Below are positions 1-64,000 of a stretch of DNA of 64,000 bases, piece by piece. The position numbers and the translations under genes were made by a program. Below the pieces are notes generated by a model, which saw nothing but the letters and a program-made list of their open reading frames with translations, did not search any database and was not told the DNA's origin. Origin of the DNA: a virus. Every line of letters starts with the position of its first letter. Positions within the stretch are counted from its first letter, which is position 1. The stretch spans positions 1-64,000 of IMG/VR virus record IMGVR_UViG_3300012357_000001. One strand, 5' to 3'.

Positions 1-651
1 CCGCGCGTGGTGTTCACCCACGAGCGCGCGATGGCGATCATGGTCTCCGACGAGATGCGCCGCCGTCAGACCATCGACCCGGTGACCCGCCAGCTGCTGC
101 AGGTCAAGAACACGATGGTCTACAGCTGGAACACGGCTTTCTACTCCGCCGTGGTGGCCAACGCCTCGATCCAGACCCTCGCCGTGTCGAACGCCTGGTC
201 GTCCGCCTCGGCGACGATCCGCGCCGACATCGCCCAGGGCTGCTACCTGGTGGAGAACGCCAACATCGTGAGCCCCTCCGGGGTCACGCAGTGGCTTGGC
301 TTCGAAGCCGACACGCTGATCATCAACCACGGCACGAAGAACACGCTGCTGCAGAGCAGCACGTTCGCCGCGCCGTACATCGGCGACATCGCGTCGGAGA
401 ACCTGCTGTACACGGGCATGCTGCCGCAGAAGATCTTCAACCTGGACACGCTGGTCTCCCGGCAGGTCCCGGCTGGCAACGCGATCATCATGCAGCGGCA
501 CCGCGCCGGTTTCTACGCCGACGAGCTGCCGTTCCTCGCGGGTCCGCTGTACCGGGACGAGCCCCGCAAGACCTGGCGGTCGGACACGCAGCGGGCCAGC
601 GCCATCGGCCTGGACCAGCCGCTCGCCGTCTGCCTTCTGTCGGGGGTGTGA
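1..651 (+). CDS. putative major capsid protein, C-terminal 216 codons (5' end outside window)
   Basis: Frame open from nt 1, stop at 649-651, strong GC3 bias. Lies just upstream of head-tail joining genes. The call is positional; no diagnostic motif recognised. Confidence 0.45.
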   Translation, partial: PRVVFTHERAMAIMVSDEMRRRQTIDPVTRQLLQVKNTMVYSWNTAFYSAVVANASIQTLAVSNAWSSASATIRADIAQGCYLVENANIVSPSGVTQWLGFEADTLIINHGTKNTLLQSSTFAAPYIGDIASENLLYTGMLPQKIFNLDTLVSRQVPAGNAIIMQRHRAGFYADELPFLAGPLYRDEPRKTWRSDTQRASAIGLDQPLAVCLLSGV

Positions 652-653
652 GG

Positions 654-1049
654 ATGCCGCGCTGGCAGGCACTGATGAACATCTCGTTGCCCCGCAAGGG
701 CGACGTCGACAAGCAGTCCGACCTGATCACGCCCGGCGAGACGTTCGAGGCGGACGAGTCCCGGGTGCAGAACCTGCTCAACCCGAAGTACGGTCCGCCG
801 CGGATCCGCCGGATCGAGGAGCAGAGCCAGGAGATGCCGCAGATCCTGCCGCGGATGCTCTCCAACCGGCAGTTCGGCCCCCCGGCCGGTGTCCGTCCGG
901 ACCCCGGCGGCTCCAGCGGCGTCCAGGTTCTGCAGAAGATCCCGGAGATGGCCGAGCCGCAGCCGGACAGCGAGCAGAAGCCGATGGAGGAAGCGGTGGA
1001 CCTGCCGCCGCGGCGTGCCCGCGCGGGAGCGCGTGCCGGGACCGGGTGA
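654..1049 (+). CDS. hypothetical protein (virion module)
   Basis: ATG 654 follows the upstream stop by 3 nt. In-frame C-terminal part of track ORF 291..1049. High GC3, Pro/Glu-rich tail. Confidence 0.55.
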   Translation: MPRWQALMNISLPRKGDVDKQSDLITPGETFEADESRVQNLLNPKYGPPRIRRIEEQSQEMPQILPRMLSNRQFGPPAGVRPDPGGSSGVQVLQKIPEMAEPQPDSEQKPMEEAVDLPPRRARAGARAGTG

Positions 1050-1057
1050 GGTGAGCC

Positions 1058-1717
1058 GTGGCGTCGTCTGGGATTCCGAGCGAGCCGGTGGCCGCCGTGG
1101 TGGTCTGTCCGCGGTGCGGTACTCGCGTGCGGCACAACATGGTCAACATCAACGGGACCATCTCCCGGTGTGCTGGCTGTGAGTGGCAGTTCACGCCCGG
1201 CCTGGTGACCGTCGGATCCGCACCCGGCGTTCCCGCCAGCGGCACGGCGACCACCAACCTGGTCACCAACACCAAGGGCTCGATCGTCATCGTGACCCTG
1301 AGCGGGTTCACGCTGACCTTCGTCTACGTCAACGGCGTCCAGGTCGGCACCACCAACGCGGCCTACGCCGTGCCCGCAGGCGGCACCATCTCGGTCACGT
1401 ACTCCGTGGTCGGCACATGGACGTGGGTCCTACCCGTCAGCAACGGCTCGGTGGCGGCCAACGCGGTGGCGCTCCCGATCGCCGCGGGCGGAGCCGCGTT
1501 CACGGCTGGCGAGTCGCTGTACTTCAGCGACGCCGCGCTGTCGGAGATCGTGACCGTCGGCTCAGGCTCGACCGCGACCTCGATCGTGATCGCGGCCCCC
1601 GGTTTCGCGAACGCCCACAACACCGCCAAGAGCTTCGGCGATCTGGTGCTCACCTCCGCCTACTCCGGTTCCGGGGTCGGCGAGGCTGTCCCGGCCGCGC
1701 CAGGCTGGGGGTTCTGA
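1058..1717 (+). CDS. zinc-ribbon protein with beta-rich domain (virion module)
   Basis: GTG start. N-terminal CPRCG...CAGC zinc ribbon. A central segment of about 60 aa is paralogous to the product of 3192..3614. Confidence 0.7.
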   Translation: MASSGIPSEPVAAVVVCPRCGTRVRHNMVNINGTISRCAGCEWQFTPGLVTVGSAPGVPASGTATTNLVTNTKGSIVIVTLSGFTLTFVYVNGVQVGTTNAAYAVPAGGTISVTYSVVGTWTWVLPVSNGSVAANAVALPIAAGGAAFTAGESLYFSDAALSEIVTVGSGSTATSIVIAAPGFANAHNTAKSFGDLVLTSAYSGSGVGEAVPAAPGWGF

Positions 1718-2037
1718 TGGCGATCAACCGCTACCGCCTGAACTCCAAGATCACGGTGACGTCTGGGACGTTCCTCCCGGACGACAACAACTCCGGCACG
1801 GCGTCCACCGCCGTCGGCGTCGGCGCGCCCGCGAACTTCGGTACCGGCAGCTACGGTCCCGCAGGCGTGGGCACATGGGGCAGCGGAGCTGGCGCGGCCG
1901 GTGGGTCGACTACGTGGCTGCAGGGCATGGAGCTGCTGCTCGATCCGGCTGGCAAGCTCTACACTGCGATCGGCGCGGGAAATTTGACCCAGATCACCTC
2001 GGCCGACGACGTCGGACACTCCGGCCTGAGCAACTGA
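1717..2037 (+). CDS. hypothetical Gly-rich protein
   Basis: ATG shares 1 nt with the upstream TGA. Residue 179 onward of track ORF 1183..2037. High GC3. Confidence 0.55.
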   Translation: MAINRYRLNSKITVTSGTFLPDDNNSGTASTAVGVGAPANFGTGSYGPAGVGTWGSGAGAAGGSTTWLQGMELLLDPAGKLYTAIGAGNLTQITSADDVGHSGLSN

Positions 2038-2049
2038 GAGGAGCGGACC

Positions 2050-2346
2050 GTGCCAGCAGCGAGCAGCAAGCAGCCTGATGAGGGCAGCAAGCAGGAAGCT
2101 GAAGACCCCCGCGATGCGCGGATCGTCGAACTGGAGAAGCAGCTGGCCGCTCTTCGACGTTCACCGGCGGCGACTGTCAACGGCCTTCCGGTGCGCCTGA
2201 AGGTCGAACCGCCCCACTCGGAGCTGCACTTCGCTGGACGGATCATCGGCACCGAGTACACCGAGGTCCCCGCGGGCATGGCTGCTGCGTACGTGCAGGC
2301 CGCAGCCGACGCAGGCGTGACCCTTACTCAGGATCTGGAGGGCTGA
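2050..2346 (+). CDS. hypothetical protein
   Basis: Track ORF with GTG start, short coiled-coil-like N-terminus (IVELEKQLAALR), tightly packed with neighbours. Confidence 0.55.
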   Translation: MPAASSKQPDEGSKQEAEDPRDARIVELEKQLAALRRSPAATVNGLPVRLKVEPPHSELHFAGRIIGTEYTEVPAGMAAAYVQAAADAGVTLTQDLEG

Positions 2347-2347
2347 C

Positions 2348-2956
2348 ATGCCCGGTCCGCCTCTTGTCTACTCGCCGCCGAACTACACCACCACCAACGT
2401 CATCTACGGGACTGGCATCCTGTTCACCGCGGCCACCGGCACCTCGGTCCCGTCCGATCAGAACCTGGGCGTGGGCAGTTCGTGGACCGGCCTAGGCTGG
2501 GCGTACGTCGGCGCCACCGAGGCCGGAGTCACGGTCACGTTCAACCCGACCACGCAGAACATCATGATCGAGGAGCAGCCGACGCCGGTCGGCGTGTCCG
2601 TCAACACCGCCGACCTGCAGGTCACCACCTCGCTGACAGAGGAGACTCTGGCCAACGTCAACCTCGCCTACGGCAACTGCGGATCGATCGCAGTCACGCC
2701 GCCCGGCGCGGGCCAGCCAGGCAAGTCGGTGCTGACGCTGTCCACCACCTTCACGAACGTGGCGGTCGCGGTGGTCGGCAAGAACCTGTACGGATTCGCC
2801 CGGGTGGTCTACATCCCCACCGTCGTCTCCGCAGGCCAGGTTCAGACCGCCTACCGGCGCGCGGCACAGCAGCGGATCTACCCGCTGACCCTGACGGCGA
2901 TCTGCCCGTTCAACCAGATCACCTACACCGACCTGACCGCAATCGCGACGTCATAA
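2348..2956 (+). CDS. virion structural protein with tail-tube-like sequence pattern (role uncertain)
   Basis: 202-aa beta-rich ORF. The pattern GATEAGVTVTFNPTTQNI...LTEETLANVNLAYG resembles siphovirus tube-type proteins, but the gene lies upstream of the head-tail adaptor. Confidence 0.55.
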   Translation: MPGPPLVYSPPNYTTTNVIYGTGILFTAATGTSVPSDQNLGVGSSWTGLGWAYVGATEAGVTVTFNPTTQNIMIEEQPTPVGVSVNTADLQVTTSLTEETLANVNLAYGNCGSIAVTPPGAGQPGKSVLTLSTTFTNVAVAVVGKNLYGFARVVYIPTVVSAGQVQTAYRRAAQQRIYPLTLTAICPFNQITYTDLTAIATS

Positions 2957-2961
2957 GGAGC

Positions 2962-3192
2962 ATGGCGATGGGCGCGAACGTACGGATGGTGACCGTGGAC
3001 ACGACGTTCACCTACGACGGTGCCAGTCAGCGGATCCAGGCTGGCACCGTGGTCGACGTCCCGGTCGGCAGTGCGCTGGAGACGGCGATCGGCACCGGCA
3101 ACATGGTCAGTCTGTCCGTCGCACAGGACGTCATCGATGCCGGAGGCGGCGCGCCCTCGGACAACCCGGATTCGGGAGGAGGCACCAGCTGA
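2962..3192 (+). CDS. hypothetical protein
   Basis: RBS aaggag at 2955-2960. ATG at 2962, or 2968 with better spacing. C-terminal part of track ORF 2482..3192. Confidence 0.55.
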   Translation: MAMGANVRMVTVDTTFTYDGASQRIQAGTVVDVPVGSALETAIGTGNMVSLSVAQDVIDAGGGAPSDNPDSGGGTS

Positions 3193-3614
3193 TGTCAGTT
3201 CCGACTCCGGCTGTCCCGCTGACCACTGTGAAGGTCGCCAACACGACCGGCCAGACCGTGCGGGTCGCGCTCACGGGCGGCACGTCGACCTTCATCTACA
3301 CCTACGACCAGTCGGGCAACCAGACGCAGGTCGGCACCACTACGCCGCAGAACGTCCTGCTGCCGCCCGGCTACTCGATCTCGGTGACCTTCTCGGCCGC
3401 GCCGACCTGGGCGTGGACCGACCCGTACGACGTGTCGGACTACCCGCCCGTCTACTCGCAGCCGAATCTGATCACCGCGCAGGCCTCGCCGAACAACATC
3501 CTGCAGCAGCTGCCCGGCAACATCTGGGCGCCGACCCGCAGCCTGGCGGGCGGCACCGGCTGCTGGTCCGGCACCGGCTCGGCGACCGGGCTAGCGGTGG
3601 GAGTGAGCAACTGA
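3192..3614 (+). CDS. hypothetical beta-rich protein, domain paralogous to 1058..1717
   Basis: Track ORF. The segment VKVANTTGQTVRVALTGGTSTFIYTY...QVGTT...PPGYSISVTFSAAPTWAWT aligns with 1058..1717. Confidence 0.65.
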   Translation: MSVPTPAVPLTTVKVANTTGQTVRVALTGGTSTFIYTYDQSGNQTQVGTTTPQNVLLPPGYSISVTFSAAPTWAWTDPYDVSDYPPVYSQPNLITAQASPNNILQQLPGNIWAPTRSLAGGTGCWSGTGSATGLAVGVSN

Positions 3615-3615
3615 C

Positions 3616-3789
3616 ATGGCGCCGCGGACGGTAGGCAGCATCACGGTCCCGGGCTTCGTCTGGACGATCTTCTGGCTGCTGATCGTGATCCTTCTGATCA
3701 TCCTGGTGGCGTACATCATCCACCAGGCAGGCGGCGGAGCCCTGTCCCTGCACCTCGGGCACTTCTCCTTCGACATCGGTGTGACATGA
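3616..3789 (+). CDS. small membrane protein (57 aa)
   Basis: Translated by hand; below the track size cut-off. One clear TM helix (FVWTIFWLLIVILLIILVAYII). Its TGA overlaps ATG 3786 (ATGA). Confidence 0.4.
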   Translation: MAPRTVGSITVPGFVWTIFWLLIVILLIILVAYIIHQAGGGALSLHLGHFSFDIGVT

Positions 3790-4319
3790 CCACCCTGTAC
3801 GCGACGCTCGCCGACCTCCGGCTGACCATGGACAGCACCGACGCCGGTTCCGGCACCGCGGCGCAGCTGAGCGACGCACAGCTCACCCTCGCGCTGCAGG
3901 CCGCGTCCAACCGGGTCAGCGTGTACGCGGGCAACGTCTTCGACAGCTCCACGCCGCAGGCCGTACCGCCTGCCATCTTCCATGACCTGACCCTCGACCT
4001 GGCCACGTTCTGGGCGACCGTCACCTACATGAAGAGCAAGGTGCTGGCGGTCGACCACCCGGTCATGCTGCGGTACAAGGACGCACAGGGCATCCTCAAC
4101 GCCGTGCGCGACGGCAACCTGCGGCTCGACGTCGCGATCCCCGGCGGAGTCGGCGAAGTGCCCGGCGTAGTGATCAACAGGATTCCGAGCATCTTCAACG
4201 GGGACGACTCGAACACCACGATCAACCCGATGACCGGCGGCCTGCAGGCCGACGTGCCGTCGGACATGTGGCGGCCCGGGTACTCCGACATCTCGGGAAG
4301 CACGTGGTACCAGGGATGA
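3786..4319 (+). CDS. head-tail adaptor (gp6-like)
   Basis: The N-terminus MTTLYATLADLR... and the size are typical of gp6-type head-tail connector proteins. Positioned before the tail genes. Confidence 0.65.
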   Translation: MTTLYATLADLRLTMDSTDAGSGTAAQLSDAQLTLALQAASNRVSVYAGNVFDSSTPQAVPPAIFHDLTLDLATFWATVTYMKSKVLAVDHPVMLRYKDAQGILNAVRDGNLRLDVAIPGGVGEVPGVVINRIPSIFNGDDSNTTINPMTGGLQADVPSDMWRPGYSDISGSTWYQG

Positions 4320-4846
4320 CCTCGACGTTCGCCGATCAGATCGCACAGCTGCGGGAGATGACCGGCAGCTCCGAAGGCATGATCCGAGCCAGCGTCGAGG
4401 TCAACCAGGTGTACGCCCACTACCAGCACGAGCACCTGGAGTTCCACCACCCGCGCGGCGGCCAGGCGAAGTTCCTCGAGCAGCCGTTCCTCACGCACTA
4501 CCGGGAATACCTGGACGACTACGCGCACACCGTGCTGCACGACGGCGGCCAGGAGGCGATGAAGCGCTCGGCCGAGCACCTGTCCGACCAGGTCGAGCTG
4601 AGCGCTCCGCGCGAGTGGGGCGACCTGCTCAAGTCCGGCCACCCGCAGGTGCACCTCGGTGCGCGCGAGATCTACGACCGGCCGCCGAAGGTGCACCGGC
4701 TCACCAAGGAGGAGCTGCGGGCCAAGAGCCGCGCCACCCTCCGGGCACGGCTGGCGGCGGGCCTCACGGTCTACTTCATGCGCAACGGCAAGGTCATGCG
4801 CATCCCCGGGAAGAACGAGCCCCACGGGCTGCGGGGTCGGCTGTGA
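4316..4846 (+). CDS. head-tail joining / head closure protein (HK97 gp10-like position)
   Basis: ATGA overlap with the adaptor gene. M17 of track ORF 4268..4846. Call from synteny and size. Confidence 0.5.
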   Translation: MTSTFADQIAQLREMTGSSEGMIRASVEVNQVYAHYQHEHLEFHHPRGGQAKFLEQPFLTHYREYLDDYAHTVLHDGGQEAMKRSAEHLSDQVELSAPREWGDLLKSGHPQVHLGAREIYDRPPKVHRLTKEELRAKSRATLRARLAAGLTVYFMRNGKVMRIPGKNEPHGLRGRL

Positions 4847-5253
4847 CCGCGCAGACGAAGGTCATCATGGACTGGATCATCTCGATCGGCTGGGACGACC
4901 GGCAGGAGTCGGGCTACCCGCTGCTGCCCGGCCCGGAGATCCTGGAAGAGCCGGACAAGGTCGTGCACATCACCGGCTCCGGCGGCCCGGGGTATCTCAC
5001 CGAGGAGCCCGCCACCGACGGCTGGGCCTTCCAGGCACGGGTCCGCGGGCCGTCCGACGACCCGCTCGCCGCCGAGGACGCGGCACGGCAGCTGGACGCG
5101 ATGATCCTGGGTGCGAACTTCCCGACTACCGTGGACGGCGTGCACATCCAGCACGTGCACCGGCTGTCGGCACGGCCTGCTCCGCTTCCCCTCGACCCGG
5201 CGGACCGCCGCTTCGAGTACACCTGCAACTACGTGATGATCGCGGGAGTGTGA
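4843..5253 (+). CDS. tail terminator / tail completion-like protein
   Basis: GTGA overlap start (alternative ATG at 4867). Lies directly upstream of the tube candidate. Positional call. Confidence 0.45.
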   Translation: MTAQTKVIMDWIISIGWDDRQESGYPLLPGPEILEEPDKVVHITGSGGPGYLTEEPATDGWAFQARVRGPSDDPLAAEDAARQLDAMILGANFPTTVDGVHIQHVHRLSARPAPLPLDPADRRFEYTCNYVMIAGV

Positions 5254-5256
5254 GAC

Positions 5257-5742
5257 ATGTCTGCACGAGTAGCCGTCCTGCCGGTTCCCTTCAACCTGGG
5301 CGCGAACGGCAGTGCATTCCCGGTCGCCCCGGCGGCGGGTGTCGACGCGGTGGGGGCCGGTGGCACGGCGTTCGCCACCGCGTGGCCCGGCGTGATCTCG
5401 GGTGTGATCATCCCGAACAACGGCCAGGTCATGCTGTACTACGTGTGCGGGGCCACGCTCGCTGGTGCCACCCAGGTGCTCGTCGGCGACCTGGTCGGCG
5501 GTACGGGGCAAGTCCTCCCGGCAACGGCCTACCCATACACGATCGCGGCCAACTCGTCCGGCTGGCTGGGCCCGTGGTCACCGGCCACGTTCAATCAGCA
5601 GGCCCCGGCGAACGTGACGTACGCCGGAGCGATCAACGCCACGGCACTGACCGCCGCCGCGCAGGGCTGCGTCGTGGTCGACTTCACTACCACGACCACC
5701 CTGTCCGTCCGTGCGTACTCGCTGACCCCCATACAGCCGTAG
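5257..5742 (+). CDS. major tail (tube) protein candidate
   Basis: 161-aa beta-rich ORF immediately upstream of the chaperone pair and tape measure gene, which is the canonical synteny. Confidence 0.5.
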   Translation: MSARVAVLPVPFNLGANGSAFPVAPAAGVDAVGAGGTAFATAWPGVISGVIIPNNGQVMLYYVCGATLAGATQVLVGDLVGGTGQVLPATAYPYTIAANSSGWLGPWSPATFNQQAPANVTYAGAINATALTAAAQGCVVVDFTTTTTLSVRAYSLTPIQP

Positions 5743-5750
5743 GAGCCGCT

Positions 5751-6200
5751 ATGCCGAAATTCGATGCCGGAGCCGTAGTCGAGCCTCTCGACTACGACTT
5801 CACCACGGTCCGCGGCTACTCGCGCAAGTCGGCGAAGGGCACGATCACCGAGCCCAGCGACGAGAAGATCGCAGCCTTCCTCACCAGTCTTCGCGACACG
5901 ATGAAGGAGGCCGGAACGATCGTCGGGAACGGAGTCGGAGACGTCACCGACCCGACGGCCTTCTTCGGACAGCTCGACTCCTACGACCCGGAGAAGCTGC
6001 TCGGCGTGTTCCGCGGGCTGGCCACCGCCTACGCCGCCCTGTGCTCGGGGCACCCGTCAGCCGAGGAGATCATGGATCTGCCGCTGCGGGTCCGGGTCAA
6101 GTTCTTCGCCTGGCTGCAGGAGGAAGTGGTATCCCCGGAAGCCGGTCCCGGCGCTGGGATCGCGGCGGTGATTCCGCTTCGATCCGCAGCCGCCGGGTGA
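5751..6200 (+). CDS. tail assembly chaperone (gpG-like)
   Basis: RBS aggag at 5741-5745. Last 149 codons of track ORF 4659..6200. Lies directly upstream of the tape measure gene, with an overlapping -1 frame ORF. Confidence 0.65.
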   Translation: MPKFDAGAVVEPLDYDFTTVRGYSRKSAKGTITEPSDEKIAAFLTSLRDTMKEAGTIVGNGVGDVTDPTAFFGQLDSYDPEKLLGVFRGLATAYAALCSGHPSAEEIMDLPLRVRVKFFAWLQEEVVSPEAGPGAGIAAVIPLRSAAAG

Positions 6201-6469
6201 TCCTCTGCGTCGTCAGGCGCTACCTGGGCATCAGCCCGACCGAATGGGACTCGCTGGGCTGGGACTACCAGCAGATGTATCTGGACCACCTCGATGCGGA
6301 TGAGGAGATACCGTTCCACATCGATACGCCGACCCCCGGTGAGTCTTCGGGTGACGTAGGCCCGGCAACCAGGGAGAATGTGGACATCGGTGCGTCCGTG
6401 CTGGACCTTAACGCCATGCGCGCCGATCTCGAGGAGGCACGGAAGAGACGGAGAGGCGGTCCTGACTGA
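6197..6469 (+). CDS. tail assembly chaperone, -1 frame segment (gpT-like): frameshift extension or independently started
   Basis: The -1 frame relative to 5751..6200 is open from 6041 and protein-like (ISPTEWDSLGWDYQQMYLDHLDADEEIPF). GTG 6197 overlaps the upstream stop (GTGA). Ends 1 nt into the tape measure ATG. Confidence 0.5.
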   Translation: MILCVVRRYLGISPTEWDSLGWDYQQMYLDHLDADEEIPFHIDTPTPGESSGDVGPATRENVDIGASVLDLNAMRADLEEARKRRRGGPD

Positions 6470-9400
6470 TGTCGTTCGACGCTGGCAGCATCGAAGCCTC
6501 CCTGACCGTCCGCCTCGAACAGTTCAACCGCGACCTGGACAAGGCCGAGGCGCGTGTCCGCAAGATCGAGGCGGGCACGCACGAGGTCAAGGTATCCGCC
6601 GTCTTCGACACGGCCTCGATGACCCGGGCCCGCAAGATGTTCGCCGACCTGGACCAGCAGGTCTCCCGGGACGCGTCGATGCGGCTGCGCACCAGTCCGC
6701 AGGGGTCTGTGCTCGGCTCACTCAACGCGCTGTTCTCCCCGCACCCGGTAACGGGCTCTCCGACCGCCCAGCAGGCCGGGCAGCAGGGTCTGCTCGGCAA
6801 GATGTTCGCCACACCCGGCGGAGGCGGTGGCGGTACCGCCGGTGGTCCAGGAGGCGGCAACGCGGGCGGCGGCATCTTCGGCGGCGGCGGTTTCCTGTCC
6901 GGGATCCTCGGCCGGATCACGGGCGGCGGCGGGGCGTCCGACAAGGCTGCCATGGCCGCCGCCGCAGCGCAGACGAAGGCCGCCAAGGACATGGCGGACA
7001 ACTCCAAGCAGCAGACGTCACTGCTGCAGAAGGCACTGGCCGGAGACCGGTCCGGGGGTGGTTTCGCCAAGGGCCTGGCGGGCGGGATCGGTCCGGGGAT
7101 CCTCGGCATCGGGGCGAAGGCCACCGGGATCATCGCGGGGGGCGGGTCGCTGCTCGGCGCGCTACCCGCCACGTTCGCGGGCCTGGGCGCTCTCGGCATC
7201 GGCGGGATCGGGATCGGAGCCAGCGCGGCTCTGTTCAAGGGCATCCAGTCCCAGATCGCACCGGCCAGCGGGCTGTCCAGCCAGATCCAGGCGCAGCAGG
7301 CCGCCGGGCTCGGCTCGACCGCCGCGGGCGCCAAGACGATTGCCGGAGAGCAGAAGCAGCTCGCGGTCTCCCTGGCCGCCCTCAGCCCGGCCATGCGCTC
7401 CATCTACAACTCCGAGCAGCAGATCCAGAACACCTGGCAGAGTTTCACCGCCTCGTTCGCACCGCTGTTCGCCGGGGCCATGTCCTCGGTGGCCAGCGTG
7501 TTCCAGCGGCTGCAGCCCGCGCTCCAGGGCTTCTTCGGCAACGCGACCAAGCTTGTCCAGCCCTTTATACAAGGACTCGGCGACGTAGCACAGCAGATCC
7601 TGCCGCTGCTCGGCCAGGCGTTCGCCGCCGTCGCGCCGCTGATGCGCCCCATGCTCGACGGACTCGGCGGCCTGATCTCCGGACTGCTCCCCGGCTTGAT
7701 CACGCTGCTGAAGGGAGCGCAGCCAGCGGTAAACGCCCTGTTCGGAGGGCTGTCGATCATCGGCAAGGGGCTCGGGCAGATGTTCACAGCCTTCGCACCA
7801 GTGATCAAGGCTAGCGCTATTGTCCTGAATTCACTCCTGTCCGTCCTGTCCGCCCTGTTCCCGATCATCGGCCAGCTGGCAGCGATCTTCGCCTCGGCGC
7901 TGGCCCCTGTGTTCTCCGCCTTCGCCGGAACGATCAAGTCCCTGCTGCCGTTCCTGGCCATCGTCGGAAAGGTGCTGGCCTCCCTGGCGGGCGCCATCCT
8001 GGGTGATCTTGTATCCGCGTTCACCGCCCTGGCCCAGCTGCTGACCAACATCGCGCCCGGACTGAAGATCTTCGCGGACGTACTGTCGCAGGCCTTTGTC
8101 GTACTGGAGAACAGCGGGGTGTTCGCCGTGATCGGCAACGCCCTGGAGGCGATCGTCAAGCCGCTGGGTGCCTTGATCAATCTGCTTCTGCAGCAGCTGG
8201 CTCCGATACTGCCCGTGATCATCACTCTGATATCGCAGTTCGCCACGATCTTGGTCACCCTGCTGGCCGCCGGGCTGACCTCCATCCTGGAGGGGATCAC
8301 CTGGCTGCTGACCAAGATGCCCTGGCTGGTGCCGCTGATCGCCGCCGTGACCGCCGGGGTCTGGCTGTTCAACCTCGCCCTGGCGGCCAACCCCATCGGG
8401 CTGGTCGTGATCGCGATCGTCGGCCTGGTCGGGGCGATCACCCTGCTGGTCGTGCACTGGAAGCAGGTCTGGGGTGACATCAAGGCCTGGGCTGCGGACG
8501 CCTGGAACTTCATCTACAACGGCTTCGGCAAGTTCCTGCTGCCGCTGCTCGGGCCGGTCGGCCTGATCGCCCTGGGCGCCATCGAGCTCTACAAGCACTG
8601 GGCTCAGATCTGGGGTGACATCAAACAGGTCGGACTCGATTTCGGCCGGTGGTTCTGGGATGACTTCGGCGTGAAGATCATGCACTTCATCACCAAGACC
8701 GTGCCGAGCTGGTTCGACACGGGCGTGTCCGCGATCAAGACCGCCTGGGGCAAGATCGAACAGATCTTCAAGGACCCGATCAACTTCCTGATCAAGACCG
8801 TGTACGACAACGGGATCGAGCGGTTCTGGAACGACGTGATGGGTGCGATCGGCGGGCCCAAGCTGCCATACGTCCAACCGCTGGCTGCAGGCGGAATGAT
8901 CACGTCCGGCACCGGACCGACCGCCGACGACGTGCTGATCCGCGCCAGCCGCGGCGAGACCGTCGTGTCGGCCGCCCACTCGCGCATGCTCGCACCGTTG
9001 TTCGCGGCCGTGGGCGTTCCCGGTTACGCGACCGGCGGAGTCGTCGGCAGCATCCTCTCGTCCATCGCAACGGGCAGTCTGGGAGCCCTGTCCGGCGAGC
9101 TTCTCAAGCTGGTCGGCGTCGACTCGAACACGACCGGCGACCTGGCCAAGATGTTCACCCTGATCCCGAAGAAGATCGTAAGCACCGCCATGAGCTACGC
9201 CCTGGGCGTCCTGGGAGGCGGCGGCGGCAGCGGTGTCGGCCCGGGAGTCGGCAGCGGTGGCGGAGTGGCGGCGAACGCGGCGCTGGCGAGGGTGCTGTAC
9301 CCCGCGTGGGCGACCGGGCAGAACTGGATCAACTGGAACTACGTCGCGATGCGGGAGAGCGGCTGGTCCAACACCGCGATGAACCCGTCCTCCGGCGCGT

Positions 9401-9858
9401 ACGGCATCGCGCAGGCGCTGCCGTATACCAAGTACCCGAAGATGGGCCAGCCGCCGTTCGCCGGTGGCAGCTCCGATCCCGCCGTGCAGATCTGGTGGAT
9501 GGTCCAGTACATGCTGGGCCGGTACGGCGGCCCGGCCGGAGCGGCGTCGCACGAGAAGGCCTTCAACTGGTACGGCGGCGGGCTCGATGCGATCTTCAGC
9601 CACCCGACCGTGATCGGCGTCGGCGAGCGCGGACCCGAGGCGGTCAGCGTCACACCGCTGGCGTCCTACGGAGCGCGCGGCGGCGGCGGGATGGCCGGAG
9701 TCCTCGGACAGCTCATCGCGGCGGTCCGCAACGAGCGCCCGATGATCGGCACGTACCAGACGGCCTACTACGGCACCGGGGACACCGCCTACGCCCTGCG
9801 CGAGCTGACCAGCACACTGCGCATGACGGCGCTGCAGGCGACGGTGGTGGGACAGTGA
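6469..9858 (+). CDS. tape measure protein with C-terminal lytic transglycosylase (SLT-like) motif
   Basis: 1129 aa. Gly-rich N-terminal region, long Ala/Leu-rich hydrophobic centre, and the motif AMRESGWSNTAMNPSSGAYGIAQ. Position is typical of a tape measure gene. Confidence 0.9.
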   Translation: MSFDAGSIEASLTVRLEQFNRDLDKAEARVRKIEAGTHEVKVSAVFDTASMTRARKMFADLDQQVSRDASMRLRTSPQGSVLGSLNALFSPHPVTGSPTAQQAGQQGLLGKMFATPGGGGGGTAGGPGGGNAGGGIFGGGGFLSGILGRITGGGGASDKAAMAAAAAQTKAAKDMADNSKQQTSLLQKALAGDRSGGGFAKGLAGGIGPGILGIGAKATGIIAGGGSLLGALPATFAGLGALGIGGIGIGASAALFKGIQSQIAPASGLSSQIQAQQAAGLGSTAAGAKTIAGEQKQLAVSLAALSPAMRSIYNSEQQIQNTWQSFTASFAPLFAGAMSSVASVFQRLQPALQGFFGNATKLVQPFIQGLGDVAQQILPLLGQAFAAVAPLMRPMLDGLGGLISGLLPGLITLLKGAQPAVNALFGGLSIIGKGLGQMFTAFAPVIKASAIVLNSLLSVLSALFPIIGQLAAIFASALAPVFSAFAGTIKSLLPFLAIVGKVLASLAGAILGDLVSAFTALAQLLTNIAPGLKIFADVLSQAFVVLENSGVFAVIGNALEAIVKPLGALINLLLQQLAPILPVIITLISQFATILVTLLAAGLTSILEGITWLLTKMPWLVPLIAAVTAGVWLFNLALAANPIGLVVIAIVGLVGAITLLVVHWKQVWGDIKAWAADAWNFIYNGFGKFLLPLLGPVGLIALGAIELYKHWAQIWGDIKQVGLDFGRWFWDDFGVKIMHFITKTVPSWFDTGVSAIKTAWGKIEQIFKDPINFLIKTVYDNGIERFWNDVMGAIGGPKLPYVQPLAAGGMITSGTGPTADDVLIRASRGETVVSAAHSRMLAPLFAAVGVPGYATGGVVGSILSSIATGSLGALSGELLKLVGVDSNTTGDLAKMFTLIPKKIVSTAMSYALGVLGGGGGSGVGPGVGSGGGVAANAALARVLYPAWATGQNWINWNYVAMRESGWSNTAMNPSSGAYGIAQALPYTKYPKMGQPPFAGGSSDPAVQIWWMVQYMLGRYGGPAGAASHEKAFNWYGGGLDAIFSHPTVIGVGERGPEAVSVTPLASYGARGGGGMAGVLGQLIAAVRNERPMIGTYQTAYYGTGDTAYALRELTSTLRMTALQATVVGQ

Positions 9859-11270
9859 GCGATCCGATCCTCAGCTCGGGCCAGTACTCCATCGACGGCC
9901 TGGTGTTCGGAGCCGGTCAGTCCGTCTCGATCGCCAAGACGGCGATCAGCCCCGGCAATTCGATCGCGCAGGATGTCCAGCTGGTCAACAACGACGGGCG
10001 CCGGTTCGGCTTCGACGTGCTGCCCGGCATGGCCATCTCCTTCACCGGACAGGCGTTCCGCCAGGGCGACACCGGACTGGCGCAGATGGACGCGTACGAC
10101 GCGTTCGCCGCGGCCTGGGAGAAGAAGACCGTCCGATGGACCCCCGGCGCGATCAGTGTCCTGCGGATGTTCTATCGGGGCAGCTCCGTCACCCGGCGGG
10201 TCTACGGCCGGGGCCGCAACTGCGCTCCGGTGCTCGGCATGGTGAATCAGGGCTATGTGCCGTTCACCGCCGACTTCGACTGCGCCGACAACACGTTCTA
10301 CGGGGACGTGCTCAACTCCTTCACCCTGGGCACCGCCTTCGCGTTCTCCGGCGGCGGCGTGGCCCCTCCGCTCACCCCGCCGGTGGCACTGGCCGCGGTT
10401 CAGACGGCGAACAACATGGTGCCCGCGGCCGACTCCGACTTCGAGCTGCCGTGGACCGGCAACTGGGTCGCGCAGACGCTGATCTCCTCCCTCGGCCAGT
10501 CGACCGACTGGGCCGCGATCGGCACGTACTCGATGAAGGCGGCTATCACCGGGGCGGGCACCGCGTCGGTCAAGTACGCGAACCTGTCGGTGGTCGCGGG
10601 GCTGTCCTACGAAGCCGCCATGCGCGTGCGGGTCAGCTCGGGCAGCGGCACGGCCACGCTGACCGGGCAGTGGCTCAACGGAGCGCTGGCGAACATCGGG
10701 TCGCCGGTCACCTTCGGCACGGCGACGGCCACCACGGGCAGCACCGGGGTACAGATCAGCGGTCTGCAGGCCGCCCCGACCGGTGCGGCCTGGCTGGCTC
10801 TGTCCGTCAGCTACGCGGCGAGCGGCGCCGTCAGCTTCTACGTGGACACGGTCGTCGTGACGCAGGGTGTCTACTACGGCAACGCGATCCTGAACTCCGG
10901 CACCACGGACACCTGGCCGGTCATCACGATCACGGGACCGTGCACCAATCCGTCGATCATCTATCAGGGGAACTCGGTCTCTCTGCTGCTGCAGACCAGC
11001 CTGGCGGCGAACCAGACGGCGGTGATCTCCACCGTGCCGTGGAACCGGTACGTTGGCGTCACTAGCTCGATCGGAGCCGATCCGTACGGAGCTACCCCGG
11101 TCGCCGCGTCGCTGGCCGGAGTCGTGCGCGGCAACTCGCTGGACTCCCTGATGGTTCCGGGCGGGGCGTCGGTGCCGGTCACCTACTCGTCCCAGGATCT
11201 GACCGGGACCTCGCGCTGCACGGTGTCCTGGCGCAATGCTTTCAAGATGATAGGAGGCTCGGTGCCGTGA
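9855..11270 (+). CDS. distal tail protein-like minor tail protein
   Basis: GTGA overlap with the tape measure gene. It is the first gene after the tape measure gene. 471 aa with a long beta-rich C-terminal extension. Confidence 0.55.
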   Translation: MSDPILSSGQYSIDGLVFGAGQSVSIAKTAISPGNSIAQDVQLVNNDGRRFGFDVLPGMAISFTGQAFRQGDTGLAQMDAYDAFAAAWEKKTVRWTPGAISVLRMFYRGSSVTRRVYGRGRNCAPVLGMVNQGYVPFTADFDCADNTFYGDVLNSFTLGTAFAFSGGGVAPPLTPPVALAAVQTANNMVPAADSDFELPWTGNWVAQTLISSLGQSTDWAAIGTYSMKAAITGAGTASVKYANLSVVAGLSYEAAMRVRVSSGSGTATLTGQWLNGALANIGSPVTFGTATATTGSTGVQISGLQAAPTGAAWLALSVSYAASGAVSFYVDTVVVTQGVYYGNAILNSGTTDTWPVITITGPCTNPSIIYQGNSVSLLLQTSLAANQTAVISTVPWNRYVGVTSSIGADPYGATPVAASLAGVVRGNSLDSLMVPGGASVPVTYSSQDLTGTSRCTVSWRNAFKMIGGSVP

Positions 11271-12241
11271 CCTGGACGCAAGGACTGTGGGCGGTCGACG
11301 GGAACACCCTCGACGCATCGCTGTGGCGCCAGCAGCTCTACGCAAGCTCGCTCAAAAGGTCTGGAATCATGGCGCCGACGGACCTGAAGGTCACGGCGTT
11401 CAGCACGCCGGGCGCGGGTGTCAACGTGGCCGGTGGCTCCTGCGTCATCGCAGGACAGGAGCTCTCGGGCGGCCAGCAGGGCAGCTACTTCGGCTTCAAC
11501 AACGGCGTCGACACGGTGTCCGTGTCCGCCACCGGCGGGTCCATCCGATCCGACCTGATCATCGCCAGGGTCGAGGACCCGACGTTCAGCGGCACCCCCT
11601 GGTCGTGGAACCCGGCGACGCAGAACCTGATCTACTCGCGCGACATCTCGGGCGTGTCGGGCGGCACGGTTCTGGTGCCCGCCGGTACCACCGGCATCCC
11701 GCTCGCCCGGATCGACATCCCCGTCAGCACGTCGGCGATCACCAACGCGATGATCACCGACCTGCGTGCGCTGGCCAACCCGGCCCGCCAGACGGACCTC
11801 TACGTCAACACTCCGGTGTCGAACGACACGATGAACGCCGCCACGGACAGCAAGACGGTGATGCGCAACTGGGGGCCCGCGTTCCCCGCCGTCTACATCC
11901 CGACGTGGGCTGTGACGATGCGTGTCGTGTTCATGGTCGCGGCGAGCGCGATCGGAGGCGCCACCTATGGCATCGGCATCGTGATGCAGATAAAGGTCGG
12001 GTCGTCGATCGTGTCGCAAATCGGCGGCATGGGCGACCCGGGTGTGGGCGCGGTCCTCACCGGGTTCCAGTCGGTCGGCATGCTCGGCGACAACATCAAC
12101 GTCTCCTCGCTGCAGGGGCAGACCGTGACGGTCCAGCCGCAGGCGCGCATCGTCAACAGCGCCAACGTGCAGGGGACGATGCAGATCAACGGAGCCTCCA
12201 CGGAGACGCTCCAGTGCCACTTCCTCGAGGCACCGCAGTAG
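11267..12241 (+). CDS. minor tail protein
   Basis: Track ORF, GTGA overlap, tail-tip synteny. Confidence 0.55.
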   Translation: MTWTQGLWAVDGNTLDASLWRQQLYASSLKRSGIMAPTDLKVTAFSTPGAGVNVAGGSCVIAGQELSGGQQGSYFGFNNGVDTVSVSATGGSIRSDLIIARVEDPTFSGTPWSWNPATQNLIYSRDISGVSGGTVLVPAGTTGIPLARIDIPVSTSAITNAMITDLRALANPARQTDLYVNTPVSNDTMNAATDSKTVMRNWGPAFPAVYIPTWAVTMRVVFMVAASAIGGATYGIGIVMQIKVGSSIVSQIGGMGDPGVGAVLTGFQSVGMLGDNINVSSLQGQTVTVQPQARIVNSANVQGTMQINGASTETLQCHFLEAPQ

Positions 12242-13537
12242 ATGGCAGAGCACTGGCAGTACATCGCCCAGCGCATCCTGGACGGCACCTGGCTGGACCG
12301 GGTCGGTGCGCAGATGACGGCCGTCACGATGACCTGGGACCTGGCCACCGACCAGTTCCAGGGGACGATCTCCCCGCGGGACAAGGAGCGCACCGCGATC
12401 GACGGGCGCCCTCTCTTCGACGAGTGGTCGACCGCGATATACGCCGTCGAGTCCGGGGTCATCCGCTGGGGCGGGCTGCTGGTCGACTCCGATTTCACCG
12501 GGTCATCCTGGGTGCTCAACGCCATCGGCTTCCGCGGCTACCCGAACGGCAACATCTACAACGGAGCCGTCTACTCGCAGAACGCCGTCGACCCGCTGGC
12601 CGTGGTCCGGTTCATCTGGTCGTACCTGCAGTCTCAGCCCAACGGGAACATCGGCCTCACCGTCGACAGCACGACCAGCACGTCCCGGGTAGGTAAAGCC
12701 ACATACATCGTGTCGCTCGGGAGCCAGACGCTGACTCAGATCGCGGCGTCGATCAACCTGACCCTGGCACAGGTCCAGGCGCTGAACACGACGGCGAACC
12801 GGATAGCCAACGGTTTCACGTACCAGACGCTGCCCGCGACGGGCAACGTGCCAGCCGGAGTGCAGGTCATCACCGCCCTGAGCCCGTACATCCTCGCCTG
12901 GTACAACGCCAGCGACTGCGGGCAGGAGCTGTCCAACCTCGCGCAGACCACGCCGTTCGACATGTTCGAGACGCACGCATGGACGGACGCGACCCAGAAC
13001 ACCGTGGCCCACCGGCTGATCCTCGGCTACCCGCGGATCGGCAACCGGGAGCTCGATCTCCGGTTCGTCGAGGGCGAGAACATCACCGCGCTGGTCGACG
13101 TGTCGCGGAGCGGAACCGCGTACGCCAACGAGATCCTCGGGGTCGGCGCGGGCACCGGCTCGATCGCGATCAGAACCGGAGTCGGGGCGCCGGACACCTT
13201 CCGGCTGCGCAGGTGCGGATCCGTCGTCAATCAGACGATCACCGACGAGGACCGGCTGGAGGCCCTCGCCCAGCGGGCGCTGACGTCGCTGCAGGCCCCG
13301 CTGGCCGGGCAGATCAGCAGCTGCACCTGGCAGAACCACCCGAACGCGCCTCTCGGGAGCTTCCAGCAGGGTGATGACATCCTGGTCTCGGTCAGGAACG
13401 GCTGGCTGGCCGGACAGGACATCTGGCACCGGGTCAAGTCGTTCACCTACGACCCGGCGACCAGGATGGGGACGCTCACCCTGGCACGCAGCGACTCCTT
13501 CACCTACCAGCCGTCCGGCACTACGGTGACGTCATGA
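12242..13537 (+). CDS. minor tail / baseplate protein with LysM-like insert
   Basis: Track ORF. Residues 153-210 (YIVSLGSQTLTQIAASINLTLAQVQALN...GVQVI) follow the LysM pattern. Confidence 0.6.
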   Translation: MAEHWQYIAQRILDGTWLDRVGAQMTAVTMTWDLATDQFQGTISPRDKERTAIDGRPLFDEWSTAIYAVESGVIRWGGLLVDSDFTGSSWVLNAIGFRGYPNGNIYNGAVYSQNAVDPLAVVRFIWSYLQSQPNGNIGLTVDSTTSTSRVGKATYIVSLGSQTLTQIAASINLTLAQVQALNTTANRIANGFTYQTLPATGNVPAGVQVITALSPYILAWYNASDCGQELSNLAQTTPFDMFETHAWTDATQNTVAHRLILGYPRIGNRELDLRFVEGENITALVDVSRSGTAYANEILGVGAGTGSIAIRTGVGAPDTFRLRRCGSVVNQTITDEDRLEALAQRALTSLQAPLAGQISSCTWQNHPNAPLGSFQQGDDILVSVRNGWLAGQDIWHRVKSFTYDPATRMGTLTLARSDSFTYQPSGTTVTS

Positions 13538-15306
13538 TCGACCCCGGGCTGGCCAAGGCGATAGCCGCCCTCAACAACGAGGTGATCAGGCTTCAGGGCC
13601 AGGTCAAGACGCTGCAGCAGGCGCAGACCAGGGGGCAGCTGGGCCAGTCCAGCATCGACGACGGGTTCCTCACCGTCGTCAGCGGAGGAACGGTCCGCCA
13701 GATCATCGGCATGCAGCCTGACGGCACCGTCACCAGCATCGACCACAACGGCCCCGCCCCGCCGATCCCCTCGACGCCGACCGTGACCTCCGCGCCCGCC
13801 GGTCTGACGATCGCCTGGGACGGCACGTTCTCCGGCGGCACGGCGCAGCCGATGGACTTCGCAGACGTCGAGGTGCACGTCTCGACCTCGTCCGGCTTCA
13901 CCCCCAGCAGCGCCACGATGCGTGCGGTCCTCCTGAAGGCCGGGCAGATCACCGTGCAGCCGCTGTCCTTCGGCACCACCTACTACGTCGTCCTGGTGGC
14001 GGCCAACACGTCCAGCGTGAAGAGCGCGGTCAGCACCCAGGTGTCCGCCGTGCCGTCGACCGTCCTGATCTCACCGGTCACCGCCAGCGCCATCGGATAC
14101 ATCGGCGTCCTGAACGCCAACCCCTACTTCACCGGCGGCGACGTCACCGGCTGGGCCGAGCGCGCTGGCAGCGGCACCGTCAGCGTCGTCAACACCCAGC
14201 CGTCCGGCTCCCCCTACACCTACGCGCTGAAGCTGATCTCCGACAGCTCGGGCCTCGGCGAAGCCTGGGAGCCGGGCCCTCCGGCGTTCCCGGTGGTATT
14301 CGGATCGCAGTACATGGTGACCGGCCTGTTCTACACGCCGGGGACCTCGGTGAGCCTCGGGCTGTCGTTCCTGCTGGCCGGTTCCTGGGTGTCCGACGTC
14401 GTCAACACGTTCACGGTCACGCCGAACACCTGGACGCAGCTCACCGCGGTCGTCACCGCGCCGTCGTCCGGAGTAGACAGCGCCGGGCCGGTGTTCTCCA
14501 CACCCGGCCAGGTCAGCACGTACACCATGTACGGCCAAGCCGTCACGGCGCTGCCGCAGGTGCCCGGCGGCCTGATTCAGACGGGCACGGTCACCGCCAC
14601 CCAGATCGCGGCCGGTGTGGTCGTCGCCGGGATCATCAACGGCACCACGGTCGACACCGCCACGCTCGAGGTCGCCTCCTCGGGCACCGGCAACGGCATC
14701 TTCGTGTACAACGGCGTGCCGAACTTCGGCAACCTGATCATCTCGATGACGGGCCAGGCGGGTACGGACGCGTACGGCAACGTCTACACCGCCGGTATCA
14801 CCGTCGCTCCGAGCTTCGGATTCATCGACGGGTCCAACATCCCCGACGGGACGCTCGCGGGCACGGCCCTGGCCAACGACGCCATCACGGCGGTTCAGAT
14901 CGCCGACCAGGCCGTCACCACACAGCAGCTGGCCAACGCAGCCGTCGGCGCAGGCCAGCTCGCGGCTGGCGCGGTCTACCCCGGCGCGATCCAGACCGGG
15001 GCCGTCACCACCAACTCGATCGCGGCTAACGCCATCGTGGCCGGTCTCATCGCGGCCGGAGCAGTCGACGCGCTCAACATCAACACGGGCACGTTGACCG
15101 TGCAGGGCGGGCAGGGCCAGATCCTCGTCTACAACGGAGTGGCTGCGGTCGGAACCCTGTTCGTCTCGATCGCCGGACAGGCGGGGGTCGACGCCTTCGG
15201 CAACAGCTTCCCGGCCGGTATCGCGATCACGAACAACGGGACGATCATAGGGGCAGACCTCATCATCCAGCCCTCGCAGGGTGCTCTGATCGGATACAGC
15301 CAATGA
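13534..15306 (+). CDS. tail fibre-like protein
   Basis: N-terminal coiled coil, an FN3-like segment (PSTPTVTSAPAGLTIAWDG...YYVVLVAAN), I/A/V-rich fibre repeats, and a duplicated C-terminal module (IFVYNGVPNFGNLIISMTGQAGTDAYGN versus ILVYNGVAAVGTLFVSIAGQAGVDAFGN). Confidence 0.65.
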   Translation: MIDPGLAKAIAALNNEVIRLQGQVKTLQQAQTRGQLGQSSIDDGFLTVVSGGTVRQIIGMQPDGTVTSIDHNGPAPPIPSTPTVTSAPAGLTIAWDGTFSGGTAQPMDFADVEVHVSTSSGFTPSSATMRAVLLKAGQITVQPLSFGTTYYVVLVAANTSSVKSAVSTQVSAVPSTVLISPVTASAIGYIGVLNANPYFTGGDVTGWAERAGSGTVSVVNTQPSGSPYTYALKLISDSSGLGEAWEPGPPAFPVVFGSQYMVTGLFYTPGTSVSLGLSFLLAGSWVSDVVNTFTVTPNTWTQLTAVVTAPSSGVDSAGPVFSTPGQVSTYTMYGQAVTALPQVPGGLIQTGTVTATQIAAGVVVAGIINGTTVDTATLEVASSGTGNGIFVYNGVPNFGNLIISMTGQAGTDAYGNVYTAGITVAPSFGFIDGSNIPDGTLAGTALANDAITAVQIADQAVTTQQLANAAVGAGQLAAGAVYPGAIQTGAVTTNSIAANAIVAGLIAAGAVDALNINTGTLTVQGGQGQILVYNGVAAVGTLFVSIAGQAGVDAFGNSFPAGIAITNNGTIIGADLIIQPSQGALIGYSQ

Positions 15307-15357
15307 CGGAGATCTTCGCACCGCCCATCACCCTGACGCTTTCCGGAAAGGTAGACG

Positions 15358-15756
15358 ATGACCGCACTGACGACGACCCAGGCTGCGGCCCTGCTGAAGG
15401 CCAGTCTGGGTGTGGCGACGCTGACCGCGTTCTCGGGGTCGGCGAACATCAGGCTGACGACCAACTCTCCGACCGCCTCGACGGCTGGGACACAACTCAC
15501 AGGTAGTGGATATACGTCCGGCGGCCAGGCGGTGTCCTTCAGCTCGACGTCCTCCAACTCGACCACCGGTCCGACTAGCACGATCTCCTGGACGAATTCG
15601 TCCGGTTCGACCTGGTCCATCGTCGGCATCGAGATCTGGGACTCCGCCGGAACCCCGATTCGCTGGTGGTACGGCACTTGGAACGGCCAGCCCATCTCCG
15701 TCGCCAACGGCAACACGTTCACCGTGTCCGCCGGAGCGGTAACCGTCCAGATCTAG
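15358..15756 (+). CDS. small minor tail protein
   Basis: Track ORF of 132 aa, Ser/Thr-rich. The pattern resembles small fibre-associated proteins of actinophages. Positional call. Confidence 0.5.
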   Translation: MTALTTTQAAALLKASLGVATLTAFSGSANIRLTTNSPTASTAGTQLTGSGYTSGGQAVSFSSTSSNSTTGPTSTISWTNSSGSTWSIVGIEIWDSAGTPIRWWYGTWNGQPISVANGNTFTVSAGAVTVQI

Positions 15757-15765
15757 GAGGTTGCC

Positions 15766-17127
15766 GTGTCCGTCAGCTTCGTTCGTACGACGGCCAACCG
15801 CCTCACGGGCGGCGGTATCTCGGGGATGACGCTGGGCATCAGCGCGTCGGCTGGGCAGTTCGTCGTGGTCGAGGGGTATCCGTCCGGGGGGTCGTCCAGC
15901 GTCCCGGTCAGCTCCATCACGGACAACGGCGGCGGCAACACCTGGGCCCTTCCGGGGAACTACACGGCCAGCAACCCTCCGGCCATCTACACGGGCGGCA
16001 GCGGCTGCTTCCTCGCCTACTGCAACGTGGCCCACTCGCTGTCCTCGGTCACGGTGAACATCCCGACGGCCAGCGAGCTGACCGTCTGCGTGTCCGTCTA
16101 CAACGGCGTCAAGACCTCGTTCCCGTGGCGTCAGGACACGACCGGCCTAGGACAGGGCCTCACGCTGAGCGTCCTGGGCGGCGGCCTGTGCGTCGGCGGA
16201 GCCAACACCAGCAGCGCCACCGCAATCGGCGGCCTGGCCACGCTGACCACACTCCACAACAACCTGGCCGGTTACGGCCTGGCGGGCCCCAACGAGAACG
16301 TCACCTTCAACTGGGGTCCGTCGCAGAACGCCCCTGCGGTGTTCGCGGAGTTCCTGGCCGCTTCCACGATCACGACCATCCACGGCACCGCCACGCTGCA
16401 CGACTTCGAGTCGATGAACCCGGATGCCCTGTCGAGCATCGCGGCCACATCTTCGATGACCGAGTCCGAGATGCTGTCGGCCATCTCGGGCGCCAACCCG
16501 CACGTGGCCTTCAGCGCGATCACACCGGATCAGAACGACTCCAACGGAATCCCGCTGATCCACGGCCTCACCTCGTACCACTATCCGCTCACGACATCGG
16601 TGACGTACGACTACTGGATGTCGATCCAGGACGGCCAGCTCGGAGCCGGTCTCTACGGCGCGGCCAGGAACAGCGGCCTGACGGTCTCCAGCAGCGTGCC
16701 GAAGTGGACGGACTCGGGGAGCAACACGCTCGGGATGGTGCGAAGCTATGGTGCCGACGCCAGCAGCAATCTGGCGAGCTTCACCACCGAGGCCGATGTG
16801 CCCGGCGCCACCGTATCCGTTGTGGTCACCGGATCGAACGCCACTGTCGTCGTGTATGGACAGTTCGACTTCTCGTCCCAGGCGCCATCCACCAACATCA
16901 CCTTTATCGGTTTCCTCAACTGGAACGGATCAGACCGCAGCCAGCAGGCGGTGTTCGAGGCCGGGGCGGTCACGGCCCGATCCTGCTGCGCGCGCTCCTG
17001 GCGGATCACCGGAGTAACGGCAGGAACATACGTCGCCAAACTCCGCGCCAGCTGTAGCGTCAATTCGGCCAACAACGTCGTGAATGTCTCGCACACCGGA
17101 CTGACCGCCATCGTGATCGATATGTGA
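15766..17127 (+). CDS. minor tail protein
   Basis: Track ORF with GTG start, 453 aa, beta-rich, in the tail-module context. Confidence 0.5.
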   Translation: MSVSFVRTTANRLTGGGISGMTLGISASAGQFVVVEGYPSGGSSSVPVSSITDNGGGNTWALPGNYTASNPPAIYTGGSGCFLAYCNVAHSLSSVTVNIPTASELTVCVSVYNGVKTSFPWRQDTTGLGQGLTLSVLGGGLCVGGANTSSATAIGGLATLTTLHNNLAGYGLAGPNENVTFNWGPSQNAPAVFAEFLAASTITTIHGTATLHDFESMNPDALSSIAATSSMTESEMLSAISGANPHVAFSAITPDQNDSNGIPLIHGLTSYHYPLTTSVTYDYWMSIQDGQLGAGLYGAARNSGLTVSSSVPKWTDSGSNTLGMVRSYGADASSNLASFTTEADVPGATVSVVVTGSNATVVVYGQFDFSSQAPSTNITFIGFLNWNGSDRSQQAVFEAGAVTARSCCARSWRITGVTAGTYVAKLRASCSVNSANNVVNVSHTGLTAIVIDM

Positions 17128-17187
17128 GCGCTGTCGGGACACGGCTGTGAAGAGCACAATGACCCGTAAGGATACGAGGAGGCAACG

Positions 17188-17871
17188 ATGGCGACTGACC
17201 GAGGCCTGGCGGGCGATGCGATGGGTATCGGCGCCGTACTGACGGATGGCGGCCGGGAGACGGGCAGCATCCAGATTCAGAAGTGGGACGCCGACCAGAG
17301 TCACTGGGTCGCCCGCAAGCTCTTCGGACATCTGGGCGCGGTCAAGCTGGAGGACGTGCCCGGACTGCAGCTGCCCCGGGCGAAGTTCCGGCAGTTCGGC
17401 GTCGAACCGTCCGAGGTGTACACCAAGGACGACTGCAACCTGATCACCAAGGCCGGGTGGGACCACTGCCTGCTGGCGGCCAACTGGAACGGCGGCACGC
17501 ACACCACGCAGTTCACAGCCTCGGTCGGCCGGATCGGCATCGGCACCGGCTCGACGACCCCGGCGTACGGCGACACCGCTCTGACCGCGATCACGAGCCT
17601 GACCGGCACCGGCAACTGGGTGCTGTGCGGCGCGGCGCCGACGATCGTCGACACCGCGGCCCCGGCCACCGTCGCCTTCACATCGAGCTTCACCTCCGCC
17701 TACGGGACCGGCGCCGCCTGGCAGGAGTTCGCCGTCGACTCCGGCACCGCGACCGCGGTCTCGAACACCGTGACCGCGACCGCCGACATGGTCAACCACG
17801 GCCTGGCCACGCCCGGCACCAAGGGCGCGAGCACGACCTGGACCGTCACGGTCACGCTGAGCTTCACGTAG
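17188..17871 (+). CDS. hypothetical virion-module protein
   Basis: RBS gaggagg upstream of ATG 17188. Track ORF with high GC3. Confidence 0.55.
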   Translation: MATDRGLAGDAMGIGAVLTDGGRETGSIQIQKWDADQSHWVARKLFGHLGAVKLEDVPGLQLPRAKFRQFGVEPSEVYTKDDCNLITKAGWDHCLLAANWNGGTHTTQFTASVGRIGIGTGSTTPAYGDTALTAITSLTGTGNWVLCGAAPTIVDTAAPATVAFTSSFTSAYGTGAAWQEFAVDSGTATAVSNTVTATADMVNHGLATPGTKGASTTWTVTVTLSFT

Positions 17872-17884
17872 ACAGGAGATCTTC

Positions 17885-18214
17885 ATGGTGGGCGTCGGAT
17901 TCCCGGCCGGAACCAACACATCGCAGGTTGTGGCCACCGCGCAGAACGCGCTGACCGTGCTGCGGAACGCGCTGGTGGACTGCCACAACTTCCGCCAGTG
18001 GCTGGCTGCGTACTCGGCCGCCGACCTGGAGGCGGCGCCGGTAAGCCTGGACGCCACGAGCGCGTCGGCCATCCTCAGCGCGTTCGCGGACGCCGACGCG
18101 CTGTACCAGCTCTACAGCACGGGCGCCTTGACCAGCCCGCCGTCCGGATATACCACGCCGGGCACGTACTCGTTCGGCGCGAGCCAGCGCACCGTCATCG
18201 GCCCGCTCAACTAA
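17885..18214 (+). CDS. hypothetical protein
   Basis: Track ORF with RBS-like aggaga upstream. Confidence 0.5.
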   Translation: MVGVGFPAGTNTSQVVATAQNALTVLRNALVDCHNFRQWLAAYSAADLEAAPVSLDATSASAILSAFADADALYQLYSTGALTSPPSGYTTPGTYSFGASQRTVIGPLN

Positions 18215-18226
18215 CGGGGCTGGAAC

Positions 18227-18805
18227 ATGTCCTTCCTGACCGGCACGAACTGCGAACTGATCTACGCGAACGACACGGCGTTCACGGCGAAGAACACCTT
18301 CACCACCGAGGTGACGATCGACGACCAGACCGGCGGCGGTCCGGCGGCCTTCCTGCCTCAGGGATTCGTCAACTACTCGCGCAAGGGCCTGCGGATCGAA
18401 GCGCGCGGCATCCTGTCGAGCACCGGCACCCCGACGTACACGCTCACCCTCAGATCGGGCACGATCGGCAACATCACGGCCGCGATCCTCCTCGGATCGG
18501 CGGCGCTGACGACCGCGACGACGATCACGAACAAGGGCTGGGAGTTCGAGGGCAGCATCATCTTCAAGGACCCGTCCGGATCCGGAGCGGCGAGCTCGGG
18601 CACCGGCGCTGGGATGATCACCTGTCCGGCCGGACTGGCCTCCCCCTTCACCTACGAACTGTGGGGCGGCGCGGCGCAGCCCGGCTCGTTCTCGACGTTC
18701 GACCCGACGATTCAGAACTTCCTCAACTTCAACGTGGCGTGCTCCGCCTCCTCGGCCTCTAACTCGATCCAGCTGCTGGAGTTCCTCGTCTACGGACTCA
18801 ACTGA
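18227..18805 (+). CDS. hypothetical beta-rich protein
   Basis: Track ORF in the tail-module context. Confidence 0.55.
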   Translation: MSFLTGTNCELIYANDTAFTAKNTFTTEVTIDDQTGGGPAAFLPQGFVNYSRKGLRIEARGILSSTGTPTYTLTLRSGTIGNITAAILLGSAALTTATTITNKGWEFEGSIIFKDPSGSGAASSGTGAGMITCPAGLASPFTYELWGGAAQPGSFSTFDPTIQNFLNFNVACSASSASNSIQLLEFLVYGLN

Positions 18806-18825
18806 CCGGGTGAGGCAGCGGTGAT

Positions 18826-21513
18826 ATGACCATCTCATCCGCCGCGGCCTTCGCCACCTCCACTGGAACCGCTCTCACGACCCAGGCCGTAACCGCGACT
18901 GCGGTGAACGACCTCTGGGTTGTCTTCATAGTCGTCAAGAGCGCGAGTATCACCACCACGGGAGTCTCCGGCGGAGGCGCCACGGGGTGGGTTGACGTAA
19001 CAGGGAACTGGCTGGACGGCACCGGCACGGCGAACGAGTCGGTCTGGATCGGCACCATGAACGCCACCGGTGCCCAGACGATCACCTTCACCTACTCGGG
19101 CAGCGTCACCGGCATCGCCATGGACATCGATGCCCATCCGTTCCACTCGACACTGGCCAGTCCCGTCTGGACTCCAGACGGTTTCGGCACCCTGTCCAAT
19201 GCATCATCGACCACTGTCAGCTTCCCCACGCTGGCGCCGTCGATCGACACCGTGAACGGCGAGCTCTACTGGGGCCACTCCCGTGTTCCGGGCAGCGCGG
19301 GCACGCCGCTGCCCTCCGGATTCGTGGCGAACAGCGACGCCAACGGCAACCCCGAGATGTACAACGTGGCGGTCACGGGGTCCGTGTCCCCGACGATGAC
19401 CCAGACGGCTGGCATATCGAACTCGATTGCCATCATGGTGTCCGACCACCTCGCTCTGGTACCCGCGCAGATGCCGCAGCGCCCCGTACTGCGGATCACC
19501 GGACCGTCGGCGCGGCGGCGTCCCGCACAGCCGCTGTCGTCGTCCATCCCCGTGGTCGCGGTCTCCCTGACGGACTCCGGCGCAGGATCGGACGCTCTCG
19601 CAGTCGCAGTGCCGCTGGCAGACACGGGTGCCGGAGCGGACAGCCTCGCACTCGCGACCGCCGTTGTCGACACCGGCGCGGGAACGGACTCCCTCACCCC
19701 GGCGGTAGCGTTCACCGACTCCGGTACCGCCGCCGACGCACTCGCTCTGTCGGTGCCCCTCGCAGACTCCGGCACGGCCGCGGACACGTCCGCCTTCACG
19801 ATCCTGATCGCCGATACCGGCGCCGGGAGCGACACACTCACCGTGGTCGCAACGATCCCGCTGCCGGACACCGGCGCCGGGTCGGACACGCTTGTCATCA
19901 CAGTGCCTCTAGCCGACGCTGGCACAGGCGCTGACGCGGTCTCAGCCGCTCCCGCTCTGCCTGACTCAGGAACCGGCTCAGACAGCCTCACAGCGCTTGT
20001 GGTGCCCTTGGCTGACTCGGGCACCGCGTCCAACACGATCGTCATCGCGATCGGCCTGGCGGACAGTGGAACCGGCGCCGACTCACTCACCGCCTCGATC
20101 ACCGTGGCACTGTCCGACTCCGGTACGGGCTCCGATGCGCTGTCGGTTACGATCCCCCTGACGGACAGCGGCACCGGCTCGGACACAGCCTCGGTGACCG
20201 CCACAGTGCCGCTGTCCGACACGGGCTCGGCCGCAGACACGGTCGTCATCGGCATCGCGGCGGCCGACTCGGGCACCGCGTCGGACGCTCTCGCGGTCTC
20301 GCCCAAGCTGTCGGACTCCGGCGCAGGCGCCGACACCTTCCTGACCGCCGTCGCCCTGTCCGACGTCGGCGCGGGATCCGACGCTCCCGCGGTCACCGTC
20401 CTGCTCCTCGACTCGGGCACCGGCCTCGACACGCTCGTGATCGGCACGCCGGTCGCCCTGGCGGACGCGGGCGCAGGCTCCGACTCGCTCACGGTCGTCG
20501 CCGCGGTCCCGCTGTCCGACACGGGCACGGGATCAGACGCCTCGGCCGTCGTGGTGCAGATGACGGACACCGGAGCCGGTTCTGACGGCCTCGCGGCCAC
20601 GGTCCTGCTGCCTGACACGGGCACGGCGTCGGACGCGCTCGTTGCCGCCATAGGGCTGTCGGACGGCGGCACCGGGGCGGACGCGACTGCGGTCATGTTC
20701 GGAGTCACGGACACCGGCGTCGGCTCGGACGCCGTTGTGATCGCGTTCCTGCTTCCCGACGCGGGCAGTGCCGCCGACGCACTCGCCCTGTCGGTTCCTC
20801 TTACCGATGCGGGATCGGCCGCGGACGCACTCACACCTGCAGTCGCATTCGTGGTCTCGGGCGCCGGAGCCGACGTCATGGCGATCCCCGCGGCCACAGT
20901 GCTGCTCGGAGACGCCGGTACCGCGGCCGACACCGTTGTGATTGCCCTCCACGTCGCCGACGTCGGTACCGGGGTCGACACCCTGTTCGTTCCGGCGCCG
21001 GGCTTCACCGGCACGGTGACGTGGCGAGCCGGTGCACTGCCGCGCAGATGGCAGACGGCGGCGCAGCGCACGCGATGGGCAGCCGAGCCTGTTGCGGGCA
21101 GATGGACAATAAAGGCGACCCAGCGGTGGGCTGCCAAGCCCGCCAGCGCGAGATGGAAGGCGGTGCTCGTGGCCGGTTTCACGCCGATCGCCTCGATCAG
21201 CCTGCAGGAGATCAACATCCTGTGGACGTCAGACCTGGCCGGTACGGTCGTCGACCCGACGGTCCTGCCGCTCGTCGTGCAGATGGCGTTCCCGGTCTCC
21301 AGTGGCAATCTGAACGCGCCAGCCCAGCCGGTGACCTGGTATGCAGCCAGTTGGCTGCCGTCCACCACCGTCAAGGGGTGGGTCGCTCAGTGCCTGGTGG
21401 GCCCGGGTGGCATGCTGACGCTGACGGCCGGACAGAGCTACGACGTGTGGTCGCAGATCCAGGGGTCACCGGAGATCCCCAAGGTCTTCGCGGGCGTCCA
21501 GCAGGTGTACTGA
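18826..21513 (+). CDS. tail-module protein with about 29 tandem 16-18-aa D-[ST]-G-x-[GA]-x-D repeats
   Basis: 895-aa track ORF. The repeat block spans aa 244-723, with globular N- and C-terminal domains on either side. Confidence 0.8.
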   Translation: MTISSAAAFATSTGTALTTQAVTATAVNDLWVVFIVVKSASITTTGVSGGGATGWVDVTGNWLDGTGTANESVWIGTMNATGAQTITFTYSGSVTGIAMDIDAHPFHSTLASPVWTPDGFGTLSNASSTTVSFPTLAPSIDTVNGELYWGHSRVPGSAGTPLPSGFVANSDANGNPEMYNVAVTGSVSPTMTQTAGISNSIAIMVSDHLALVPAQMPQRPVLRITGPSARRRPAQPLSSSIPVVAVSLTDSGAGSDALAVAVPLADTGAGADSLALATAVVDTGAGTDSLTPAVAFTDSGTAADALALSVPLADSGTAADTSAFTILIADTGAGSDTLTVVATIPLPDTGAGSDTLVITVPLADAGTGADAVSAAPALPDSGTGSDSLTALVVPLADSGTASNTIVIAIGLADSGTGADSLTASITVALSDSGTGSDALSVTIPLTDSGTGSDTASVTATVPLSDTGSAADTVVIGIAAADSGTASDALAVSPKLSDSGAGADTFLTAVALSDVGAGSDAPAVTVLLLDSGTGLDTLVIGTPVALADAGAGSDSLTVVAAVPLSDTGTGSDASAVVVQMTDTGAGSDGLAATVLLPDTGTASDALVAAIGLSDGGTGADATAVMFGVTDTGVGSDAVVIAFLLPDAGSAADALALSVPLTDAGSAADALTPAVAFVVSGAGADVMAIPAATVLLGDAGTAADTVVIALHVADVGTGVDTLFVPAPGFTGTVTWRAGALPRRWQTAAQRTRWAAEPVAGRWTIKATQRWAAKPASARWKAVLVAGFTPIASISLQEINILWTSDLAGTVVDPTVLPLVVQMAFPVSSGNLNAPAQPVTWYAASWLPSTTVKGWVAQCLVGPGGMLTLTAGQSYDVWSQIQGSPEIPKVFAGVQQVY
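19555..20994 (+). repeat. in-frame coding tandem repeats, about 29 units of 48-54 nt
   Basis: Units counted from the translated repeat D-[ST]-G-x-[GA]-x-D-x-L-x-V-x-V/I-P-L-x within 18826..21513. Confidence 0.8.
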
Positions 21514-21515
21514 GG

Positions 21516-21842
21516 ATGTTCGAGCTCGGGATATCCGCACTTCAAGCCAGTGCGGGCGCGATGCTGTGCCTGACCATCGTCCTGGTGCTCACCGGGAAGC
21601 TGGTCTGGCACAAACAACTGAAGGACGTCCGACAGGACTGCGACAAGCGGGTTGAGCAGTCGAACAACGAGGCGGCCCGCTGGCGCATCGCCTACGAATA
21701 CAGCGAGGAGGCGCGCAGGATCGATGCACGGCACGCAGAGCACCTACTGGAACTGGGCTATGCCAGCAACCGGATCATCGCTGCGCTACCCATCGCGCCC
21801 AAGGAGGAGCCAGATGCGTCTGCGCCTGCCGTGGAAAGATAA
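21516..21842 (+). CDS. membrane protein (N-terminal TM helix)
   Basis: M166 of track ORF 21021..21842, 3 nt after the upstream stop. TM segment AGAMLCLTIVLVLTGKLVW. Confidence 0.5.
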   Translation: MFELGISALQASAGAMLCLTIVLVLTGKLVWHKQLKDVRQDCDKRVEQSNNEAARWRIAYEYSEEARRIDARHAEHLLELGYASNRIIAALPIAPKEEPDASAPAVER

Positions 21843-22068
21843 GGAGGATGATTCCGGCCTACTGCAGGAGGGCCGGGATGGGATGCAAGAGGCTACGACC
21901 GCAGAGAGGGTCGCAAAGGAAGCGGTGGCCGAGGCCAAGGCCCGAGAGCCGGAAGTGCAGCGCCTGCTGAAGAGGGTCCGGGAGATGCAGCGGGTGAACC
22001 ACATCGGGGAACGCGTGGCAAAGGCGCTGCGCGACGGATACGAAGGAGAGGGGCAGCATGGTCATTGA
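21814..22068 (+). CDS. hypothetical protein
   Basis: RBS aaggagga at 21801-21808, then ATG 21814 (M55 of track ORF 21652..22068). Confidence 0.45.
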   Translation: MRLRLPWKDKEDDSGLLQEGRDGMQEATTAERVAKEAVAEAKAREPEVQRLLKRVREMQRVNHIGERVAKALRDGYEGEGQHGH

Positions 22069-22426
22069 CCTCCTGAAGTCTGGGTTCTTCGTCGCATTCT
22101 TCTGCTCGGTCGCGTACATCATCGGCTACAGCATCCTCGCCCCCTGGTGGAAAAACCCCTGGGGCCGCGGCATGGTGTCCTTCTCCGCAGCCAGCCAGCT
22201 GCTGCTGCTGCCGACCCTGCTGCACATCACGTTCGGTATCAACTTCAGCAGCGGATTCGCCGCCTGGTACTACATCGTGTCGCTCTACCTGGACGGGCTG
22301 ATCGAGGTATACCGACTCCGATGGGCCTACCGCATCCAGCAGCACGACACCCCGCGCGGACGCAGGCAGAACGAAGTGAACCGGGTCAGGGCAGATCACG
22401 ATGAGAGTGATCCGCTGAACCGTTGA
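22058..22426 (+). CDS. integral membrane protein (3-4 TM helices)
   Basis: Track ORF with several hydrophobic helices. Lies at the end of the tail block, so a holin-like or exclusion role is possible. Confidence 0.6.
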   Translation: MVIDLLKSGFFVAFFCSVAYIIGYSILAPWWKNPWGRGMVSFSAASQLLLLPTLLHITFGINFSSGFAAWYYIVSLYLDGLIEVYRLRWAYRIQQHDTPRGRRQNEVNRVRADHDESDPLNR

Positions 22427-22448
22427 CGTCAGCGGTTAGCATGTGGAT

Positions 22449-22712
22449 ATGCGCAGGCAGGATGTGGACCGCACCGTCGCGGCGATGGAGACGCTGCTGG
22501 AGTCCGGCGTCGAGCAGGTCGGTGTGCGCCGGGTGCTGCGGCTGCTCGGCCGCGACGTGCCCGACCGCGAGGGCGCACCAGAACCGCAGCCACGGCTCGA
22601 CCCGCGGGCGGATCCGATAACCGGCTGCCTGCCGGTGACAGCACAGGGAGGCCGGAATGACGGCTCAGGCAAGGAAGAGCACCGGGTCCGCCAAGGCGGC
22701 TTCCGCGGCTAA
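22449..22712 (+). CDS. possible small protein
   Basis: ATG 22449. High GC3 only in the first 40 or so codons. Overlaps the next gene by 56 nt. Confidence 0.3.
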   Translation: MRRQDVDRTVAAMETLLESGVEQVGVRRVLRLLGRDVPDREGAPEPQPRLDPRADPITGCLPVTAQGGRNDGSGKEEHRVRQGGFRG

Positions 22713-22866
22713 GGCCAAGAAGGCGCAGCCCGAGCTCGAGCCCACGCACCGGGTGATCCGGGAGATCGTGATCGACGGCGTTCCGTTCGCGGTCGACGAC
22801 CTCGTGGCCCTGGACGGGCTGAACGCGGCCGAGCTGGAGAGCCACGGCTACGTGCTGAAGGTGTGA
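22657..22866 (+). CDS. small protein with Lys/Ala-rich N-terminus
   Basis: Track ORF preceded by cacagggagg (22642-22651). Last + strand gene before the strand switch. Confidence 0.5.
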   Translation: MTAQARKSTGSAKAASAAKAKKAQPELEPTHRVIREIVIDGVPFAVDDLVALDGLNAAELESHGYVLKV

Positions 22867-22873
22867 ACGACGA

Positions 22874-22943
22874 GCTCCCCGGGCGGGTCTCGAACCCGCT
22901 CCCTCCGCGGCGCGCACCGCTTCGGGCCTCCAACTGCCGGGGA
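22874..22943 (-). other. tRNA-like element (acceptor stem + T arm, no canonical anticodon arm)
   Basis: On the - strand, TCCCCGG...GCGGG-TTCGAGA-CCCGC-CCGGGGA-G: a 7-bp acceptor pairing and a 5-bp T stem with a TTCGAGA loop. Lies between convergent genes. Confidence 0.4.
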
Positions 22944-22957
22944 CTGCAGCCTGCTGC

Positions 22958-23935
22958 TTACAGGGCACCCTGTTCGACCAGGTGCTCCCTGACCATGGCG
23001 TAATTGTCCGCGATGGCGTCCAACTCCACCCGCTCTCGTCCTTCGCGGTCTAGACGCACCTGGCGCAGGTCGTCGTCCAGGTGCTCGCGGATCTTCCCGT
23101 CCACCAGGTCGGTCAGCACCTGGGGCTCCAGCGCGTCCAGCTCCCAGCAGTCGGTACCGTACTGCTCGACGTAGCCGTCGAACCGGCTGTCGGTGGCCTT
23201 GGCGTAGTTGGGCGGCGGGTTGTACTGCTCAACCTGGTCCATCGTCAGCGCGATGCGCTCGACGTAGCACCGGCTGCCGAACAGTGCCAGCCGCTCCTGG
23301 ATGTCCCGGGGGATGTCGAGCCCGGTCGGGTCGTGGTCGCCCAGGTACAGGATCCGGGTCTTCACGCTGTCCCGCTCGAACCTCTTCAGCCGCAGGGCGG
23401 CGTCGTGGATCAGCGAGTGCGAGGGCGAGCCCTTGCACGCGGTGTAGCTGACGTCCAGCGGCGCCGCCGCACGGGCGATGACGTCGACCAGCGCGTCCTT
23501 CTCCACCCAGGCCTCCACGTGCTCGGGCTGGCCGTCCCAGTGGGTGATGCCGTACTGCTGCGCGATCGAGTTGACCGCACGCTCGGGGCTGGACCATCCG
23601 AAGTCGCCACCGGCCGACGCCCGGCCGCGGTCCTCGATGTGGTCCCAGTCGACGAGGCCGGAGACACGGCCGTCGGCGATCAGGTCGCCGAGCCACTTGT
23701 AATTCTGCTGGCAGTTCTTGGTGCCGGTGCCGTCCGGGTTGCCGGGGGTCCGCTTGCCAGCGGTGAAGTAGCGCTCATCGGGGAACGCGTCGGTGGCGAT
23801 GAACCGGTAGTAGAGCTGGCGCAGCGTCAGCCGCAGCCCCTGGTCCGCATACTGGTCGCAGATAGCGTCGGCGGCCTGCACGACCGCCAGTCCGGCGGGG
23901 GTGAACGACCGCATCTCATATCGGATCTTGCTCAT
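22958..23935 (-). CDS. Spo11 / topoisomerase VI subunit A-like protein (5Y-CAP + Toprim), orphan
   Basis: Three motifs in canonical order: LTLRQLYYRF (aa 37-46), AWVEKDALV (aa 142-150) and YLGDHDPTGLDI (aa 197-208). Start-associated motif at 23942-23953. Confidence 0.7.
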   Translation of the reverse strand: MSKIRYEMRSFTPAGLAVVQAADAICDQYADQGLRLTLRQLYYRFIATDAFPDERYFTAGKRTPGNPDGTGTKNCQQNYKWLGDLIADGRVSGLVDWDHIEDRGRASAGGDFGWSSPERAVNSIAQQYGITHWDGQPEHVEAWVEKDALVDVIARAAAPLDVSYTACKGSPSHSLIHDAALRLKRFERDSVKTRILYLGDHDPTGLDIPRDIQERLALFGSRCYVERIALTMDQVEQYNPPPNYAKATDSRFDGYVEQYGTDCWELDALEPQVLTDLVDGKIREHLDDDLRQVRLDREGRERVELDAIADNYAMVREHLVEQGAL

Positions 23936-23954
23936 GTGTGTCTTCCCTGATCTC

Positions 23955-24251
23955 TCAGTACGTCAGCCGGTAGGCCTTGGCCACGACCGCCCTGATAATG
24001 CGCTCCGTCGCGTCATTCGTATATTCGGTCCGCGGTCCGCATTCCACCGACCGCGAGCCGTACCAGCCGAGCCACTCGCGCACCCGGCTCTGCACCTGGC
24101 CGCGCTCCATGTACTCCGCAGGCCCGTACATCACGGCGTATTCAGCCTGGTCTGCGCCGCCCGTTGCGTTCACCAGCGCATCCCAGTAGATCGCCATCAG
24201 GCAGCCCAGGCTGAGCTGCTCGCGCACCTGGATCGTTGCGAAGTTCGTCAC
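23955..24251 (-). CDS. hypothetical protein
   Basis: Track ORF. GTG start overlaps the upstream stop (GTGA). Confidence 0.5.
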   Translation of the reverse strand: MTNFATIQVREQLSLGCLMAIYWDALVNATGGADQAEYAVMYGPAEYMERGQVQSRVREWLGWYGSRSVECGPRTEYTNDATERIIRAVVAKAYRLTY

Positions 24252-24832
24252 GACGTCGCCTCCGACGTGTTGTGGAACGTGGCGTACAGGTACGCCGCGA
24301 TCCCGTCGTCGTAGGCCTCGCGCTCCGAATCCAGCTTGTACGTGGGGCGCTGGTATGCGTTGGCGGCGTCCCTGATATCGCCGGGGCCGTAGCCGTGCTT
24401 GGTGTGCAGCTTGCGCGCGTAGACGAAGCCGTCATCCCACGCGCCCTTCGGCGCCACGGTGAACTCCGCCTTGAACTGCTCGGCTGGCATGCCCTCGTAG
24501 CCGGTGCCGGTCTGCGTGCGGATCACGACGCGGCCCGCGTACTGGGACGCGGCCCACACGTAGTCCTGCGGATCGGCGTTGCGGCGGTAGCGCATTCCGA
24601 CTTCGAGGTGCCTGGTATCCGTCATGATCTTCCTGTCTTCCCTGATCGTTACTTCTTGGCCCGGCGGGCGGGATCGGGCCGGGGTGAACTCGGCTTCGAA
24701 CTGCTCGACAGGCATGCCCATCCAGCCGGTCTTCGTGTGGACCAAGACGCTTCCGTCGCCCTTCGATGTGAGCCATACGTATTCGTGCGGCTCCGCGTTG
24801 CGACGGTACCTGCCTAGTTCTAGATCCGTCAT
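24248..24832 (-). CDS. protein with internal tandem duplication (possible second start at 24625)
   Basis: ATG 24832 is M14 of the track ORF. Two copies of about 55 aa (MTDLELGRYRRNAEPHEYVW... and MTDTRHLEVGMRYRRNADPQDYVW...), each preceded by the TCAGGGA motif. Confidence 0.6.
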   Translation of the reverse strand: MTDLELGRYRRNAEPHEYVWLTSKGDGSVLVHTKTGWMGMPVEQFEAEFTPARSRPPGQEVTIREDRKIMTDTRHLEVGMRYRRNADPQDYVWAASQYAGRVVIRTQTGTGYEGMPAEQFKAEFTVAPKGAWDDGFVYARKLHTKHGYGPGDIRDAANAYQRPTYKLDSEREAYDDGIAAYLYATFHNTSEATS

Positions 24833-24861
24833 GATCTTCCCTGTCCCTGATCTTGGTGTAT

Positions 24862-24878
24862 CTGATGACAACTACAAC
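24862..24878 (-). promoter_or_regulatory. class-1 promoter-like box, variant (GTTGTAGTTGTCATCAG)
   Basis: -10-like TGTAGT followed by the conserved TGTCATCAG, 30 nt upstream of ATG 24832 and right after the stop of 24872..25201. Confidence 0.5.
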
Positions 24879-25201
24879 TTAGCAGACTCCCCGGCCTTGG
24901 CGGAAGGGTACTTCCACCCGGATCCGTAGGGGCCGGGGATGCCCCGGCGAAGCCAGCTGTCCACCTGCTCGATGTCGAACCACCGGTAGCCGCGCGGCGA
25001 GCCGTCGACCTTGTGGGTGATATCCACAGGCTGTGGAAAAGCCTCTCCGGCCGCGTTCTTGGTGCCGCGGTGCCACCAGTCCCGGATCCGTCGGCGGTCC
25101 AGCGGCGGGTCGATGGCGTAGCGCTCAGACAGGATGGCCGCCAGGCCCTGGAATCCGGCCCTGCCGTCCTTCTCCTCCCACAGCCTGCCGACGGGCGACA
25201 T
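24872..25201 (-). CDS. possible excisionase/MerR-like winged-helix DNA-binding protein
   Basis: Track ORF with RBS aggagaggag upstream. The C-terminal pattern YRWFDIEQVDSWL is reminiscent of Xis/AlpA-type HTH proteins. Weak call. Confidence 0.4.
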   Translation of the reverse strand: MSPVGRLWEEKDGRAGFQGLAAILSERYAIDPPLDRRRIRDWWHRGTKNAAGEAFPQPVDITHKVDGSPRGYRWFDIEQVDSWLRRGIPGPYGSGWKYPSAKAGESAKL

Positions 25202-25228
25202 CGCACCGTCTCCTCTCCTACACGGGGG

Positions 25229-25258
25229 CAGGGCCGCCGCCTGGCGGCGGCGACCCTG
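25229..25258 (-). terminator. terminator-like hairpin after the DUF932-like gene
   Basis: 8-bp stem GCCGCCGC/GCGGCGGC extended by CAGGG/CCCTG, 16 nt after stop 25274-25276. No clear U tract. Confidence 0.5.
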
Positions 25259-25273
25259 CGGTCAACTACTAGG

Positions 25274-26530
25274 TTATCGCCGGACGGAGACGAGCTCCAG
25301 GGCGGGAACCGCGAGGCGCTCGACCTCGTAGGCCCGGTCCGGGTCCTCCAGCGTCTGCGCGAAGGCGGTGATCGCGTTGGCGACACCGCCAGCGGTCGGC
25401 TGGCCGGACAGGATGAAGAAGTCGAGGACCGACTTCGACTCGTCGGCGGTGAAGCCGAGTCCGGTGCAGACCTTCGGCACGACCTCGGTCGGGCTGGCGA
25501 TCGTGACGGCGGCCTTCTCCTCGAAGCCCGTGATCATGCTGGCCAGGTAGTCGACGGTCAGCCACTGCGAGACCGCGTCGGAGGTCTCCGACTTGATCAG
25601 CTGACCGGCCGCGCGGACCGTGCCCAGCGAGGGGCGGATGACGCCCTCGGACAGGACGCGGCCGAGGTGGACCTTGCGGATGCCCTTGCGGACGTCGGTC
25701 CAGCCGTTGGTGCAGCGGACCAGGCAGACCACGGGGGTCAGGTTGTAGGCGCCGGAGCCGGTCTCGGAGTTGTCGAAGTCCAGGCCCATGTAGGCCAGGG
25801 GCTCGTCGCCGTGGTTGAAGATGTGGTGGTCGCCGTACTGGCGGCGCAGCGCGGTCAGGTCGCGGTGTCCGGCGCGGCGCGGGCCGTTGTCGGTGCCGCC
25901 GCTGCCGTCGAACGGGCTGCGGTAGCCGTCCAGCAGGCCCTCGGCGCGGGCGTAGACCTCGGGGAACTCGAACCGGACGCGCATCCGGGTCTCGCTCAGG
26001 TCCGAGACGTTGACGATCGGCTGCACACCGGCGGCCTGGATGCCCTGCGTGACGGCCATCAGCATGTCGAGGTTGTCCATCGACAGGTTGAACCGGTCGG
26101 ACAGGAACGCGCGGGCCACACCGGGCTCGCCAGCGTCGCCGCGGAACAGCCGCAGCAGGAAGCTGCGGTCGTCGGCCGCGTGCAGCAGGGTGCCGTCGGC
26201 GCCCTTGTTGCCGTGCAGCCATCCGTTGACGTTGCCGTCGATCAGGTCGTTGCGGCCCGCCTCGCGCAGCTTGCGGAAGTAGGTCGTGCCGATGCCCAGC
26301 TTGTCGGCCAGACCGCGGTCGGCGATGTCCGTGAGCGAGTAGGTGCCCGCCGCGGAGGTGACGCCCTCCTCGGTGACCTCGGCGACGGTGCTGGCGACCA
26401 CGAGCTGGCCGTTGCGGCTCCAGACCGAGCGGGCCGGGGCCACGACGTCGAGCTTGTGCGCCTTCTGCGAGTTGAGGATCTCGAGCAGTTCGGCGGCGGA
26501 GGCGTTGCGGGCGGTGAGCTGTACGGTCAT
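25274..26530 (-). CDS. DUF932-like phage/plasmid protein
   Basis: ATG 26530 is M27 of the track ORF. The pattern LDFDNSETGSGAY...VVCLVRCTNGW matches my recollection of the DUF932 core. Confidence 0.65.
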   Translation of the reverse strand: MTVQLTARNASAAELLEILNSQKAHKLDVVAPARSVWSRNGQLVVASTVAEVTEEGVTSAAGTYSLTDIADRGLADKLGIGTTYFRKLREAGRNDLIDGNVNGWLHGNKGADGTLLHAADDRSFLLRLFRGDAGEPGVARAFLSDRFNLSMDNLDMLMAVTQGIQAAGVQPIVNVSDLSETRMRVRFEFPEVYARAEGLLDGYRSPFDGSGGTDNGPRRAGHRDLTALRRQYGDHHIFNHGDEPLAYMGLDFDNSETGSGAYNLTPVVCLVRCTNGWTDVRKGIRKVHLGRVLSEGVIRPSLGTVRAAGQLIKSETSDAVSQWLTVDYLASMITGFEEKAAVTIASPTEVVPKVCTGLGFTADESKSVLDFFILSGQPTAGGVANAITAFAQTLEDPDRAYEVERLAVPALELVSVRR

Positions 26531-26569
26531 CTTCCCTGATCTCCTTGATCCGGGGCCGCTGCGGCCCCA

Positions 26570-26590
26570 CTGATGACAACTATACCCGGT
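26570..26590 (-). promoter_or_regulatory. class-1 promoter-like box (ACCGGGTATAGTTGTCATCAG)
   Basis: One of three identical 21-bp copies. -10-like TATAGT. 40 nt upstream of ATG 26530, with a 7-bp-stem hairpin (26552-26568) in the leader. Confidence 0.6.
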
Positions 26591-26669
26591 CTTCGGCCGT
26601 TCACACAAGCTGGCACGCAGAAAGGGCCCTCTGCGGCGGCAGATGACCCTTCCCGCACCCCGTTAGTAC

Positions 26670-26735
26670 CCCGGCCGCGCGGTTGTAGCTCTCTCCAGTG
26701 GGGGAGTGGAGATAGCCGGTTCACGCGCGGCCGGG
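26670..26735 (-). terminator. large compound hairpin after the SSB-like gene
   Basis: 12-bp outer stem (26670-26681 pairs with 26724-26735) enclosing an inner 6-bp hairpin, 12 nt after stop 26747-26749. Confidence 0.5.
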
Positions 26736-26746
26736 TGCTTCGCAGC

Positions 26747-27790
26747 CTACTGGGCCCAGGGCGGCGGCGGCGCGCCCTGCGGTCCGGCCTGCTCGGGCTG
26801 CGCCGGAGCGCCCTGGCCGTTCCACGGCGCGTTGCCGGGGGCGGGCGCAGGCGCGGGCGCCGCGGGCTGCTGCGGCTGGGGCTGGCCCTGCTGCGGCTGC
26901 TGCGGTGCCTGCTGCTGCGGCTGGTAGGGCGCCGGGGCCGCGCCGTAGCCCGGGGCGGGCTGCTGCGGCTGCTGCATCGGGTTCCACGGCTGCGCGGCGG
27001 GCGCCTGCGGTGCCTGCTGCGGAGTCGCCCACGGCGGGACAGCCGCGTTGCCGCCGGGCTGGGCACCGTTGGGGGCTGCTGCAGGCGCTGGCGTCTGCCA
27101 CGGGTCAACGGGCGCGGGCGCTGCGGCGGGCTGCTGCGGGCCTCCGTAGCCCGGCTGGGGCTGCTGCCACGGATCCTGCTGCGGCGGCGCGTAGCTCGGC
27201 TGGCTGTAGTCCTGCTGCGGCTGCGGGGCGTAGCCCTGCTGCGGCTGCGCGTACTGAGGCTGCGCGTACTGCGGCTGCTGAAACGGCGACTGCCCGTAGC
27301 CGGGCTGCTGCCCATAGCCGGGCATCGCGGCGGGCTGCTGCGGCTGGTAGGTCGGCCAGGTCGTCGGGGCGCCGGGGCGCGGCGGGCGCACGTCGCGCAC
27401 CTTGTTGCGCTGCACGCCCTCGTACTCGTCGAGCACGATCTTCAGCAGCACCGGCTTGCCGACCATCGCCTGTGCGATCTGCTCTTCCGGAGGGTTGCTC
27501 TTGACCCAGTCGGCCGGGATCCCCATGGCCTCCAGGTGCCGGAACATGATCCCGAGCGACTGGGCCGCCGACGGGCCGTCCGTGGTGATCGTCATCGGGA
27601 ACCGGATCTGCGCGCGTCCGGCGTTGGGACCGGTCGTCACGCGGAACCGGACGTCCCACTGTCCCTTGGCGCCGTCCTTGGTCCGGCCCCACGTGCTCGA
27701 CTCGACCACGGCGTCGACCTCATTGGTGTCGTAGACGAAGATCGAGCTGTCGGCCTGGCCGTACAGCGAGTTGAAGTCGTACTGACCCAT
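26747..27790 (-). CDS. ssDNA-binding-like protein with a Pro/Gln-rich tail of about 210 aa
   Basis: Track ORF. Globular N-terminal domain of about 135 aa directly downstream of the Sak4-type ATPase (typical module order), followed by PQ/Y/G low complexity. Confidence 0.55.
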   Translation of the reverse strand: MGQYDFNSLYGQADSSIFVYDTNEVDAVVESSTWGRTKDGAKGQWDVRFRVTTGPNAGRAQIRFPMTITTDGPSAAQSLGIMFRHLEAMGIPADWVKSNPPEEQIAQAMVGKPVLLKIVLDEYEGVQRNKVRDVRPPRPGAPTTWPTYQPQQPAAMPGYGQQPGYGQSPFQQPQYAQPQYAQPQQGYAPQPQQDYSQPSYAPPQQDPWQQPQPGYGGPQQPAAAPAPVDPWQTPAPAAAPNGAQPGGNAAVPPWATPQQAPQAPAAQPWNPMQQPQQPAPGYGAAPAPYQPQQQAPQQPQQGQPQPQQPAAPAPAPAPGNAPWNGQGAPAQPEQAGPQGAPPPPWAQ

Positions 27791-27793
27791 GAT

Positions 27794-28570
27794 CTAGTTC
27801 CTTCTTCCCTGGAGAACCTGCGTGAGCATGGTTTCCGCTGTGAATCCGGGGTGAGAGGGATCCCCGATCTTCATGGTGTAGGGCAGGCGTCCTCCCAGGC
27901 GCTCGCCGGTCTCGTACTGCGGATGCGGGCCGATGAACATCAGCCGGTTGCCGTCCCGCTCGGCCCCGAGATATCCGAGCACGTCCACGTAGTACGGCAG
28001 GTAGTCCTGGGCCTGGCCCTGGACCATCGGGCGCCAGCGGCCCTCCTTCAGGTGCGTACCGGCCACGAAGGTCATCGTCCACATCGGCTTGACCGGGTGT
28101 GTGATCAGGTCGCGGTACTGGCGGACCATCGAGGACACCTGACGGAGCAGCGCGTTCCAGTGGTCCCTCTCGATCTTGCCGTTACCGGCCAGGTCGTCGA
28201 TCACCCGCTGCTGGACCTCGGTGACCGAGTCCATCGAGCAGGAGTTGAACGGGTGCTGGCCGGAGTTCAGGACCCGGTAGGTGGCGGACACCGTCCGTGC
28301 CTCGCGCACGAGCACGATCGCGGTGTCCCAGCTGCCGTCCGGCCGCGGCGGGGGCTCGCGCAGCGGATCCCAGTAGACCTTGCGGGACGGGGTCCAGTAC
28401 GAGGAGCCCTCGACGTCGAGCACGAGGCGCGGCGTCGGGCCGGAGTCGGCGAAGGTGGACTTGCCAGCCTTCGGCAGCCCGTGCACCAGGAACGAGAGTC
28501 CCTGGGCCCTCCGCGGCTGCGGCGTTGCAGGCGCGGGGGCGTGCACCTGAGCGTACTGCTGGGCTGTCAT
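27794..28570 (-). CDS. RecA-like AAA ATPase (Sak4-type recombination protein)
   Basis: Walker A motif HGLPKAGKST, Walker B-like LVLDVEG. Size and the neighbouring SSB and exonuclease genes are typical. Confidence 0.7.
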   Translation of the reverse strand: MTAQQYAQVHAPAPATPQPRRAQGLSFLVHGLPKAGKSTFADSGPTPRLVLDVEGSSYWTPSRKVYWDPLREPPPRPDGSWDTAIVLVREARTVSATYRVLNSGQHPFNSCSMDSVTEVQQRVIDDLAGNGKIERDHWNALLRQVSSMVRQYRDLITHPVKPMWTMTFVAGTHLKEGRWRPMVQGQAQDYLPYYVDVLGYLGAERDGNRLMFIGPHPQYETGERLGGRLPYTMKIGDPSHPGFTAETMLTQVLQGRRN

Positions 28571-28809
28571 CCGACGACCGCGTCCCAGATCGCGAGGCAG
28601 CCGATCCCCATGCCGAACACGAGCGCCAGGGTGAACACCGCGTGGGAGAACGTCGTGATGCTTTCGTTGATCCTCTTGTGCTTGGACTCGCGGATCGCGT
28701 CGCGCTCCGCGATCCTGTTGGCCGTTTCCATGTGACGGGCCGCCTGCTCGCCGAGGATGCCCTCAACGAGGGTGCGCGGGACGCGGGGGGTGTTCGATGA
28801 TTGCTCCAT
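28567..28809 (-). CDS. small C-terminally membrane-anchored protein
   Basis: Track ORF. TM segment AVFTLALVFGMGIGCLAIW. ATGA and TGATG coupling to neighbours. Confidence 0.45.
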   Translation of the reverse strand: MEQSSNTPRVPRTLVEGILGEQAARHMETANRIAERDAIRESKHKRINESITTFSHAVFTLALVFGMGIGCLAIWDAVVG

Positions 28810-29786
28810 CAGACCTTTGCCATCTCTTCCCTGATCGTACGGAGTGCGTCGTCCCTGTAGTACTCGTAGGGGTCCGCCTGCCGGAATCTTCCACTGCGGA
28901 CAAGACTAGCAGACCAGTCGCTGCCGTCGTCCATCATCGGGCAGATTTCTCGGAAAGTGCACCACCACTTGCAGTCGTTCGGGATCTGCGTCGGATACAT
29001 CTGCGAGCGCTGTACCTGGTCGATCACGGCCAGGTCGCCGCCGCTGCGCTGGTATGCGTCGTCGAGCAGCGCGCGTGCCGCCATGATCTGCGACGCCACC
29101 GTCTGCACCTTCAGCAGCGTCGCGTGGACCTCCTCCGGGGTGTAGAGGAACGGGTCCCGCCGGTAGTACGGCGGATTGGCGCGAGCGGTCCGCTTCACCC
29201 TGCGCAGCGTGTCGATCGTGCCCCCCGCGATCTTCGGTCCGTCGGGCGGCGACGCGAGGTGCTGCACCAGCGTGTAGAACCTCATCTGCGGATTCATCCG
29301 CAGCTGCTCGGCGACCTCGAAGTTGGACCCGGTCTTGTAGTCGCGGAACAGCAGCGCGCCGTCGGAGATCCGCTCGGACACCTGGTCCATCCTGGCCCGC
29401 AGCTGCACACCGGGAACGCCCGGCAGGTCGACCCGCACGTCCGTCTCGGTGGCGACGGTCCGGAAGTCGGCGTCCACGCCCTCGGTGGCCAGCCACTCCA
29501 GGTAGCCGGACACCATCGCGTCGGCCATGTCCGCCTCGGTGGCCAGGTCGGACGCAAACTCGGGAGTGCGGTTCGCCTCGATCTTGTATAGCAGCGCGAG
29601 CACCGCGAGCGGGTCGAGCTGGTAGCCGTAGTAGGCCTCCAGCGCGGTGTGTACCCGAGTGCCGAGCTGGCGGGCGCCGGTCGGCGCTTCGTCGGCTGGC
29701 ACGAATCCCAGGTAGTACGTCAGGTACCAGTTCCTGCGGCACCTGGTCCACGCGTAGATCTCGGACTGCGAGATCATCGTCGTCAT
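28809..29786 (-). CDS. PD-(D/E)XK exonuclease, Cas4/RecB-like with Fe-S cysteines
   Basis: DYKTG motif, one N-terminal Cys (WTRCRRNW) and a C-terminal CKWWCTFREIC cluster. Confidence 0.8.
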   Translation of the reverse strand: MTTMISQSEIYAWTRCRRNWYLTYYLGFVPADEAPTGARQLGTRVHTALEAYYGYQLDPLAVLALLYKIEANRTPEFASDLATEADMADAMVSGYLEWLATEGVDADFRTVATETDVRVDLPGVPGVQLRARMDQVSERISDGALLFRDYKTGSNFEVAEQLRMNPQMRFYTLVQHLASPPDGPKIAGGTIDTLRRVKRTARANPPYYRRDPFLYTPEEVHATLLKVQTVASQIMAARALLDDAYQRSGGDLAVIDQVQRSQMYPTQIPNDCKWWCTFREICPMMDDGSDWSASLVRSGRFRQADPYEYYRDDALRTIREEMAKV

Positions 29787-29995
29787 CTCTGCTCTCCCTT
29801 CAACACTTCGCCGTCGATTACCCGGACACGGGGACGTACGGCCACGGACATCTCGCCGCGGGCGATCTCGGCCGACAGCTCGGAGACGAACGGGATCTCG
29901 ATCACGAGTTCGCCGTCGCGGTAGGCGACCTCGACGCCGCTGTAGGGCCGCGGGAAGGTGATCTCCAGCACCGCCCCGGCCTCTGCGCTACTCAC
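29783..29995 (-). CDS. hypothetical protein
   Basis: 70-aa track ORF coupled to both neighbours by overlaps. Confidence 0.45.
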   Translation of the reverse strand: MSSAEAGAVLEITFPRPYSGVEVAYRDGELVIEIPFVSELSAEIARGEMSVAVRPRVRVIDGEVLKGEQR

Positions 29996-31865
29996 CGTCT
30001 CCGCCGATCAGCCAGCGCAGTATGTCGGCGTCGCGGATGACCTCTGCGGCCCGCTCGCCCTTCTCCTCGCCGAGCTGGAAAAGCCGCTCCTCGACCGTTT
30101 TCGGGGTGATGGAGTAGACGACGCGGATGCCGCCCTGCGCCATGCCCTCCTGCCCGATGCGGTCGATGCGGGCGATCTTCTGCTCGCGTGAGCGCCAGCT
30201 CGGATCCGGCTGCATGAAGTAGATCGTGTGCGCCGCAGTGAGCGTGATGGACTCCGCACCGGCCGCGGTGATGAAGATCACCCGGCAGTCGCCTCGTTGG
30301 AACCAGGTGACCGCCTGATCCATGGCGTCCGCGCTCATCCCTCCGACGATCTTGCAGTGCGTGATCTTCTTCACGGCGAGGGCCTTCTCCGCGAGCGCGA
30401 CCAGCTGCGGCGAGTTGGCGGCCACGACCAGCTGGCCATCCTCGTCCTCCAGGAAGTCGAGCAGGTCGGCCACCTTGGATGACGGCGCGACCATCCTGGG
30501 ATTCGCCGTGGTGAACCCGTCGGAGTCCTCCCCCTCGACGACCTCCAGCATGGACGACGCCAGCTGGCACAGGCGGGAGAACGACACCAAGTCGTTCTGC
30601 GCGACGACCAGCCGACCCTCGAGCTCGACCATGGCCTGCTTGGCGATCTTGTCGTAGGTGCGCTTCTGCGCCGGGGCCATGGCCGGGTAGCGGAACACGG
30701 GCTCGAGCCGCTGCGGCAGGAACGGCAGCGCGATGGCCCGCGGGATGCGCCGAATCAACGGCTGCACGAAGCTGTGGAAGGTGTCCGCGCTGTCCGGCCG
30801 GATGCCGAGCACGGTGGACCCGCCGTGGAAGTTGATCTCCTTGACCGCGAACAGGTCCAGGTACCGGCTGCGGGACGGCGCCGTCGCGATGTCGAGACCG
30901 TGCAGCAGCGGCCACAGCTGGCCGATGTTGTCGGCGATCGGGGTCCCCGTGGCCAGCCAGCGGTACTCCGCCTGGTGCAGCAGCCACCACAGCGCGCGGG
31001 TCTGCTTCGAGCGCGCGTCCTGCATCCGGTGCGCCTCATCGGCGATCACCGTGCGCCAGGGTCGTTCGGTCAGGTTCAGATCCTTCGGGTGCACCTCGCA
31101 GCGGGCCGCCGCGATGCCGTCGTCGATGCCGCCGCACACCTTGCACCGGATGAACCGGACGCCGGGGTACGCCTCGAGCCGGGTGTGCGCGCGCACGTTC
31201 GGCCAGCCCACGATCCACACGTCCGCGTCGGTGCGCTCGATCGCCTGGCGTCGGCGCAGCGCCGTGCCGTCCACCACGACCGTGCGCAGCTCCGGAGCCC
31301 AGTTCGCGATCTCGCGCTCCCAGTTGCGGATCGCCGCGACCGTGCACACGACCAGCGCGGGGAAGGGGCCGGAGCCCATGGGCCCGAGCGCGGCGGCGAG
31401 CTGCAGCGCCCGGATCAGCTGCGCGGTCTTGCCCTGGCCCTGCTCGTCGCCGAGGATGCCGCGTCGGCGGTCGGCCAGGTAGGCGGCCCCGCCGCGCTGG
31501 AACGGATAGAGGCGGCGCGGGCGGCCGTCCGGGAACGGGACGCTGGCCTCGTCGAGACCGTCGAGGATCACAGCGACGTCGCCGTCCTCCTGGCACGCGC
31601 GGTCGTCGAGCGCGCCGCGCAGCGACCAGGCGTGCAGCACGTCCTCGTACGCCTCCTTCGACCACGCCTGTAGCTCGGGTCCGCGGTCCAGCTGCTGGCC
31701 GGACCACAGCATGTGCATCGTGACGACCGTCGCCCAGGACAGCGGGGCGTGCCAGGTCCCGGCCTTCTTGTCGAAGTTGCATCCGGGGATCTGGGTGGCC
31801 AGGTGGTTCTCCACCGTGCTGCACCCGATTGTGATCTTGCCGTCGATGATCTCGGTCCACGCCAT
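29988..31865 (-). CDS. SNF2-family helicase
   Basis: ATG 31865 is M23 of the track ORF. Motifs LGDEQGQGKT, VIADEAHRMQ and the C-terminal helicase motif RIDRIGQ. Contains a Cys/His insert, CKVCGG...CEVH. Confidence 0.85.
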   Translation of the reverse strand: MAWTEIIDGKITIGCSTVENHLATQIPGCNFDKKAGTWHAPLSWATVVTMHMLWSGQQLDRGPELQAWSKEAYEDVLHAWSLRGALDDRACQEDGDVAVILDGLDEASVPFPDGRPRRLYPFQRGGAAYLADRRRGILGDEQGQGKTAQLIRALQLAAALGPMGSGPFPALVVCTVAAIRNWEREIANWAPELRTVVVDGTALRRRQAIERTDADVWIVGWPNVRAHTRLEAYPGVRFIRCKVCGGIDDGIAAARCEVHPKDLNLTERPWRTVIADEAHRMQDARSKQTRALWWLLHQAEYRWLATGTPIADNIGQLWPLLHGLDIATAPSRSRYLDLFAVKEINFHGGSTVLGIRPDSADTFHSFVQPLIRRIPRAIALPFLPQRLEPVFRYPAMAPAQKRTYDKIAKQAMVELEGRLVVAQNDLVSFSRLCQLASSMLEVVEGEDSDGFTTANPRMVAPSSKVADLLDFLEDEDGQLVVAANSPQLVALAEKALAVKKITHCKIVGGMSADAMDQAVTWFQRGDCRVIFITAAGAESITLTAAHTIYFMQPDPSWRSREQKIARIDRIGQEGMAQGGIRVVYSITPKTVEERLFQLGEEKGERAAEVIRDADILRWLIGGDGE

Positions 31866-31899
31866 CGTCGTGCCTCTCTTCCCTGATCTTCCGGCTGGC

Positions 31900-32364
31900 C
31901 TACAAGATGTCAGCAGTGTGGAGCGTAGCACGCCAGCTGGTCGGCAGGTTCCCGCTCCGCAGGCACCACGCGACGAGGTGCTGGGCTGCGCTCTGCGCGT
32001 CGTCCTTGCCGGACGGCCACAGGCCCAGGGAGCGCAGCATGGCCGGGCTGGCGGGCTTGCGGTCGTCGGGTGCGGCCGGAGTCAGGATGCGCACGTGGCT
32101 GGCGATGGCCAGGTACCGGGCCACGCCGATCATCTCGATCGTCTGGTGCACCGGCTCCTGCGTGAGCTTGTGCGTCTGCGGGCCGATGTGGAATCTCTCC
32201 CACCCGATCATGCCGCCGTGGTTCGAGTGCTCGCAGAACGATGCGATGAGATCCCCGGCCTGCTGCGGCGGGAACTCGTTGGCCCAGAAGAATCTGCCAT
32301 CCATCAGCGTCGCCAGGCCGGTCATCCCGCCGGGATCGATCCACATCACGGCAGGCGGCAGCAC
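31900..32364 (-). CDS. RuvC-like Holliday junction resolvase
   Basis: N-terminal WIDPGGMTG (the RuvC GIDPG-type motif) and C-terminal DDAQSAAQH. 154 aa. Confidence 0.65.
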   Translation of the reverse strand: MLPPAVMWIDPGGMTGLATLMDGRFFWANEFPPQQAGDLIASFCEHSNHGGMIGWERFHIGPQTHKLTQEPVHQTIEMIGVARYLAIASHVRILTPAAPDDRKPASPAMLRSLGLWPSGKDDAQSAAQHLVAWCLRSGNLPTSWRATLHTADIL

Positions 32365-32365
32365 G

Positions 32366-32683
32366 TCAGTTCCTCGCGTCGATGAGCAGCGGGGTCAGAG
32401 AGCCGCCGTCGAAGTCGGCGGACGGCGGGATCTTGGTCCACACTCGCCCCTTCTGGTCTAGCCAGCCGACCCGGCGCAGCGTCGCGAAGTGCTGGCACGC
32501 GGCGTCCCATGCCTGCTCCATCAGCTCCAGATCCTTGACCGCGGTCGGGTGGACACCTGTCCTCTTCTGCCGTTCTACTTCCCAATGGGTGAATGTGTAC
32601 TCGATGCTCCGTGGATCGACGACGACCTTCCACGGCTCGCCCTCGTACGCCTTCATGTCGGTCTGGGCTCCGGGGTACCTCAT
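32366..32683 (-). CDS. hypothetical protein
   Basis: ATG 32683 (M5 of the track ORF) overlaps the upstream stop (ATGA). Confidence 0.5.
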   Translation of the reverse strand: MRYPGAQTDMKAYEGEPWKVVVDPRSIEYTFTHWEVERQKRTGVHPTAVKDLELMEQAWDAACQHFATLRRVGWLDQKGRVWTKIPPSADFDGGSLTPLLIDARN

Positions 32684-32889
32684 GCCTTGTCCCACCTCTC
32701 CAGCGCGTCCATCGCGGTCAGCTCCGGCACGACCTGGTCACCGTACTGGCCCGTCGTCGCGTGCGCGATGACCCGGATGGCGCACTGGTACACGAGCCTG
32801 CGGGGCAGCTTCCAGACGAACCAGCGAAACAGCCTCTCGGCCTTCCGCTTGATCCAGTACTTGAAGTCGTAGTACTTGAACTTGATCAT
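32680..32889 (-). CDS. hypothetical basic protein
   Basis: ATG 32889 (M18 of the track ORF), ATGA overlap. Sequence begins MIKFKYYDFKYW. Confidence 0.45.
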   Translation of the reverse strand: MIKFKYYDFKYWIKRKAERLFRWFVWKLPRRLVYQCAIRVIAHATTGQYGDQVVPELTAMDALERWDKA

Positions 32890-33188
32890 GACAGCACCCC
32901 TCCGATCTTGAAGTCCCTGATGACGTGGACCAGGCGCCACTCCCCCGACTTCAGATCCATGGTGATCTTCACCGGGATGCTGAGCTTCCCGAACACGCCT
33001 GCCGGTGTGCGCGGGTTGGTGGGGTCGCGCAGGATCATGAGTCGGGTGTTCGGGTGCATCTCGATGACCAGGCCCTGCGGCACCCGCTGCGGGTCGCCCA
33101 CCCAGTAGGGGTACTGCTCGTCCAGGTAGTCGGTGATGTCCGCCTCCAGGGACTGGCGCGGGCCGAGCTTGGCGTCCTCTTTCGTCAT
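32886..33188 (-). CDS. hypothetical protein
   Basis: Last 100 codons of track ORF 32886..34907. ATGA overlap with the polymerase stop. Confidence 0.5.
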   Translation of the reverse strand: MTKEDAKLGPRQSLEADITDYLDEQYPYWVGDPQRVPQGLVIEMHPNTRLMILRDPTNPRTPAGVFGKLSIPVKITMDLKSGEWRLVHVIRDFKIGGVLS

Positions 33189-34969
33189 GACTTGATCCAC
33201 CTTTCTTCCAGGATCTTCCCGTCCCAGGTGATCGGCACCTGGTACGTCTCGCGGTCGGTCAGGATCCTGGTCATCGTGGCCAGGGCGTCCTTGGCGATCT
33301 CCTTCGGGAACTCGCCCATCACCTCGTCGTGGATCGTGAGGCGCAGGTACGGGGTGAGCCCGGCCGCGTCCAGCTCGATCACGCCCGTCTTCAGGATCTC
33401 GGCCGAATGGCCCTGGACCTTGTAGTTCAGGCCCGCGTACTCCCTGCCCCGGTCGGTGTAGAGCACCCGGCCCGTCGGCGTGGTCACGAAGCCGCGCCGT
33501 CCGGCGCGCACCTCCGCCTTGCACCGCTGGATGATCTGCTGCATCAGCCGGTCCGGGCCCGGATAGAGCTGGCCGAACGCGTTGTACACCGGCGACGCCT
33601 GCTCGACCGGCACACCGGCCGTCAGCGCCATGCGGTCCAGGCCCGACCCGTAGATCCTCGCGTAGGTGGAGTTCTTGGTCAGCTGGCGGCGCACGTCGGA
33701 CTTCGGGATCTGCTCCGGGTCGGTCTGGTAGATCCGACCGGCCATCAGCCGGAAGAAGTCGATGCCGCTCTCGTCGGCCTGGCGGAACATCTCGATCATG
33801 CCCCGGTCGTTCGAGAAGTGCGCGGTGATGCGCGCCTCGATCTGGTCCGCGTCTACCGTCACGAACGCGTTGCCCGGCCGCGGCCGGTAGGACCCGCGGA
33901 TCATCGGCACGTCCCGGTCGAAGGTCTGCATCGGCGGGTCGGTGACGGACTGCCGGGAGGTGCGCGCCTGGCAGGTGTTGATCGAGGCGTGGATGACGTC
34001 GTCCTCGTCGCGCAGCTCGAGGAACTTGCGCAGGTGCGTGTTGACGATCTTGCCGGTCTTGCGTGCGTAGGCGATGGTCTCGATCAGCTTGCGGTGCTCC
34101 GGATACGTGTTCGAATACAGCTTCAGCGTGTCCTTGTCGGTCGACGCCTGGCCGCCCTTCGTCCACACGGACGTCGGGATGCCGACGGAGTTCAGCGCCC
34201 GTTCGATCTGCGCGGCCGAGTTGACCGAGCTGATGCCGAACTCCTTGTGGAGCCAGGTGGTCGCCTCGCGCTCCCACGCCTCCAGCCGCTCGATCTGCCG
34301 CTCGATGTACGGCACGTCGAGCATCATCCCGGCGTCCATCATGCTCGCGGCGATCCGGGCGGTGGACCTCTCCAAGTCGTACGCCTGGCGGAACTTGGAC
34401 ATGGTCTCCGGCCCGTGCTTGTGCCACAGGTGCGCCGTGAGCACCGGGTCCAGCGCGGCGTACGCGGTGTAGCCCGGATAGTCGAGCGGCACGGTGGCCC
34501 ACGTCCAGTGGTTGGCCGACATCGCCTCCTGCAGGACACGCTCGCCGATCATCGCCCGCGGGTCGATGTCCTGCGCGGCACGCGGCTTCAGGCCGTGCGC
34601 GCCGATCGAGTCGTGCAGGTGGGTCACGAACAGCGTGTCGTGGATCTTCGCCCAGTTCAGCTTCAGACCCAGCTGGCGGTGGATCACCCGCCAGTCGTAG
34701 CCCATGTTGTGCGCGCCGAGTTCGCCGCGGTAGTCCCGCAGGATCTCCAGGATGCCGCCGCCCCACAGCTTCGCCGGGGCGGCCCATCCGGTGTGCATGT
34801 CGCCGATCTGGATCAGGCGGCACTCGTCCCGGTACGGGCTGAGGCCCGACGACTCCGTGTCGAAGCACAGCGGACCCTCGCGCCTCTCCCCGGCCCACCG
34901 CTTGCACTCGGCCAGCTCGTCGATCGAGGTGATCGTGCGCAGGCTGACGCCGTCGAGTACGCCGGTCAC
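33185..34969 (-). CDS. DNA polymerase I (family A) with 3'-5' exonuclease domain
   Basis: Exo motifs FDTES, HNMGYDW and YAALDP. Pol motifs DADQIEARI, RRQLTKNSTYARIYG and IHDEV. GTG 34969 overlaps the upstream stop. Confidence 0.9.
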   Translation of the reverse strand: MTGVLDGVSLRTITSIDELAECKRWAGERREGPLCFDTESSGLSPYRDECRLIQIGDMHTGWAAPAKLWGGGILEILRDYRGELGAHNMGYDWRVIHRQLGLKLNWAKIHDTLFVTHLHDSIGAHGLKPRAAQDIDPRAMIGERVLQEAMSANHWTWATVPLDYPGYTAYAALDPVLTAHLWHKHGPETMSKFRQAYDLERSTARIAASMMDAGMMLDVPYIERQIERLEAWEREATTWLHKEFGISSVNSAAQIERALNSVGIPTSVWTKGGQASTDKDTLKLYSNTYPEHRKLIETIAYARKTGKIVNTHLRKFLELRDEDDVIHASINTCQARTSRQSVTDPPMQTFDRDVPMIRGSYRPRPGNAFVTVDADQIEARITAHFSNDRGMIEMFRQADESGIDFFRLMAGRIYQTDPEQIPKSDVRRQLTKNSTYARIYGSGLDRMALTAGVPVEQASPVYNAFGQLYPGPDRLMQQIIQRCKAEVRAGRRGFVTTPTGRVLYTDRGREYAGLNYKVQGHSAEILKTGVIELDAAGLTPYLRLTIHDEVMGEFPKEIAKDALATMTRILTDRETYQVPITWDGKILEERWIKS

Positions 34970-35475
34970 CGGATGACCGCGGACTGCGGGATCAGCGCGA
35001 GGATCTCCGGGTGCTTGAGGCCCGCGGCGGCGAGCAGCTCGACGACCGGCTGGGACCAGTACGGGGTGCCGGTGCGGCGGTCCATCGTCAGGTCGTCCAC
35101 GACCTGCTTCGCGGTGTCGAGCATGTGCACGTTGTCGCGCGGGATCTCGATGCGCACCGCGGCGTCGGGGTCGAGCGCGGTCGGCTCCGGCGGGCGGCAC
35201 TTCGCGCACGGCTCCGCGTCGCCGAGCAGGTCGGCCGCGGTGCTGCGCACGCCGGGGCGCGCCTGCTTCGGGGTGCGGCACGACGTGTCGATGCGGTGGT
35301 AGAGGACCGACCTCGAGCAGCGGTGCACCACCCACCCGCCGTCCTCGCGGTGGTACAGCGACATCTCGATCCACCGGGCCCGCTCGCCGTCGTCGCTGGT
35401 CACCTCGGCGGCAAGCTCTCCCTCGAAGTCGGCTAGCGTCCTGCCGTGGTGATCCTGGATGGTGACATGTGCCAT
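34966..35475 (-). CDS. hypothetical protein, first gene of the leftward block
   Basis: ATG 35475 is M19 of the track ORF, preceded by TTCAGGGAGGAA. Confidence 0.55.
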   Translation of the reverse strand: MAHVTIQDHHGRTLADFEGELAAEVTSDDGERARWIEMSLYHREDGGWVVHRCSRSVLYHRIDTSCRTPKQARPGVRSTAADLLGDAEPCAKCRPPEPTALDPDAAVRIEIPRDNVHMLDTAKQVVDDLTMDRRTGTPYWSQPVVELLAAAGLKHPEILALIPQSAVIR

Positions 35476-35481
35476 CTCCGT

Positions 35482-35514
35482 GTTCCTCCCTGAACTTGTC
35501 CTCAGATCAGGATA
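35482..35514 (-). promoter_or_regulatory. class-2 promoter-plus-leader element (TATCCTGATCTGAGGACAAGTTCAGGGAGGAAC)
   Basis: 28 of 33 nt identical to 41634-41666. Lies upstream of ATG 35475, in the 75-bp divergent intergenic region. Confidence 0.5.
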
Positions 35515-35526
35515 CACTGGAATCAG
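35513..35526 (+). promoter_or_regulatory. rightward -10-like element (TACACTGGAATCAG)
   Basis: TACACT followed by an ATCAG-containing discriminator resembling class 1. Overlaps the leftward -10 (AGGATA at 35509-35514) back to back. Upstream of the Prim-Pol gene. Confidence 0.35.
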
Positions 35527-35550
35527 CACCAGCGTTCAGGGAGGATTGCG

Positions 35551-36471
35551 ATGGACTGTCACCACCAGGATTTCGACGCAGGGGATCCCATCACCGAGCA
35601 GTACGGGCTGGGCTCCGCCGCGCTGCGCTACCAGGGCCAGGGGTACGCGGTGCTCGCGCTGGCCCGCGGCCGGAAGAAGCCGCACCGGATGCTCGGCGAG
35701 TACGGCGGAGTGCACTGGGCCTCGATCGACGGCCGCGCCGCCAAGTGGTCGTGGTCGCAGGACCGCGCGGCCAACATCGGGGTCGCCTGCGGCTCGCCGT
35801 CCCGGCTGGTCGTGGTCGACCTGGACGTGAAGAACGGGCAGGACGGCCCCGGGCAGCTGACCCGCTTCATGACGGAGCACGGCTTCGGCATCCGGGACGC
35901 CCCCATCGCGGAGACGCCGTCCGGCGGCGTGCACCTGTGGCTGCGCACCCCGCGCGGCATGCGCGTGCAGGGCCGTCCCGGGATCCTGCCGGGCATCGAC
36001 ATCCTCGGGGACGGCAACCTCGTGGTCGCCCCGCCCTCGATGGCGGTGGTCTCCTCGCGCACCGGGGAGTCGGTCCCGATCCCATACCGGTGGTCGCGCG
36101 GCTGCTTCTGCTCGGCGCCGGACGCTCCGCCGTGGCTGCTGGAGTGGGTCGCGTCGGCAGGTCCCGCGACCTCCTCGGGTGGCAGCACGTACAGCGGCGA
36201 CGACGTCGACATCGGCGAGCTGAAGGAGCGCGGCGCGCCGGTCGGCAGCCGGAACCGGGAGCTGTACCGCGCCGCCTGCTCGCTGCACCGCAGGCTGCCG
36301 CCGGACCGTGTGCTCGACGAGCTGCGCGCGATCTGGATGGCCGGGGACGTGTCCGGCATGCCGTGGCGCGAGGTTCTGGTGCTGAGCGAGAGCGCCCGGA
36401 AGTTCATCGACGGACAGCGGGCGCGCGAGTACGCGCTGCGCGACGCGTGGCTCAAGAGGGGGACGCGGTGA
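35551..36471 (+). CDS. primase-polymerase (Prim-Pol) domain protein
   Basis: Motifs VVVDLDVKNG and SGGVHLWL are typical of bifunctional Prim-Pol N-terminal domains. First gene of the rightward block. Confidence 0.75.
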   Translation: MDCHHQDFDAGDPITEQYGLGSAALRYQGQGYAVLALARGRKKPHRMLGEYGGVHWASIDGRAAKWSWSQDRAANIGVACGSPSRLVVVDLDVKNGQDGPGQLTRFMTEHGFGIRDAPIAETPSGGVHLWLRTPRGMRVQGRPGILPGIDILGDGNLVVAPPSMAVVSSRTGESVPIPYRWSRGCFCSAPDAPPWLLEWVASAGPATSSGGSTYSGDDVDIGELKERGAPVGSRNRELYRAACSLHRRLPPDRVLDELRAIWMAGDVSGMPWREVLVLSESARKFIDGQRAREYALRDAWLKRGTR

Positions 36472-36650
36472 GGAGCCGGACGCTGGCGGTCACCGCGTCC
36501 GGCCCCTCGCCGACCCCGGATGCCAGCACTAGGCTGGCACGCACCCCCTCTGGTGGAGAGGGGACGCTCAGAGCATTCCTGGCTGAAAGGAACACTCGGA
36601 TGAACATGCTACTCGACTCGTCCGCGCCCGCGTCAGGGGTGCGCAGGTGA
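36468..36650 (+). CDS. possible 60-aa coupling ORF
   Basis: GTGA overlaps at both ends (Prim-Pol stop and helicase start). Intermediate GC3. Contains two hairpins. Confidence 0.3.
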   Translation: MRSRTLAVTASGPSPTPDASTRLARTPSGGEGTLRAFLAERNTRMNMLLDSSAPASGVRR

Positions 36651-38053
36651 CAGCCACGGCGACAGCCCCGGCGGCCGTGGACACGCTGATGGGGATCCTG
36701 CAGAAGGACTACTACGTGGCGGCCACCACGGACGGGAGACCGTTCGCGGTGCGGCTGGACGCCCCCTCGGTCATGGTCCCGATGCGCGGAGCCTTCGGCA
36801 TGCGGCAGCGGTTGGCCGTGGACATGTACGCGCAGACCGGCCGGGTGGCGAACAACGACGCGCTCTCCTCCGCGCTGAACCTGGCCGAGGGCGCGGCCAT
36901 GGGCAAGGGCAGGGTCACCCCGCACCTGCGGATCGCCGCATGGCAGGGGTCGATATTCCTGGACCTGGGCCGTGCGGACGGCAAGGCCGTGGAGCTCCGG
37001 CCCGGCGCGTGGCGCGTGGTGGACCGGCCGCCCGTGCTGTTCACCAGGACCGCGCTGACGGCCGAGCTGCCGCTGCCCGCCGAGGACGGCCGGATGGAGG
37101 CTGCCCGCGACCTGATCAACATCCGGTCGGTGGACGACTGGGCCCTGTACGTCGCGTGCCGGGTGGCGTCCCTGTTCCCCGGCATCACGCACCCGATCGA
37201 GGTGATGAGCGGACCTCCGGGAAGTGCGAAGACGGCGGCCACCCGGATCACCACGAACTGGATCGACGCCTCGCCCGCCATGCAGCCGGTCCCGCGGGAC
37301 GGGCGGACCTGGGCCGCGCTGGCGGGCGGCCGGTACGTGCTGGCGCTGGACAACGTGTCCTCGGTGGCGCGCTGGTGGTCGGACGCGCTGTGCAAGGCGG
37401 CTAGCGGCGACGGATGGGTGGACAGAGCCCTCTATACGGACGGCGACCTGTACGTGGCGGCTTTTCAAAGCGTGATCGTGATGAACGGGATCACCCTGGG
37501 CGGTCTCGAGGGAGACCTGGCGGACCGGCTGGCGGCGCACAAGCTGGCGAGGATCACGGCGTACCGGTCGGACGACGAGGTCGCAGCCGTATGGGCGCTG
37601 GCGCACCCCGAGGCGCTGGCCTGGCTGCTGGACCAGACCGTCGCGATCCTCGCCGACATGGCGTCCATGCCGCAGCCGGTGGGGCAGGACCGCCTGATCC
37701 GGTTCTCGCAGATCGTGCAGCTGATCGACCGCCGCTGGCGGACCAATGCGATCGGTGCCTGGCGTTCGGGGCGGTATGCGGCCCTGGAGGACATCGCAGA
37801 CGGGGACGCGGTCGCGGTCGCGCTGCGCGAGGGGGTGCGCGCCGAATGGCGGGGCACGGCCACGGAGCTGGTGCACCACCTGGTGATGCACGGAGGGCTA
37901 CAGGACGAGTTCGGGCGCAAGTGGTCGCCCCGGATGCTGTCCGAGCGGTTGGAGCGGTCGAGCCAGGCCCTGGCGGCCATCGGCTGGCGGGTCGAGCGGT
38001 TCCGCGAGGGGCACGACCGGAAGCGGATGATCCGGATCCTGCCGCCGCAGTGA
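36647..38053 (+). CDS. P-loop NTPase, primase-associated helicase-like protein
   Basis: Walker A motif GPPGSAKT, Walker B-like YVLALDNV. Lies directly after the Prim-Pol gene. First in-frame start after stop 36584-36586. Confidence 0.65.
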   Translation: MTATATAPAAVDTLMGILQKDYYVAATTDGRPFAVRLDAPSVMVPMRGAFGMRQRLAVDMYAQTGRVANNDALSSALNLAEGAAMGKGRVTPHLRIAAWQGSIFLDLGRADGKAVELRPGAWRVVDRPPVLFTRTALTAELPLPAEDGRMEAARDLINIRSVDDWALYVACRVASLFPGITHPIEVMSGPPGSAKTAATRITTNWIDASPAMQPVPRDGRTWAALAGGRYVLALDNVSSVARWWSDALCKAASGDGWVDRALYTDGDLYVAAFQSVIVMNGITLGGLEGDLADRLAAHKLARITAYRSDDEVAAVWALAHPEALAWLLDQTVAILADMASMPQPVGQDRLIRFSQIVQLIDRRWRTNAIGAWRSGRYAALEDIADGDAVAVALREGVRAEWRGTATELVHHLVMHGGLQDEFGRKWSPRMLSERLERSSQALAAIGWRVERFREGHDRKRMIRILPPQ

Positions 38054-38068
38054 GGGACCGGATGAGAG

Positions 38069-38094
38069 GCCCGGACTACGGTCCGGGCTTTTCC
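38069..38094 (+). terminator. intrinsic terminator (GCCCGGAC-TACG-GTCCGGGC + TTTTCC)
   Basis: 8-bp GC stem, tetraloop and T tract, 16 nt after the helicase-like gene stop. Confidence 0.75.
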
Positions 38095-38096
38095 AC

Positions 38097-38402
38097 GTGC
38101 GGACGCATGCGGACGGAGGTCGCACGGTTGTCCCTTTACTCTTCCTCTCTATTTACCCCCTACCAGAGAAGGTATAGGGCGGACTGTCCTCCTGCGTCCG
38201 CGCGTCCGCAGAGAGGAAGTGGGAGGCTGTAAATGTGCGTCCGTATGGTCCGCATCGTCCGCATGAATCAGTTGCGGAGTGCGAGATGTGCGTCCGCATA
38301 GACGGATCATGCGAGGTGTGCGTCCGCGTCGGTGGGTGTGCGACCGCATGCGGACGCAGGATTCGTGGGTGTCAGATGGATAGTGCGAGATGTGCGTCCT
38401 CA
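38097..38402. repeat. array of at least 11 GCGTCCGC / GTCCGCAT-type short repeats in both orientations (iteron- or operator-like)
   Basis: Copies at 38099, 38108, 38193, 38202, 38234, 38247, 38256, 38287, 38317, 38337-38358 (palindrome) and 38391. An 18-bp direct repeat lies at 38278-38295 and 38382-38399. Confidence 0.8.
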
Positions 38403-38454
38403 CAGGTCAGGTACCAAGATCAACTTACCCTATGGCTTTGGGATCATCGGGCCG

Positions 38455-38469
38455 TATCATGACCGCATG
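38455..38469 (+). promoter_or_regulatory. -10-like TATCAT placed for a leaderless transcript of the TerS-like gene
   Basis: TATCAT at 38455-38460. The A of ATG 38467 lies 7 nt downstream, and no SD-like sequence intervenes. Confidence 0.3.
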
Positions 38470-39099
38470 GACGAGCAGGAGCGGCGCTCAATGGACGCGG
38501 TCATGGCGAATCTGCTGGGCCCGATCCCGACACATCAGTGCAAAGGGCACAATAAGGCCGGAGGGCCGTGCGGACAGGCTCCGGCAGCCGGATCAGAGGT
38601 CTGTCACCTCCACGGGGGCAAGGCGCCTCAGGTGATCTCCAAGGCGCAGGACCGGATGGCGCACCGGCAGGCGGTGATCGACGCGAAGAAGAGCGTGCTC
38701 GACCTGACGGACGAGGAGCTGATCGCGCAGTACGGCAACCCGGCCGAGACGCTGCAGTGGATCATGGCGATCTCGCGAGCGCTGGCGAGCCGGATGCAGG
38801 CCGTGCTGGCCGACAAGGAGGAGCTGACCTATTACGACGCGTTCGGCAACATCCACGTGCGCGGCGAGGTCGGCGCGATGCTCAAGGCGGCCGACCTGGC
38901 TGGGACGCACGCCGAGCGCGCGCTGCGCCTCGGATTGGACAAGCGGGGCCTGGACCTGCAGGAGAAGCAGCTGCTGCTGCTGGATAGGGCGCTGGATACG
39001 GCTCTGACGCAGGCCGGGCTGAACACGGAGATGCAGAAGACCGTGCGCCGGGTGCTCCGGAGTGAGATTCTTGCTGCGGACAACGCCATGACGGAGTAG
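38467..39099 (+). CDS. terminase small subunit-like protein (zinc-ribbon N-terminus)
   Basis: M46 of the track ORF. The motif CKGHNKAGGPCGQAPAAGSEVCHLHGG followed by a helical body matches my recollection of actinophage TerS proteins. Unverified. Confidence 0.4.
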   Translation: MDEQERRSMDAVMANLLGPIPTHQCKGHNKAGGPCGQAPAAGSEVCHLHGGKAPQVISKAQDRMAHRQAVIDAKKSVLDLTDEELIAQYGNPAETLQWIMAISRALASRMQAVLADKEELTYYDAFGNIHVRGEVGAMLKAADLAGTHAERALRLGLDKRGLDLQEKQLLLLDRALDTALTQAGLNTEMQKTVRRVLRSEILAADNAMTE

Positions 39100-39140
39100 G
39101 CTGGTGACAAGTAGTCATCTGGTCAGGGAGGAGCAACCGA

Positions 39141-39608
39141 ATGAAGGTAGCCACCATGCAGGACTTCGGCGGCAACAGGGTGCACGTCAGTAGGGACGGG
39201 ATCTTCAGCGCCGTGGTCGACGGCATCACGTACGAGGCGGACACGCTCGTCGGGCTGCGGGACGCGGTCATGTTCCGCACGTATAAGAAGCCTGACAAGG
39301 TCGAGGTGCCGTTCACGGTCATCGAGGACGGCCAGATCCGCAACGGCACTGCACTGGGGATCCGCGGGATAGACGGCCACATCCAGGTGCTGTGGGCCGA
39401 CACCGACCGGCTCGGATTCATCACCTGGACCCACCGGGCCCTCAAGCGGCTGGGTACGGGCGACGCGGACACGTACCGTCGGCTGTGCGCCGCACGGGAT
39501 GCGGCGATACACGCCGTCGAGCGGTTCGAGCGCACGCACTCGATCAACATCAAGGACGAGATCGCTGCGGCGCTCGCCGCGGACGGTGAAGGGAAGAGGA
39601 CCGAATGA
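39141..39608 (+). CDS. hypothetical protein
   Basis: Track ORF preceded by GTCAGGGAGGA at 39122-39132. Confidence 0.55.
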   Translation: MKVATMQDFGGNRVHVSRDGIFSAVVDGITYEADTLVGLRDAVMFRTYKKPDKVEVPFTVIEDGQIRNGTALGIRGIDGHIQVLWADTDRLGFITWTHRALKRLGTGDADTYRRLCAARDAAIHAVERFERTHSINIKDEIAAALAADGEGKRTE

Positions 39609-40129
39609 GCAGCGAGAAGACGTTCGGCGCGTGGCTGCTGGAGCAGCGCGAGCGCCAGGACACCACCGGCACGCTGGCGCGAGCCTGGGGCCAGCTGCGC
39701 GACGCGCGCGGCTACAACCGGCACACCCGGGTCAAGTCCATCAGAGAGCTGCTGTCCGCATCCCTCGGCGAGGACTGGCAGGCGCTGCACGGCGACGAGT
39801 CCATCGACGCGGCCGAAGCCGAATGGAAGCTGGGCAGCGAGGCCGTGCCCGGAGAGCCGGTCAACGGCAGCGAGCAGCTGCCCATCCCACTGCTCGCGGC
39901 CCCCATGGCCGTGCTCAAGGTCGACGAGATCACCTACGAGCTCACCCCCGGCAGGCACTACGTGCTGGTACTCCAGCCCGTGCTGCGCGAGGCACCGGAT
40001 GAGGCGCCCGAGCAGTCCATCACGCTCACTGGCGAGCCGCACCTGACCGTGCTGACCAGGCCCGACGGCGGGTACGACTGGTCGGCTCTCTATGGGCTGG
40101 CGGACCACAGCGCGGAGTCGACCGAATGA
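39605..40129 (+). CDS. hypothetical protein
   Basis: Track ORF with ATGA coupling. Confidence 0.55.
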   Translation: MSSEKTFGAWLLEQRERQDTTGTLARAWGQLRDARGYNRHTRVKSIRELLSASLGEDWQALHGDESIDAAEAEWKLGSEAVPGEPVNGSEQLPIPLLAAPMAVLKVDEITYELTPGRHYVLVLQPVLREAPDEAPEQSITLTGEPHLTVLTRPDGGYDWSALYGLADHSAESTE

Positions 40130-40329
40130 GCGGCCCGGCACGCACCGCGCTGCTCACGGTGGTGCTCGACATGAGGGTCACCGACACCGCTACCGAGGGC
40201 GAAATGCTCGATGCGGTGACAACTGCGCTCCGGGAGGTGCAACCTGGGATGCAGCACTCCGGCGCCGTCATCACGGTGACCGGGGTCACCACGAGCATCC
40301 AGACCGAGAGCACAGGAGGATCCCTATGA
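40126..40329 (+). CDS. hypothetical protein
   Basis: Track ORF with ATGA coupling. Confidence 0.45.
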   Translation: MSGPARTALLTVVLDMRVTDTATEGEMLDAVTTALREVQPGMQHSGAVITVTGVTTSIQTESTGGSL

Positions 40330-40526
40330 GCGCGCTGGATCAGTTCCGCCCCATCGGCGAGCTGGCGGAGGCCGAGGAGAACGCGGTGGTCATCGAGCGG
40401 CGCGATCCCGCCCGCTGGCAGGGCCCGCTGGCCGACGCGGTCGACCGGGCCGTGGACGACGGAGACACGGTCTACCTCGTCGAGGACGGCCGCCGGGTGG
40501 CCGTCATCACGCCGCTGGGCGACTGA
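40326..40526 (+). CDS. small acidic protein with Phd/YefM-antitoxin-like pattern
   Basis: M79 of track ORF 40092..40526, ATGA coupling. The segments AVVIERR... and TVYLVEDGRRVAVITPL give only a weak resemblance. Confidence 0.3.
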   Translation: MSALDQFRPIGELAEAEENAVVIERRDPARWQGPLADAVDRAVDDGDTVYLVEDGRRVAVITPLGD

Positions 40527-40531
40527 GCCGG

Positions 40532-40789
40532 GTGGCCAGGGAGGGCTTCTTCGAGGCCGGGCACAAGTACGTGCGCACCGACCTGGAGGACACCGGATGC
40601 GAGTTCTGGTGCTTCCACGCGTCCGAGGCGCCGCAGCCCGGCGCCCTGGGGCGGTTCGCCTTCGGGTTCGAGATCTCGAGAGGGGAGGACAGGCTGAACC
40701 GGTGGCTGCCCTTCATCGAGTGCGAGCGGATGGGCGCACCGTCCGAGGGCATGTGGACCGACGCCGGTCTGTTCGTACTGGAGGTCTGA
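40532..40789 (+). CDS. hypothetical protein
   Basis: Track ORF with GTG start. Confidence 0.45.
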   Translation: MAREGFFEAGHKYVRTDLEDTGCEFWCFHASEAPQPGALGRFAFGFEISRGEDRLNRWLPFIECERMGAPSEGMWTDAGLFVLEV

Positions 40790-40998
40790 TGATCTTCCCC
40801 GAGTCGCTGTCCGGATGGCTGATCACGGACGAGGGGCACGTGTTCGGCCTGCTGGACGGGCCCTGGGCCGGGTGCAGGGAGCAGACGGTCTTCTGGCCGG
40901 ATGACGAGGCCTGCGACGCCGAGTGCTGCCTACCGGCCGGGCACGATCCGGATGAGTCGCACTATGACCAGATCCTCGGCTGGTGGGAGTCGGTCTGA
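40789..40998 (+). CDS. hypothetical Cys-containing protein
   Basis: M65 of track ORF 40597..40998. TGATG junction. Confidence 0.45.
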   Translation: MIFPESLSGWLITDEGHVFGLLDGPWAGCREQTVFWPDDEACDAECCLPAGHDPDESHYDQILGWWESV

Positions 40999-41043
40999 CG
41001 CACATCGCACACTGATATCAACACACATAGGAGGGGAACAGCC

Positions 41044-41535
41044 GTGAAGCACAAGGCACTGAAGATCGTCATAGGCGCCGCCATCGTCATCGGCGTCATC
41101 GCCGTGGCGTCATCGTCGGCCTCGAACAACACACCGGCCGCATCGAGCTCGGCGACCGCATCCACATCGGCCACGACCGGCCTGCCCACGCTGTATTCGC
41201 AGCCCACCACATCCGCGCCCATCACGCCAGTCACCGTGCCCGCGACGGTGACCTACTCCTGCACGGGGCAGGCGCCGGACGGGGTCGACATCACCTACGG
41301 ACCGGACGGCAGCTCCTACCACGCCTCGAAGCTGCCGTTCAGCAAGACTGCCGCGCTGCCCGCCAGCGCCCTGTACGTGGACACCGAGGCGCAGCTGCAC
41401 GGCAGCGGCGAGGTGACCTGTACCACCACCGTGAACGCTGACGGGACGACGGCCACCAAGTCCGGCACCGCGCAGGGCGGGTACAACCTGGCGCTGGCGG
41501 AGGTCTGCGACATGGGCGGCTGGAGCCCCTGCTGA
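41044..41535 (+). CDS. membrane-anchored secreted protein, MmpS-like pattern
   Basis: RBS aggagggg. N-terminal signal/anchor KIVIGAAIVIGVIAVASS. VTYSCTG...ITYGPDG...LPF...C...C resembles the MmpS fold. Confidence 0.45.
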   Translation: MKHKALKIVIGAAIVIGVIAVASSSASNNTPAASSSATASTSATTGLPTLYSQPTTSAPITPVTVPATVTYSCTGQAPDGVDITYGPDGSSYHASKLPFSKTAALPASALYVDTEAQLHGSGEVTCTTTVNADGTTATKSGTAQGGYNLALAEVCDMGGWSPC

Positions 41536-41633
41536 CGACGTTCCTGGACGTGATCCTGGCCGTCGTGTGCACCGTCGCCGTCGGCCAGGTTTCATTCATC
41601 GTCTGGGCCTTCCGCAACCGGACGTCGCGGGAG

Positions 41634-41666
41634 TACCGTGAAGTGAGGACAAGTTCAGGGAGGAAG
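41634..41666 (+). promoter_or_regulatory. class-2 promoter-plus-leader element (TACCGTGAAGTGAGGACAAGTTCAGGGAGGAAG)
   Basis: 28 of 33 nt identical to 35482-35514 on the - strand. Ends 5 nt before GTG 41672. Confidence 0.5.
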
Positions 41667-41671
41667 TAACC

Positions 41672-42172
41672 GTGAAGGTGAATACACCGCCACCGCTGCC
41701 CAAGCACGAGATCACCGTGCACGAGCGGCTGGACAACCAGGCACAGGCCATCTGCTCCTGCGGCCGGTACAGGTCGGTCATCGGGACGCCGTACCGGGTC
41801 AACAGGCTGGGAGCCAGGCACAGCACGAACCAGATCGAGAAGGCCGCCGCGGCACGCGCTGCCGAGGCCGCGCTCAGGGAGGCCGCAATGGCGCCGATGT
41901 CCCGGCACGACGAGCTGGCACAGCGCTTCGACTCCGACCCGGATGCGGTCGAGTGGGCGCACGCGAAGATCCTGCGGCTGATCGAGCGGGCCGAGGGCTT
42001 CGAGAGGCACTCGAACGACAGCGGCAGCCTGCAGACGGCCGCGCGCTGGCACCTCGTCGCGGCCTTCATGCGCCAGACGCTGATCGGCGGCGAGGGCTGC
42101 GTGGTCGCGGCCTTCGACCCCCGCCTGCCGGAGTGGACCCGGGCAGTGCGCAGGGGCGGTGACACCGGATGA
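41672..42172 (+). CDS. hypothetical protein
   Basis: GTG start preceded by the 22-bp leader TGAGGACAAGTTCAGGGAGGAA. Confidence 0.55.
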   Translation: MKVNTPPPLPKHEITVHERLDNQAQAICSCGRYRSVIGTPYRVNRLGARHSTNQIEKAAAARAAEAALREAAMAPMSRHDELAQRFDSDPDAVEWAHAKILRLIERAEGFERHSNDSGSLQTAARWHLVAAFMRQTLIGGEGCVVAAFDPRLPEWTRAVRRGGDTG

Positions 42173-42558
42173 CGGTCGAGGAGATCAAGCAGGCGCATCT
42201 GGCGTACTGGAAGCACACCGAGTCGTGCTGGCAGGTCGGCAACCCCGGCGACTGCCCGGAGCACCGGAAGCTGTACGACGCCTGGCAGGCCGGACTGTGG
42301 GACTGCTGGGGCGTGTACGTCAACACGGCCTCGATCTACGCGACAGGCCGCGGCAAGGCGTGGTGGAACGACTTCCTGCAGTACCGCAGCACGCACCGCG
42401 TCCTGCAGCTGAACCCGGCCGAATGGCACGTCATGTGCGACAGCGAGGACGACGCGTGGCTGCTCGCCCTGACGATGGAGGAGGCCGGGATCCCGGATCA
42501 GGCGACCAGGGTCAAGAAGTTCTCGCAGTGCCGCCACCTGATGGACGGGAGAGGCTGA
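42169..42558 (+). CDS. hypothetical protein
   Basis: Track ORF with ATGA coupling. Confidence 0.55.
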   Translation: MTVEEIKQAHLAYWKHTESCWQVGNPGDCPEHRKLYDAWQAGLWDCWGVYVNTASIYATGRGKAWWNDFLQYRSTHRVLQLNPAEWHVMCDSEDDAWLLALTMEEAGIPDQATRVKKFSQCRHLMDGRG

Positions 42559-42770
42559 TGGACGCGATCGGCTGGTACATCGCCACCATGCACGCGCTGC
42601 TCGGCCATGACGCGGCATCGGACGCACTCGGACAGGACCGGGGCGACAAGACCAAGTGCGTGATCTGCCGCTACGAGCAGCAGCTCACCGCAGACAGCGA
42701 GCAGGCGGTCAATGAAGCACTCAGGCCGCGCACGGAGGTGCTTCCGGATGTCGGATCTAACCCCTCTTGA
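42558..42770 (+). CDS. hypothetical protein
   Basis: M134 of track ORF 42159..42770. TGATG junction. Confidence 0.45.
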   Translation: MDAIGWYIATMHALLGHDAASDALGQDRGDKTKCVICRYEQQLTADSEQAVNEALRPRTEVLPDVGSNPS

Positions 42771-42966
42771 GCAGGCCAAGGCCTTCCTCGAGATGACCAG
42801 CCCCGCACTGGACGACGCGTGGCTGGCCAAGGTGCACGACCGGGGCGACTCGTGCTCCCTGACCTACGGCGTCCTGCGCGCCCTGGTCGCGCAGATCGAT
42901 CTCGACGCGAAGCGGCTGAAGGACTACGCCGCGTACTGCGCCGAGATGCAGGAGGACGAGACGTGA
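42748..42966 (+). CDS. hypothetical protein
   Basis: M13 of track ORF 42712..42966, with ggaggtg upstream. Confidence 0.45.
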   Translation: MSDLTPLEQAKAFLEMTSPALDDAWLAKVHDRGDSCSLTYGVLRALVAQIDLDAKRLKDYAAYCAEMQEDET

Positions 42967-43223
42967 AGAACATCGACGAGTGGGACGGCTCGGTCCTGAA
43001 TATGCCGGGATGCAACTGCCTGTGCACCATCGCCCACCCCGGCAAGGACATCTGCAATATTGAGGCGCCCCGCGCGCTGTTGACGATGGACGTCTACGGC
43101 ACCCTGCTCGGCAAGGGCACGCGCGAGGTCGTCATGTGCGCGCCGTGCGCCGAGGACGGGATGGCCAGCCACCCGAGGGCGCGCGGCATCGTGGTGCTCG
43201 CGGCCGAGGAGAAGACCCCGTGA
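42963..43223 (+). CDS. hypothetical Cys-rich protein
   Basis: GTGA coupling. Residue 49 onward of track ORF 42819..43223. Confidence 0.45.
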   Translation: MKNIDEWDGSVLNMPGCNCLCTIAHPGKDICNIEAPRALLTMDVYGTLLGKGTREVVMCAPCAEDGMASHPRARGIVVLAAEEKTP

Positions 43224-43384
43224 GGCTCTTCGGCTCGGTGGGCATCGGCCCGTTCCGCTTCGGCCTGAGCGGCCGACCGCGCATCCTGCGCCGCAGGCCG
43301 CGCCCCTACTACATCCACTCCGGATGCCCCATCAGGCACCGTCGGCCGGACACGGCGGACCGCTGCCCCAACGGAAGGATCTGA
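43220..43384 (+). CDS. small basic Cys-containing protein (54 aa)
   Basis: GTGA coupling. Residue 29 onward of track ORF 43136..43384. Confidence 0.35.
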   Translation: MRLFGSVGIGPFRFGLSGRPRILRRRPRPYYIHSGCPIRHRRPDTADRCPNGRI

Positions 43385-43387
43385 CCG

Positions 43388-43750
43388 ATGCCCGCTGAGG
43401 TGCTGTACAAGGGCCCGAAGCCGCTGCCCGGGGAGCGCTGGTGCTTCGCCTGCGCGTACACCTGGAAGGCCGCCGTCAACGAGCGGTTCGCCCTGACCAT
43501 CGATCAGGCCATGAGTGCGCCCGACGGCTCGCCGACCGTGTGGATCGACGCCACGGGCACCGAGGATCTGCCGCCGCTGGCGACCGCCGTCGGCGTCGGG
43601 CTGTTCGGCCCCATGACGCACCTCGGGGTGCTCGAGCTGTGCTGGAGCCACCTGACCGCGATCCGCCTGCAGTCCACCGGCGGCCTGCACCTGCCCGCGC
43701 CCGGCCAGGGCGTGCCCGGCATGAACGGAATGGGAGGGCTGCTCGGATGA
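43388..43750 (+). CDS. hypothetical protein
   Basis: Track ORF. Confidence 0.5.
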   Translation: MPAEVLYKGPKPLPGERWCFACAYTWKAAVNERFALTIDQAMSAPDGSPTVWIDATGTEDLPPLATAVGVGLFGPMTHLGVLELCWSHLTAIRLQSTGGLHLPAPGQGVPGMNGMGGLLG

Positions 43751-44229
43751 CGGCCATGCAGGAGCAGGAGCAGGAGATCCTCGACCTGCTCAACCGGAAC
43801 TGGTCCAGGGGACCGCTCGTCATCGAGGCGGAGACCGCCGTCGAGATCCGCGCGATCATCGCCGACAACCGGGCGCTGCGGCGGCAGGTCGGCACGATGC
43901 GCCATGCGTTCGCCACGCTGTCCCCGGTCATCCAGAACCTGTGGCGCACCGCCGTCATGCACGTGACGCCGGTGCTGGCCCTGATCGGGCCGTACCTGGA
44001 GGCGACCGCGCCGATGGGAGCCGAATGGGACGTCAAGGTCATGGCCGGGTACGAGGAGGACCCCGAGCCCAGGCCGCGCTACGGCGACCGCGGCACGTGC
44101 GCCGTCTGCAGCGGCGAGATCATGTACTTCCAACTGGAAGCAGGTGACGGCGAGGTGCTGAAGACCGGCTGGGATCACACCGGTCACACGGCTGACGGGC
44201 ACGGCGCGCAGCTCGGAGGTCCGGCGTGA
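43747..44229 (+). CDS. hypothetical protein with C-terminal CxxC
   Basis: M103 of track ORF 43441..44229, ATGA coupling. Confidence 0.5.
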   Translation: MTAMQEQEQEILDLLNRNWSRGPLVIEAETAVEIRAIIADNRALRRQVGTMRHAFATLSPVIQNLWRTAVMHVTPVLALIGPYLEATAPMGAEWDVKVMAGYEEDPEPRPRYGDRGTCAVCSGEIMYFQLEAGDGEVLKTGWDHTGHTADGHGAQLGGPA

Positions 44230-44423
44230 AGCTGAACGAGTGGCACAAGGCCGCCGCCTCGAACGGCGGGACCAACTGCGTCGAGGTTATGGAGACCGCG
44301 GACGGCTTCCTGGTGCGGGACACGAAGGACGGCGGCACCGGCCCGACGCTGGCCTTCACCCACGCCGAATGGGCCGCCTTCCTGGCGGGTGTGGGTGAGG
44401 GGGAGTTCGATGACCGGCGCTGA
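44226..44423 (+). CDS. DUF397 domain protein (BldB / WhiJ-associated family)
   Basis: The pattern WHKAAASNGGTNCVEV...GFLVRDTKDGGTGPTLAFTHAEWAAFLAGVGEGEFD is the classic DUF397 pattern. GTGA coupling. Confidence 0.75.
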   Translation: MKLNEWHKAAASNGGTNCVEVMETADGFLVRDTKDGGTGPTLAFTHAEWAAFLAGVGEGEFDDRR

Positions 44424-45063
44424 GTCGGATCACGAGCCCTGGCACGGCACGCTGGGCGGGTACACCAACCACCACTGCCGGGGCGACCAGTGCGTTGCGG
44501 CGCACCGCGAGCACTACACGCGCGTACGCGCCGACCGTATCGCCACCACGCCCTGGGACGAGATCCCGCACGGCACGTACAACGGATACAACAACTACAA
44601 GTGCCGGTGTATCCCGTGCACGGGCGCCATGGCACTGACCCGCAAGACGTGGCCGTCGGTCATCAACAGAGACCGCCGTAAGAATCAGCCGAACAGCAGG
44701 GGACGGAGTTCCGGAATGGCCATCTACGTGGACGACTACCGCGTTGAGGCGCGTGTCGGCGGGCTGCACAGCCGCTGGTCGCACCTGATCGCCGACACAC
44801 CCGAGGAGCTGCACGCCTTCGCCGCGCGCATCGGGCTGCGCTACCAGTGGTTCCAGGACCCCACCGTCAACGGCAAGCCGAAGGCCGAGCCCGGGACGCG
44901 GCTGGCGGAGAACTGGCACTACGACGTCACGGACAGCAAGCGCAAGGAGGCGATCCGGCTCGGCGCGAAGCAGGTCTCCTGGCGCAGGCTGCCGGAGATC
45001 ATCGAGGCGCGGTGGCAGGCCAAGCAGAACGGGACCGCGCCGGTAGCGGGGATGCCGCTATGA
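44410..45063 (+). CDS. DUF4031 domain protein with two N-terminal HGTxxGYxxxxCRxxxC motifs
   Basis: The C-terminal half (MAIYVDDY...WSHLIADTPEELHAFAARIGL...HYDV...AIRLGA) fits DUF4031. The N-terminus has two Cys-rich repeats. Confidence 0.6.
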   Translation: MTGAESDHEPWHGTLGGYTNHHCRGDQCVAAHREHYTRVRADRIATTPWDEIPHGTYNGYNNYKCRCIPCTGAMALTRKTWPSVINRDRRKNQPNSRGRSSGMAIYVDDYRVEARVGGLHSRWSHLIADTPEELHAFAARIGLRYQWFQDPTVNGKPKAEPGTRLAENWHYDVTDSKRKEAIRLGAKQVSWRRLPEIIEARWQAKQNGTAPVAGMPL

Positions 45064-45245
45064 GGTGGGAGAGCGCGCTGCTCGACAAGCGCCCTGCGGA
45101 CACCTCGGGCCTGCGGGGGTGGATCCGGCTGGCCTGGTTCAGGCACCGGCGCCGCACGCTGGAGGCCCAGCTGTTCAGCTACGGGTCGATACACCTGTGG
45201 CACGTCGTGAAGGAGCAGAACAACCGGATGGGAGTGTGGAGATGA
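45060..45245 (+). CDS. hypothetical small protein
   Basis: M72 of track ORF 44847..45245. ATGA coupling at both ends. Confidence 0.4.
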   Translation: MRWESALLDKRPADTSGLRGWIRLAWFRHRRRTLEAQLFSYGSIHLWHVVKEQNNRMGVWR

Positions 45246-45931
45246 GTCGGCAGACGGTCGGCATCGTCGGCCTGGCCGACCTGGTGCGCGAGTTCCACGA
45301 GAAGTTCGGCCTGCCGCTCGCCGACATGCCCTGCCGGATCAGCACGTCCCTGGCCTGGCAGCGCCACCGGATGCTCACGTCCGAGATCAGGGAGCTGCAG
45401 GACGCGGTGGCCGAGGGCGAGCTGCCGGGCATCGCGCACGAGCTCGCCGACTGCGTGTACGTGCTCTACGGCACCGCGCTGACGTACGGCATCGACCTGG
45501 CCGCGGTGCTCGCCGAGGTGCACGCCTCGAACATGACCAAGCTCGGCGACGACGGCAAGCCGATCATCGTGGACGGCAAGGTTCAGAAGGGCCCCCGATA
45601 CCGCAAGCCGGACGTGGCCGGAGTGCTGGCGAGGCAGCAGCCGCGGGTCCCTGAGACAGGCCACGACACCGGGCCGGTGCACCGGCTGACCGTGAGCATG
45701 TCCGCGCTCTCCGAGATCGGCGGCCCGCACGTCCTGTACCAGCTTCAGCACCCGGCCGAGTGCGACCGGCTCCCGTACGGGGAGCGCTGCGCGCTGGACC
45801 ACGGCGAGCGGACGGGCTGGCCGGAGATGACAGGCGAATACATGATCTCGGCGTGGTGGTCGAAGTCCTGGACCGATCTGGGCTGGGAATACGATGCTGG
45901 CGTCGACTGGGACAAGGAGGTAGTACGTTGA
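45242..45931 (+). CDS. MazG-like nucleotide pyrophosphohydrolase with C-terminal extension
   Basis: The segments EFHEKFGLP...LTSEIRELQDAV...AHELADCVYVLYGTALTYGIDL...VHASNMTK fit the all-alpha MazG/HisE-like fold pattern. Confidence 0.55.
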   Translation: MSRQTVGIVGLADLVREFHEKFGLPLADMPCRISTSLAWQRHRMLTSEIRELQDAVAEGELPGIAHELADCVYVLYGTALTYGIDLAAVLAEVHASNMTKLGDDGKPIIVDGKVQKGPRYRKPDVAGVLARQQPRVPETGHDTGPVHRLTVSMSALSEIGGPHVLYQLQHPAECDRLPYGERCALDHGERTGWPEMTGEYMISAWWSKSWTDLGWEYDAGVDWDKEVVR

Positions 45932-46776
45932 CAAGCATTGCGACGCACGCGGCGCCGTCCGTGCGCAGCCCGGGATGGTTCGCCCGGCTGCGGGAGTGGT
46001 GGATGATCCGCAGGGAGCCGGAGCCCGACTGGACGGAGCCCGGACAGCTCCCTGACCTGGATCCGGATCCGGACCCGGTGCCCGAGCAGCGCATGCGCTC
46101 GTCCGCCCCGCCGCTCGGCAGCGGAGGCAGCTGGCCGACGATCCCGCCTCCGCAGCCCCCGCGCCCGCCGGAGCCGGTACACCCGCCGTTCGCTCCGCGT
46201 CCCGCCCAGCACACGCACGTGGCGATCCGGATGCAGCGGATCCTGACCGAGGCGTCGTGGGATCCGGGCCTGACACCGAAGAAGCTGTGGAACGCCATGG
46301 GCCCGCTCGCCGCCGAGCTGCAGGGGCTGGCGGCGCAGCAGGAGGACCAGGAGCGGCGGATGGACCGCAACCAGGAGACCGCGCAGGCTCAGCGGGTGCT
46401 GCTGGAGGACGCGGTGCTGCGCGGCGTGCCGGACGAGGTCGCGGTGGAGCAGGCCACGGCCGGGATCCTCGGGCGCGCGGTGCACGTGGCGGACGAGAAC
46501 CGCACCGGCACCATGCCGAAGATCACCGAGGACACCCCGGATCCGCGCACCGTCGCCGAACCACGGGACGTGAACCCGGGAGACGTCGAGGCGCCGCCGG
46601 AGGAGTCTCCGGTGCACGAGCCGGAGGACCCGATGCCGCTGCCCACGCAGGAGTTCGTGGCCGGTGCCGACCCGGAGCCGGATGTGAAGCAGGATGTGAA
46701 GCCGAAGCCCAAGCCGCGCAGCTCGCCGCGCACGAAACGCGCCGCGCCCGTGCCGCAGGAGGCGGGGAGCACGTGA
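45928..46776 (+). CDS. hypothetical Pro-rich/acidic protein
   Basis: RBS aaggagg at 45914-45920, then TTG 45928 overlapping the upstream stop (TTGA). Alternative ATG about 75 nt downstream. Confidence 0.5.
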   Translation: MTSIATHAAPSVRSPGWFARLREWWMIRREPEPDWTEPGQLPDLDPDPDPVPEQRMRSSAPPLGSGGSWPTIPPPQPPRPPEPVHPPFAPRPAQHTHVAIRMQRILTEASWDPGLTPKKLWNAMGPLAAELQGLAAQQEDQERRMDRNQETAQAQRVLLEDAVLRGVPDEVAVEQATAGILGRAVHVADENRTGTMPKITEDTPDPRTVAEPRDVNPGDVEAPPEESPVHEPEDPMPLPTQEFVAGADPEPDVKQDVKPKPKPRSSPRTKRAAPVPQEAGST

Positions 46777-46868
46777 TCTGGCCGTACATCGTCGTGGGCG
46801 CCGAGTCGATGGCGATGCTGTGGATCGGGTGGGCGCTGCTGAAACCATCCAAGAGCGACGACGATTGA
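46773..46868 (+). CDS. possible 31-aa membrane peptide
   Basis: GTGA coupling, hydrophobic core (IVVGAESMAMLWIGWALL). Very short. Confidence 0.25.
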   Translation: MIWPYIVVGAESMAMLWIGWALLKPSKSDDD

Positions 46869-46883
46869 CCCATCCCACCGGCG

Positions 46884-46918
46884 CGGCCCCGCAGCAATTT
46901 GCGGGGCCGTTCTGTGTT
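46884..46918 (+). terminator. intrinsic terminator
   Basis: 10-bp stem CGGCCCCGCA/TGCGGGGCCG, 6-nt loop, then TTCTGTGTT. 16 nt after stop 46866-46868. Confidence 0.7.
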
Positions 46919-46932
46919 GCGTCCGGGCGTGG

Positions 46933-46953
46933 ACCGGGTATAGTTGTCATCAG
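46933..46953 (+). promoter_or_regulatory. class-1 promoter-like box (ACCGGGTATAGTTGTCATCAG)
   Basis: Identical 21-mer, 24 nt after the terminator hairpin at 46884-46909. Confidence 0.6.
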
Positions 46954-47249
46954 TAGGACACGCCGGGGCCCCTCGGGGCACCAGGAAGCCGAGCGAGTAG
47001 CGCCCGATGAACTCGGGGTCTAGCGAAAAGGGATCTTCGATCCCCTGCTGCGGAGCGACGCAGGTCCAAATCCTGCGCACGGCGCGCAACCGACAAGTCC
47101 GTAGCCAATCGGAGCAGCCGGGCCGCCGTACAAGGACCCAATGGCACGGAGGCGCGCGAGCGCCAAACCACCAGCAACCAGGGGACGTACGGCGGTGCAC
47201 AGCAGATCAGGCGGGCACCACGCCCGCCGACCGTTCAGGGAGGATCACC

Positions 47250-47615
47250 ATGCACCGCAACTTCACCGATGTCTCCGCCGAAGTGGTCGCGCTCGCCGAG
47301 CGCATGTCCGAGCTGTCCGGCCTCATGTACGCCGACGCAGTCCAGACGATGAACCGGCTCCGCGGCGAGCTCTGCCGGATCCGGGGTGTCGCCGAGCAGG
47401 ACATCAGCGCCGACGGCTACGAGATCTCGCAGCGCGCCTACGAGCGCTCGCGCGACCGCTGGATCCAGGAGATCTCGTCCCCGCACGCCGAGGACTGGCA
47501 CTGGGACGGGGCGCACGAGGCGTACGCCTGGTGGATCCAGCTGCGCCCCGATCTGGTCATCCAGGACCGCTGCTGGTTCGCCGCCGTGCCCGCGCTCGCC
47601 GGTTCGGAGGTCTGA
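47250..47615 (+). CDS. hypothetical protein
   Basis: M82 of track ORF 47007..47615, preceded by TTCAGGGAGGA at 47234-47244. The upstream in-frame part has poor GC3. Confidence 0.55.
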   Translation: MHRNFTDVSAEVVALAERMSELSGLMYADAVQTMNRLRGELCRIRGVAEQDISADGYEISQRAYERSRDRWIQEISSPHAEDWHWDGAHEAYAWWIQLRPDLVIQDRCWFAAVPALAGSEV

Positions 47616-47617
47616 CC

Positions 47618-47827
47618 GTGAACGTCTACCGCATCAGCGCGGCCACCAGGACCGACAGCAGGCTGTCGATCGAGTACGCGCCCACCAAGGACGCCGCGGT
47701 GCACCAGGCCGCGGACCGCTGGCTGGACGAGGGCATGCGCATCGTGGAGATCTATCCCGCCGAGTACCTGGGCGTCGTGGAGCAGTACGAGGCGCGGAAC
47801 CCGGGACGGCCGGTGCGGAAGTCATGA
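47618..47827 (+). CDS. hypothetical protein
   Basis: GTG 47618, in frame with track ORF 47141..47827. Confidence 0.45.
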   Translation: MNVYRISAATRTDSRLSIEYAPTKDAAVHQAADRWLDEGMRIVEIYPAEYLGVVEQYEARNPGRPVRKS

Positions 47828-48366
47828 TGGACGACGACAACGCCGTGCACGCCGCCCGCGAGCTGCACGAGGACCGGGTGTCCGAGAACGTCGCCCGGAT
47901 CCAGAAGCGGCTGACCGGCAAGCTGTGGATCCTGTTCCACGCCAAGAGCTACCTGCTCGGCGTGCTGCAGCTGCTGGAGAACGCACACCTCCTGCGCGAC
48001 ACCGTGCAGGAGGAGAAGGACGCCGAGCACCGCAGGCAGATGATGAAGGCCTTCGGCCCGGCCCTCGGCGAGCGGGAGAAGGCCTACCGCAAGCTGGCGT
48101 CGCAGGCCGCGTACTGGTCGGGCATCCCCGGCGTCGTCGAACGGCTGGAGCTGATCGAGAGAGCTCGCGACGCCGACGAGTACATGGCGCTGACCGCCAG
48201 GTTCGAGTCCGACGAGCTGCCCCGGCTGGTCCAGGCCTGGCGCGAGGCGCGCAAGGCCAGCGCCGAGGCCGCGGTGCAACGCGTCGCCAGGCTCCTCGAC
48301 CCCAAGCGCAAGACGGTGTCCATGCAGGCCCTGCGCGACGCGCTCGGCATTAGGGAAGAGGAGTAG
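47824..48366 (+). CDS. hypothetical helical protein
   Basis: ATGA coupling. Last 180 codons of track ORF 47386..48366. Confidence 0.55.
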   Translation: MMDDDNAVHAARELHEDRVSENVARIQKRLTGKLWILFHAKSYLLGVLQLLENAHLLRDTVQEEKDAEHRRQMMKAFGPALGEREKAYRKLASQAAYWSGIPGVVERLELIERARDADEYMALTARFESDELPRLVQAWREARKASAEAAVQRVARLLDPKRKTVSMQALRDALGIREEE

Positions 48367-48369
48367 ATC

Positions 48370-48621
48370 ATGGCCAGCTACACACACGAGCAGCAGCGCG
48401 CCCTACGGAGCCTGGACCTCCCGGCTGACACCAAGGTGCGCGACCGCAACGGGTACCAGTGGCGGCGCGGCGGCGGCACCGGGCGGTTCTGGTACCGGGA
48501 GTTCAAGCTGCAGTCGTACGCCGCCAGCTGGCGCGAGCTCCTCAAGAGTGGACCGCTTGAGCGCTGGGACGCCGAGAACGAGACCTGGTCGGCCATCGAG
48601 CCGGGAGGGGAAGACCGATGA
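48370..48621 (+). CDS. hypothetical protein
   Basis: Track ORF. Confidence 0.5.
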   Translation: MASYTHEQQRALRSLDLPADTKVRDRNGYQWRRGGGTGRFWYREFKLQSYAASWRELLKSGPLERWDAENETWSAIEPGGEDR

Positions 48622-49037
48622 ACCTTCTCAACGTACTCACCCCGGCGCAGCTCGCGGTGCTCCAGGCCGTCGAGGACGCGTCGCACGTCACGCGCCCGGA
48701 ACGGCCGGAGCTGAAGGTCGGTGACACGGTCATCGCCTCGGGCTCCGGTGTCCGTGGACGCACCACGACCGTCACGAAGATCGGCCCCAAGTGGATCACC
48801 ATCGGCCAAGGGACCGCGACATCGCGGTTCGACCGACAGACCTGGCGCGGTGGGCACGGGTACGGCATCGGAGCCTCCATCCGCACTCCGGAGCAGGTCG
48901 CCTACGACCAGCGGATCGCCACAGCTAGGAGTCGGCTGACCAATGCCGGTCTGCGGATCCCTTACTTGGCCGACGTCTCCGACGGCCGACTGCTAGCCGT
49001 CGCCGCGCTACTGGAGCTGTTGGATGAGGAGGTCTGA
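48618..49037 (+). CDS. hypothetical protein
   Basis: Track ORF with ATGA coupling. Confidence 0.5.
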   Translation: MNLLNVLTPAQLAVLQAVEDASHVTRPERPELKVGDTVIASGSGVRGRTTTVTKIGPKWITIGQGTATSRFDRQTWRGGHGYGIGASIRTPEQVAYDQRIATARSRLTNAGLRIPYLADVSDGRLLAVAALLELLDEEV

Positions 49038-49043
49038 CCAGCC

Positions 49044-49352
49044 GTGACATCGAGCGACACAGCACAGGCAGCGGCGCTCTCGCGGGCGCTGCGGAAGGCC
49101 GGATGGAACCCGGTCAGCTCGGACAGTCCGCGCCGGTACGACGCCGGTCTGACCGTGCGGCGCGGCCCGCTGGGCCTCGGCGCCACGGTGTGCCTGAGCT
49201 CGCCGAAGACCCGGGAGCTGGACGGATGGTCCAAGGAGATGGCCGCGGACCTGACGAAGATGGGCTACGTGTTCGAGCGCAGCGAGATGGAGTGCGACAG
49301 CTCCGGATACACCGTGTGGTTCCGCCGGGTGAGGAAGATGATGGTCCTGTGA
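49044..49352 (+). CDS. hypothetical protein
   Basis: Track ORF with GTG start. Confidence 0.5.
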   Translation: MTSSDTAQAAALSRALRKAGWNPVSSDSPRRYDAGLTVRRGPLGLGATVCLSSPKTRELDGWSKEMAADLTKMGYVFERSEMECDSSGYTVWFRRVRKMMVL

Positions 49353-49702
49353 CCGGCCGACGGAGGGTCCGGATCCGGATCACCTGCGTCAACTGCCTGC
49401 GTGCGGATCAAGCGCACCGAGGCCACGGCTGGTGCCAGGCCTGCTACATGCGCTGGTCTCGCGCCGGACGGCCCGACACCGGACCGCCCGCGCCCTACGA
49501 GGTGCAGCTGGTCGACGACGTCGCCATTGAGCTCGCCGTGAAGGGCGCGCGCCCGTGGCTCACCCCGCGCGAACGCCGCATCGCCGTCGCCGAGCTGCGT
49601 CTGCGCGGCCTGTCCCTGAACGCCATCGCCGACCGGCTCGGCTGCACCCAGCGCACCGTCGTGCGCCACGTATCCGCGATCAAGAAGGGGGCGTACGCAT
49701 GA
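49349..49702 (+). CDS. DNA-binding protein: zinc finger plus sigma70-region-4/LuxR-like HTH
   Basis: GTGA coupling. CVNCL...HGWCQACY, then LTPRERRIAVAELRLRGLSLNAIADRLGCTQRTVVRHV. Confidence 0.6.
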   Translation: MTGRRRVRIRITCVNCLRADQAHRGHGWCQACYMRWSRAGRPDTGPPAPYEVQLVDDVAIELAVKGARPWLTPRERRIAVAELRLRGLSLNAIADRLGCTQRTVVRHVSAIKKGAYA

Positions 49703-50015
49703 TGGCACGCTACGCGGCCGGTACCGAGGTGTCCTCGGACCGGTCCCGCACCGAGATCGAGAGGACGCTGCGCCGCTACGGCGCCACGCAGTTCCTGTAC
49801 GGCTGGAGCGGGCGCCGCGCCACCGTGGGCTTCACCGCGCACGGCCGCAGCATCCGCTTCGAGCTGCCGATGCCCGACGCGAACGACCGCGAGTTCACTC
49901 GCACCGACACCGGGCGGACGCGCTCCGAGACCACGTCGCCGAGGCGTACGTCACCGGCCGCGTGCCCGCGCTGCTGCCGGACTACCGGATCGCCATCGAA
50001 TCAGGAGGACACTGA
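49699..50015 (+). CDS. small phage protein with an apparent reading-frame break near 49900-49930
   Basis: The N-terminal 77 aa are protein-like in the ATG 49699 frame. The protein-like, GC3-rich continuation (DHVAEAYVTGRVPALLPDYRIAIESGGH, stop 50013-50015) is in the -1 frame. Confidence 0.35.
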
Positions 50016-50016
50016 T

Positions 50017-50280
50017 ATGCCGACCTATAAATTCGAGCGGGTCACCCGCTATGTCACCAAGTACGTCAAGTGTCGCGGGTGCAGTGCGCGGCTCAAGCGC
50101 TCCGCCACCCTCGGCCAGACCATCAACCCGTTCAACAAAGGGGCGAACGGCGTTCCCAAGACTCGCCTGCAGATCGTCTTAGAGCTCGAAGACGAGGCGG
50201 GCACCTGGTACCCGGCCAACGACATCTGCCGCAAGTGCGACAACCTGGCCCACGCCAGGCATCTGCTCGAGGAGTGCTGA
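50017..50280 (+). CDS. zinc-ribbon protein
   Basis: RBS aggagga at 50003-50009, then ATG 50017. CRGC...CRKC pairs. Confidence 0.55.
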   Translation: MPTYKFERVTRYVTKYVKCRGCSARLKRSATLGQTINPFNKGANGVPKTRLQIVLELEDEAGTWYPANDICRKCDNLAHARHLLEEC

Positions 50281-50296
50281 GCGGTACATTGCGGAC

Positions 50297-50527
50297 ATGA
50301 CCACTCGACTGCAGGCGCTCGTGAGGATCCAGGCCGGGACGGAGCGGGCGCGCTGGCCGGACATCATGCCCGGCGACGTGTGGGACGACGCCGACGACGT
50401 CAACGCCTCCCGGCTGATCAGCAACGGATCGGCGGTCGCCGCTCCGGCTGGCACGGTCAGCTACCCGCATCAAGACCTGAGGCTGCTCGACGGCGTGCCG
50501 GGGCTGCGCAAGGCGGTGAGCAACTGA
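50297..50527 (+). CDS. hypothetical protein
   Basis: Track ORF. Confidence 0.45.
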   Translation: MTTRLQALVRIQAGTERARWPDIMPGDVWDDADDVNASRLISNGSAVAAPAGTVSYPHQDLRLLDGVPGLRKAVSN

Positions 50528-50793
50528 TGACGATCTACAGCCGCCACCCGCTGTGGGCGCCGAGCGCCACGCAGCGGATGCCGCGTCCCGAGCAGACCCT
50601 GCGGATCAGCATTCGTCCGGGTGTGCTCACCAGCCTGTACGCAGCTATTAGCCGGGACGTCTCGAAGGGCGCCCCGCAGGCGACGCGCACCCCGGTGCGC
50701 CCGGCCAATGAGACCGACTTCACCGCGGACGGCGTAGCCGATCCCGACACCGAGGTGCCGATGCCGCAGTGGCACCGTGGTGTGACCAACTAG
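50527..50793 (+). CDS. hypothetical protein
   Basis: M50 of track ORF 50380..50793. TGATG junction. Confidence 0.45.
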   Translation: MTIYSRHPLWAPSATQRMPRPEQTLRISIRPGVLTSLYAAISRDVSKGAPQATRTPVRPANETDFTADGVADPDTEVPMPQWHRGVTN

Positions 50794-50796
50794 CGG

Positions 50797-50817
50797 ACCG
50801 GGTATAGTTGTCATCAG
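50797..50817 (+). promoter_or_regulatory. class-1 promoter-like box (ACCGGGTATAGTTGTCATCAG)
   Basis: Identical 21-mer, 4 nt after stop 50791-50793 and 30 nt upstream of ATG 50847. Confidence 0.6.
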
Positions 50818-50846
50818 AAGTATCGGAAACCAGGTCAGGGAGAGAC

Positions 50847-51308
50847 ATGAAGGTCACGCGCACACGCACGCACAGGAAGATCGCGGCCGTCATAGCGGCT
50901 GCCGTCGCGGCAACCGTTTTCACGATGTACGAGACGTCCGGGAACAGCGACGCCGGTCCACCGGTGCAGGTGCAGGCCGCCCCGGCGCAGCCCGTCGATC
51001 CGGCCGCGGTGCTGGCGTCAATGCACGTCCCGACCGACGGTCGGATCTCCGGCCCGATCGACACCGAGGGCGACCAGTACGCCAGCGGCTCGTTCGCCGA
51101 CGGCGAGCAGGTCACGGTGTATACGTACACATACACATCCGCCCAGGCCATGGCCGCCGACGCCGAGTACTTCAAGATCCCCGGACCCGGCAACGCGGAC
51201 AGGGTGCTGCTCGGCTCCAGATTCATCGTCGTGGTGACCGGCGTCGGCAGCGCCTTCCCGGAGAACCCGGCCACGCTGGCGAAGGAGTCCGGCACGACTC
51301 TTGACTAG
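50847..51308 (+). CDS. secreted or membrane-anchored protein
   Basis: M14 of the track ORF. N-terminal basic stretch plus hydrophobic helix (KIAAVIAAAVAATVF). Has its own promoter-like box and start motif. Confidence 0.55.
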   Translation: MKVTRTRTHRKIAAVIAAAVAATVFTMYETSGNSDAGPPVQVQAAPAQPVDPAAVLASMHVPTDGRISGPIDTEGDQYASGSFADGEQVTVYTYTYTSAQAMAADAEYFKIPGPGNADRVLLGSRFIVVVTGVGSAFPENPATLAKESGTTLD

Positions 51309-51314
51309 GCCTGC

Positions 51315-51329
51315 TAGACTTGTCATCAG
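51315..51329 (+). promoter_or_regulatory. class-1 promoter-like box, variant (TAGACTTGTCATCAG)
   Basis: -10-like TAGACT plus TGTCATCAG, 7 nt after stop 51306-51308 and 37 nt upstream of ATG 51366. Confidence 0.5.
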
Positions 51330-51365
51330 TAGACAGTTCAGGGAAGATCAAGAAGGAAGGCCCCC

Positions 51366-51932
51366 ATGACCAACACGACCCGCCCGCTCTCCCAGATCGC
51401 GCGTGAGATCGTGCGCGACTGGAAGAGCCCGTATTTCGGCGCCGTGCCTTACCTCGAGGCGATGCTGAGGCTCAACACGATCAACGACTCGTTCGGGCAC
51501 GATGAGGCGGACGACATCGTCCGCTACTTCCTGTCCAACGCAGCCACGTGGCGCGGCGAGACCGCTCGGCGCGTCAAGGTCGAGCTGAAGGCGATGCTGA
51601 AGGCCACCCTGGCGCGCCGCGCGTCCGGCGTTGCCGACACGCAGCGCGCTGACCTCGCTCCGGATACCGACACTGGTTCAGACCTGCGGCCGGTTTCTTT
51701 CAGAGCTGCGCACCGCGCCGCATACCTCGCGGGCGACGCGGCCCGCTATGAGGCGGAGATGATCGAGGAGGCGTGCTGGCGGGTCTACGACTACGAGAAA
51801 GACGCCTACCTCGGCCTGGTCCGCGACCCCAACGAGTACTACGAGGTCACCGACTTCGGCTGCGCGGACTACGTGGCGTACGCGCTGAACCACAGCCACG
51901 CGCGCCAGCTGCTCGGCAAGGGTAGGGGCTGA
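51366..51932 (+). CDS. hypothetical protein
   Basis: Track ORF preceded by a promoter-like box and TTCAGGGAAGA. Confidence 0.55.
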   Translation: MTNTTRPLSQIAREIVRDWKSPYFGAVPYLEAMLRLNTINDSFGHDEADDIVRYFLSNAATWRGETARRVKVELKAMLKATLARRASGVADTQRADLAPDTDTGSDLRPVSFRAAHRAAYLAGDAARYEAEMIEEACWRVYDYEKDAYLGLVRDPNEYYEVTDFGCADYVAYALNHSHARQLLGKGRG

Positions 51933-51934
51933 CC

Positions 51935-52135
51935 ATGGATCGCTGTTGGTGCGGATACGAGGCGGCCGGATCCACCGTGGCCGGTCGCCTGGCGCGGTGG
52001 AACGCGGCGGCCGACGCGGTGAACCGCGCGGTGTACGGAGCCAACGAAGCCCAGGCGCGCGAGGAGCAGGAAGCCTGGGACGCGATGGCGGACCACGATG
52101 ACCCCGAGTACGTGAAGCGCGTGGAGGCGACATGA
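51935..52135 (+). CDS. hypothetical protein
   Basis: Track ORF. Confidence 0.45.
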   Translation: MDRCWCGYEAAGSTVAGRLARWNAAADAVNRAVYGANEAQAREEQEAWDAMADHDDPEYVKRVEAT

Positions 52136-52485
52136 CGAAGATCAATGTGGAGAGGGAGATCACCACTACCACGCTGACGGTGCTGCTCCCCGCAGACACG
52201 CCGCAGTTCGACAGGCCGTACAGCAACGAAAAACTGCAGCTGGTCAAGCTGCAGTTGTCGTACACCACCATCACCCAGGGAGAGTCGTGGGCTCTCTCAG
52301 ACGGACGTGTCGTCGGCTACGTCATCCGCAAGGACGGCAGCCTGGGCCAGCCCAGGGACAACGCTCTGTATGTCCACATCAACGGCCAGCCGAGCAATGC
52401 GTGGCCGGACTGGGCAAAGGCCCTGGCCGAGGAACTCGCACCGAGGCCGGGCTCCGGCCCTGTCAGATCGAGGAGCACGTCGTGA
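52132..52485 (+). CDS. hypothetical protein
   Basis: Track ORF with ATGA coupling. Confidence 0.5.
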   Translation: MTKINVEREITTTTLTVLLPADTPQFDRPYSNEKLQLVKLQLSYTTITQGESWALSDGRVVGYVIRKDGSLGQPRDNALYVHINGQPSNAWPDWAKALAEELAPRPGSGPVRSRSTS

Positions 52486-52739
52486 GCCACACCAAGGAAA
52501 AGACCCCGGAGATCTTCATCATGATCAAGGACTGCTGCTGCGGTGTGGACCATCGCATGAAGCGGTCCGCGTGGACGAAGTACCGCGACTCCGTGAAGGA
52601 CAAGCTGCCCACGATGCCGGTCGGCAGCGGCCTCGCCTGCTGGCGAGTGCCGCGGATCTACGTCACCTGCCACGGCATCGCGGCGGCCGACGTGCCGGGG
52701 CTGGCCAAGCTCTACGGCTGGGAAGAGGTGACGCCGTGA
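52482..52739 (+). CDS. hypothetical Cys-rich protein
   Basis: GTGA coupling. Residue 66 onward of track ORF 52287..52739. Confidence 0.45.
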   Translation: MSHTKEKTPEIFIMIKDCCCGVDHRMKRSAWTKYRDSVKDKLPTMPVGSGLACWRVPRIYVTCHGIAAADVPGLAKLYGWEEVTP

Positions 52740-52984
52740 CGCAGTGCCCGTGGAAGATCCACTGGGCGGCCGGTCAGGAGCACACCACGCAGTGCGGCAG
52801 GAACAGGCACAGCGACCAGCACCACCGGGGCAGGCATCCCAACCCGGACTCCTCGACCGGCTACACGGTGATCCAGTGGATCGCCGGTGACCGCCGCGAG
52901 TACACCGGCGAGTGGCCCGGCCCGTGCGTCGAGACGCCTGGGTGCGTCCTGCACACCCGGCACAAGGGAAGGTGTGCGACGTGA
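52736..52984 (+). CDS. hypothetical Cys/His-rich protein
   Basis: GTGA coupling. In frame with track ORF 52307..52984. Confidence 0.45.
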   Translation: MTQCPWKIHWAAGQEHTTQCGRNRHSDQHHRGRHPNPDSSTGYTVIQWIAGDRREYTGEWPGPCVETPGCVLHTRHKGRCAT

Positions 52985-53469
52985 TCGAGATCATCGCGTT
53001 CCTGACCGCGCAGTACGACGAAGAGGAAGCCGCCGCGCGTGCGTCCGCCGAAGCCGACCCGGCGCCGTGGACCGCCTACGCCGTCGGCGAGCAGAGCACC
53101 GGCCTGGGAACCGGCCTGCGCAGCGGCCACGGCTACGGGTCCGTCTCCGCGGCCGACGACGTCGACCTGTGGGACTGCGAGGGCAGCAGCATGCTGTGCA
53201 TGACGGCGCCGACGGCGCGGCACACCGCGATGCACGACCCGGCCCGGGTATTCGTCGAACTGGAAGTCAAGCGGGCTCGGCTCAAGCTGCATAGCCCCGA
53301 CACACGCAGGATGCCGTCACGCTGCCTGGTGTGCCTGAGCGACCGGGCCGGACGCATGTCCGACGACTGGGAGCCGGACGTGTGGCCGTGCAAGACGGTC
53401 CTGTTGGACGCGGCCGTCTACGTCGGCCGACCCGGCTACCAGAAGGAGTGGATCATCGATGACGACTGA
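52981..53469 (+). CDS. DUF6221-like protein
   Basis: GTGA coupling. The pattern FLTAQYDEEEAAARA...HDPARVFVELEVKRARLKLH...CLVC...WPCKT matches my recollection of this actinobacterial/phage family. Confidence 0.5.
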   Translation: MIEIIAFLTAQYDEEEAAARASAEADPAPWTAYAVGEQSTGLGTGLRSGHGYGSVSAADDVDLWDCEGSSMLCMTAPTARHTAMHDPARVFVELEVKRARLKLHSPDTRRMPSRCLVCLSDRAGRMSDDWEPDVWPCKTVLLDAAVYVGRPGYQKEWIIDDD

Positions 53470-53767
53470 CGTGGACGCGCGAACCCGGCTGCGGATGGCC
53501 CGGTACGGGGTTGCGGGCAACCCCGACGCCCTGAGGATCTACGAGCTGGCGAACGCAGCGCTGGCCGAGCAGGACGCCGAGATCTACCGGTTGAAGGATG
53601 CCCTGGCGGCTCTGGCGGACCAGGCCGTGCTGCACGCCACCGGAGCGCAGTGCGAGGTGATCATCGCGTCCGGGGTGGTGGACAACGAGACGCCTGGTAC
53701 GATCTTGCGCTCGACCGATGACACGAGGAGCTGGGAGCTCACAGGCGGTGGGTGGCAGCTGAGGTGA
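53459..53767 (+). CDS. hypothetical protein
   Basis: Track ORF. Last gene before the terminator at 53785-53804. Confidence 0.5.
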   Translation: MTTDVDARTRLRMARYGVAGNPDALRIYELANAALAEQDAEIYRLKDALAALADQAVLHATGAQCEVIIASGVVDNETPGTILRSTDDTRSWELTGGGWQLR

Positions 53768-53784
53768 GGATGGATACCAGCGAG

Positions 53785-53804
53785 GCCCGGACTACGGTCC
53801 GGGC
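53785..53804 (+). terminator. terminator hairpin identical to 38069-38088 (weak T tract)
   Basis: Same 20-bp hairpin (23-bp identity including the GAG flank), 18 nt after stop 53765-53767, followed by CTTCGTCGT. Confidence 0.55.
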
Positions 53805-53824
53805 CTTCGTCGTGCCTGGTGGCA

Positions 53825-53841
53825 TATCATTGTCCGCAGTA
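53825..53841 (+). promoter_or_regulatory. class-1 promoter-like box, variant (TATCATTGTCCGCAGTA)
   Basis: -10-like TATCAT plus TGTCCGCAG, 21 nt after the terminator hairpin and about 50 nt upstream of ATG 53890 (lysis/late unit). Confidence 0.45.
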
Positions 53842-53889
53842 CGCTTGTCCCGAATCGACCTTGTCGTCAGCCGTCAGGAGATCTAGATC

Positions 53890-54171
53890 ATGGGTAACTT
53901 CGGCAGTTTCCTCGCATCGGCCAAGCACCTGCTCAGCGAGATCACGGGCGAGGCGGCCCGCGCGGCCGAGGCGGCCCTGCTGAACCTGGAGTCCGAGGCC
54001 CAGAACGTGCGCAGCACGGTCGACGACCTGCTGGCGAAGGCCAAGTCCGACGCCGAGGCGGCGGTCGCCGCAGCCGAGCCCGAGGTCAAGTCGGCGGTCA
54101 CCGCGCTGGTCGCCAATCTGGAGGCCGACCTGAAGGCCGCGCTCGCCCAGCTGGCCGTCCACGGTCTCTGA
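53890..54171 (+). CDS. amphipathic helical protein, first gene of the lysis/late unit
   Basis: Track ORF. Ala/Glu/Leu-rich helical sequence with no TM helix. Preceded by a promoter-like box and GTCAGGAGATC. Confidence 0.5.
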   Translation: MGNFGSFLASAKHLLSEITGEAARAAEAALLNLESEAQNVRSTVDDLLAKAKSDAEAAVAAAEPEVKSAVTALVANLEADLKAALAQLAVHGL

Positions 54172-54178
54172 TCCGCCG

Positions 54179-54349
54179 GTGGTAGCCACGATCAACGCGT
54201 TCTTCGCCTGGCCCGGCGGAGGCGTGTGGTCCAATCTGCTCGCCTCCGTCGTGTGGACCGTTCCGGCTCTGATCTGGCATCACAAGACGGTCATGAAGAA
54301 GCTGGACAGGCACCACGAGGAGACGATGCGAGAGGTGAGGTCGAAATGA
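54179..54349 (+). CDS. holin-like small membrane protein (56 aa)
   Basis: Translated by hand; below the track cut-off. GTG start, two hydrophobic segments, basic C-terminus. ATGA overlap with the endolysin start. Confidence 0.4.
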   Translation: MVATINAFFAWPGGGVWSNLLASVVWTVPALIWHHKTVMKKLDRHHEETMREVRSK

Positions 54350-55323
54350 CGATCTGGTATCCGGACGTCTCCAACTACAACAAGTCCATGCCTCTCGAAG
54401 CGGGCACGGTCGCGGTGTGTGCGAAGGCGTCCGAAGGAACCGGCTACACGGACCCGTACTACGGGCACTTCAAGGCGGAGGCCGCCCGCGTCGGCGCAGT
54501 CTTCTTCGGGTATCACTTCCTGCACGCCGGGTACGGCGCGGCGCAGGCCGACCACTGCTTCGCCGTGACCGGCCCCGGCATCAACATCATGATCGACCAG
54601 GAGCCGACGGGGAGCAGCAACCCGAGCGTCCAGGACGCGGTCGACTTCGCCGTGCGCTACCGGCAGCATGGCGGGCTGTGCACCGTGGACTACCTGCCGA
54701 AGTGGTACTGGGGGCAGATCGGATCCCCGGCGCTCGCGCCGCTGCGCTCCTCGGGTCTGCACCTGGTCTCCAGCAGTTACGTCACCTACTCGGACAACGG
54801 CTCCGGCTGGCAGCCGTACGGCGGCTCGACCCCGGAGATCTGGCAGTACACCGACCGTCAGCCGTACTCCGGGCTGCTCGTGGACTTCAACGCCTACCGA
54901 GGGACCGTCGACCAGCTCAAGACGCTGCTCGGCTACACCTCCGTGGTGACTCCGCCTCCGCCGCCTCCGCCTCCGCCGCCCCCCGTCGTACCTCCAGGAG
55001 AGATCTTCATGGACCTCATCAGCGTCAGCCCCGACCCCACGCAGCCCGGATCCACCGGCACCACCGGGTTCTTCGGCGTGTACGAAGGCCTCGGAGTCGT
55101 CCACTTCGACCAGGCCACCTGGAAGGACTCCGGACCGGCTTACGTCACCCGGTACGGCCCGGTGAAGCCGGTCAGCCTGGACTACTACAACCGGGTGTCC
55201 GCCATGAGCGGAAAGACCGCGATCAGCCTCACCGACGCGCAGGTCGCCGCCCTCGGCGCGGCCATCGGCGCGGCCGTGAAGCTCCCGGCCTTCCCGACCA
55301 CGGTCACCGGAACGTTCAAGTGA
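54346..55323 (+). CDS. endolysin: GH25 muramidase, poly-Pro linker, C-terminal domain
   Basis: M41 of the track ORF. YPDVSNYN...AKASEGTGYTDPYY...GYHFL...IWQYTD is the GH25 pattern, followed by PPPPPPPPPPP and a domain of about 100 aa. Confidence 0.8.
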   Translation: MTIWYPDVSNYNKSMPLEAGTVAVCAKASEGTGYTDPYYGHFKAEAARVGAVFFGYHFLHAGYGAAQADHCFAVTGPGINIMIDQEPTGSSNPSVQDAVDFAVRYRQHGGLCTVDYLPKWYWGQIGSPALAPLRSSGLHLVSSSYVTYSDNGSGWQPYGGSTPEIWQYTDRQPYSGLLVDFNAYRGTVDQLKTLLGYTSVVTPPPPPPPPPPPVVPPGEIFMDLISVSPDPTQPGSTGTTGFFGVYEGLGVVHFDQATWKDSGPAYVTRYGPVKPVSLDYYNRVSAMSGKTAISLTDAQVAALGAAIGAAVKLPAFPTTVTGTFK

Positions 55324-56312
55324 GCCGCTCGGACAGCACTCGAGAGCGCCGTCGCGGCAAGTACGGACGACTGCCCAACGACCCGAGTCGTCCGCGACTG
55401 CACTTGTCCCGCTCGCTGACCGGCGTCGTGCTCAGCTACCCGCCCGCCGACGACAACCTCGCCAGGCTCAGCGGGTGGCAGATGCTGGGCAACGACAGCC
55501 TCGGCGACTGCGTCGCCGTCACCTGGTCGAACCTGCGCAGGCTGACCACGGCCTGGCTGAGCAGCGAGGTCTACCCGCCGCTCTCCCAGGTGCTGAAGGT
55601 CTACGCCACGCAGAACCCAGGCGGCGGCGACAACGGCATGGACATCCAGACGCTGCTCGAGTACCTGGTGTCGACCGGAGGGCCTGACGGTGTCAAGGCG
55701 CTCGGCTTCGCCGCGGTCGACCACACCAACCCGGACGAGGTCAAGGCCGCAATCGCGATCTTCGGCGGCGTGTGGGTCGGCTTCGACGTGCTGGCGGCCA
55801 ACGAGACCGAGTTCGACTCCAGCCAGCCGTGGGACTACGTTCCCGGCTCGCCCGATGTCGGCGGGCACAGCGTGCTGGTCGGCGGGTACGGCGCCGCTCC
55901 TCCGAGCAGCGCACCGCAGTTGGGCGCCGACGAGAAGTTCATCACCTGGGCCGAGGAGACGTCGTTCACCGACTCGTTCTGGTCTCACCAGGTCAGTGAG
56001 TGCTGGGTGGTCGTCTGGCCCGAGCACCTGGGCTCGAAGGAGTTTCTGGCCAGTGTCGATCTGGCGCAGCTCGCCGCCGACTACACCGACATCACCGGAA
56101 AGCCGTTCCCGGCGCCGGTACCGGCCCCGGCCCCGACTCCCGCGCCCACGCCGACGCCGCCCCCGCCGATCCCGACGCCTGTGCCGCCGCTGCCGCCGGT
56201 GCCGGTCCCGCCCGCGCCGCCGGTGCCCGTGCCCCCGGAGCCCAACGTCATCAAGTGGCTGATTCAGGCTCTGGAGCACCTGATCGCTGTCCTGAAGAAG
56301 ATGCTTCCGTGA
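55320..56312 (+). CDS. papain-like cysteine peptidase (second lysin candidate)
   Basis: GTGA coupling. GNDSLGDCVAV (Cys) and GGHSVLVGGY (His). Pro-rich linker and a C-terminal amphipathic helix, NVIKWLIQALEHLIAVLKKMLP. Confidence 0.5.
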   Translation: MSRSDSTRERRRGKYGRLPNDPSRPRLHLSRSLTGVVLSYPPADDNLARLSGWQMLGNDSLGDCVAVTWSNLRRLTTAWLSSEVYPPLSQVLKVYATQNPGGGDNGMDIQTLLEYLVSTGGPDGVKALGFAAVDHTNPDEVKAAIAIFGGVWVGFDVLAANETEFDSSQPWDYVPGSPDVGGHSVLVGGYGAAPPSSAPQLGADEKFITWAEETSFTDSFWSHQVSECWVVVWPEHLGSKEFLASVDLAQLAADYTDITGKPFPAPVPAPAPTPAPTPTPPPPIPTPVPPLPPVPVPPAPPVPVPPEPNVIKWLIQALEHLIAVLKKMLP

Positions 56313-56860
56313 CCGCATTCCAGCCGGGGGACGTCTGGGCGGTCGACGCCGTCGGGTTCGGACGCATCCCGATCATCATCGGGTCGTGGCTGGCCGGGCA
56401 CCGCGCTCCGGTCGACCACGTCGTCACCGTCCACCACCAGGACAAGAACGGCGTGTGGTGGGGTATCGAAGGCCGTCCGTCCGGCGTCGGCTGGGTCGAC
56501 ATGTCCAGCTACTTCGCCACCCGCGCGCAGCTGCGCGCGGCACGCGGCAACTTCAGCCAGCCCCGGACGCTCGCGCAGCGGCAGGCCGTCTGCAAGCTGA
56601 TGGAGGGCCTGCTCGGCACGAGCTACGACTGGGTCGGCGGAATCGTCGCCGACTTCGACGCGTCTCTGCACGCCGAGGATCTGGCCAAGATCGTCGACCG
56701 CTGGTGGGGCTGGAACGACGGAGTCTCCCGGCCGCCGCACGTGGTGTGCTCCAGCGCTGCAGCGTGGGCGTATGGCAAGCTCGGACTTGCGCACCCCGGC
56801 GGCGCGCAGGAGCTGGTTACGCCCGCCGACTGGTGGCGCTTCAACGGACAGTGGCAGTAG
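56309..56860 (+). CDS. NlpC/P60- or YiiX-like permuted papain-fold amidase/peptidase
   Basis: GTGA coupling. HVVTVH...GIEG...VVCSSAAAWAY pattern. Weak call. Confidence 0.4.
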   Translation: MTAFQPGDVWAVDAVGFGRIPIIIGSWLAGHRAPVDHVVTVHHQDKNGVWWGIEGRPSGVGWVDMSSYFATRAQLRAARGNFSQPRTLAQRQAVCKLMEGLLGTSYDWVGGIVADFDASLHAEDLAKIVDRWWGWNDGVSRPPHVVCSSAAAWAYGKLGLAHPGGAQELVTPADWWRFNGQWQ

Positions 56861-56875
56861 AGAGGAACAACCATC

Positions 56876-57244
56876 ATGAGTGGCCAGTACACCGACGAGC
56901 AGTTGCACGTCGACATCGAGGCGAGCGGGCACACCGCGCCGCGGGTCACCCCCGAGCACATCGACGGGAAGATCTCCGGTGCGAAGTACTGGAACCCCGA
57001 CGGCACGTCGCTGACGGTCTGCGTGCTGACGCTGGAGAACGGCTTCCAGGTGGTCGGCTACTCCGCCTCGGCCAGTGTGGACAACTTCGACGCGGAGATC
57101 GGTCGCAAGCTTGCCTATGACAAGGCCCGCGAGCACGTCTGGGCCCTAGAGGGATACCTGCTGCGCCAGCAGCTACACGAGGAGGAGCTATATCCGATGC
57201 AGCCTGTTCACCTCGGCGACGGCGGCACGGGGACGGACCTGTGA
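56876..57244 (+). CDS. Gp49-like protein (N4 gp49 / Sf6 gp66 family)
   Basis: The pattern RVTPEHIDGKI...LTVCVLTLENGFQVVGYSASASVDNFDAEIGRKLAYDKAREHVWALEGYLL matches my recollection of this family. Confidence 0.55.
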   Translation: MSGQYTDEQLHVDIEASGHTAPRVTPEHIDGKISGAKYWNPDGTSLTVCVLTLENGFQVVGYSASASVDNFDAEIGRKLAYDKAREHVWALEGYLLRQQLHEEELYPMQPVHLGDGGTGTDL

Positions 57245-57507
57245 CGACATCGCGCGGGGAGATCTCCCGCGGCGACGCGAGCCACCTCAACGAGCGGCTG
57301 GCCGGGAAGGTCTGGCTGGCCCAGAACCGGGGCGAGTGGCCGGTCACGCTGATGACCAGCGAGAGCCAGGTGGTCACCTGGCTGGCCAAGAATCCCAACG
57401 GTGCCGCCTGGGAGTACGTGATCACACCAGTGCGCCGAGTGCAGACGGTCAATCCGGTGCCGTTTCTGAAGGAGTTCGAACCGCCGACGGAGGCCACAGC
57501 CACATGA
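57241..57507 (+). CDS. hypothetical protein
   Basis: Track ORF with GTGA coupling. Confidence 0.45.
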   Translation: MTTSRGEISRGDASHLNERLAGKVWLAQNRGEWPVTLMTSESQVVTWLAKNPNGAAWEYVITPVRRVQTVNPVPFLKEFEPPTEATAT

Positions 57508-58109
57508 CGGACGACCCGCGCATCGCCGAATTCGGGGTCTTCACACCCGAGCAGCAGCTCACCCCCGGCTACGGCGACCACTACCTGTTCTTCGTCGGCA
57601 GGGACGACGTGCACGGCATCCTGCTCGCGCTGCTCGCTGCTGAGACTCTCGGGCTGAAGCTGAACATGTTCGGCTACGACGACGACGAGCTGAACACCAC
57701 GATCCTCGCGCTGATGGGAAACCCGAACGTGCGCGTGCAGGGCACCCTCGACAAGTCTCAGGCTGGCGGCGTGCACGAGCGAGCGATCCTCGCCCACGAC
57801 GCGGCCAACGACCCGGAGTTCTTCAACTCGTTCGTGGTCGGCCAGTCGGCGACGCATCAGATCAGCCACACCAAGGGCGGCGTCCTGCTCGGCCAGGGCC
57901 TCGGATTCGAGGGCTCCACCAACTGGTCGGCCTCGGGCGAGGGCACCGGGATCAAGCTCGACCCGACGCAGAAGCCGAAGCCCGGCTTCAAGGCGCAGAA
58001 CAACACGTTGATGGTGTCGGCCAACCCGGTGTTCCTGTCCAGGTTCGGCGCCCGGCTGGACGCCGAGCACATCACGGCTTTGCAGCAGGCGCACAAGACG
58101 TCATCCTGA
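57504..58109 (+). CDS. phospholipase D / Nuc-like HKD-motif nuclease
   Basis: M57 of the track ORF, ATGA coupling. A single HKD-type motif, SHTKGGVLLGQGLGFEGSTNWS. About 200 aa, as in Nuc-type enzymes. Confidence 0.6.
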   Translation: MTDDPRIAEFGVFTPEQQLTPGYGDHYLFFVGRDDVHGILLALLAAETLGLKLNMFGYDDDELNTTILALMGNPNVRVQGTLDKSQAGGVHERAILAHDAANDPEFFNSFVVGQSATHQISHTKGGVLLGQGLGFEGSTNWSASGEGTGIKLDPTQKPKPGFKAQNNTLMVSANPVFLSRFGARLDAEHITALQQAHKTSS

Positions 58110-58113
58110 GCAC

Positions 58114-59835
58114 ATGGTGAACCTGCTGGCCGAGTGGGCGCGGCGGATGGACCCCGAGGCGGTCGTCGAGAAGGCATCGGCCGTCTGGCGTCGGGAGGCC
58201 CGTCCGGAGCAGCGGCTGCCCGAAGGCGACTGGCGAGTCGTCTACTACCAGGGCGGCCGTGGCAGCGGGAAGACCCGGTCGGGATCCGCCGGACTTGCCG
58301 AGCTGATCGAAGCTGACATGGACTTCGATCCGCCCGGCGAGTACGGCATCATCGCACCCACCTACCGGGACGCCTGGACGGTGTGCGTCGAGGGCGAGGC
58401 CGGGATCCTGCGGGCGCTGGGCACCACGGCCGGTGAGGTCAAGCACGGCAAGTCCCAGTCGGTCGAATACGCCTACCGCAGCTACGGGGAGATCGGCCTG
58501 CGCAGCGGGCACGTGATCTACGTCGACTCGGCCGACGACGGCGCACTGCGCGTCCAGGGCAAGAACCTGCGGGCGGCGTGGGGCGACGAGATCGGCCTGT
58601 GGAAGCGCTGGCAGGTCGCCTGGGAGGAGTCGGTCCGGTTCGCCGTCCGTAAGGGCGTGTCAAAGATCATCGTCACCGGAACGCCGAAGGCCTCCCGTCC
58701 GGCCCGCAAGCTGGTGCGTCGGCTGATCCGCGCCGGACGCGGCGACGACGAGTTCAGCGACGGGCCGGTGATCGTGCGGAAGCTGCGCACGATCGACAAC
58801 ATCCTGAACCTGTCGGAGTCGTTCTTCCGATCGGTGGTCGGCGCGGCCAAGGGCACCCGGCTCGAGCGCCAGGAGCTCGAGGGCGAGCTGCTCGACGACG
58901 TCGCCAACGCGCTGTGGACGCGCGAGATGCTCGAGGAGGCGCAGAGCCCCGGCATCGGCGAACCGGGCGGTCCCGAGTACCTGACCTCGATCAAGATGGG
59001 CGTCGACCCGTCCGACGGCACCGAGGAGTCCGATGAGCAGGCGTACACCGTCGTCGGCCTCAACCCGATGCGGGACCAGATCTACGTCGTCGAGTCCTGG
59101 GGTGGGCAGGAGGCCCCGGCACCGTTCGCCCGCCGGTTCCTGATCCGTGCGGCACAGCTGGACGCCACCGTCGTCGTGGAGAAGAACCACGGCGGCGAGT
59201 GGATGATGCAGCTGATCGAGCAGATCCAGCGCGGCCTGCTCAAAGAGGGGGTCATCAAGAAGCGGGTGCGCGTGGAGAAGATCCACGCCAGCGAGTCCAA
59301 GCGCACCCGCGCCGAGCCGATCTCCGGGCTGTACGAACGCGGCATCGTCAAGCACTGCCAGAAGGTCAACCGCTTCCAGATGGTGGACCTGGACACCGGC
59401 GAACTGCAGTGGCGCGAGGAGACGGAGCGGTTCACCGAGCTGGAGGACCAGCAGGCCACCTTCACCGGTGCGCACGGCGAGCGGTCCCCCGACCGGCTCG
59501 ACTCCCTCGTGTGGGCGGCCAGCCCGTTCCTGTCGCTGAGCTTCGGCCCGGTGCAGCGCGCGCTCGTGGCCAAGTGGGCGCGCAACGGCGGCCCGCTGGC
59601 GGACGCCGTGCCGCTCGAGCGCGAGCGCGGAGGCGACCCCATCGCCGCGCCGAACCCCGAGGACGACCGCCTCGCGGTGCCCCGGGGGGTGCGCCGCATG
59701 CAGCTCCAGCAGGCGGCTGCGGCGGGCGGCTTCGGAGACCTGGACGCCTGGGGTCCGCAGGACCCTGACGATGCACCCGAGCACGGGCGGCGCGGCAACG
59801 TGCGCTCGTGGTCGACCGACTCATCGCCGTTCTAA
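58114..59835 (+). CDS. terL: terminase large subunit
   Basis: 573 aa. Walker A motif YYQGGRGSGKT, Walker B-like region, C-terminal nuclease-like half. Lies directly upstream of the portal gene. Confidence 0.9.
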   Translation: MVNLLAEWARRMDPEAVVEKASAVWRREARPEQRLPEGDWRVVYYQGGRGSGKTRSGSAGLAELIEADMDFDPPGEYGIIAPTYRDAWTVCVEGEAGILRALGTTAGEVKHGKSQSVEYAYRSYGEIGLRSGHVIYVDSADDGALRVQGKNLRAAWGDEIGLWKRWQVAWEESVRFAVRKGVSKIIVTGTPKASRPARKLVRRLIRAGRGDDEFSDGPVIVRKLRTIDNILNLSESFFRSVVGAAKGTRLERQELEGELLDDVANALWTREMLEEAQSPGIGEPGGPEYLTSIKMGVDPSDGTEESDEQAYTVVGLNPMRDQIYVVESWGGQEAPAPFARRFLIRAAQLDATVVVEKNHGGEWMMQLIEQIQRGLLKEGVIKKRVRVEKIHASESKRTRAEPISGLYERGIVKHCQKVNRFQMVDLDTGELQWREETERFTELEDQQATFTGAHGERSPDRLDSLVWAASPFLSLSFGPVQRALVAKWARNGGPLADAVPLERERGGDPIAAPNPEDDRLAVPRGVRRMQLQQAAAAGGFGDLDAWGPQDPDDAPEHGRRGNVRSWSTDSSPF

Positions 59836-59881
59836 CCTACCGGCGATATCCTGCAGACAGCGATCACCAGCGAGGAGAGCC

Positions 59882-61480
59882 GTGGCCAAGGCGCAGAGCA
59901 GTGCAGCAGCGTCGGATCCGCCAGCGTCCGGTTCGGCGAAGATCTACGCGTTCCCCGACATCAAGCCGTCCGCGAAGCGGGATCTGCTCGGCAAGGAGCT
60001 GGGCACGCAGTTCGACCTGGGCCAGCGGCTGTTCGCCTGGTACGGCGAGGGCGACGTCTTCGACTACGGCGAGTACACAGCCCGGGACATGAAGGCGATG
60101 TTCCGCCGTGACGGCATCTGCTCGGCCGTCGAGTCGGTGCTCACCCTGCCGATCCGCGAGGCCGCATTCTCGATCGAGCCCACCAAGGGCGACTCGGGCG
60201 AGACCGCGTTCGTGCGCAGCGTGATCATGACTCCGGACACCGAGGGCGGCATGGCGACCCCCGTGCACGAGCTGGTCGGGCAGGTCACCAGCGCGCAGAT
60301 CTACCGACGGGCGTTCTTCGAGAAGATCTGGAAGGTCCGCGAGGACGACGGCAAGATCATATACGACAAGATCGCCTTCCGTCCGCCCGCCACCTGCCAG
60401 GCCCGGTACAACTCGCGCACCGCCGTCCCCAACGGATTCCGTCAACAGGTCTGGCTGTTCGGCGGCAACCTGATGCTCACCAAGGAGCAGAAGGTCCCCG
60501 GCTACGTCGACATCCCGAAGGTCCGCTCCTTCATCCACACCCACGGCAAGTACCGCGAGCCGCTGATCGGGGTGTCGGAGATGGACGTCAGCTACTGGGT
60601 GTATCAGACCAAGATGAAGCTGCTGTTCCTCTGGTACTACTTCCTGGAGAACCAGGCGATGCAGCGCATCATCGTCTACGGGTCCGACCAGCCCGAGGCC
60701 AACGCACACGCCGACGACATCGCCCAGCTGAAGGGCTCCGGCGTGGTCGGTCTCGTCCACCCGCCGGACGCCAAGAAGGCCTTCGAGGTCATCCCGCAGC
60801 CCACTGACGCCGGGAAGTTCTTCTCCGACGCCATGATGTTCCTGGAGGGCTGGCAGACGCAGAGCGTGCTCGCCGGATTCATGGGCCTGGTCGGCGGCGC
60901 GACCGCCGGGAAGGGCGCGTACTCGCTGTCCCAGGACCAGAGCGCGTTCTACCTCAAGTCCCGGCAGGCCGTCGCCAAGGAGATCGGCGAATCGCTGAGC
61001 TACGACGTCATCCGACCGCTGGTGATGCTGAACTTCGGACCCGGCGCGGCGTTCCCCACCTGGAAGTTCGGCCCGCTGCAGGACGAGCAGATGCAGGCGC
61101 TGCTCACTCTGTTCGGACAGCTGGCCGCCGCGCCCGCGCTGCACATCCCCGTGCCGGTGCTCGACCTGATCACCGAGCGGATGGCCTCGATCCTGCAGCT
61201 CGACCTCGACCAGGTGCACCAGGCTCTGGTGTCCACCGTCCAGCAGCGCTCCGAGCAGATGGCCGCCCAGCCGCCCCCGGGGATGCCCGCCTCGGCCGCC
61301 GCCGGGCTCGGCCAGGTGCAGGGCCTTGTCGGCGCGGCGCAGAACCTGACCAAGCAGGCCGCCCAGAAGCAGGGCGGCGTGCCCGAGGGGCTGCGCGGCG
61401 TGCCCGCCGGTCCTCCGGCGCCGCCGCCGCAGCCGTCCCGCCTCGGCGCGGGCGGCCAGAACCCGCCGCGGTCGCCGTGA
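59882..61480 (+). CDS. portal protein
   Basis: RBS gaggagag, then GTG 59882 (residue 38 of the track ORF). 532 aa. Lies between terL and the MuF-like gene. Confidence 0.7.
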   Translation: MAKAQSSAAASDPPASGSAKIYAFPDIKPSAKRDLLGKELGTQFDLGQRLFAWYGEGDVFDYGEYTARDMKAMFRRDGICSAVESVLTLPIREAAFSIEPTKGDSGETAFVRSVIMTPDTEGGMATPVHELVGQVTSAQIYRRAFFEKIWKVREDDGKIIYDKIAFRPPATCQARYNSRTAVPNGFRQQVWLFGGNLMLTKEQKVPGYVDIPKVRSFIHTHGKYREPLIGVSEMDVSYWVYQTKMKLLFLWYYFLENQAMQRIIVYGSDQPEANAHADDIAQLKGSGVVGLVHPPDAKKAFEVIPQPTDAGKFFSDAMMFLEGWQTQSVLAGFMGLVGGATAGKGAYSLSQDQSAFYLKSRQAVAKEIGESLSYDVIRPLVMLNFGPGAAFPTWKFGPLQDEQMQALLTLFGQLAAAPALHIPVPVLDLITERMASILQLDLDQVHQALVSTVQQRSEQMAAQPPPGMPASAAAGLGQVQGLVGAAQNLTKQAAQKQGGVPEGLRGVPAGPPAPPPQPSRLGAGGQNPPRSP

Positions 61481-62193
61481 CCACCCCGACGACGCAGCAA
61501 CCGCCGCAGCAACCGGTACAGCAACCGCCGCAGCAACCGAGCGATGACGACCTGGCGGCTGCGGCTGCGGCGGCGCTCGCTGTAGCGATCACCGTGGACG
61601 CGGCTTCGGCTGCGCTCGCGAAGCTGTACAGCCGGGCAGGTGTCGAGGGTCCGGCCCTGCAGGGTGCGTTGCAGATCGTCATGTCGATGCCACCCGAGGC
61701 GACCGGGATTGCCGGACCGGCGACCGCCCAGGTCTCCTACCTCAATCAGGTCAGGCGCGGGCAGATGGTCCTGTCGATCGGCCGACGGCTGACCGGCGAC
61801 ATGCGCAGCGCGCGCTCGAACGGCAAGAGCGCGCTCCGGGCGCTGCTCGACGGCGTGACGCGAGAACGGCGGTACTTCGGCATGCACCGGGACGCGATCT
61901 GGTCCCGCGCCAAGGCGGCCATGGCCGTCGACATGGCCGCGATGGAGCATGGGCTGCTGCTCGGCTGGATGACGCACCGGGACGACCGGGTCACGCCGGA
62001 CTGCCTGGCGGCCGACGGGAAGAACTTCCGGGCCGACCAGATGCCGCTGATCGGCTTCCCCGGCACCGTGCACGCGAAGTGCCGGTGCACGCCGGTCGGG
62101 CCGTTCCCCGGCGCTCCGATGCTGCCGTCGGCGGGTGCTCCGGTGCCCGGCGCCCGGCTGCAGCGCCGACTCGGTCAACTGCTGGGAGGGTGA
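61477..62193 (+). CDS. MuF-like minor capsid / head morphogenesis protein
   Basis: GTGA coupling. DDRVTPDCLAADGKNF...HAKCRCT is the Mu F / SPP1 gp7 C-terminal motif. Gln/Pro-rich N-terminus. Confidence 0.7.
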   Translation: MTTPTTQQPPQQPVQQPPQQPSDDDLAAAAAAALAVAITVDAASAALAKLYSRAGVEGPALQGALQIVMSMPPEATGIAGPATAQVSYLNQVRRGQMVLSIGRRLTGDMRSARSNGKSALRALLDGVTRERRYFGMHRDAIWSRAKAAMAVDMAAMEHGLLLGWMTHRDDRVTPDCLAADGKNFRADQMPLIGFPGTVHAKCRCTPVGPFPGAPMLPSAGAPVPGARLQRRLGQLLGG

Positions 62194-62194
62194 C

Positions 62195-62785
62195 ATGGGG
62201 GTCCCGCTGATCATCGCCGAGCCGACCGGCCTGTACCGCCGCGACCTGCGCCGGTTCACTTACGGCAGCCGCGGCACGCCCTGCCCCGGACGTGTGCAGG
62301 GGCAGTTCCCGATGGGGCACGACGCCACCGCGACGATCGAATACATCCCCGAGGCTGCGGCCGAGCTGGTCCACGGGGACAACTGGCCGCGCGAAGACGA
62401 GCGATGGCCGTCACAGTGCGAGAACTGCGACTACCACTTCGCCGACGCGGACGAGTGGCAGCGCAACGACCTCAAGATGTATCGCAGGCCGGACGGCTTC
62501 GAATTCGCACACTGGGGCAGCCTGGCCGCCGTCCCGCCCGGCACCATGTGGCGGCTTCCGTGGGCTGACGCGCACTTCTCCGTCCGCCATCCGCAGCACG
62601 TCGAGTCATGGTGCGTCGCCCTGCCGGACGGCGGTCAATGGATCACCAGCCAGGGCGCGTCCGGAGGCGGGTTCTGGACGGTCAACGGCACTCCGCCTGC
62701 GATCGACGTCAATCCGTCAATCTGGCACAGCCAGCCCGACGGCTGGCACGGGTTCATCCGCAACGGAGAAATGGTGGATGCATGA
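62195..62785 (+). CDS. DUF6527-like protein
   Basis: M21 of the track ORF, RBS gggaggg. The C-terminus TPPAIDVNPSIWHSQPDGWHGFIRNGEMV resembles the DUF6527 signature. Confidence 0.4.
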   Translation: MGVPLIIAEPTGLYRRDLRRFTYGSRGTPCPGRVQGQFPMGHDATATIEYIPEAAAELVHGDNWPREDERWPSQCENCDYHFADADEWQRNDLKMYRRPDGFEFAHWGSLAAVPPGTMWRLPWADAHFSVRHPQHVESWCVALPDGGQWITSQGASGGGFWTVNGTPPAIDVNPSIWHSQPDGWHGFIRNGEMVDA

Positions 62786-63105
62786 TGGGCAGACTGACCA
62801 CCGACCCGAACGACCCGGAGCTCACGCATGGCAACGACGAGGAGCCGGTACCGCAGGCCTCCGCGTACCTGGTGCTGAGCGAGGAGGAGCGCGCCAAGGG
62901 CTTCGTCCGGCCGGTGCGGCGAAGCTACGTGCACACCGGCGCAGAGCCCCCGTGCGGCACCCTCACGACGATGAGCACGGCCCTGGCTGAGACGTACGCG
63001 CGCAACCCGAAGTTCTACGGCGGCACCTACTGCTGCGGCTGCCATAAGCACCGCCCGGTGGAAGAGTTCGTCTGGGACGGCACGAGCGAGAAGGTGGGCA
63101 GCTGA
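62782..63105 (+). CDS. small Cys-rich protein
   Basis: ATGA coupling (M59 of track ORF 62608..63105). Contains PPCG...YCCGCHK. Confidence 0.45.
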   Translation: MMGRLTTDPNDPELTHGNDEEPVPQASAYLVLSEEERAKGFVRPVRRSYVHTGAEPPCGTLTTMSTALAETYARNPKFYGGTYCCGCHKHRPVEEFVWDGTSEKVGS

Positions 63106-63106
63106 C

Positions 63107-64000
63107 ATGACGTTCGCGCGCAAGAACGCGGTCCCTCTGTCCCAGATGAAGGAGCGCACCGCCAGCGGCATGCGCGCCCTGGCAGGGAAGATCGACGAGG
63201 AGCTTCCCGGCATGGCCGCGCCGCAGCACCTGCGCGACGCGGCGCGCGCGCTGGAGTCCGGCAACCACACGGGCGCGAAGCGCCACCTGCAAGCCGCGAT
63301 GCACACCATGGCTCCGCTGTCGCTGATGCGCCACGGCATCCTCGACGACGACGGCCACGCCAAGGCCAAGGTCAACATGGACCTGATCAACCGGCACCAC
63401 ATGCTGGTCAGTGACCTGGAGGACGGCGAGGCGCACAACCAAGGTCTGCGCGCCACACCGGCCACCTTCACCCAGCCGGGCAACCTGCCGATGGGTGATT
63501 CCATGAACCCTCTGAAGCTCCCCGGCGCCGCCGGTCCCGACGGCGGACCCGGCGTGCCCAAGACGGTGCGCGCCGCGATGGTGCCCGCCCCGGCGCAGAA
63601 CACCGGCACCGATCGGGCGATGGCCGGTGGCCCGAAGGCGCCGAGCGGGAAGGAGCGCCAGCTGCCGGGACGTCCGATGCCGCAGGCGGTGCTGTCCTGG
63701 GACGACATCGATCGGATGATCGAGCTGTCCGCGCAGACGGCCCGACTGGCGGCCACACCAGCCCCGCGCGGGCGGCCGGGCGGTCCCGGTCTGTACGACG
63801 TCGAGGGCATGGGCCACACCGCCTACCTCCAGCAAATCGTCAAGGCGCTGATCCGCAAGCGTGGGATGGACCCCGGCAAGGCGTACGCCATCGCCCGCGG
63901 TGCGATCCGCCGCTGGTCGTCCGGCGGCGGCAAGGTGCACCCCGAGGTGCGCGCAGCGAGCGCGGCGGCTGAAGGCGGGGAGCTGACCCGGCAGGCACGC
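63107..64000 (+). CDS. head-assembly (scaffold-like) protein, N-terminal 298 codons (3' end outside window)
   Basis: Translated by hand. ATG 63107, 1 nt after the upstream stop, and open to the window end (absent from the track because it has no stop). High GC3. Positional call. Confidence 0.4.
   Translation, partial: MTFARKNAVPLSQMKERTASGMRALAGKIDEELPGMAAPQHLRDAARALESGNHTGAKRHLQAAMHTMAPLSLMRHGILDDDGHAKAKVNMDLINRHHMLVSDLEDGEAHNQGLRATPATFTQPGNLPMGDSMNPLKLPGAAGPDGGPGVPKTVRAAMVPAPAQNTGTDRAMAGGPKAPSGKERQLPGRPMPQAVLSWDDIDRMIELSAQTARLAATPAPRGRPGGPGLYDVEGMGHTAYLQQIVKALIRKRGMDPGKAYAIARGAIRRWSSGGGKVHPEVRAASAAAEGGELTRQAR

Follow-up and report, generated by a model that had tools for sequence, protein, structure and literature searches.

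A repeated box at gene boundaries

The 64-kb window, by which we mean the whole stretch of DNA analyzed, carries three exact copies of a 21-mer, ACCGGGTATAGTTGTCATCAG, at 26570-26590 (-), 46933-46953 (+) and 50797-50817 (+), just where the initial annotation had placed them (Table 1). The expectation for this 21-mer was 0, with 0 matches across 100 shuffles, and a search of the 64-kb window with up to three mismatches returned nothing besides the three exact copies, which are alike over 26-34 nt including the spacer (repeat pairs D8 and I6). Searching with TATAGTTGTCATCAG at up to three mismatches gave five matches versus 0.18 expected, adding 24862-24876 (-) and 51315-51329 (+) and thus recovering two variants that had been claimed; a third, TATCATTGTCCGCAG at 53825-53839, is present as given. 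The weak copy claimed at 39107-39122 (ACAAGTAGTCATCTGG) is also present, but a better inverted site adjoins it. An eighth copy, which the earlier list lacked, is conserved along with its coding sequence in every relative, even where the box is otherwise missing; its membership in the set is doubtful, an internal promoter and a chance match within coding sequence both being conceivable.

The 10-mer with the highest over-representation in the window is TTGTCATCAG (the core), which occurs five times in sense and never in antisense orientation against an expectation of ~0.01, and four of these five perfect copies share one register relative to the hexamer. The general form TTGTCNNCAG (TTGTCnnCAG) has 11 sites versus 1.29 expected and at most 4 in any shuffle, all of them confined to 24.8-53.9 kb and placed at the boundaries or ends of genes.

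The claim that a stop codon or terminator precedes every copy stood up: terminator hairpins lie at 46883-46910 and 53785-53804, and each relative also has them ahead of the 26570 copy; stop codons lie at 50791-50793, 51306-51308 and 24872-24874. The distances given from box to start codon (30-50 nt, and 295 nt at 46933) were close, at 29-48 nt for five copies and 296 nt at 46933, but the 39107 copy is only 18 nt away. The TCAGGGA motif said to lie downstream of every copy does so at six of seven, whereas the 53825 copy has TCAGGAG. TCAGGGA occurs 26 times in the window versus 7.7 expected, and its extended form TCAGGGA(A/G)GA resembles the start-associated sequences (SAS/ESAS) of Cluster K mycobacteriophages (PMC3203893) in being repeated, asymmetric, in one orientation and just upstream of non-structural gene starts, with an embedded Shine-Dalgarno core. 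It differs from SAS in sequence and in its more variable spacing to the start codon (2-21 nt). The box itself, unlike SAS, lies upstream of the TCAGGGA motif and is part of the promoter rather than of the ribosome site.

Table 1. Positions of box promoters, related sites and associated features in the window.
Feature	Position	Strand	Details
Promoter of gene 24248-24832	24862-24884	-	Extended -10 TGC TAAGTT 24884-24876; GTAGT; core 24870-24862
Promoter of 418-aa phrog_1362 gene (25274-26530)	26570-26608	-	Exact 21-mer; -35 TTGTGT 26608-26603; 18-nt spacer; -10 TATAGT 26584-26579; core TGTCATCAG 26578-26570
Eighth copy, TAGTCTTGTCCGCAG (doubtful member)	28894-28908	-	Inside PD-(D/E)XK nuclease gene
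SNF2 helicase operon promoter	31907-31930	-	TGC TACGCT 31930-31922; N5; inverted box-like CTGCTGACAT 31916-31907
Divergent control region	35496-35518		Site TTGTCCTCAG 35496-35505; back-to-back -10s
Leftward -10 AGGATA (TATCCT)	35509-35514		DNA polymerase operon
Rightward -10 TACACT	35513-35518		PrimPol
Promoter of gene 39141-39608	39074-39110	+	-10 TAGGCT 39097-39102 between two inverted sites
Inverted sites at 39097 promoter	39074-39083; 39101-39110	-	TTGTCCGCAG; TTGTCACCAG
Promoter module of gene 41672-42172	41634-41665	+	TACCGT-GAAG-TGAGGACAAGT-TCAGGGAGGAA; inverted-repeat pair I10
Promoter after terminator 46883-46910	46917-46953	+	Predicted to drive 296-nt leader and 47250-50793 operon; -35 TTGCGT 46917-46922; 16-nt spacer; -10 TATAGT 46939-46944; core 46945-46953
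Non-coding leader from 46933 copy, 296 nt	46954-47249	+	T-arm-like hairpin GCAGG-TCCAAAT-CCTGC
84-aa HTH protein (HTH_23 / GerE / sigma-70 region-4-like)	49448-49702	+	Weak sigma-70 region-4 likeness
Promoter of 153-aa signal-peptide-like gene (50847-51308)	50780-50817	+	Exact 21-mer; -35-like GTGTGA 50780-50785; 17-nt spacer; -10 TATAGT 50803-50808; core 50809-50817
Extended -10 promoter of gene 51366-51932	51312-51329	+	TGC TAGACT + TGTCATCAG
Start of late/lysis unit	53830-53870	+	Box-like TTGTCCGCAG 53830-53839 abuts TACGCT 53840-53845 (likely -10); second site TTGTCGTCAG 53861-53870

Host-type promoter features around a conserved core

The initial annotation had proposed looking for the box in related phages. 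In related metagenomic phages (60-88% protein identity), TTGTCATCAG was kept in 17 of 17 sites from eight genomes, and the box flanks, including the ACCGGG of the upstream half of the 21-mer, had diverged. Across these 17 sites the hexamer keeps T1 in 15, A2 in 11 and T6 in all, G-14 is present in 16, and most have cTTGTnn 17-18 bp further upstream; TAnnnT, G-14 (TGn) and the cTTGTnn -35 are thus kept in intergenic regions that otherwise drift, in agreement with the earlier proposal that the hexamer serves as a -10 and that the boxes open transcription units. A strict TTGACA/TATAAT scan, however, called none of the box sites. As TAnnnT and G-14 are combined with cTTGTnn at 17-18 bp, the architecture indicates that the box promoters are principal-sigma (sigma-A/HrdB-type) promoters and not a private phage polymerase class. 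The host HrdB holoenzyme had been suggested; the architecture is that of a host principal sigma, although the name HrdB is an assumption that presumes the host. Ordinary principal-sigma extended -10 promoters of actinobacteria share with the box promoters TAnnnT, G-14/TGn, a TTG-type -35 at 16-18 bp, a position after terminators or stops and a C-A-G start context, but they have no shared invariant 10 bp between -10 and +3.

Individual promoters show the same pattern. At the phrog_1362 gene, orthologous promoters in four relatives (L002, L003, L004 and L016) keep the TTG -35, TAnnnT and GTTGTCATCAGT amid diverged flanks, such that GTTGTCATCAGT and a ribosome-site block are all that is invariant in this intergenic region, and the leaders form 5' stem-loops after the box with compensatory changes. 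Comparison of the window with a relative at 60% amino acid identity (L048/L053) revealed that GGGTATAGTTGTCATCAGTA is the sole perfectly conserved block in ~400 nt around the 46933 copy, with cTTGTCA-N17 upstream of it in the relative. The leader that follows has no coding signal by GC3 and no tRNA, tmRNA or Rfam match, and its homologue in L048/L053 carries the hairpin GCCGG-TTCGAAT-CCGGT. The upstream gene's stop codon falls within the 17-nt spacer of the 50780 promoter, whose orthologue (L011:1580) reads TAGTGT+TGTCATCAG, and TGCTAGACTTGTCATCAG of the 51312 promoter is identical at L010:297 and L011:2560. At the 24862 copy the upstream stop TAG (24874-24872) lies inside TGTAGT and GTAGTTGTCATCAG is invariant in five genomes; here a better extended -10, TGCTAnnnT, precedes the core by 5 nt and is kept in five of five through rare T-ending codons.

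Displaced and inverted sites

Displaced and inverted sites, one or two bases off the perfect core, accompany other promoters; among the 11 general-form sites, ~1 would be expected by chance. At the late unit the likely -10, TACGCT, would be flanked by two such sites, and both GTCCGCAGT(A/G)CGCT and (A/C)CTTGTC(G/C)TCAG are kept in two relatives (L010 and L011). The copy proposed to drive the lysis/late unit is a variant, and its own TATCAT hexamer drifts in relatives.

Inverted box-like sites occur at 31907, 35496, 39074/39101 and 41644. The site at 35496-35505 covers the predicted leftward start of the divergent control region, where the layout CTGAACT(T/A)GTC(C/A)(T/G)CAG + AnnnTAnnnT is conserved in L002-L004. 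The module of gene 41672-42172 is the same as the leftward module at 35483-35514 and recurs at L048:3098. TGCTAnnCT-N5-CTGCTGACATCTTG of the SNF2 promoter is conserved in L002-L004; this promoter runs over the end of gene 31900-32364, whose final codons are rare T-ending ones. GTAGGCTG(C/G)TGACAAGTAGTCA of the 39074 promoter is conserved at L048:145. In the polymerase, SNF2 and 41672 promoters an inverted core directly follows a conserved -10 (type II, 2 versus 0.44 expected), an arrangement that L002-L004 and L048 share. For two inverted sites that fall partly within genes, some of the conservation may be protein-driven.

A proposed regulator site at the predicted transcription start

The core is thus separable from the -10: it lies 5 nt past TGCTAnnnT at 24862, both abuts and follows TACGCT at the late unit, and flanks TAGGCT at 39097 on either side in inverted orientation. 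We favour, with a probability of roughly 0.45, principal-sigma promoters that carry an independent regulator-binding core at the predicted start, and we prefer this over a sigma or discriminator contact because the core is found in other registers and inverted at further promoters. Host principal-sigma polymerase would read the boxes through a weak TTG-type -35 or a TGn/G-14 extended -10 together with TAnnnT, and the boxes would head most non-structural transcription units of a ~72-kb, lytic-looking actinobacterial phage (uncultivated, from soil). The asymmetric 10-bp core, fused to the -10 and spanning ~-6 to +3, would act as a cis-regulatory site of the general form TTGTC-NN-CAG. The initial annotation had allowed for a promoter overlapped by a regulator site; register and orientation go beyond a pure discriminator, but no regulator was found. 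Pfam and PHROG scans of ~60 predicted proteins yielded only one small HTH, the 84-aa protein, which is the only recognisable candidate for a box-binding factor.

The constant register in four of five perfect copies also fits contact with RNA polymerase or copying of a promoter cassette. It is possible, if somewhat unlikely, that no separate sequence-specific factor exists, with TGTCATC acting as discriminator and CAG as start context (C-1, A+1, G+2), both selected for tuning open-complex stability, start-site choice or promoter escape of the host polymerase, perhaps with general factors such as CarD or RbpA, and that copy identity reflects the spread and upkeep of one optimised cassette. CAG offers a pyrimidine-purine start with G at +2, a context preferred for start sites and in the core recognition element. 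The register also holds in most relatives' sites, the perfect copies are all sense-oriented, and the likeness of three copies extends over 26-34 nt as intragenomic copying predicts. Promoters of a sister clade likewise have long invariant blocks after the -10 (GTTGATAGAAGTGAAGGGC follows an ECF-type -10 in five copies in L021), which suggests that promoters of a cassette-like kind are usual in this phage group. However, ten bases invariant between lineages with only 60% protein identity are more than the known contacts of sigma region 1.2 or core require, the 24862 core is displaced from the better -10, and other box-like sites lie upstream, downstream or inverted relative to theirs.

An RNA-level element, such as a 5'-end tag or a processing or protein-binding site acting with the TCAGGGA motif, is improbable. 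At the 24862 copy and the displaced late site the transcript would include the core, the box end ATCAG recalls the (G)ATCAG that begins the start-associated motif, the phrog_1362 stem-loops show compensatory changes, and a ProQ-C-like protein encoded at 48618-49037 could be the partner. Yet a fused -10 would leave just the last one to three core bases in the transcript, the RNA made from inverted copies would differ, and the sequence past the core is not conserved. Still less probable are promoters of a phage-specific polymerase or sigma, like those of T7 or phage sigma-dependent classes. The long identical 21-mer recalls single-subunit polymerase promoters, the HTH protein weakly resembles sigma-70 region 4, and the sister clade relies on another sigma class at these sites, but relatives do not keep the upstream half of the 21-mer, a canonical TTG -35, TGn and TAnnnT are present, and the 69.8 of ~71.7 kb examined yielded no gene for an RNA polymerase or sigma; the dedicated promoter class initially suggested is thus not borne out. 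A mobile or recently duplicated repeat without function of its own (MITE-like, or from gene conversion), suggested by the identity of three copies in one genome, is hardly credible, as neither terminal inverted repeats nor the target-site duplications raised by the initial annotation flank the copies, the core persists at orthologous positions where flanks diverged, and orientation always follows the downstream gene.

In the sister clade, promoters of the form GGAAT-N17-TGTTG(A/G), matching those of ECF sigmas (SigH/SigR/SigE type, GGAAT-N18-GTT), occupy orthologous intergenic positions, and one version (L008, TGTTGACAA) becomes a near-copy of the box when reverse-complemented. The window has one ECF-type match versus 1.7 expected, and the GTTG within the box has no conserved -35 at the spacing of ECF promoters. 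In the Streptomyces phage phiC31, several very similar early promoters are combined with repressor sites; its operators, which are inverted repeats, have a known repressor, and the early promoters are not known to resemble host principal-sigma promoters. Both phages have highly similar promoters across the early region, but the box site is asymmetric and its promoters host-like.

Like the box, the L5 stoperator consensus GGTGGMTGTCAAG contains TGTCA. Asymmetric repressor sites are spread over promoters and intergenic gaps in Cluster A mycobacteriophages (PMC9283540). These operator/stoperators (L5, TipsytheTRex), bound by a monomeric immunity repressor, are short (13 bp, versus 10-14 bp for the box), numerous at promoters and short gaps, mostly co-oriented with transcription and cluster-conserved, as the boxes are (PMC9283540). 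The box phage differs in having ~11 sites rather than 20-30, with the strongest fused to the -10 at fixed register and several inverted, whereas stoperators are nonfunctional when inverted, and in showing no such repressor, integrase or sign of lysogeny. No integrase or repressor was seen among the ~60 predicted proteins scanned, and an immunity role therefore has no support.

Repeated phage promoter/operators are a known kind of element, and this box set is lineage-specific. A sequence-specific DNA-binding factor, probably phage-encoded, on the core at or beside the transcription start could switch the whole promoter set together, as early shut-off or immunity-like repression, with the remaining promoters, including the late one, flanked or overlapped by weaker variant sites.

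Conservation and promoter features of the box

The window has a G+C content of 68% and resembles most of a tailed-phage genome, with its main gene blocks and the features discussed below collected in the table. A 71,748-bp contig in the metagenome assembly GCA_009787515.1 is identical to the window sequence, proteins of this phage were found again on many soil assemblies, and the phage itself was traced in public assemblies, on as many as 27 blocks, with JGI 3300012351 as one example of a soil sample that contains it. No close isolated phage was found, the best matches being Arthrobacter, Gordonia and Mycobacterium phages at no more than 40% identity, and a contig scan of 185,579 genomes using the phrog_1362 alignment yielded no prophage relative. 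The host is probably a high-GC actinobacterium. Pfam and PHROG scans revealed no integrase, repressor or partition gene, with many small ORFs still lacking annotation. Relatives were collected through the phrog_1362 protein, the terminase and the product of the window gene gp47250, and show protein identities to the window of 75-91% (loci L002/L010, L003, L004/L011/L054, L016 and L009) or 60% (L048/L053); queries with the MazG-like, gp47833 and ProQ-C-like proteins returned no relatives of the window phage.

Coordinates of features in the window and, where a locus is named, in related metagenomic phages
Feature	Position	Orientation	Content or context
Late and structural genes	53.9 kb to end, and 1 to 22.9 kb	+	GH25 lysin, terminase, Mu-type portal, tape measure
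Replication arm	22.9-35.5 kb	leftward	family A DNA polymerase, SNF2 helicase, PD-(D/E)XK nuclease, AAA_24, 418-aa phrog_1362 protein
Arm of small genes, mostly unknown	35.5-53.8 kb	rightward	PrimPol, DUF397, DUF4031, MazG-like, ProQ-C-like, small HTH, DUF6221
Exact copies of the box	26570, 46933, 50797	-, +, +	
Variants of the box	24862, 51315, 53825, 39107		
AGGATACACT	35509-35518	divergent	overlapping -10s between the polymerase and PrimPol operons; layout kept in L002-L004
Inverted core sites	39074, 39101, 35496	inverted	35496 inverted relative to the leftward promoter
Inverted near-sites	31907, 41644	inverted	
Start-associated TCAGGGA	23944-51344 (e.g. 26533-26539, 35536-35542, 47235-47241)	sense	about 14 sites, each 2-21 nt ahead of the start codon of a non-structural gene
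Stem-loop CCGC...GCGG	26540-26569, and orthologues		GC-rich, right after the predicted phrog_1362 mRNA start
296-nt leader	46954-47249		follows the 46933 copy
Leader homologue	L048:7569-7877; L053:2465-2773		
Terminator hairpin GAGGCCCGGACTACGGTCCGGGC	38064-38090; 53782-53806		before the iteron-like region; before the late promoter
TGCGTCCGCA(T) array	38095-38405	both	about 10 copies flanking an AT-richer stretch (38130-38185), between a 468-aa gene (36647-38053) and a 255-aa gene (38332-39099)
48-nt (16-codon) repeat array	19571-20979		at least 19 copies, within an 895-aa gene (18826-21513)
ECF-type promoters of the sister clade	L021:9659-14950; L022; L007; L008:9894-13980; L005:2866; L006:2215		

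The initial annotation had described a promoter-like 21-mer in three identical copies plus variants. All of these were recovered, and no further copy was found at up to three mismatches or in shuffled sequence. A search with the 15-mer core gave five sites versus 0.18 expected, and the conserved 10-base core at the predicted transcription start, TTGTCATCAG, is the top over-represented 10-mer in the window, occurring five times in sense and never in antisense orientation. Its generalised form, TTGTCNNCAG (TTGTC-NN-CAG), has 11 sites versus 1.29 expected (shuffle maximum 4), all of them within 24.8-53.9 kb and at or near gene boundaries, and the next 5.8 kb of the genome holds no additional one. 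TAnnnT fused to (T/A)GTCnnCAG occurs six times in the window versus 0.41 by chance, while TAnnnT followed after 0-8 nt by CTGnnGAC(A/T) occurs twice versus 0.44 and is conserved at orthologous sites. The core takes the lineage-specific forms TCATCAG, TCAACAG and GATAGAAG; the TGTCCGCAG variants are weaker members, as GTCCGCA, which forms part of them, is not enriched genome-wide (23 occurrences versus 21 expected). An exact search of IMG/VR for GGTATAGTTGTCATCAG returned one match, in a 194-kb low-GC contig, which was rejected as a chance match, and a literature search with the literal motif returned primers only. A stop codon or terminator hairpin does lie just before every copy, as had been proposed, and the TCAGGGA motif assigned to every downstream start codon is present at all copies but the late one, which has TCAGGAG.

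The core is conserved in related phages, with TTGTCATCAG unchanged in all 17 sites from eight genomes. The hexamers preceding the core (TATAGT, CATAGT, CTAAGT, TAATGT, TAGACT, TAGTGT and TGTAGT) retain T1 in 15/17, A2 in 11/17 and T6 in 17/17 sites, and the five sites with G at the second position carry a conserved TGCTAnnnT 6 nt upstream. An extended -10 G, two bases upstream of the hexamer (G-14), is found in 16 of the 17 sites, and most sites also have cTTGTnn at 17-18 bp upstream. Across five genomes the phrog_1362 intergenic region keeps two blocks free of change, GTTGTCATCAGT and the block of the ribosome site and start. In the comparison with L048, a stretch of about 400 nt is now roughly half identical, GGGTATAGTTGTCATCAGTA being the one exception. 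Retention of TAnnnT, G-14 and cTTGTnn in relatives bears out the proposal that the box is a promoter with a -10 hexamer. From these comparisons the boxes are best described as predicted principal-sigma (sigma-70/sigma-A) promoters whose -35 is weak or whose -10 is extended, an assignment that is well supported. A strict consensus scan (9 of 12 positions) misses every site; its consensus is E. coli-style and actinobacterial promoters are expected to escape it, but the miss still qualifies the assignment.

The further suggestion of a dedicated phage promoter class found no support: Pfam and PHROG scans and the gene table gave no recognised RNA polymerase or sigma gene in the window, ACCGGG, the upstream half of the 21-mer, is confined to the window with no conservation at that position in relatives, and the promoter features are of host type. 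A T7-like single-subunit polymerase or private-sigma promoter does not fit, as these scans recognised no polymerase gene and the upstream specificity region is unconserved. An ECF sigma promoter (GGAAT-N18-GTT) was likewise discarded for the window, where GGAA(T/C) placed 17-19 nt from GTTG matched once versus 1.7 by chance and never at the box, as was TTGTCA within the core acting as a -35 or a PafBC/RecA-NDp-type -26 element, the perfect copies having no -10 at the required downstream distance. The identical copies are not a MITE-like mobile repeat, the objection named at the outset, because their similarity is confined to 26-34 nt without terminal inverted repeats, duplicated flanks or target-site duplications.

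Displaced and inverted sites, and the sister clade

At several promoters the core is not in its usual register. The 24862 copy has TGTAGT beside the core, without the key A and with the stop codon of the upstream gene inside it, while TGCTAnnnT, six bases further upstream, is kept in five genomes through rare T-ending codons; here the core is predicted to lie at about +1, outside the discriminator. The TATCAT hexamer originally assigned to the late unit is not conserved in relatives; this unit has a conserved GTCCGCAG abutting TACGCT and, about 20 nt further downstream, CTTGTC(G/C)TCAG as a second conserved site. In the divergent region at 35.5 kb, a conserved CTGAACT(T/A)GTC(C/A)(T/G)CAG is followed by back-to-back -10 hexamers with the layout AnnnTAnnnT, and the site therefore overlaps, in inverted orientation, the point where leftward transcription is predicted to start, and also takes in the rightward promoter's spacer. 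The paired hexamers appear to constitute a compact bidirectional promoter. The SNF2 operon has a conserved TGCTAnnCT-N5-CTGCTGACATCTTG, gene 41672 and L048 have TAnnnT-N4-(C)TGAGGACAAGT joined directly to the ribosome-site motif, and at gene 39141 TAGGCT lies between two inverted sites.

A sister clade comprising L005, L006, L007/L021/L022 and L008 (phrog_1362 protein identity of 55-62%) lacks the box. The same intergenic positions in this clade carry GGAAT-N17-TGTTG(A/G), in 3-5 copies per locus, which is the consensus of SigH/SigR/SigE-type ECF sigma factors; a crude ECF-sigma probe detected no sigma gene in any of the locus sequences covered. As judged from sequence comparison, these promoters independently mark the box positions as promoters and indicate that the promoter class changed between clades. 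The blocks that follow them are invariant per lineage, with each of five copies in L021 followed by an invariant ATAGAAGTGAAGGGC and three copies in L008 reading TGTTGACAA. On the opposite strand this L008 version reads as a near-copy of the box (TTGTCAACA), and one L008 copy has the sequence CATAGTTGTCAACAG, matching the window sequence at 13 of 15 bases. This likeness may reflect a shared quasi-palindromic site (GTTGWCAAC) or a coincidence with the ECF -10.

Candidate functions of the core

The conserved core at the start site probably has a regulatory function, exerted through a partner. Our main reading, to which we assign a probability of about 0.45, is that it may be an operator for a sequence-specific protein, which would bind DNA at or beside the point where transcription starts, at almost all promoters that lie outside the structural operon; the strongest operators would be the five perfect sites. 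The main rival, which we regard as rather unlikely, takes the core to be an optimised discriminator/start cassette that was copied from promoter to promoter, as the constant register of the perfect copies and their C-A-G start context would suggest; the inverted and displaced sites argue against it as far as polymerase contact is concerned. Such sites cannot be explained by sigma or core polymerase touching the non-template strand, since this contact depends on both strand and register. An RNA element likewise gives no account of them, and with a fused -10 at most the last three core bases would be transcribed.

By analogy, the nearest precedent for the core would be the operator/stoperator sites of Cluster A mycobacteriophages, which are likewise asymmetric and recur many times at promoters and in intergenic gaps, although the sites described here are not strictly oriented with transcription. 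Pfam and PHROG scans found no Cluster A-type repressor (HTH plus stoperator domain), with many small ORFs unannotated. The 84-aa HTH protein (49448-49702) is the sole recognisable DNA binder, and its operon lies behind the best-conserved copy. Modelling of the gp47250 family (10 homologues) produced, with good confidence (pLDDT 81), a helical protein without significant fold matches in the PDB, and PDB sequence searches with three other conserved small proteins were empty. An extension of the operator reading, which we consider quite doubtful, would make TTGTC-NN-CAG the operator of a global regulator in a widespread group of soil actinophages, bound by a monomer on an asymmetric 10-bp site in either orientation at the transcription start and gating all non-structural promoters as well as the late one, with clades having exchanged the promoter class (ECF-type versus principal-sigma) around the quasi-palindromic core GTTGWCAAC.

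Accompanying elements and biological meaning

Several other elements accompany the boxes. The motif TCAGGGA(A/G)GA has 26 copies versus 7.7 expected and resembles the SAS of Cluster K mycobacteriophages; TCAGGGA is repeated and asymmetric, contains a Shine-Dalgarno core and lies just before start codons of non-structural genes, the features by which an SAS is recognised. It comes in two flavours, GATCAGGGAAGA mainly in the leftward arm and GTTCAGGGAGGA in the rightward arm and the polymerase operon. Compensatory changes preserve the stem-loop at the phrog_1362 mRNA start over five genomes, and it probably stabilises the 5' end. The 296-nt leader shows no sign of coding and includes a T-arm like that of a tRNA, GCAGG-TCCAAAT-CCTGC; Rfam and ARAGORN gave no Rfam, tRNA or tmRNA match, and its fold energy is not better than that of shuffles. 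The comparison covered two independent homologues; the 47250 operon and its leader are absent from the start of the L004/L011 contig. The homologue in L048/L053 has a canonical T-arm, GCCGG-TTCGAAT-CCGGT, with one compensatory pair change, and the 5' end of its transcript, AAGGCCGGA, is predicted to pair with the bases that directly follow the T-arm, giving an acceptor/T minihelix. The TGCGTCCGCA array looks like iterons/an origin or a regulator array. The 895-aa gene containing the 48-nt repeats probably encodes a repetitive tail-fibre or decoration protein, and CGACCTGATCA and related 9-11-mers, which occur 6-8 times genome-wide in sense orientation only, may reflect coding bias (D-L-I).

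The finding is real, and the box is a lineage-specific form of a familiar phage feature; repeated promoter/operator motifs are common in phages and current views are not overturned. For this phage the box provides a ready-made transcription-unit map, in which five strong and about six variant promoters are combined with terminators and with the start-associated motif at ribosome sites. As elements of 35-40 bp, the promoters are also candidates for use as portable parts in high-GC actinobacteria, whether or not they include the core. Should the core be an operator, it would form a compact genome-wide switch in a phage without sign of lysogeny. The comparison with the sister clade is a natural experiment on swapping sigma dependence without moving promoters and, should the reading of TTGTC-NN-CAG as a global operator be true, it would document promoter-class turnover at fixed regulatory sites.

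Follow-up and report, generated by a model that had tools for sequence, protein, structure and literature searches.

The 64-kb window analysed here, by which we mean the whole stretch of DNA under study, represents a tailed-phage genome with a GC content of 68%. Its sequence is contained in a metagenome contig of 71,748 bp (GCA_009787515.1, WNGR01000128.1), and the whole genome is ~72 kb. Tail genes on the plus strand precede a minus-strand replication and recombination block, beyond which lies a long plus-strand block that begins with the genes for a Prim-Pol and a 468-aa protein and continues through many small unannotated genes to the endolysin, TerL and portal (Table 1). The gap between the gene for the 468-aa protein, a predicted helicase, and that for a 210-aa protein is occupied by a dense array of short repeats, which is the subject of this report.

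Table 1. Genes and sequence elements of the window that bear on the repeat array
Feature	Position	Strand	Remarks
Tape measure	6466-9858	+	
Minor tail proteins	11066-15306	+	
Replication and recombination block	22958-35506	-	Includes an AAA_24 protein
PD-(D/E)XK nuclease	28809-29987	-	In the minus-strand block
SNF2 helicase	29988-32081	-	In the minus-strand block
PolA	33185-35374	-	In the minus-strand block
Prim-Pol, archaeo-eukaryotic type	35551-36471	+	Pfam PF09250, E 5e-27; PHROG DNA primase families
Predicted SF3 (D5-like) helicase, 468 aa	36647-38053	+	Walker A GPPGSAKT; structure model
Putative winged-helix-like domain of the helicase	~37838-38050	+	Residues ~398-468: helix 405-415, helix 428-444, hairpin 448-465
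GC-rich hairpin followed by TTTT	38064-38093	+	Inverted repeat; likely terminator of the pri-helicase transcript; same hairpin in relative L021
Left iterons	38099-38107, 38108-38116, 38118-38125	-	GCGGACGCA, TGCGGACGG and degenerate GGTCGCAC, respectively
AT-rich centre	38126-38178		53 bp, GC 0.47, pyrimidine-then-purine; proposed DNA unwinding element
Inner inverted GCGGAC	38179-38184		Start of the right proximal segment, 38179-38209
Right proximal tandem iterons	38193-38201, 38202-38209	+	TGCGTCCGC (contains GCGTCCGC, 38194-38201), then GCGTCCGC; 8-9 bp spacing
Right distal array, forward copies	38234-38244, 38247-38255, 38256-38264, 38287-38299, 38317-38329, 38337-38349, 38391-38402	+	TGTGCGTCCGCAT at 38287-38299, TGTGCGTCCGCGT at 38317-38329, TGTGCGTCCTCA at 38391-38402
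Period-9 triple	38238-38264		
Composite ~34-bp units	38268-38301, 38298-38331, 38372-38405		CAGATG-like, ~15 nt, then GTGCGTCC
Palindrome	38337-38358		Forward copy 38337-38349 and the sole inverted copy of the distal array, 38349-38358
Apparent promoter of the downstream operon	38428-38466	+	CCCTATGG 38428-38435, GATCAT 38442-38447, -10 box TATCAT 38455-38460
210-aa protein	38467-39099	+	N-terminal CX9CX10CX2H (WRC-like) zinc finger, long helical body; first gene past the array
Endolysin	54172-55323	+	In the long plus-strand block
257-aa ORF	57336-58109		Occupies the usual TerS position
TerL	58114-59835	+	In the long plus-strand block; TerL and portal span 58.1-61.5 kb

No tRNA genes are present in the window, and neither an integrase, ParA/ParB or a repressor nor any lysogeny gene was found among the window proteins scanned. 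A DNA search of GenBank phages with the window gave no match, and the sole match of the corresponding protein search was Microbacterium phage Zeta1847, which is uninformative for the locus because its primase and helicase are fused and the downstream gap is absent. A scan of 185,579 species genomes returned no relative and no prophage relatives. The phage is one of a group of high-GC soil phages that had not been described before. From GC skew no independent origin signal can be drawn in the window, because gene orientation also switches near the locus. The stretch at 55.3-56.9 kb, considered as a noncoding cos/pac stretch, was dropped when its sequence suggested that it is coding.

The first iteron lies 46 bp past the helicase stop codon and is followed by others to give 11-14 sites in ~300 bp, with the consensus TGCGTCCGC (8-9 bp, with a GTC core) and adjacent copies spaced 8-10 bp apart. 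From the helicase gene onwards, the order is one of minus-orientation iterons, a low-GC centre, and mainly plus-orientation copies that continue to 38402. The word GCGTCCGC is not rare overall, with 16 exact sites window-wide against 16.3 expected; 11 sites of the GCGTCCGC type (at most one mismatch) fall in the 316 bp at 38090-38405, where 1.2 would be expected if they were evenly spread. Similarly, with both strands counted, one 316-bp window contains 10 copies of GTCCGC, whereas the best elsewhere in the 64 kb has 4, and the maximum in 200 dinucleotide shuffles averages 4.2 and is 6 at its largest. Chance does not come near to explaining such a cluster, and the window has no other like it: the motif shows no enrichment outside 38.09-38.41 kb and no second cluster, in a scan that covered the 64-kb window.

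A preliminary description of this DNA had listed the dense repeats, all at coordinates that proved correct, and missed three further sites, at 38118-38125, at 38179-38184 and at the near-iteron GACCGCAT, which follows the -10 box of the downstream gene and precedes its ATG. The 18-bp direct repeat that it placed 104 bp apart is confirmed and extends to 34 nt (38268-38301 and 38372-38405); the repeat also has a third copy, at 38298-38331. These composite units occur nowhere else in the 64-kb window. We considered them as dispersed promoters or ECF-type promoter copies and ruled this out because the unit is confined to this locus, with both orientations and a tandem ~9-bp spacing. Stoperator-like dispersed repressor sites and repeated phage promoters, for which one motif would be spread over many genes or promoters, do not fit either, as the motif is enriched nowhere but at 38.09-38.41 kb. 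An Rfam scan of the region returned no match at E <= 1.

The centre of the array stands out by composition, its 50-bp window 38127-38176 having a GC content of 0.44, the third lowest in the 68% GC window. It bears an imperfect dyad, TACTCTTCCTCTC ... GAGAAGGTATAGGG, with a hairpin energy no better than that of shuffled sequences (z 0.17), and a stable single-strand hairpin was rejected as a general feature of such centres, with z ranging from +0.87 to -3.05 across 11 loci. Between the helicase stop codon and the first iteron, where the preliminary description had placed a terminator, the GC-rich hairpin makes that assignment plausible, although it does not pass the T-run rule of the terminator scanner.

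The 3' 40 bp of the gap appear to be a conserved promoter of a leaderless transcript. A TAnnnT box is found 6-7 nt upstream of the ATG in 12 of 12 close loci, most of which also keep two blocks ahead of the box, CC(C)TATGGAC and GATC(A/T)T. The mRNA would be leaderless because the -10 box TATCAT lies only 6 nt ahead of the ATG at 38467; leaderless transcripts occur in Actinobacteria. This promoter was detected solely through its conservation across relatives, and a sigma-70 promoter and terminator scan of 37.5-39 kb returned nothing. Among the close loci, no iteron consistently overlaps it.

The 210-aa protein encoded beyond this promoter belongs to PHROG 3678, of unknown function, and none of its 25 homologues carries a functional name (0/25). 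Its CX9CX10CX2H motif is conserved. We found no Pfam match and no significant PDB sequence match for it. Its AlphaFold2 model is of low confidence (pTM 0.26), and the top match of the model in BFVD, a "WRC protein" with E 0.01, falls outside the threshold of E <= 0.001.

To the left of the array, the Prim-Pol gene sits directly upstream of the helicase gene as a separate ORF, an arrangement also seen in relatives. The 468-aa protein has no match in Pfam or PHROGs, and a sequence search of the PDB gave nothing significant. An AlphaFold2 model built on 32 homologues reached a pLDDT of 89.8 and a pTM of 0.86, and its best Foldseek matches in the PDB are ASFV PrimPol (8iqi), the SaPI5 primase-helicase (7ola; TM 0.57 on the target), NrS-1 CTR (6k9c), PriRep1-dsDNA (7pds) and poxvirus D5/E5, with E values from 4e-10 to 2e-7. 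The matched regions are the SF3 helicase portions of these primase-helicases, and sequence identity in the Foldseek alignments is just ~8-12%. The protein is thus modelled with confidence as an SF3 helicase of the self-loading type. Judged by predicted topology rather than by a family match, its C-terminal domain appears to be winged-helix-like. We propose the 468-aa protein as a candidate initiator and self-loading helicase.

Relatives were found in IMG/VR, JGI, ENA and Logan assemblies and comprise 11 distinct close loci, with 74-88% helicase identity, and two loci at ~50%. A dense array lies at the same place and in the same layout in all 13 of these further loci, as does a low-GC centre of 51-81 bp; the layout is kept and the repeat words differ. 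The words, each strongly enriched locally, are variants of GTCCGC, GTCACC, GTCAGC and GTCACA: GCGTCCGC in the window, L005 and L021; GCGTCACC in L001, L003, L016, L019 and L025; GCGTCAGC in L002, L006 and L022, with a looser form in L004; GTCAC(A/G) in L020; and TGTCACC in L024.

An AT-rich centre with at least two oppositely oriented iterons per side is found in 11 of 14 loci. The three-copy left set of the window recurs in L021, and left inverted sets are also present in L005, L001, L016, L019, L006 and L020; by the criterion used, left-hand iterons are absent in the close relatives L002, L022 and L004. Most close relatives also have the composite units and the lone inverted copy, which are found in mirrored form in L024. 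L024 and L025 have their long array on the opposite side of the centre and a downstream gene from a different family, and the array still abuts the helicase gene.

The linkage of array and helicase extends well beyond these relatives. A profile of the helicase family retrieved 21 more loci, with 24-38% identity and different neighbouring genes, which we scanned over +/-2.5 kb. Nine of them contain a 400-bp window with at least seven copies of one 7-mer, and in eight of the nine this window is the densest of the +/-2.5 kb locus and starts -8 to +55 bp from the real or projected end of helicase homology. Given ~70-120 candidate windows per locus, this position is not chance. The distant iterons differ in sequence (AGCGTCCAC, CGTCCGA, GACCGTCAG, GGAACGCT and CGTCCGC), occur in both orientations and have visible AT-rich spacers in L042, L044 and L046. 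Because the array stays at the helicase end where the neighbours change, it belongs with the helicase gene and not with the downstream gene, and this linkage is the strongest argument that the array may be the cognate origin.

In seven relatives, a gene of 107-117 aa on the opposite strand lies between the helicase gene and the array and encodes a stand-alone paralogue of the winged-helix domain of the helicase (hhalign probability 97.8%, E 8e-13). The presence of this paralogue beside the array in these seven ties the winged-helix DNA-binding fold to the array. The small gene is absent from the window phage and four relatives, all of which keep the full array. In L005, L019 and L020, the start codon of this divergent gene is directly preceded by an iteron-like hexamer, with a putative -10 box of the gene further upstream.

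Within the helicase, the winged helix has diverged more quickly than the body of the protein (66% vs 82% mean identity), and the putative recognition helix of the winged helix is near-invariant across iteron types. Iteron type is not reflected in identity over the whole domain (effect 0.00-0.01), and for the wing only there is a weak trend (effect 0.044) that was reached by 179 of 5000 naive permutations and is not significant. The zinc finger of the 210-aa protein gives a similarly weak result (354 of 5000 permutations), its segment "GPV" vs "AP/PP" weakly tracking GTCAC vs other iterons. A two-layer origin with its own built-in regulator is a conceivable, if doubtful, reading of these data: the near-invariant helicase winged helix would read the conserved GTC core, the three to four variable bases (CGC, ACC, AGC or ACA) would be read by the wing tip or by the WRC-like zinc-finger protein, and the stand-alone paralogue of the seven relatives would be a helicase-derived anti-initiator competing for the iterons. 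Were this so, near-identical replisomes would carry swappable origin-specificity cassettes, leading to replicon incompatibility or exclusion between co-infecting relatives.

We consider it probable that the array is the replication origin of a self-loading SF3 helicase, of the SaPI/P4 type. Of the readings offered by the preliminary description, origin iterons are the one we favour, given an SF3 helicase gene upstream, a SaPI-like layout and an array that follows the helicase down to 24% identity. We infer that the 468-aa helicase would bind the 8-9 bp iterons through its C-terminal winged-helix domain, that the opposed iterons flanking the 53-bp centre would position helicase oligomers on each side, and that replication would start at this locus as the AT-rich centre melts and hexamers load. 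The adjacent Prim-Pol would then prime and the phage PolA extend. The long right-hand array, with its composite CAGATG...GTGCGTCC units and one inverted copy, would add binding sites, maybe as an enhancer or a second loading dyad, and the last 40 bp of the gap would form an element of their own that serves the downstream leaderless operon as its promoter.

The array might instead be a transcriptional operator or control region that turns the long operon to its right and the small divergent gene on or off, a role with which an origin could coexist. Its binder would be the stand-alone winged-helix paralogue, the downstream zinc-finger protein, or the helicase as its own repressor; nothing links the array to the HTH protein at 49349-49702, which the preliminary description had put forward as a possible binder. 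A conserved promoter does sit in the gap, but no iteron lies consistently over it, and 12-17 sites around an AT-rich centre exceed what is typical of operators. The divergent winged-helix gene beside the array in seven relatives, with an iteron-like hexamer adjoining its start codon in three loci, also speaks for regulation, yet the window phage and four relatives keep the full array in its absence. The weak association of the zinc finger with iteron type is a further point in favour. In distant lineages both flanking genes differ and the array nonetheless follows the helicase gene. Since, in addition, the proteins scanned include no lysogeny genes and the search for prophage relatives returned none, we regard the operator reading as unlikely. 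What stands of the earlier operator proposal is the conserved promoter in the 3' 40 bp and the iteron at the start of the divergent gene in some relatives; nothing marks the array as a whole as an operator bank.

A pac or cos-adjacent packaging site, read by a small terminase encoded at 38467-39099, is very improbable. Some pac sites, such as those of the P1 type, consist of two clusters of short repeats around a cut region, and the 210-aa protein, with its putative DNA-binding finger at the N terminus and its long helical body, has a generic TerS-like shape. The "TerS-like" label given to it previously did not hold up: it is a zinc-finger protein that found no terminase match in Pfam, PHROGs, GenBank phages (tblastn), the PDB or BFVD, TerL and the portal are encoded 20 kb downstream, and the 257-aa ORF is in the usual TerS place. 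Moreover, the array persists in L024 and L025, where a search of the 2.6-3 kb beyond it did not find the 210-aa protein, and in eight 68-77 kb contigs of relatives the locus takes varied internal positions and is never at a contig end. Even less probable is a partition (centromere-like) site or other architectural array serving an extrachromosomal prophage state. Centromere sites also consist of clustered short repeats in both orientations, but the proteins scanned include nothing like ParA or ParB, and the consistent partner gene of the array is that of the SF3 helicase.

To our knowledge, mapped origins are very scarce among actinobacterial-type, high-GC phages. The phage group described here is known from metagenomes only and most of its genes are unannotated. 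A 468-aa protein without a family match gains a predicted function, that of an SF3 self-loading helicase, and the group gains a concrete candidate origin, together with a simple search rule that proved valid for at least 8 of the 21 distant lineages. The iteron variants found beside near-identical helicases also form a natural set for studying how origin specificity changes. Specialists' view of replication initiation would stay unchanged, as this is most likely a known origin design in a new phage group.

Several known systems combine elements of this design. In lambda-type and plasmid iteron origins, iterons likewise adjoin an AT-rich unwinding element and specificity differs between related replicons; their initiator, however, is a separate origin-binding protein that recruits a DnaB-type helicase of the host or phage, whereas here the helicase is itself the proposed initiator. 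The origins of pRN1, which encodes ORF904, and of Bordetella phage BIP-1 adjoin the 3' end of a Prim-Pol/SF3/winged-helix gene (PMC4234260), and the window phage is predicted to have the same enzyme set (Prim-Pol, SF3 helicase and winged helix) with its candidate origin immediately beyond the 3' end of the replication gene. Descriptions of the pRN1 and BIP-1 origins speak of a long stem-loop and no iterons, whereas the locus of the window phage is dominated by iterons and its central dyad forms no stable hairpin. The alpha protein of phage P4 binds origin repeats through a winged helix (PMC4234260). The P4 primase, however, is of the TOPRIM type and fused to the helicase, in contrast to the Prim-Pol encoded here by a separate ORF, and P4 has a second, distant repeat cluster, crr, whereas there is none within the 64-kb window.

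The closest parallel is with the Rep/ori system of the Staphylococcus aureus pathogenicity islands (SaPIs), as summarised in the account of Qiao et al. 2022 (PMC9371898), which cites Ubeda 2007 and 2012. According to that account, SaPI Rep, an SF3 helicase, reads iterons of 5-6 nt through a winged helix at its C terminus, and SaPI origins consist of 6-12 iterons directly 3' of rep, with an AT-rich centre and at least two iterons per side in opposite directions. Here too, a primase gene is followed by that of an SF3 helicase with a C-terminal winged helix, both features predicted, and the array lies directly 3' of the helicase ORF, its short iterons split by an AT-rich centre into opposed orientations. 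As in the SaPIs, iteron sequence varies between related elements, and the helicase model matches SaPI5 PriRep (7ola). The differences are that the replicon is no satellite but a complete tailed phage, of ~72 kb and with a high-GC host, that its iterons are 8-9 bp long with a GTC core rather than 5-6 nt, and that its ~14 sites are strongly skewed to one side and accompanied by extra composite ~34-bp units. As far as sequence can tell, the locus nevertheless appears to possess every feature by which a SaPI-type origin would be recognised.

Seven of the 12 close relatives have, between the helicase gene and the iteron array, a small gene that is read in the opposite direction, and its product is a stand-alone copy of the C-terminal winged-helix domain of the SF3 helicase. 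The window phage has no such gene. The stand-alone protein may regulate occupancy of the origin, for which it is a candidate. Within the array, the AT-rich centre (window 38126-38178) contains an imperfect dyad, CTACT..CTG / CAG..AGTAG, and a dyad recurs in the equivalent centres of relatives; the sequence of the arms varies among these phages while the symmetry is kept. Hairpin stability showed no consistent excess over shuffled sequences for the centres of the window and its relatives.

In some distant relatives, the helicase frame is seemingly open across the iteron array (L032, 1794-2199; L034, 3877-4249; L051, from 1009 onward). The origin may thus lie inside the C-terminal tail of the helicase ORF in these three loci, or the frame may be extended by chance in GC-rich DNA, and in L051 the open frame may be an artefact of frame assignment. 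L024, whose helicase is ~50% identical, has another ~450-bp region without coding sequence (5780-6230), which is dense in a different repeat (GAGCCAG / GAGCGCCA words); it lies 5' of another gene and is unrelated to the helicase-linked array.

Elsewhere in the window, the holin-like gene (Phage_holin_2, 21998-22426) and the endolysin gene (54172-55323) are 32 kb apart, not in a single lysis cassette. The stretch at 55324-56860 appears noncoding under the GC3 filter, a reading that was dropped as the sequence itself suggests coding, with a long Pro/Ala-rich linker at ~56130-56250 forming part of the apparent coding stretch. A 117-aa protein (49349-49702), whose length falls short of that of a complete sigma factor, has a C-terminal HTH like those of LuxR/GerE and sigma-70 region 4; no link between it and the array was found.

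At the 5' end of the long rightward operon, the -10 element of the window's promoter-like block ends 6 nt 5' of the ATG. A TAnnnT box is found at a distance of 6-7 nt on the 5' side of the start codon in each of the 12 close relatives, and this spacing suggests that the first gene is leaderless.

Features flanking the array in the window phage and its close relatives
Feature	Locus	Position	Strand	Description
Promoter-like block	window	38428-38469		CCCTATGG, GATCAT, -10 TATCAT; conserved
210-aa protein	window	38467-39099		conserved CX9CX10CX2H motif, then HGG, then long helical body
Stand-alone winged-helix gene	L005	4925-5276	-	
Stand-alone winged-helix gene	L018	2191-2544	-	
Stand-alone winged-helix gene	L019	2287-2619	-	
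Stand-alone winged-helix gene	L020	2280-2630	-	
Stand-alone winged-helix gene	L022	2254-2595	-	
Stand-alone winged-helix gene	L003			
Stand-alone winged-helix gene	L004			

None of the 25 members of the 210-aa protein family carries a functional name; the Cys/His motif of the protein has the spacing of a WRC-type zinc finger.
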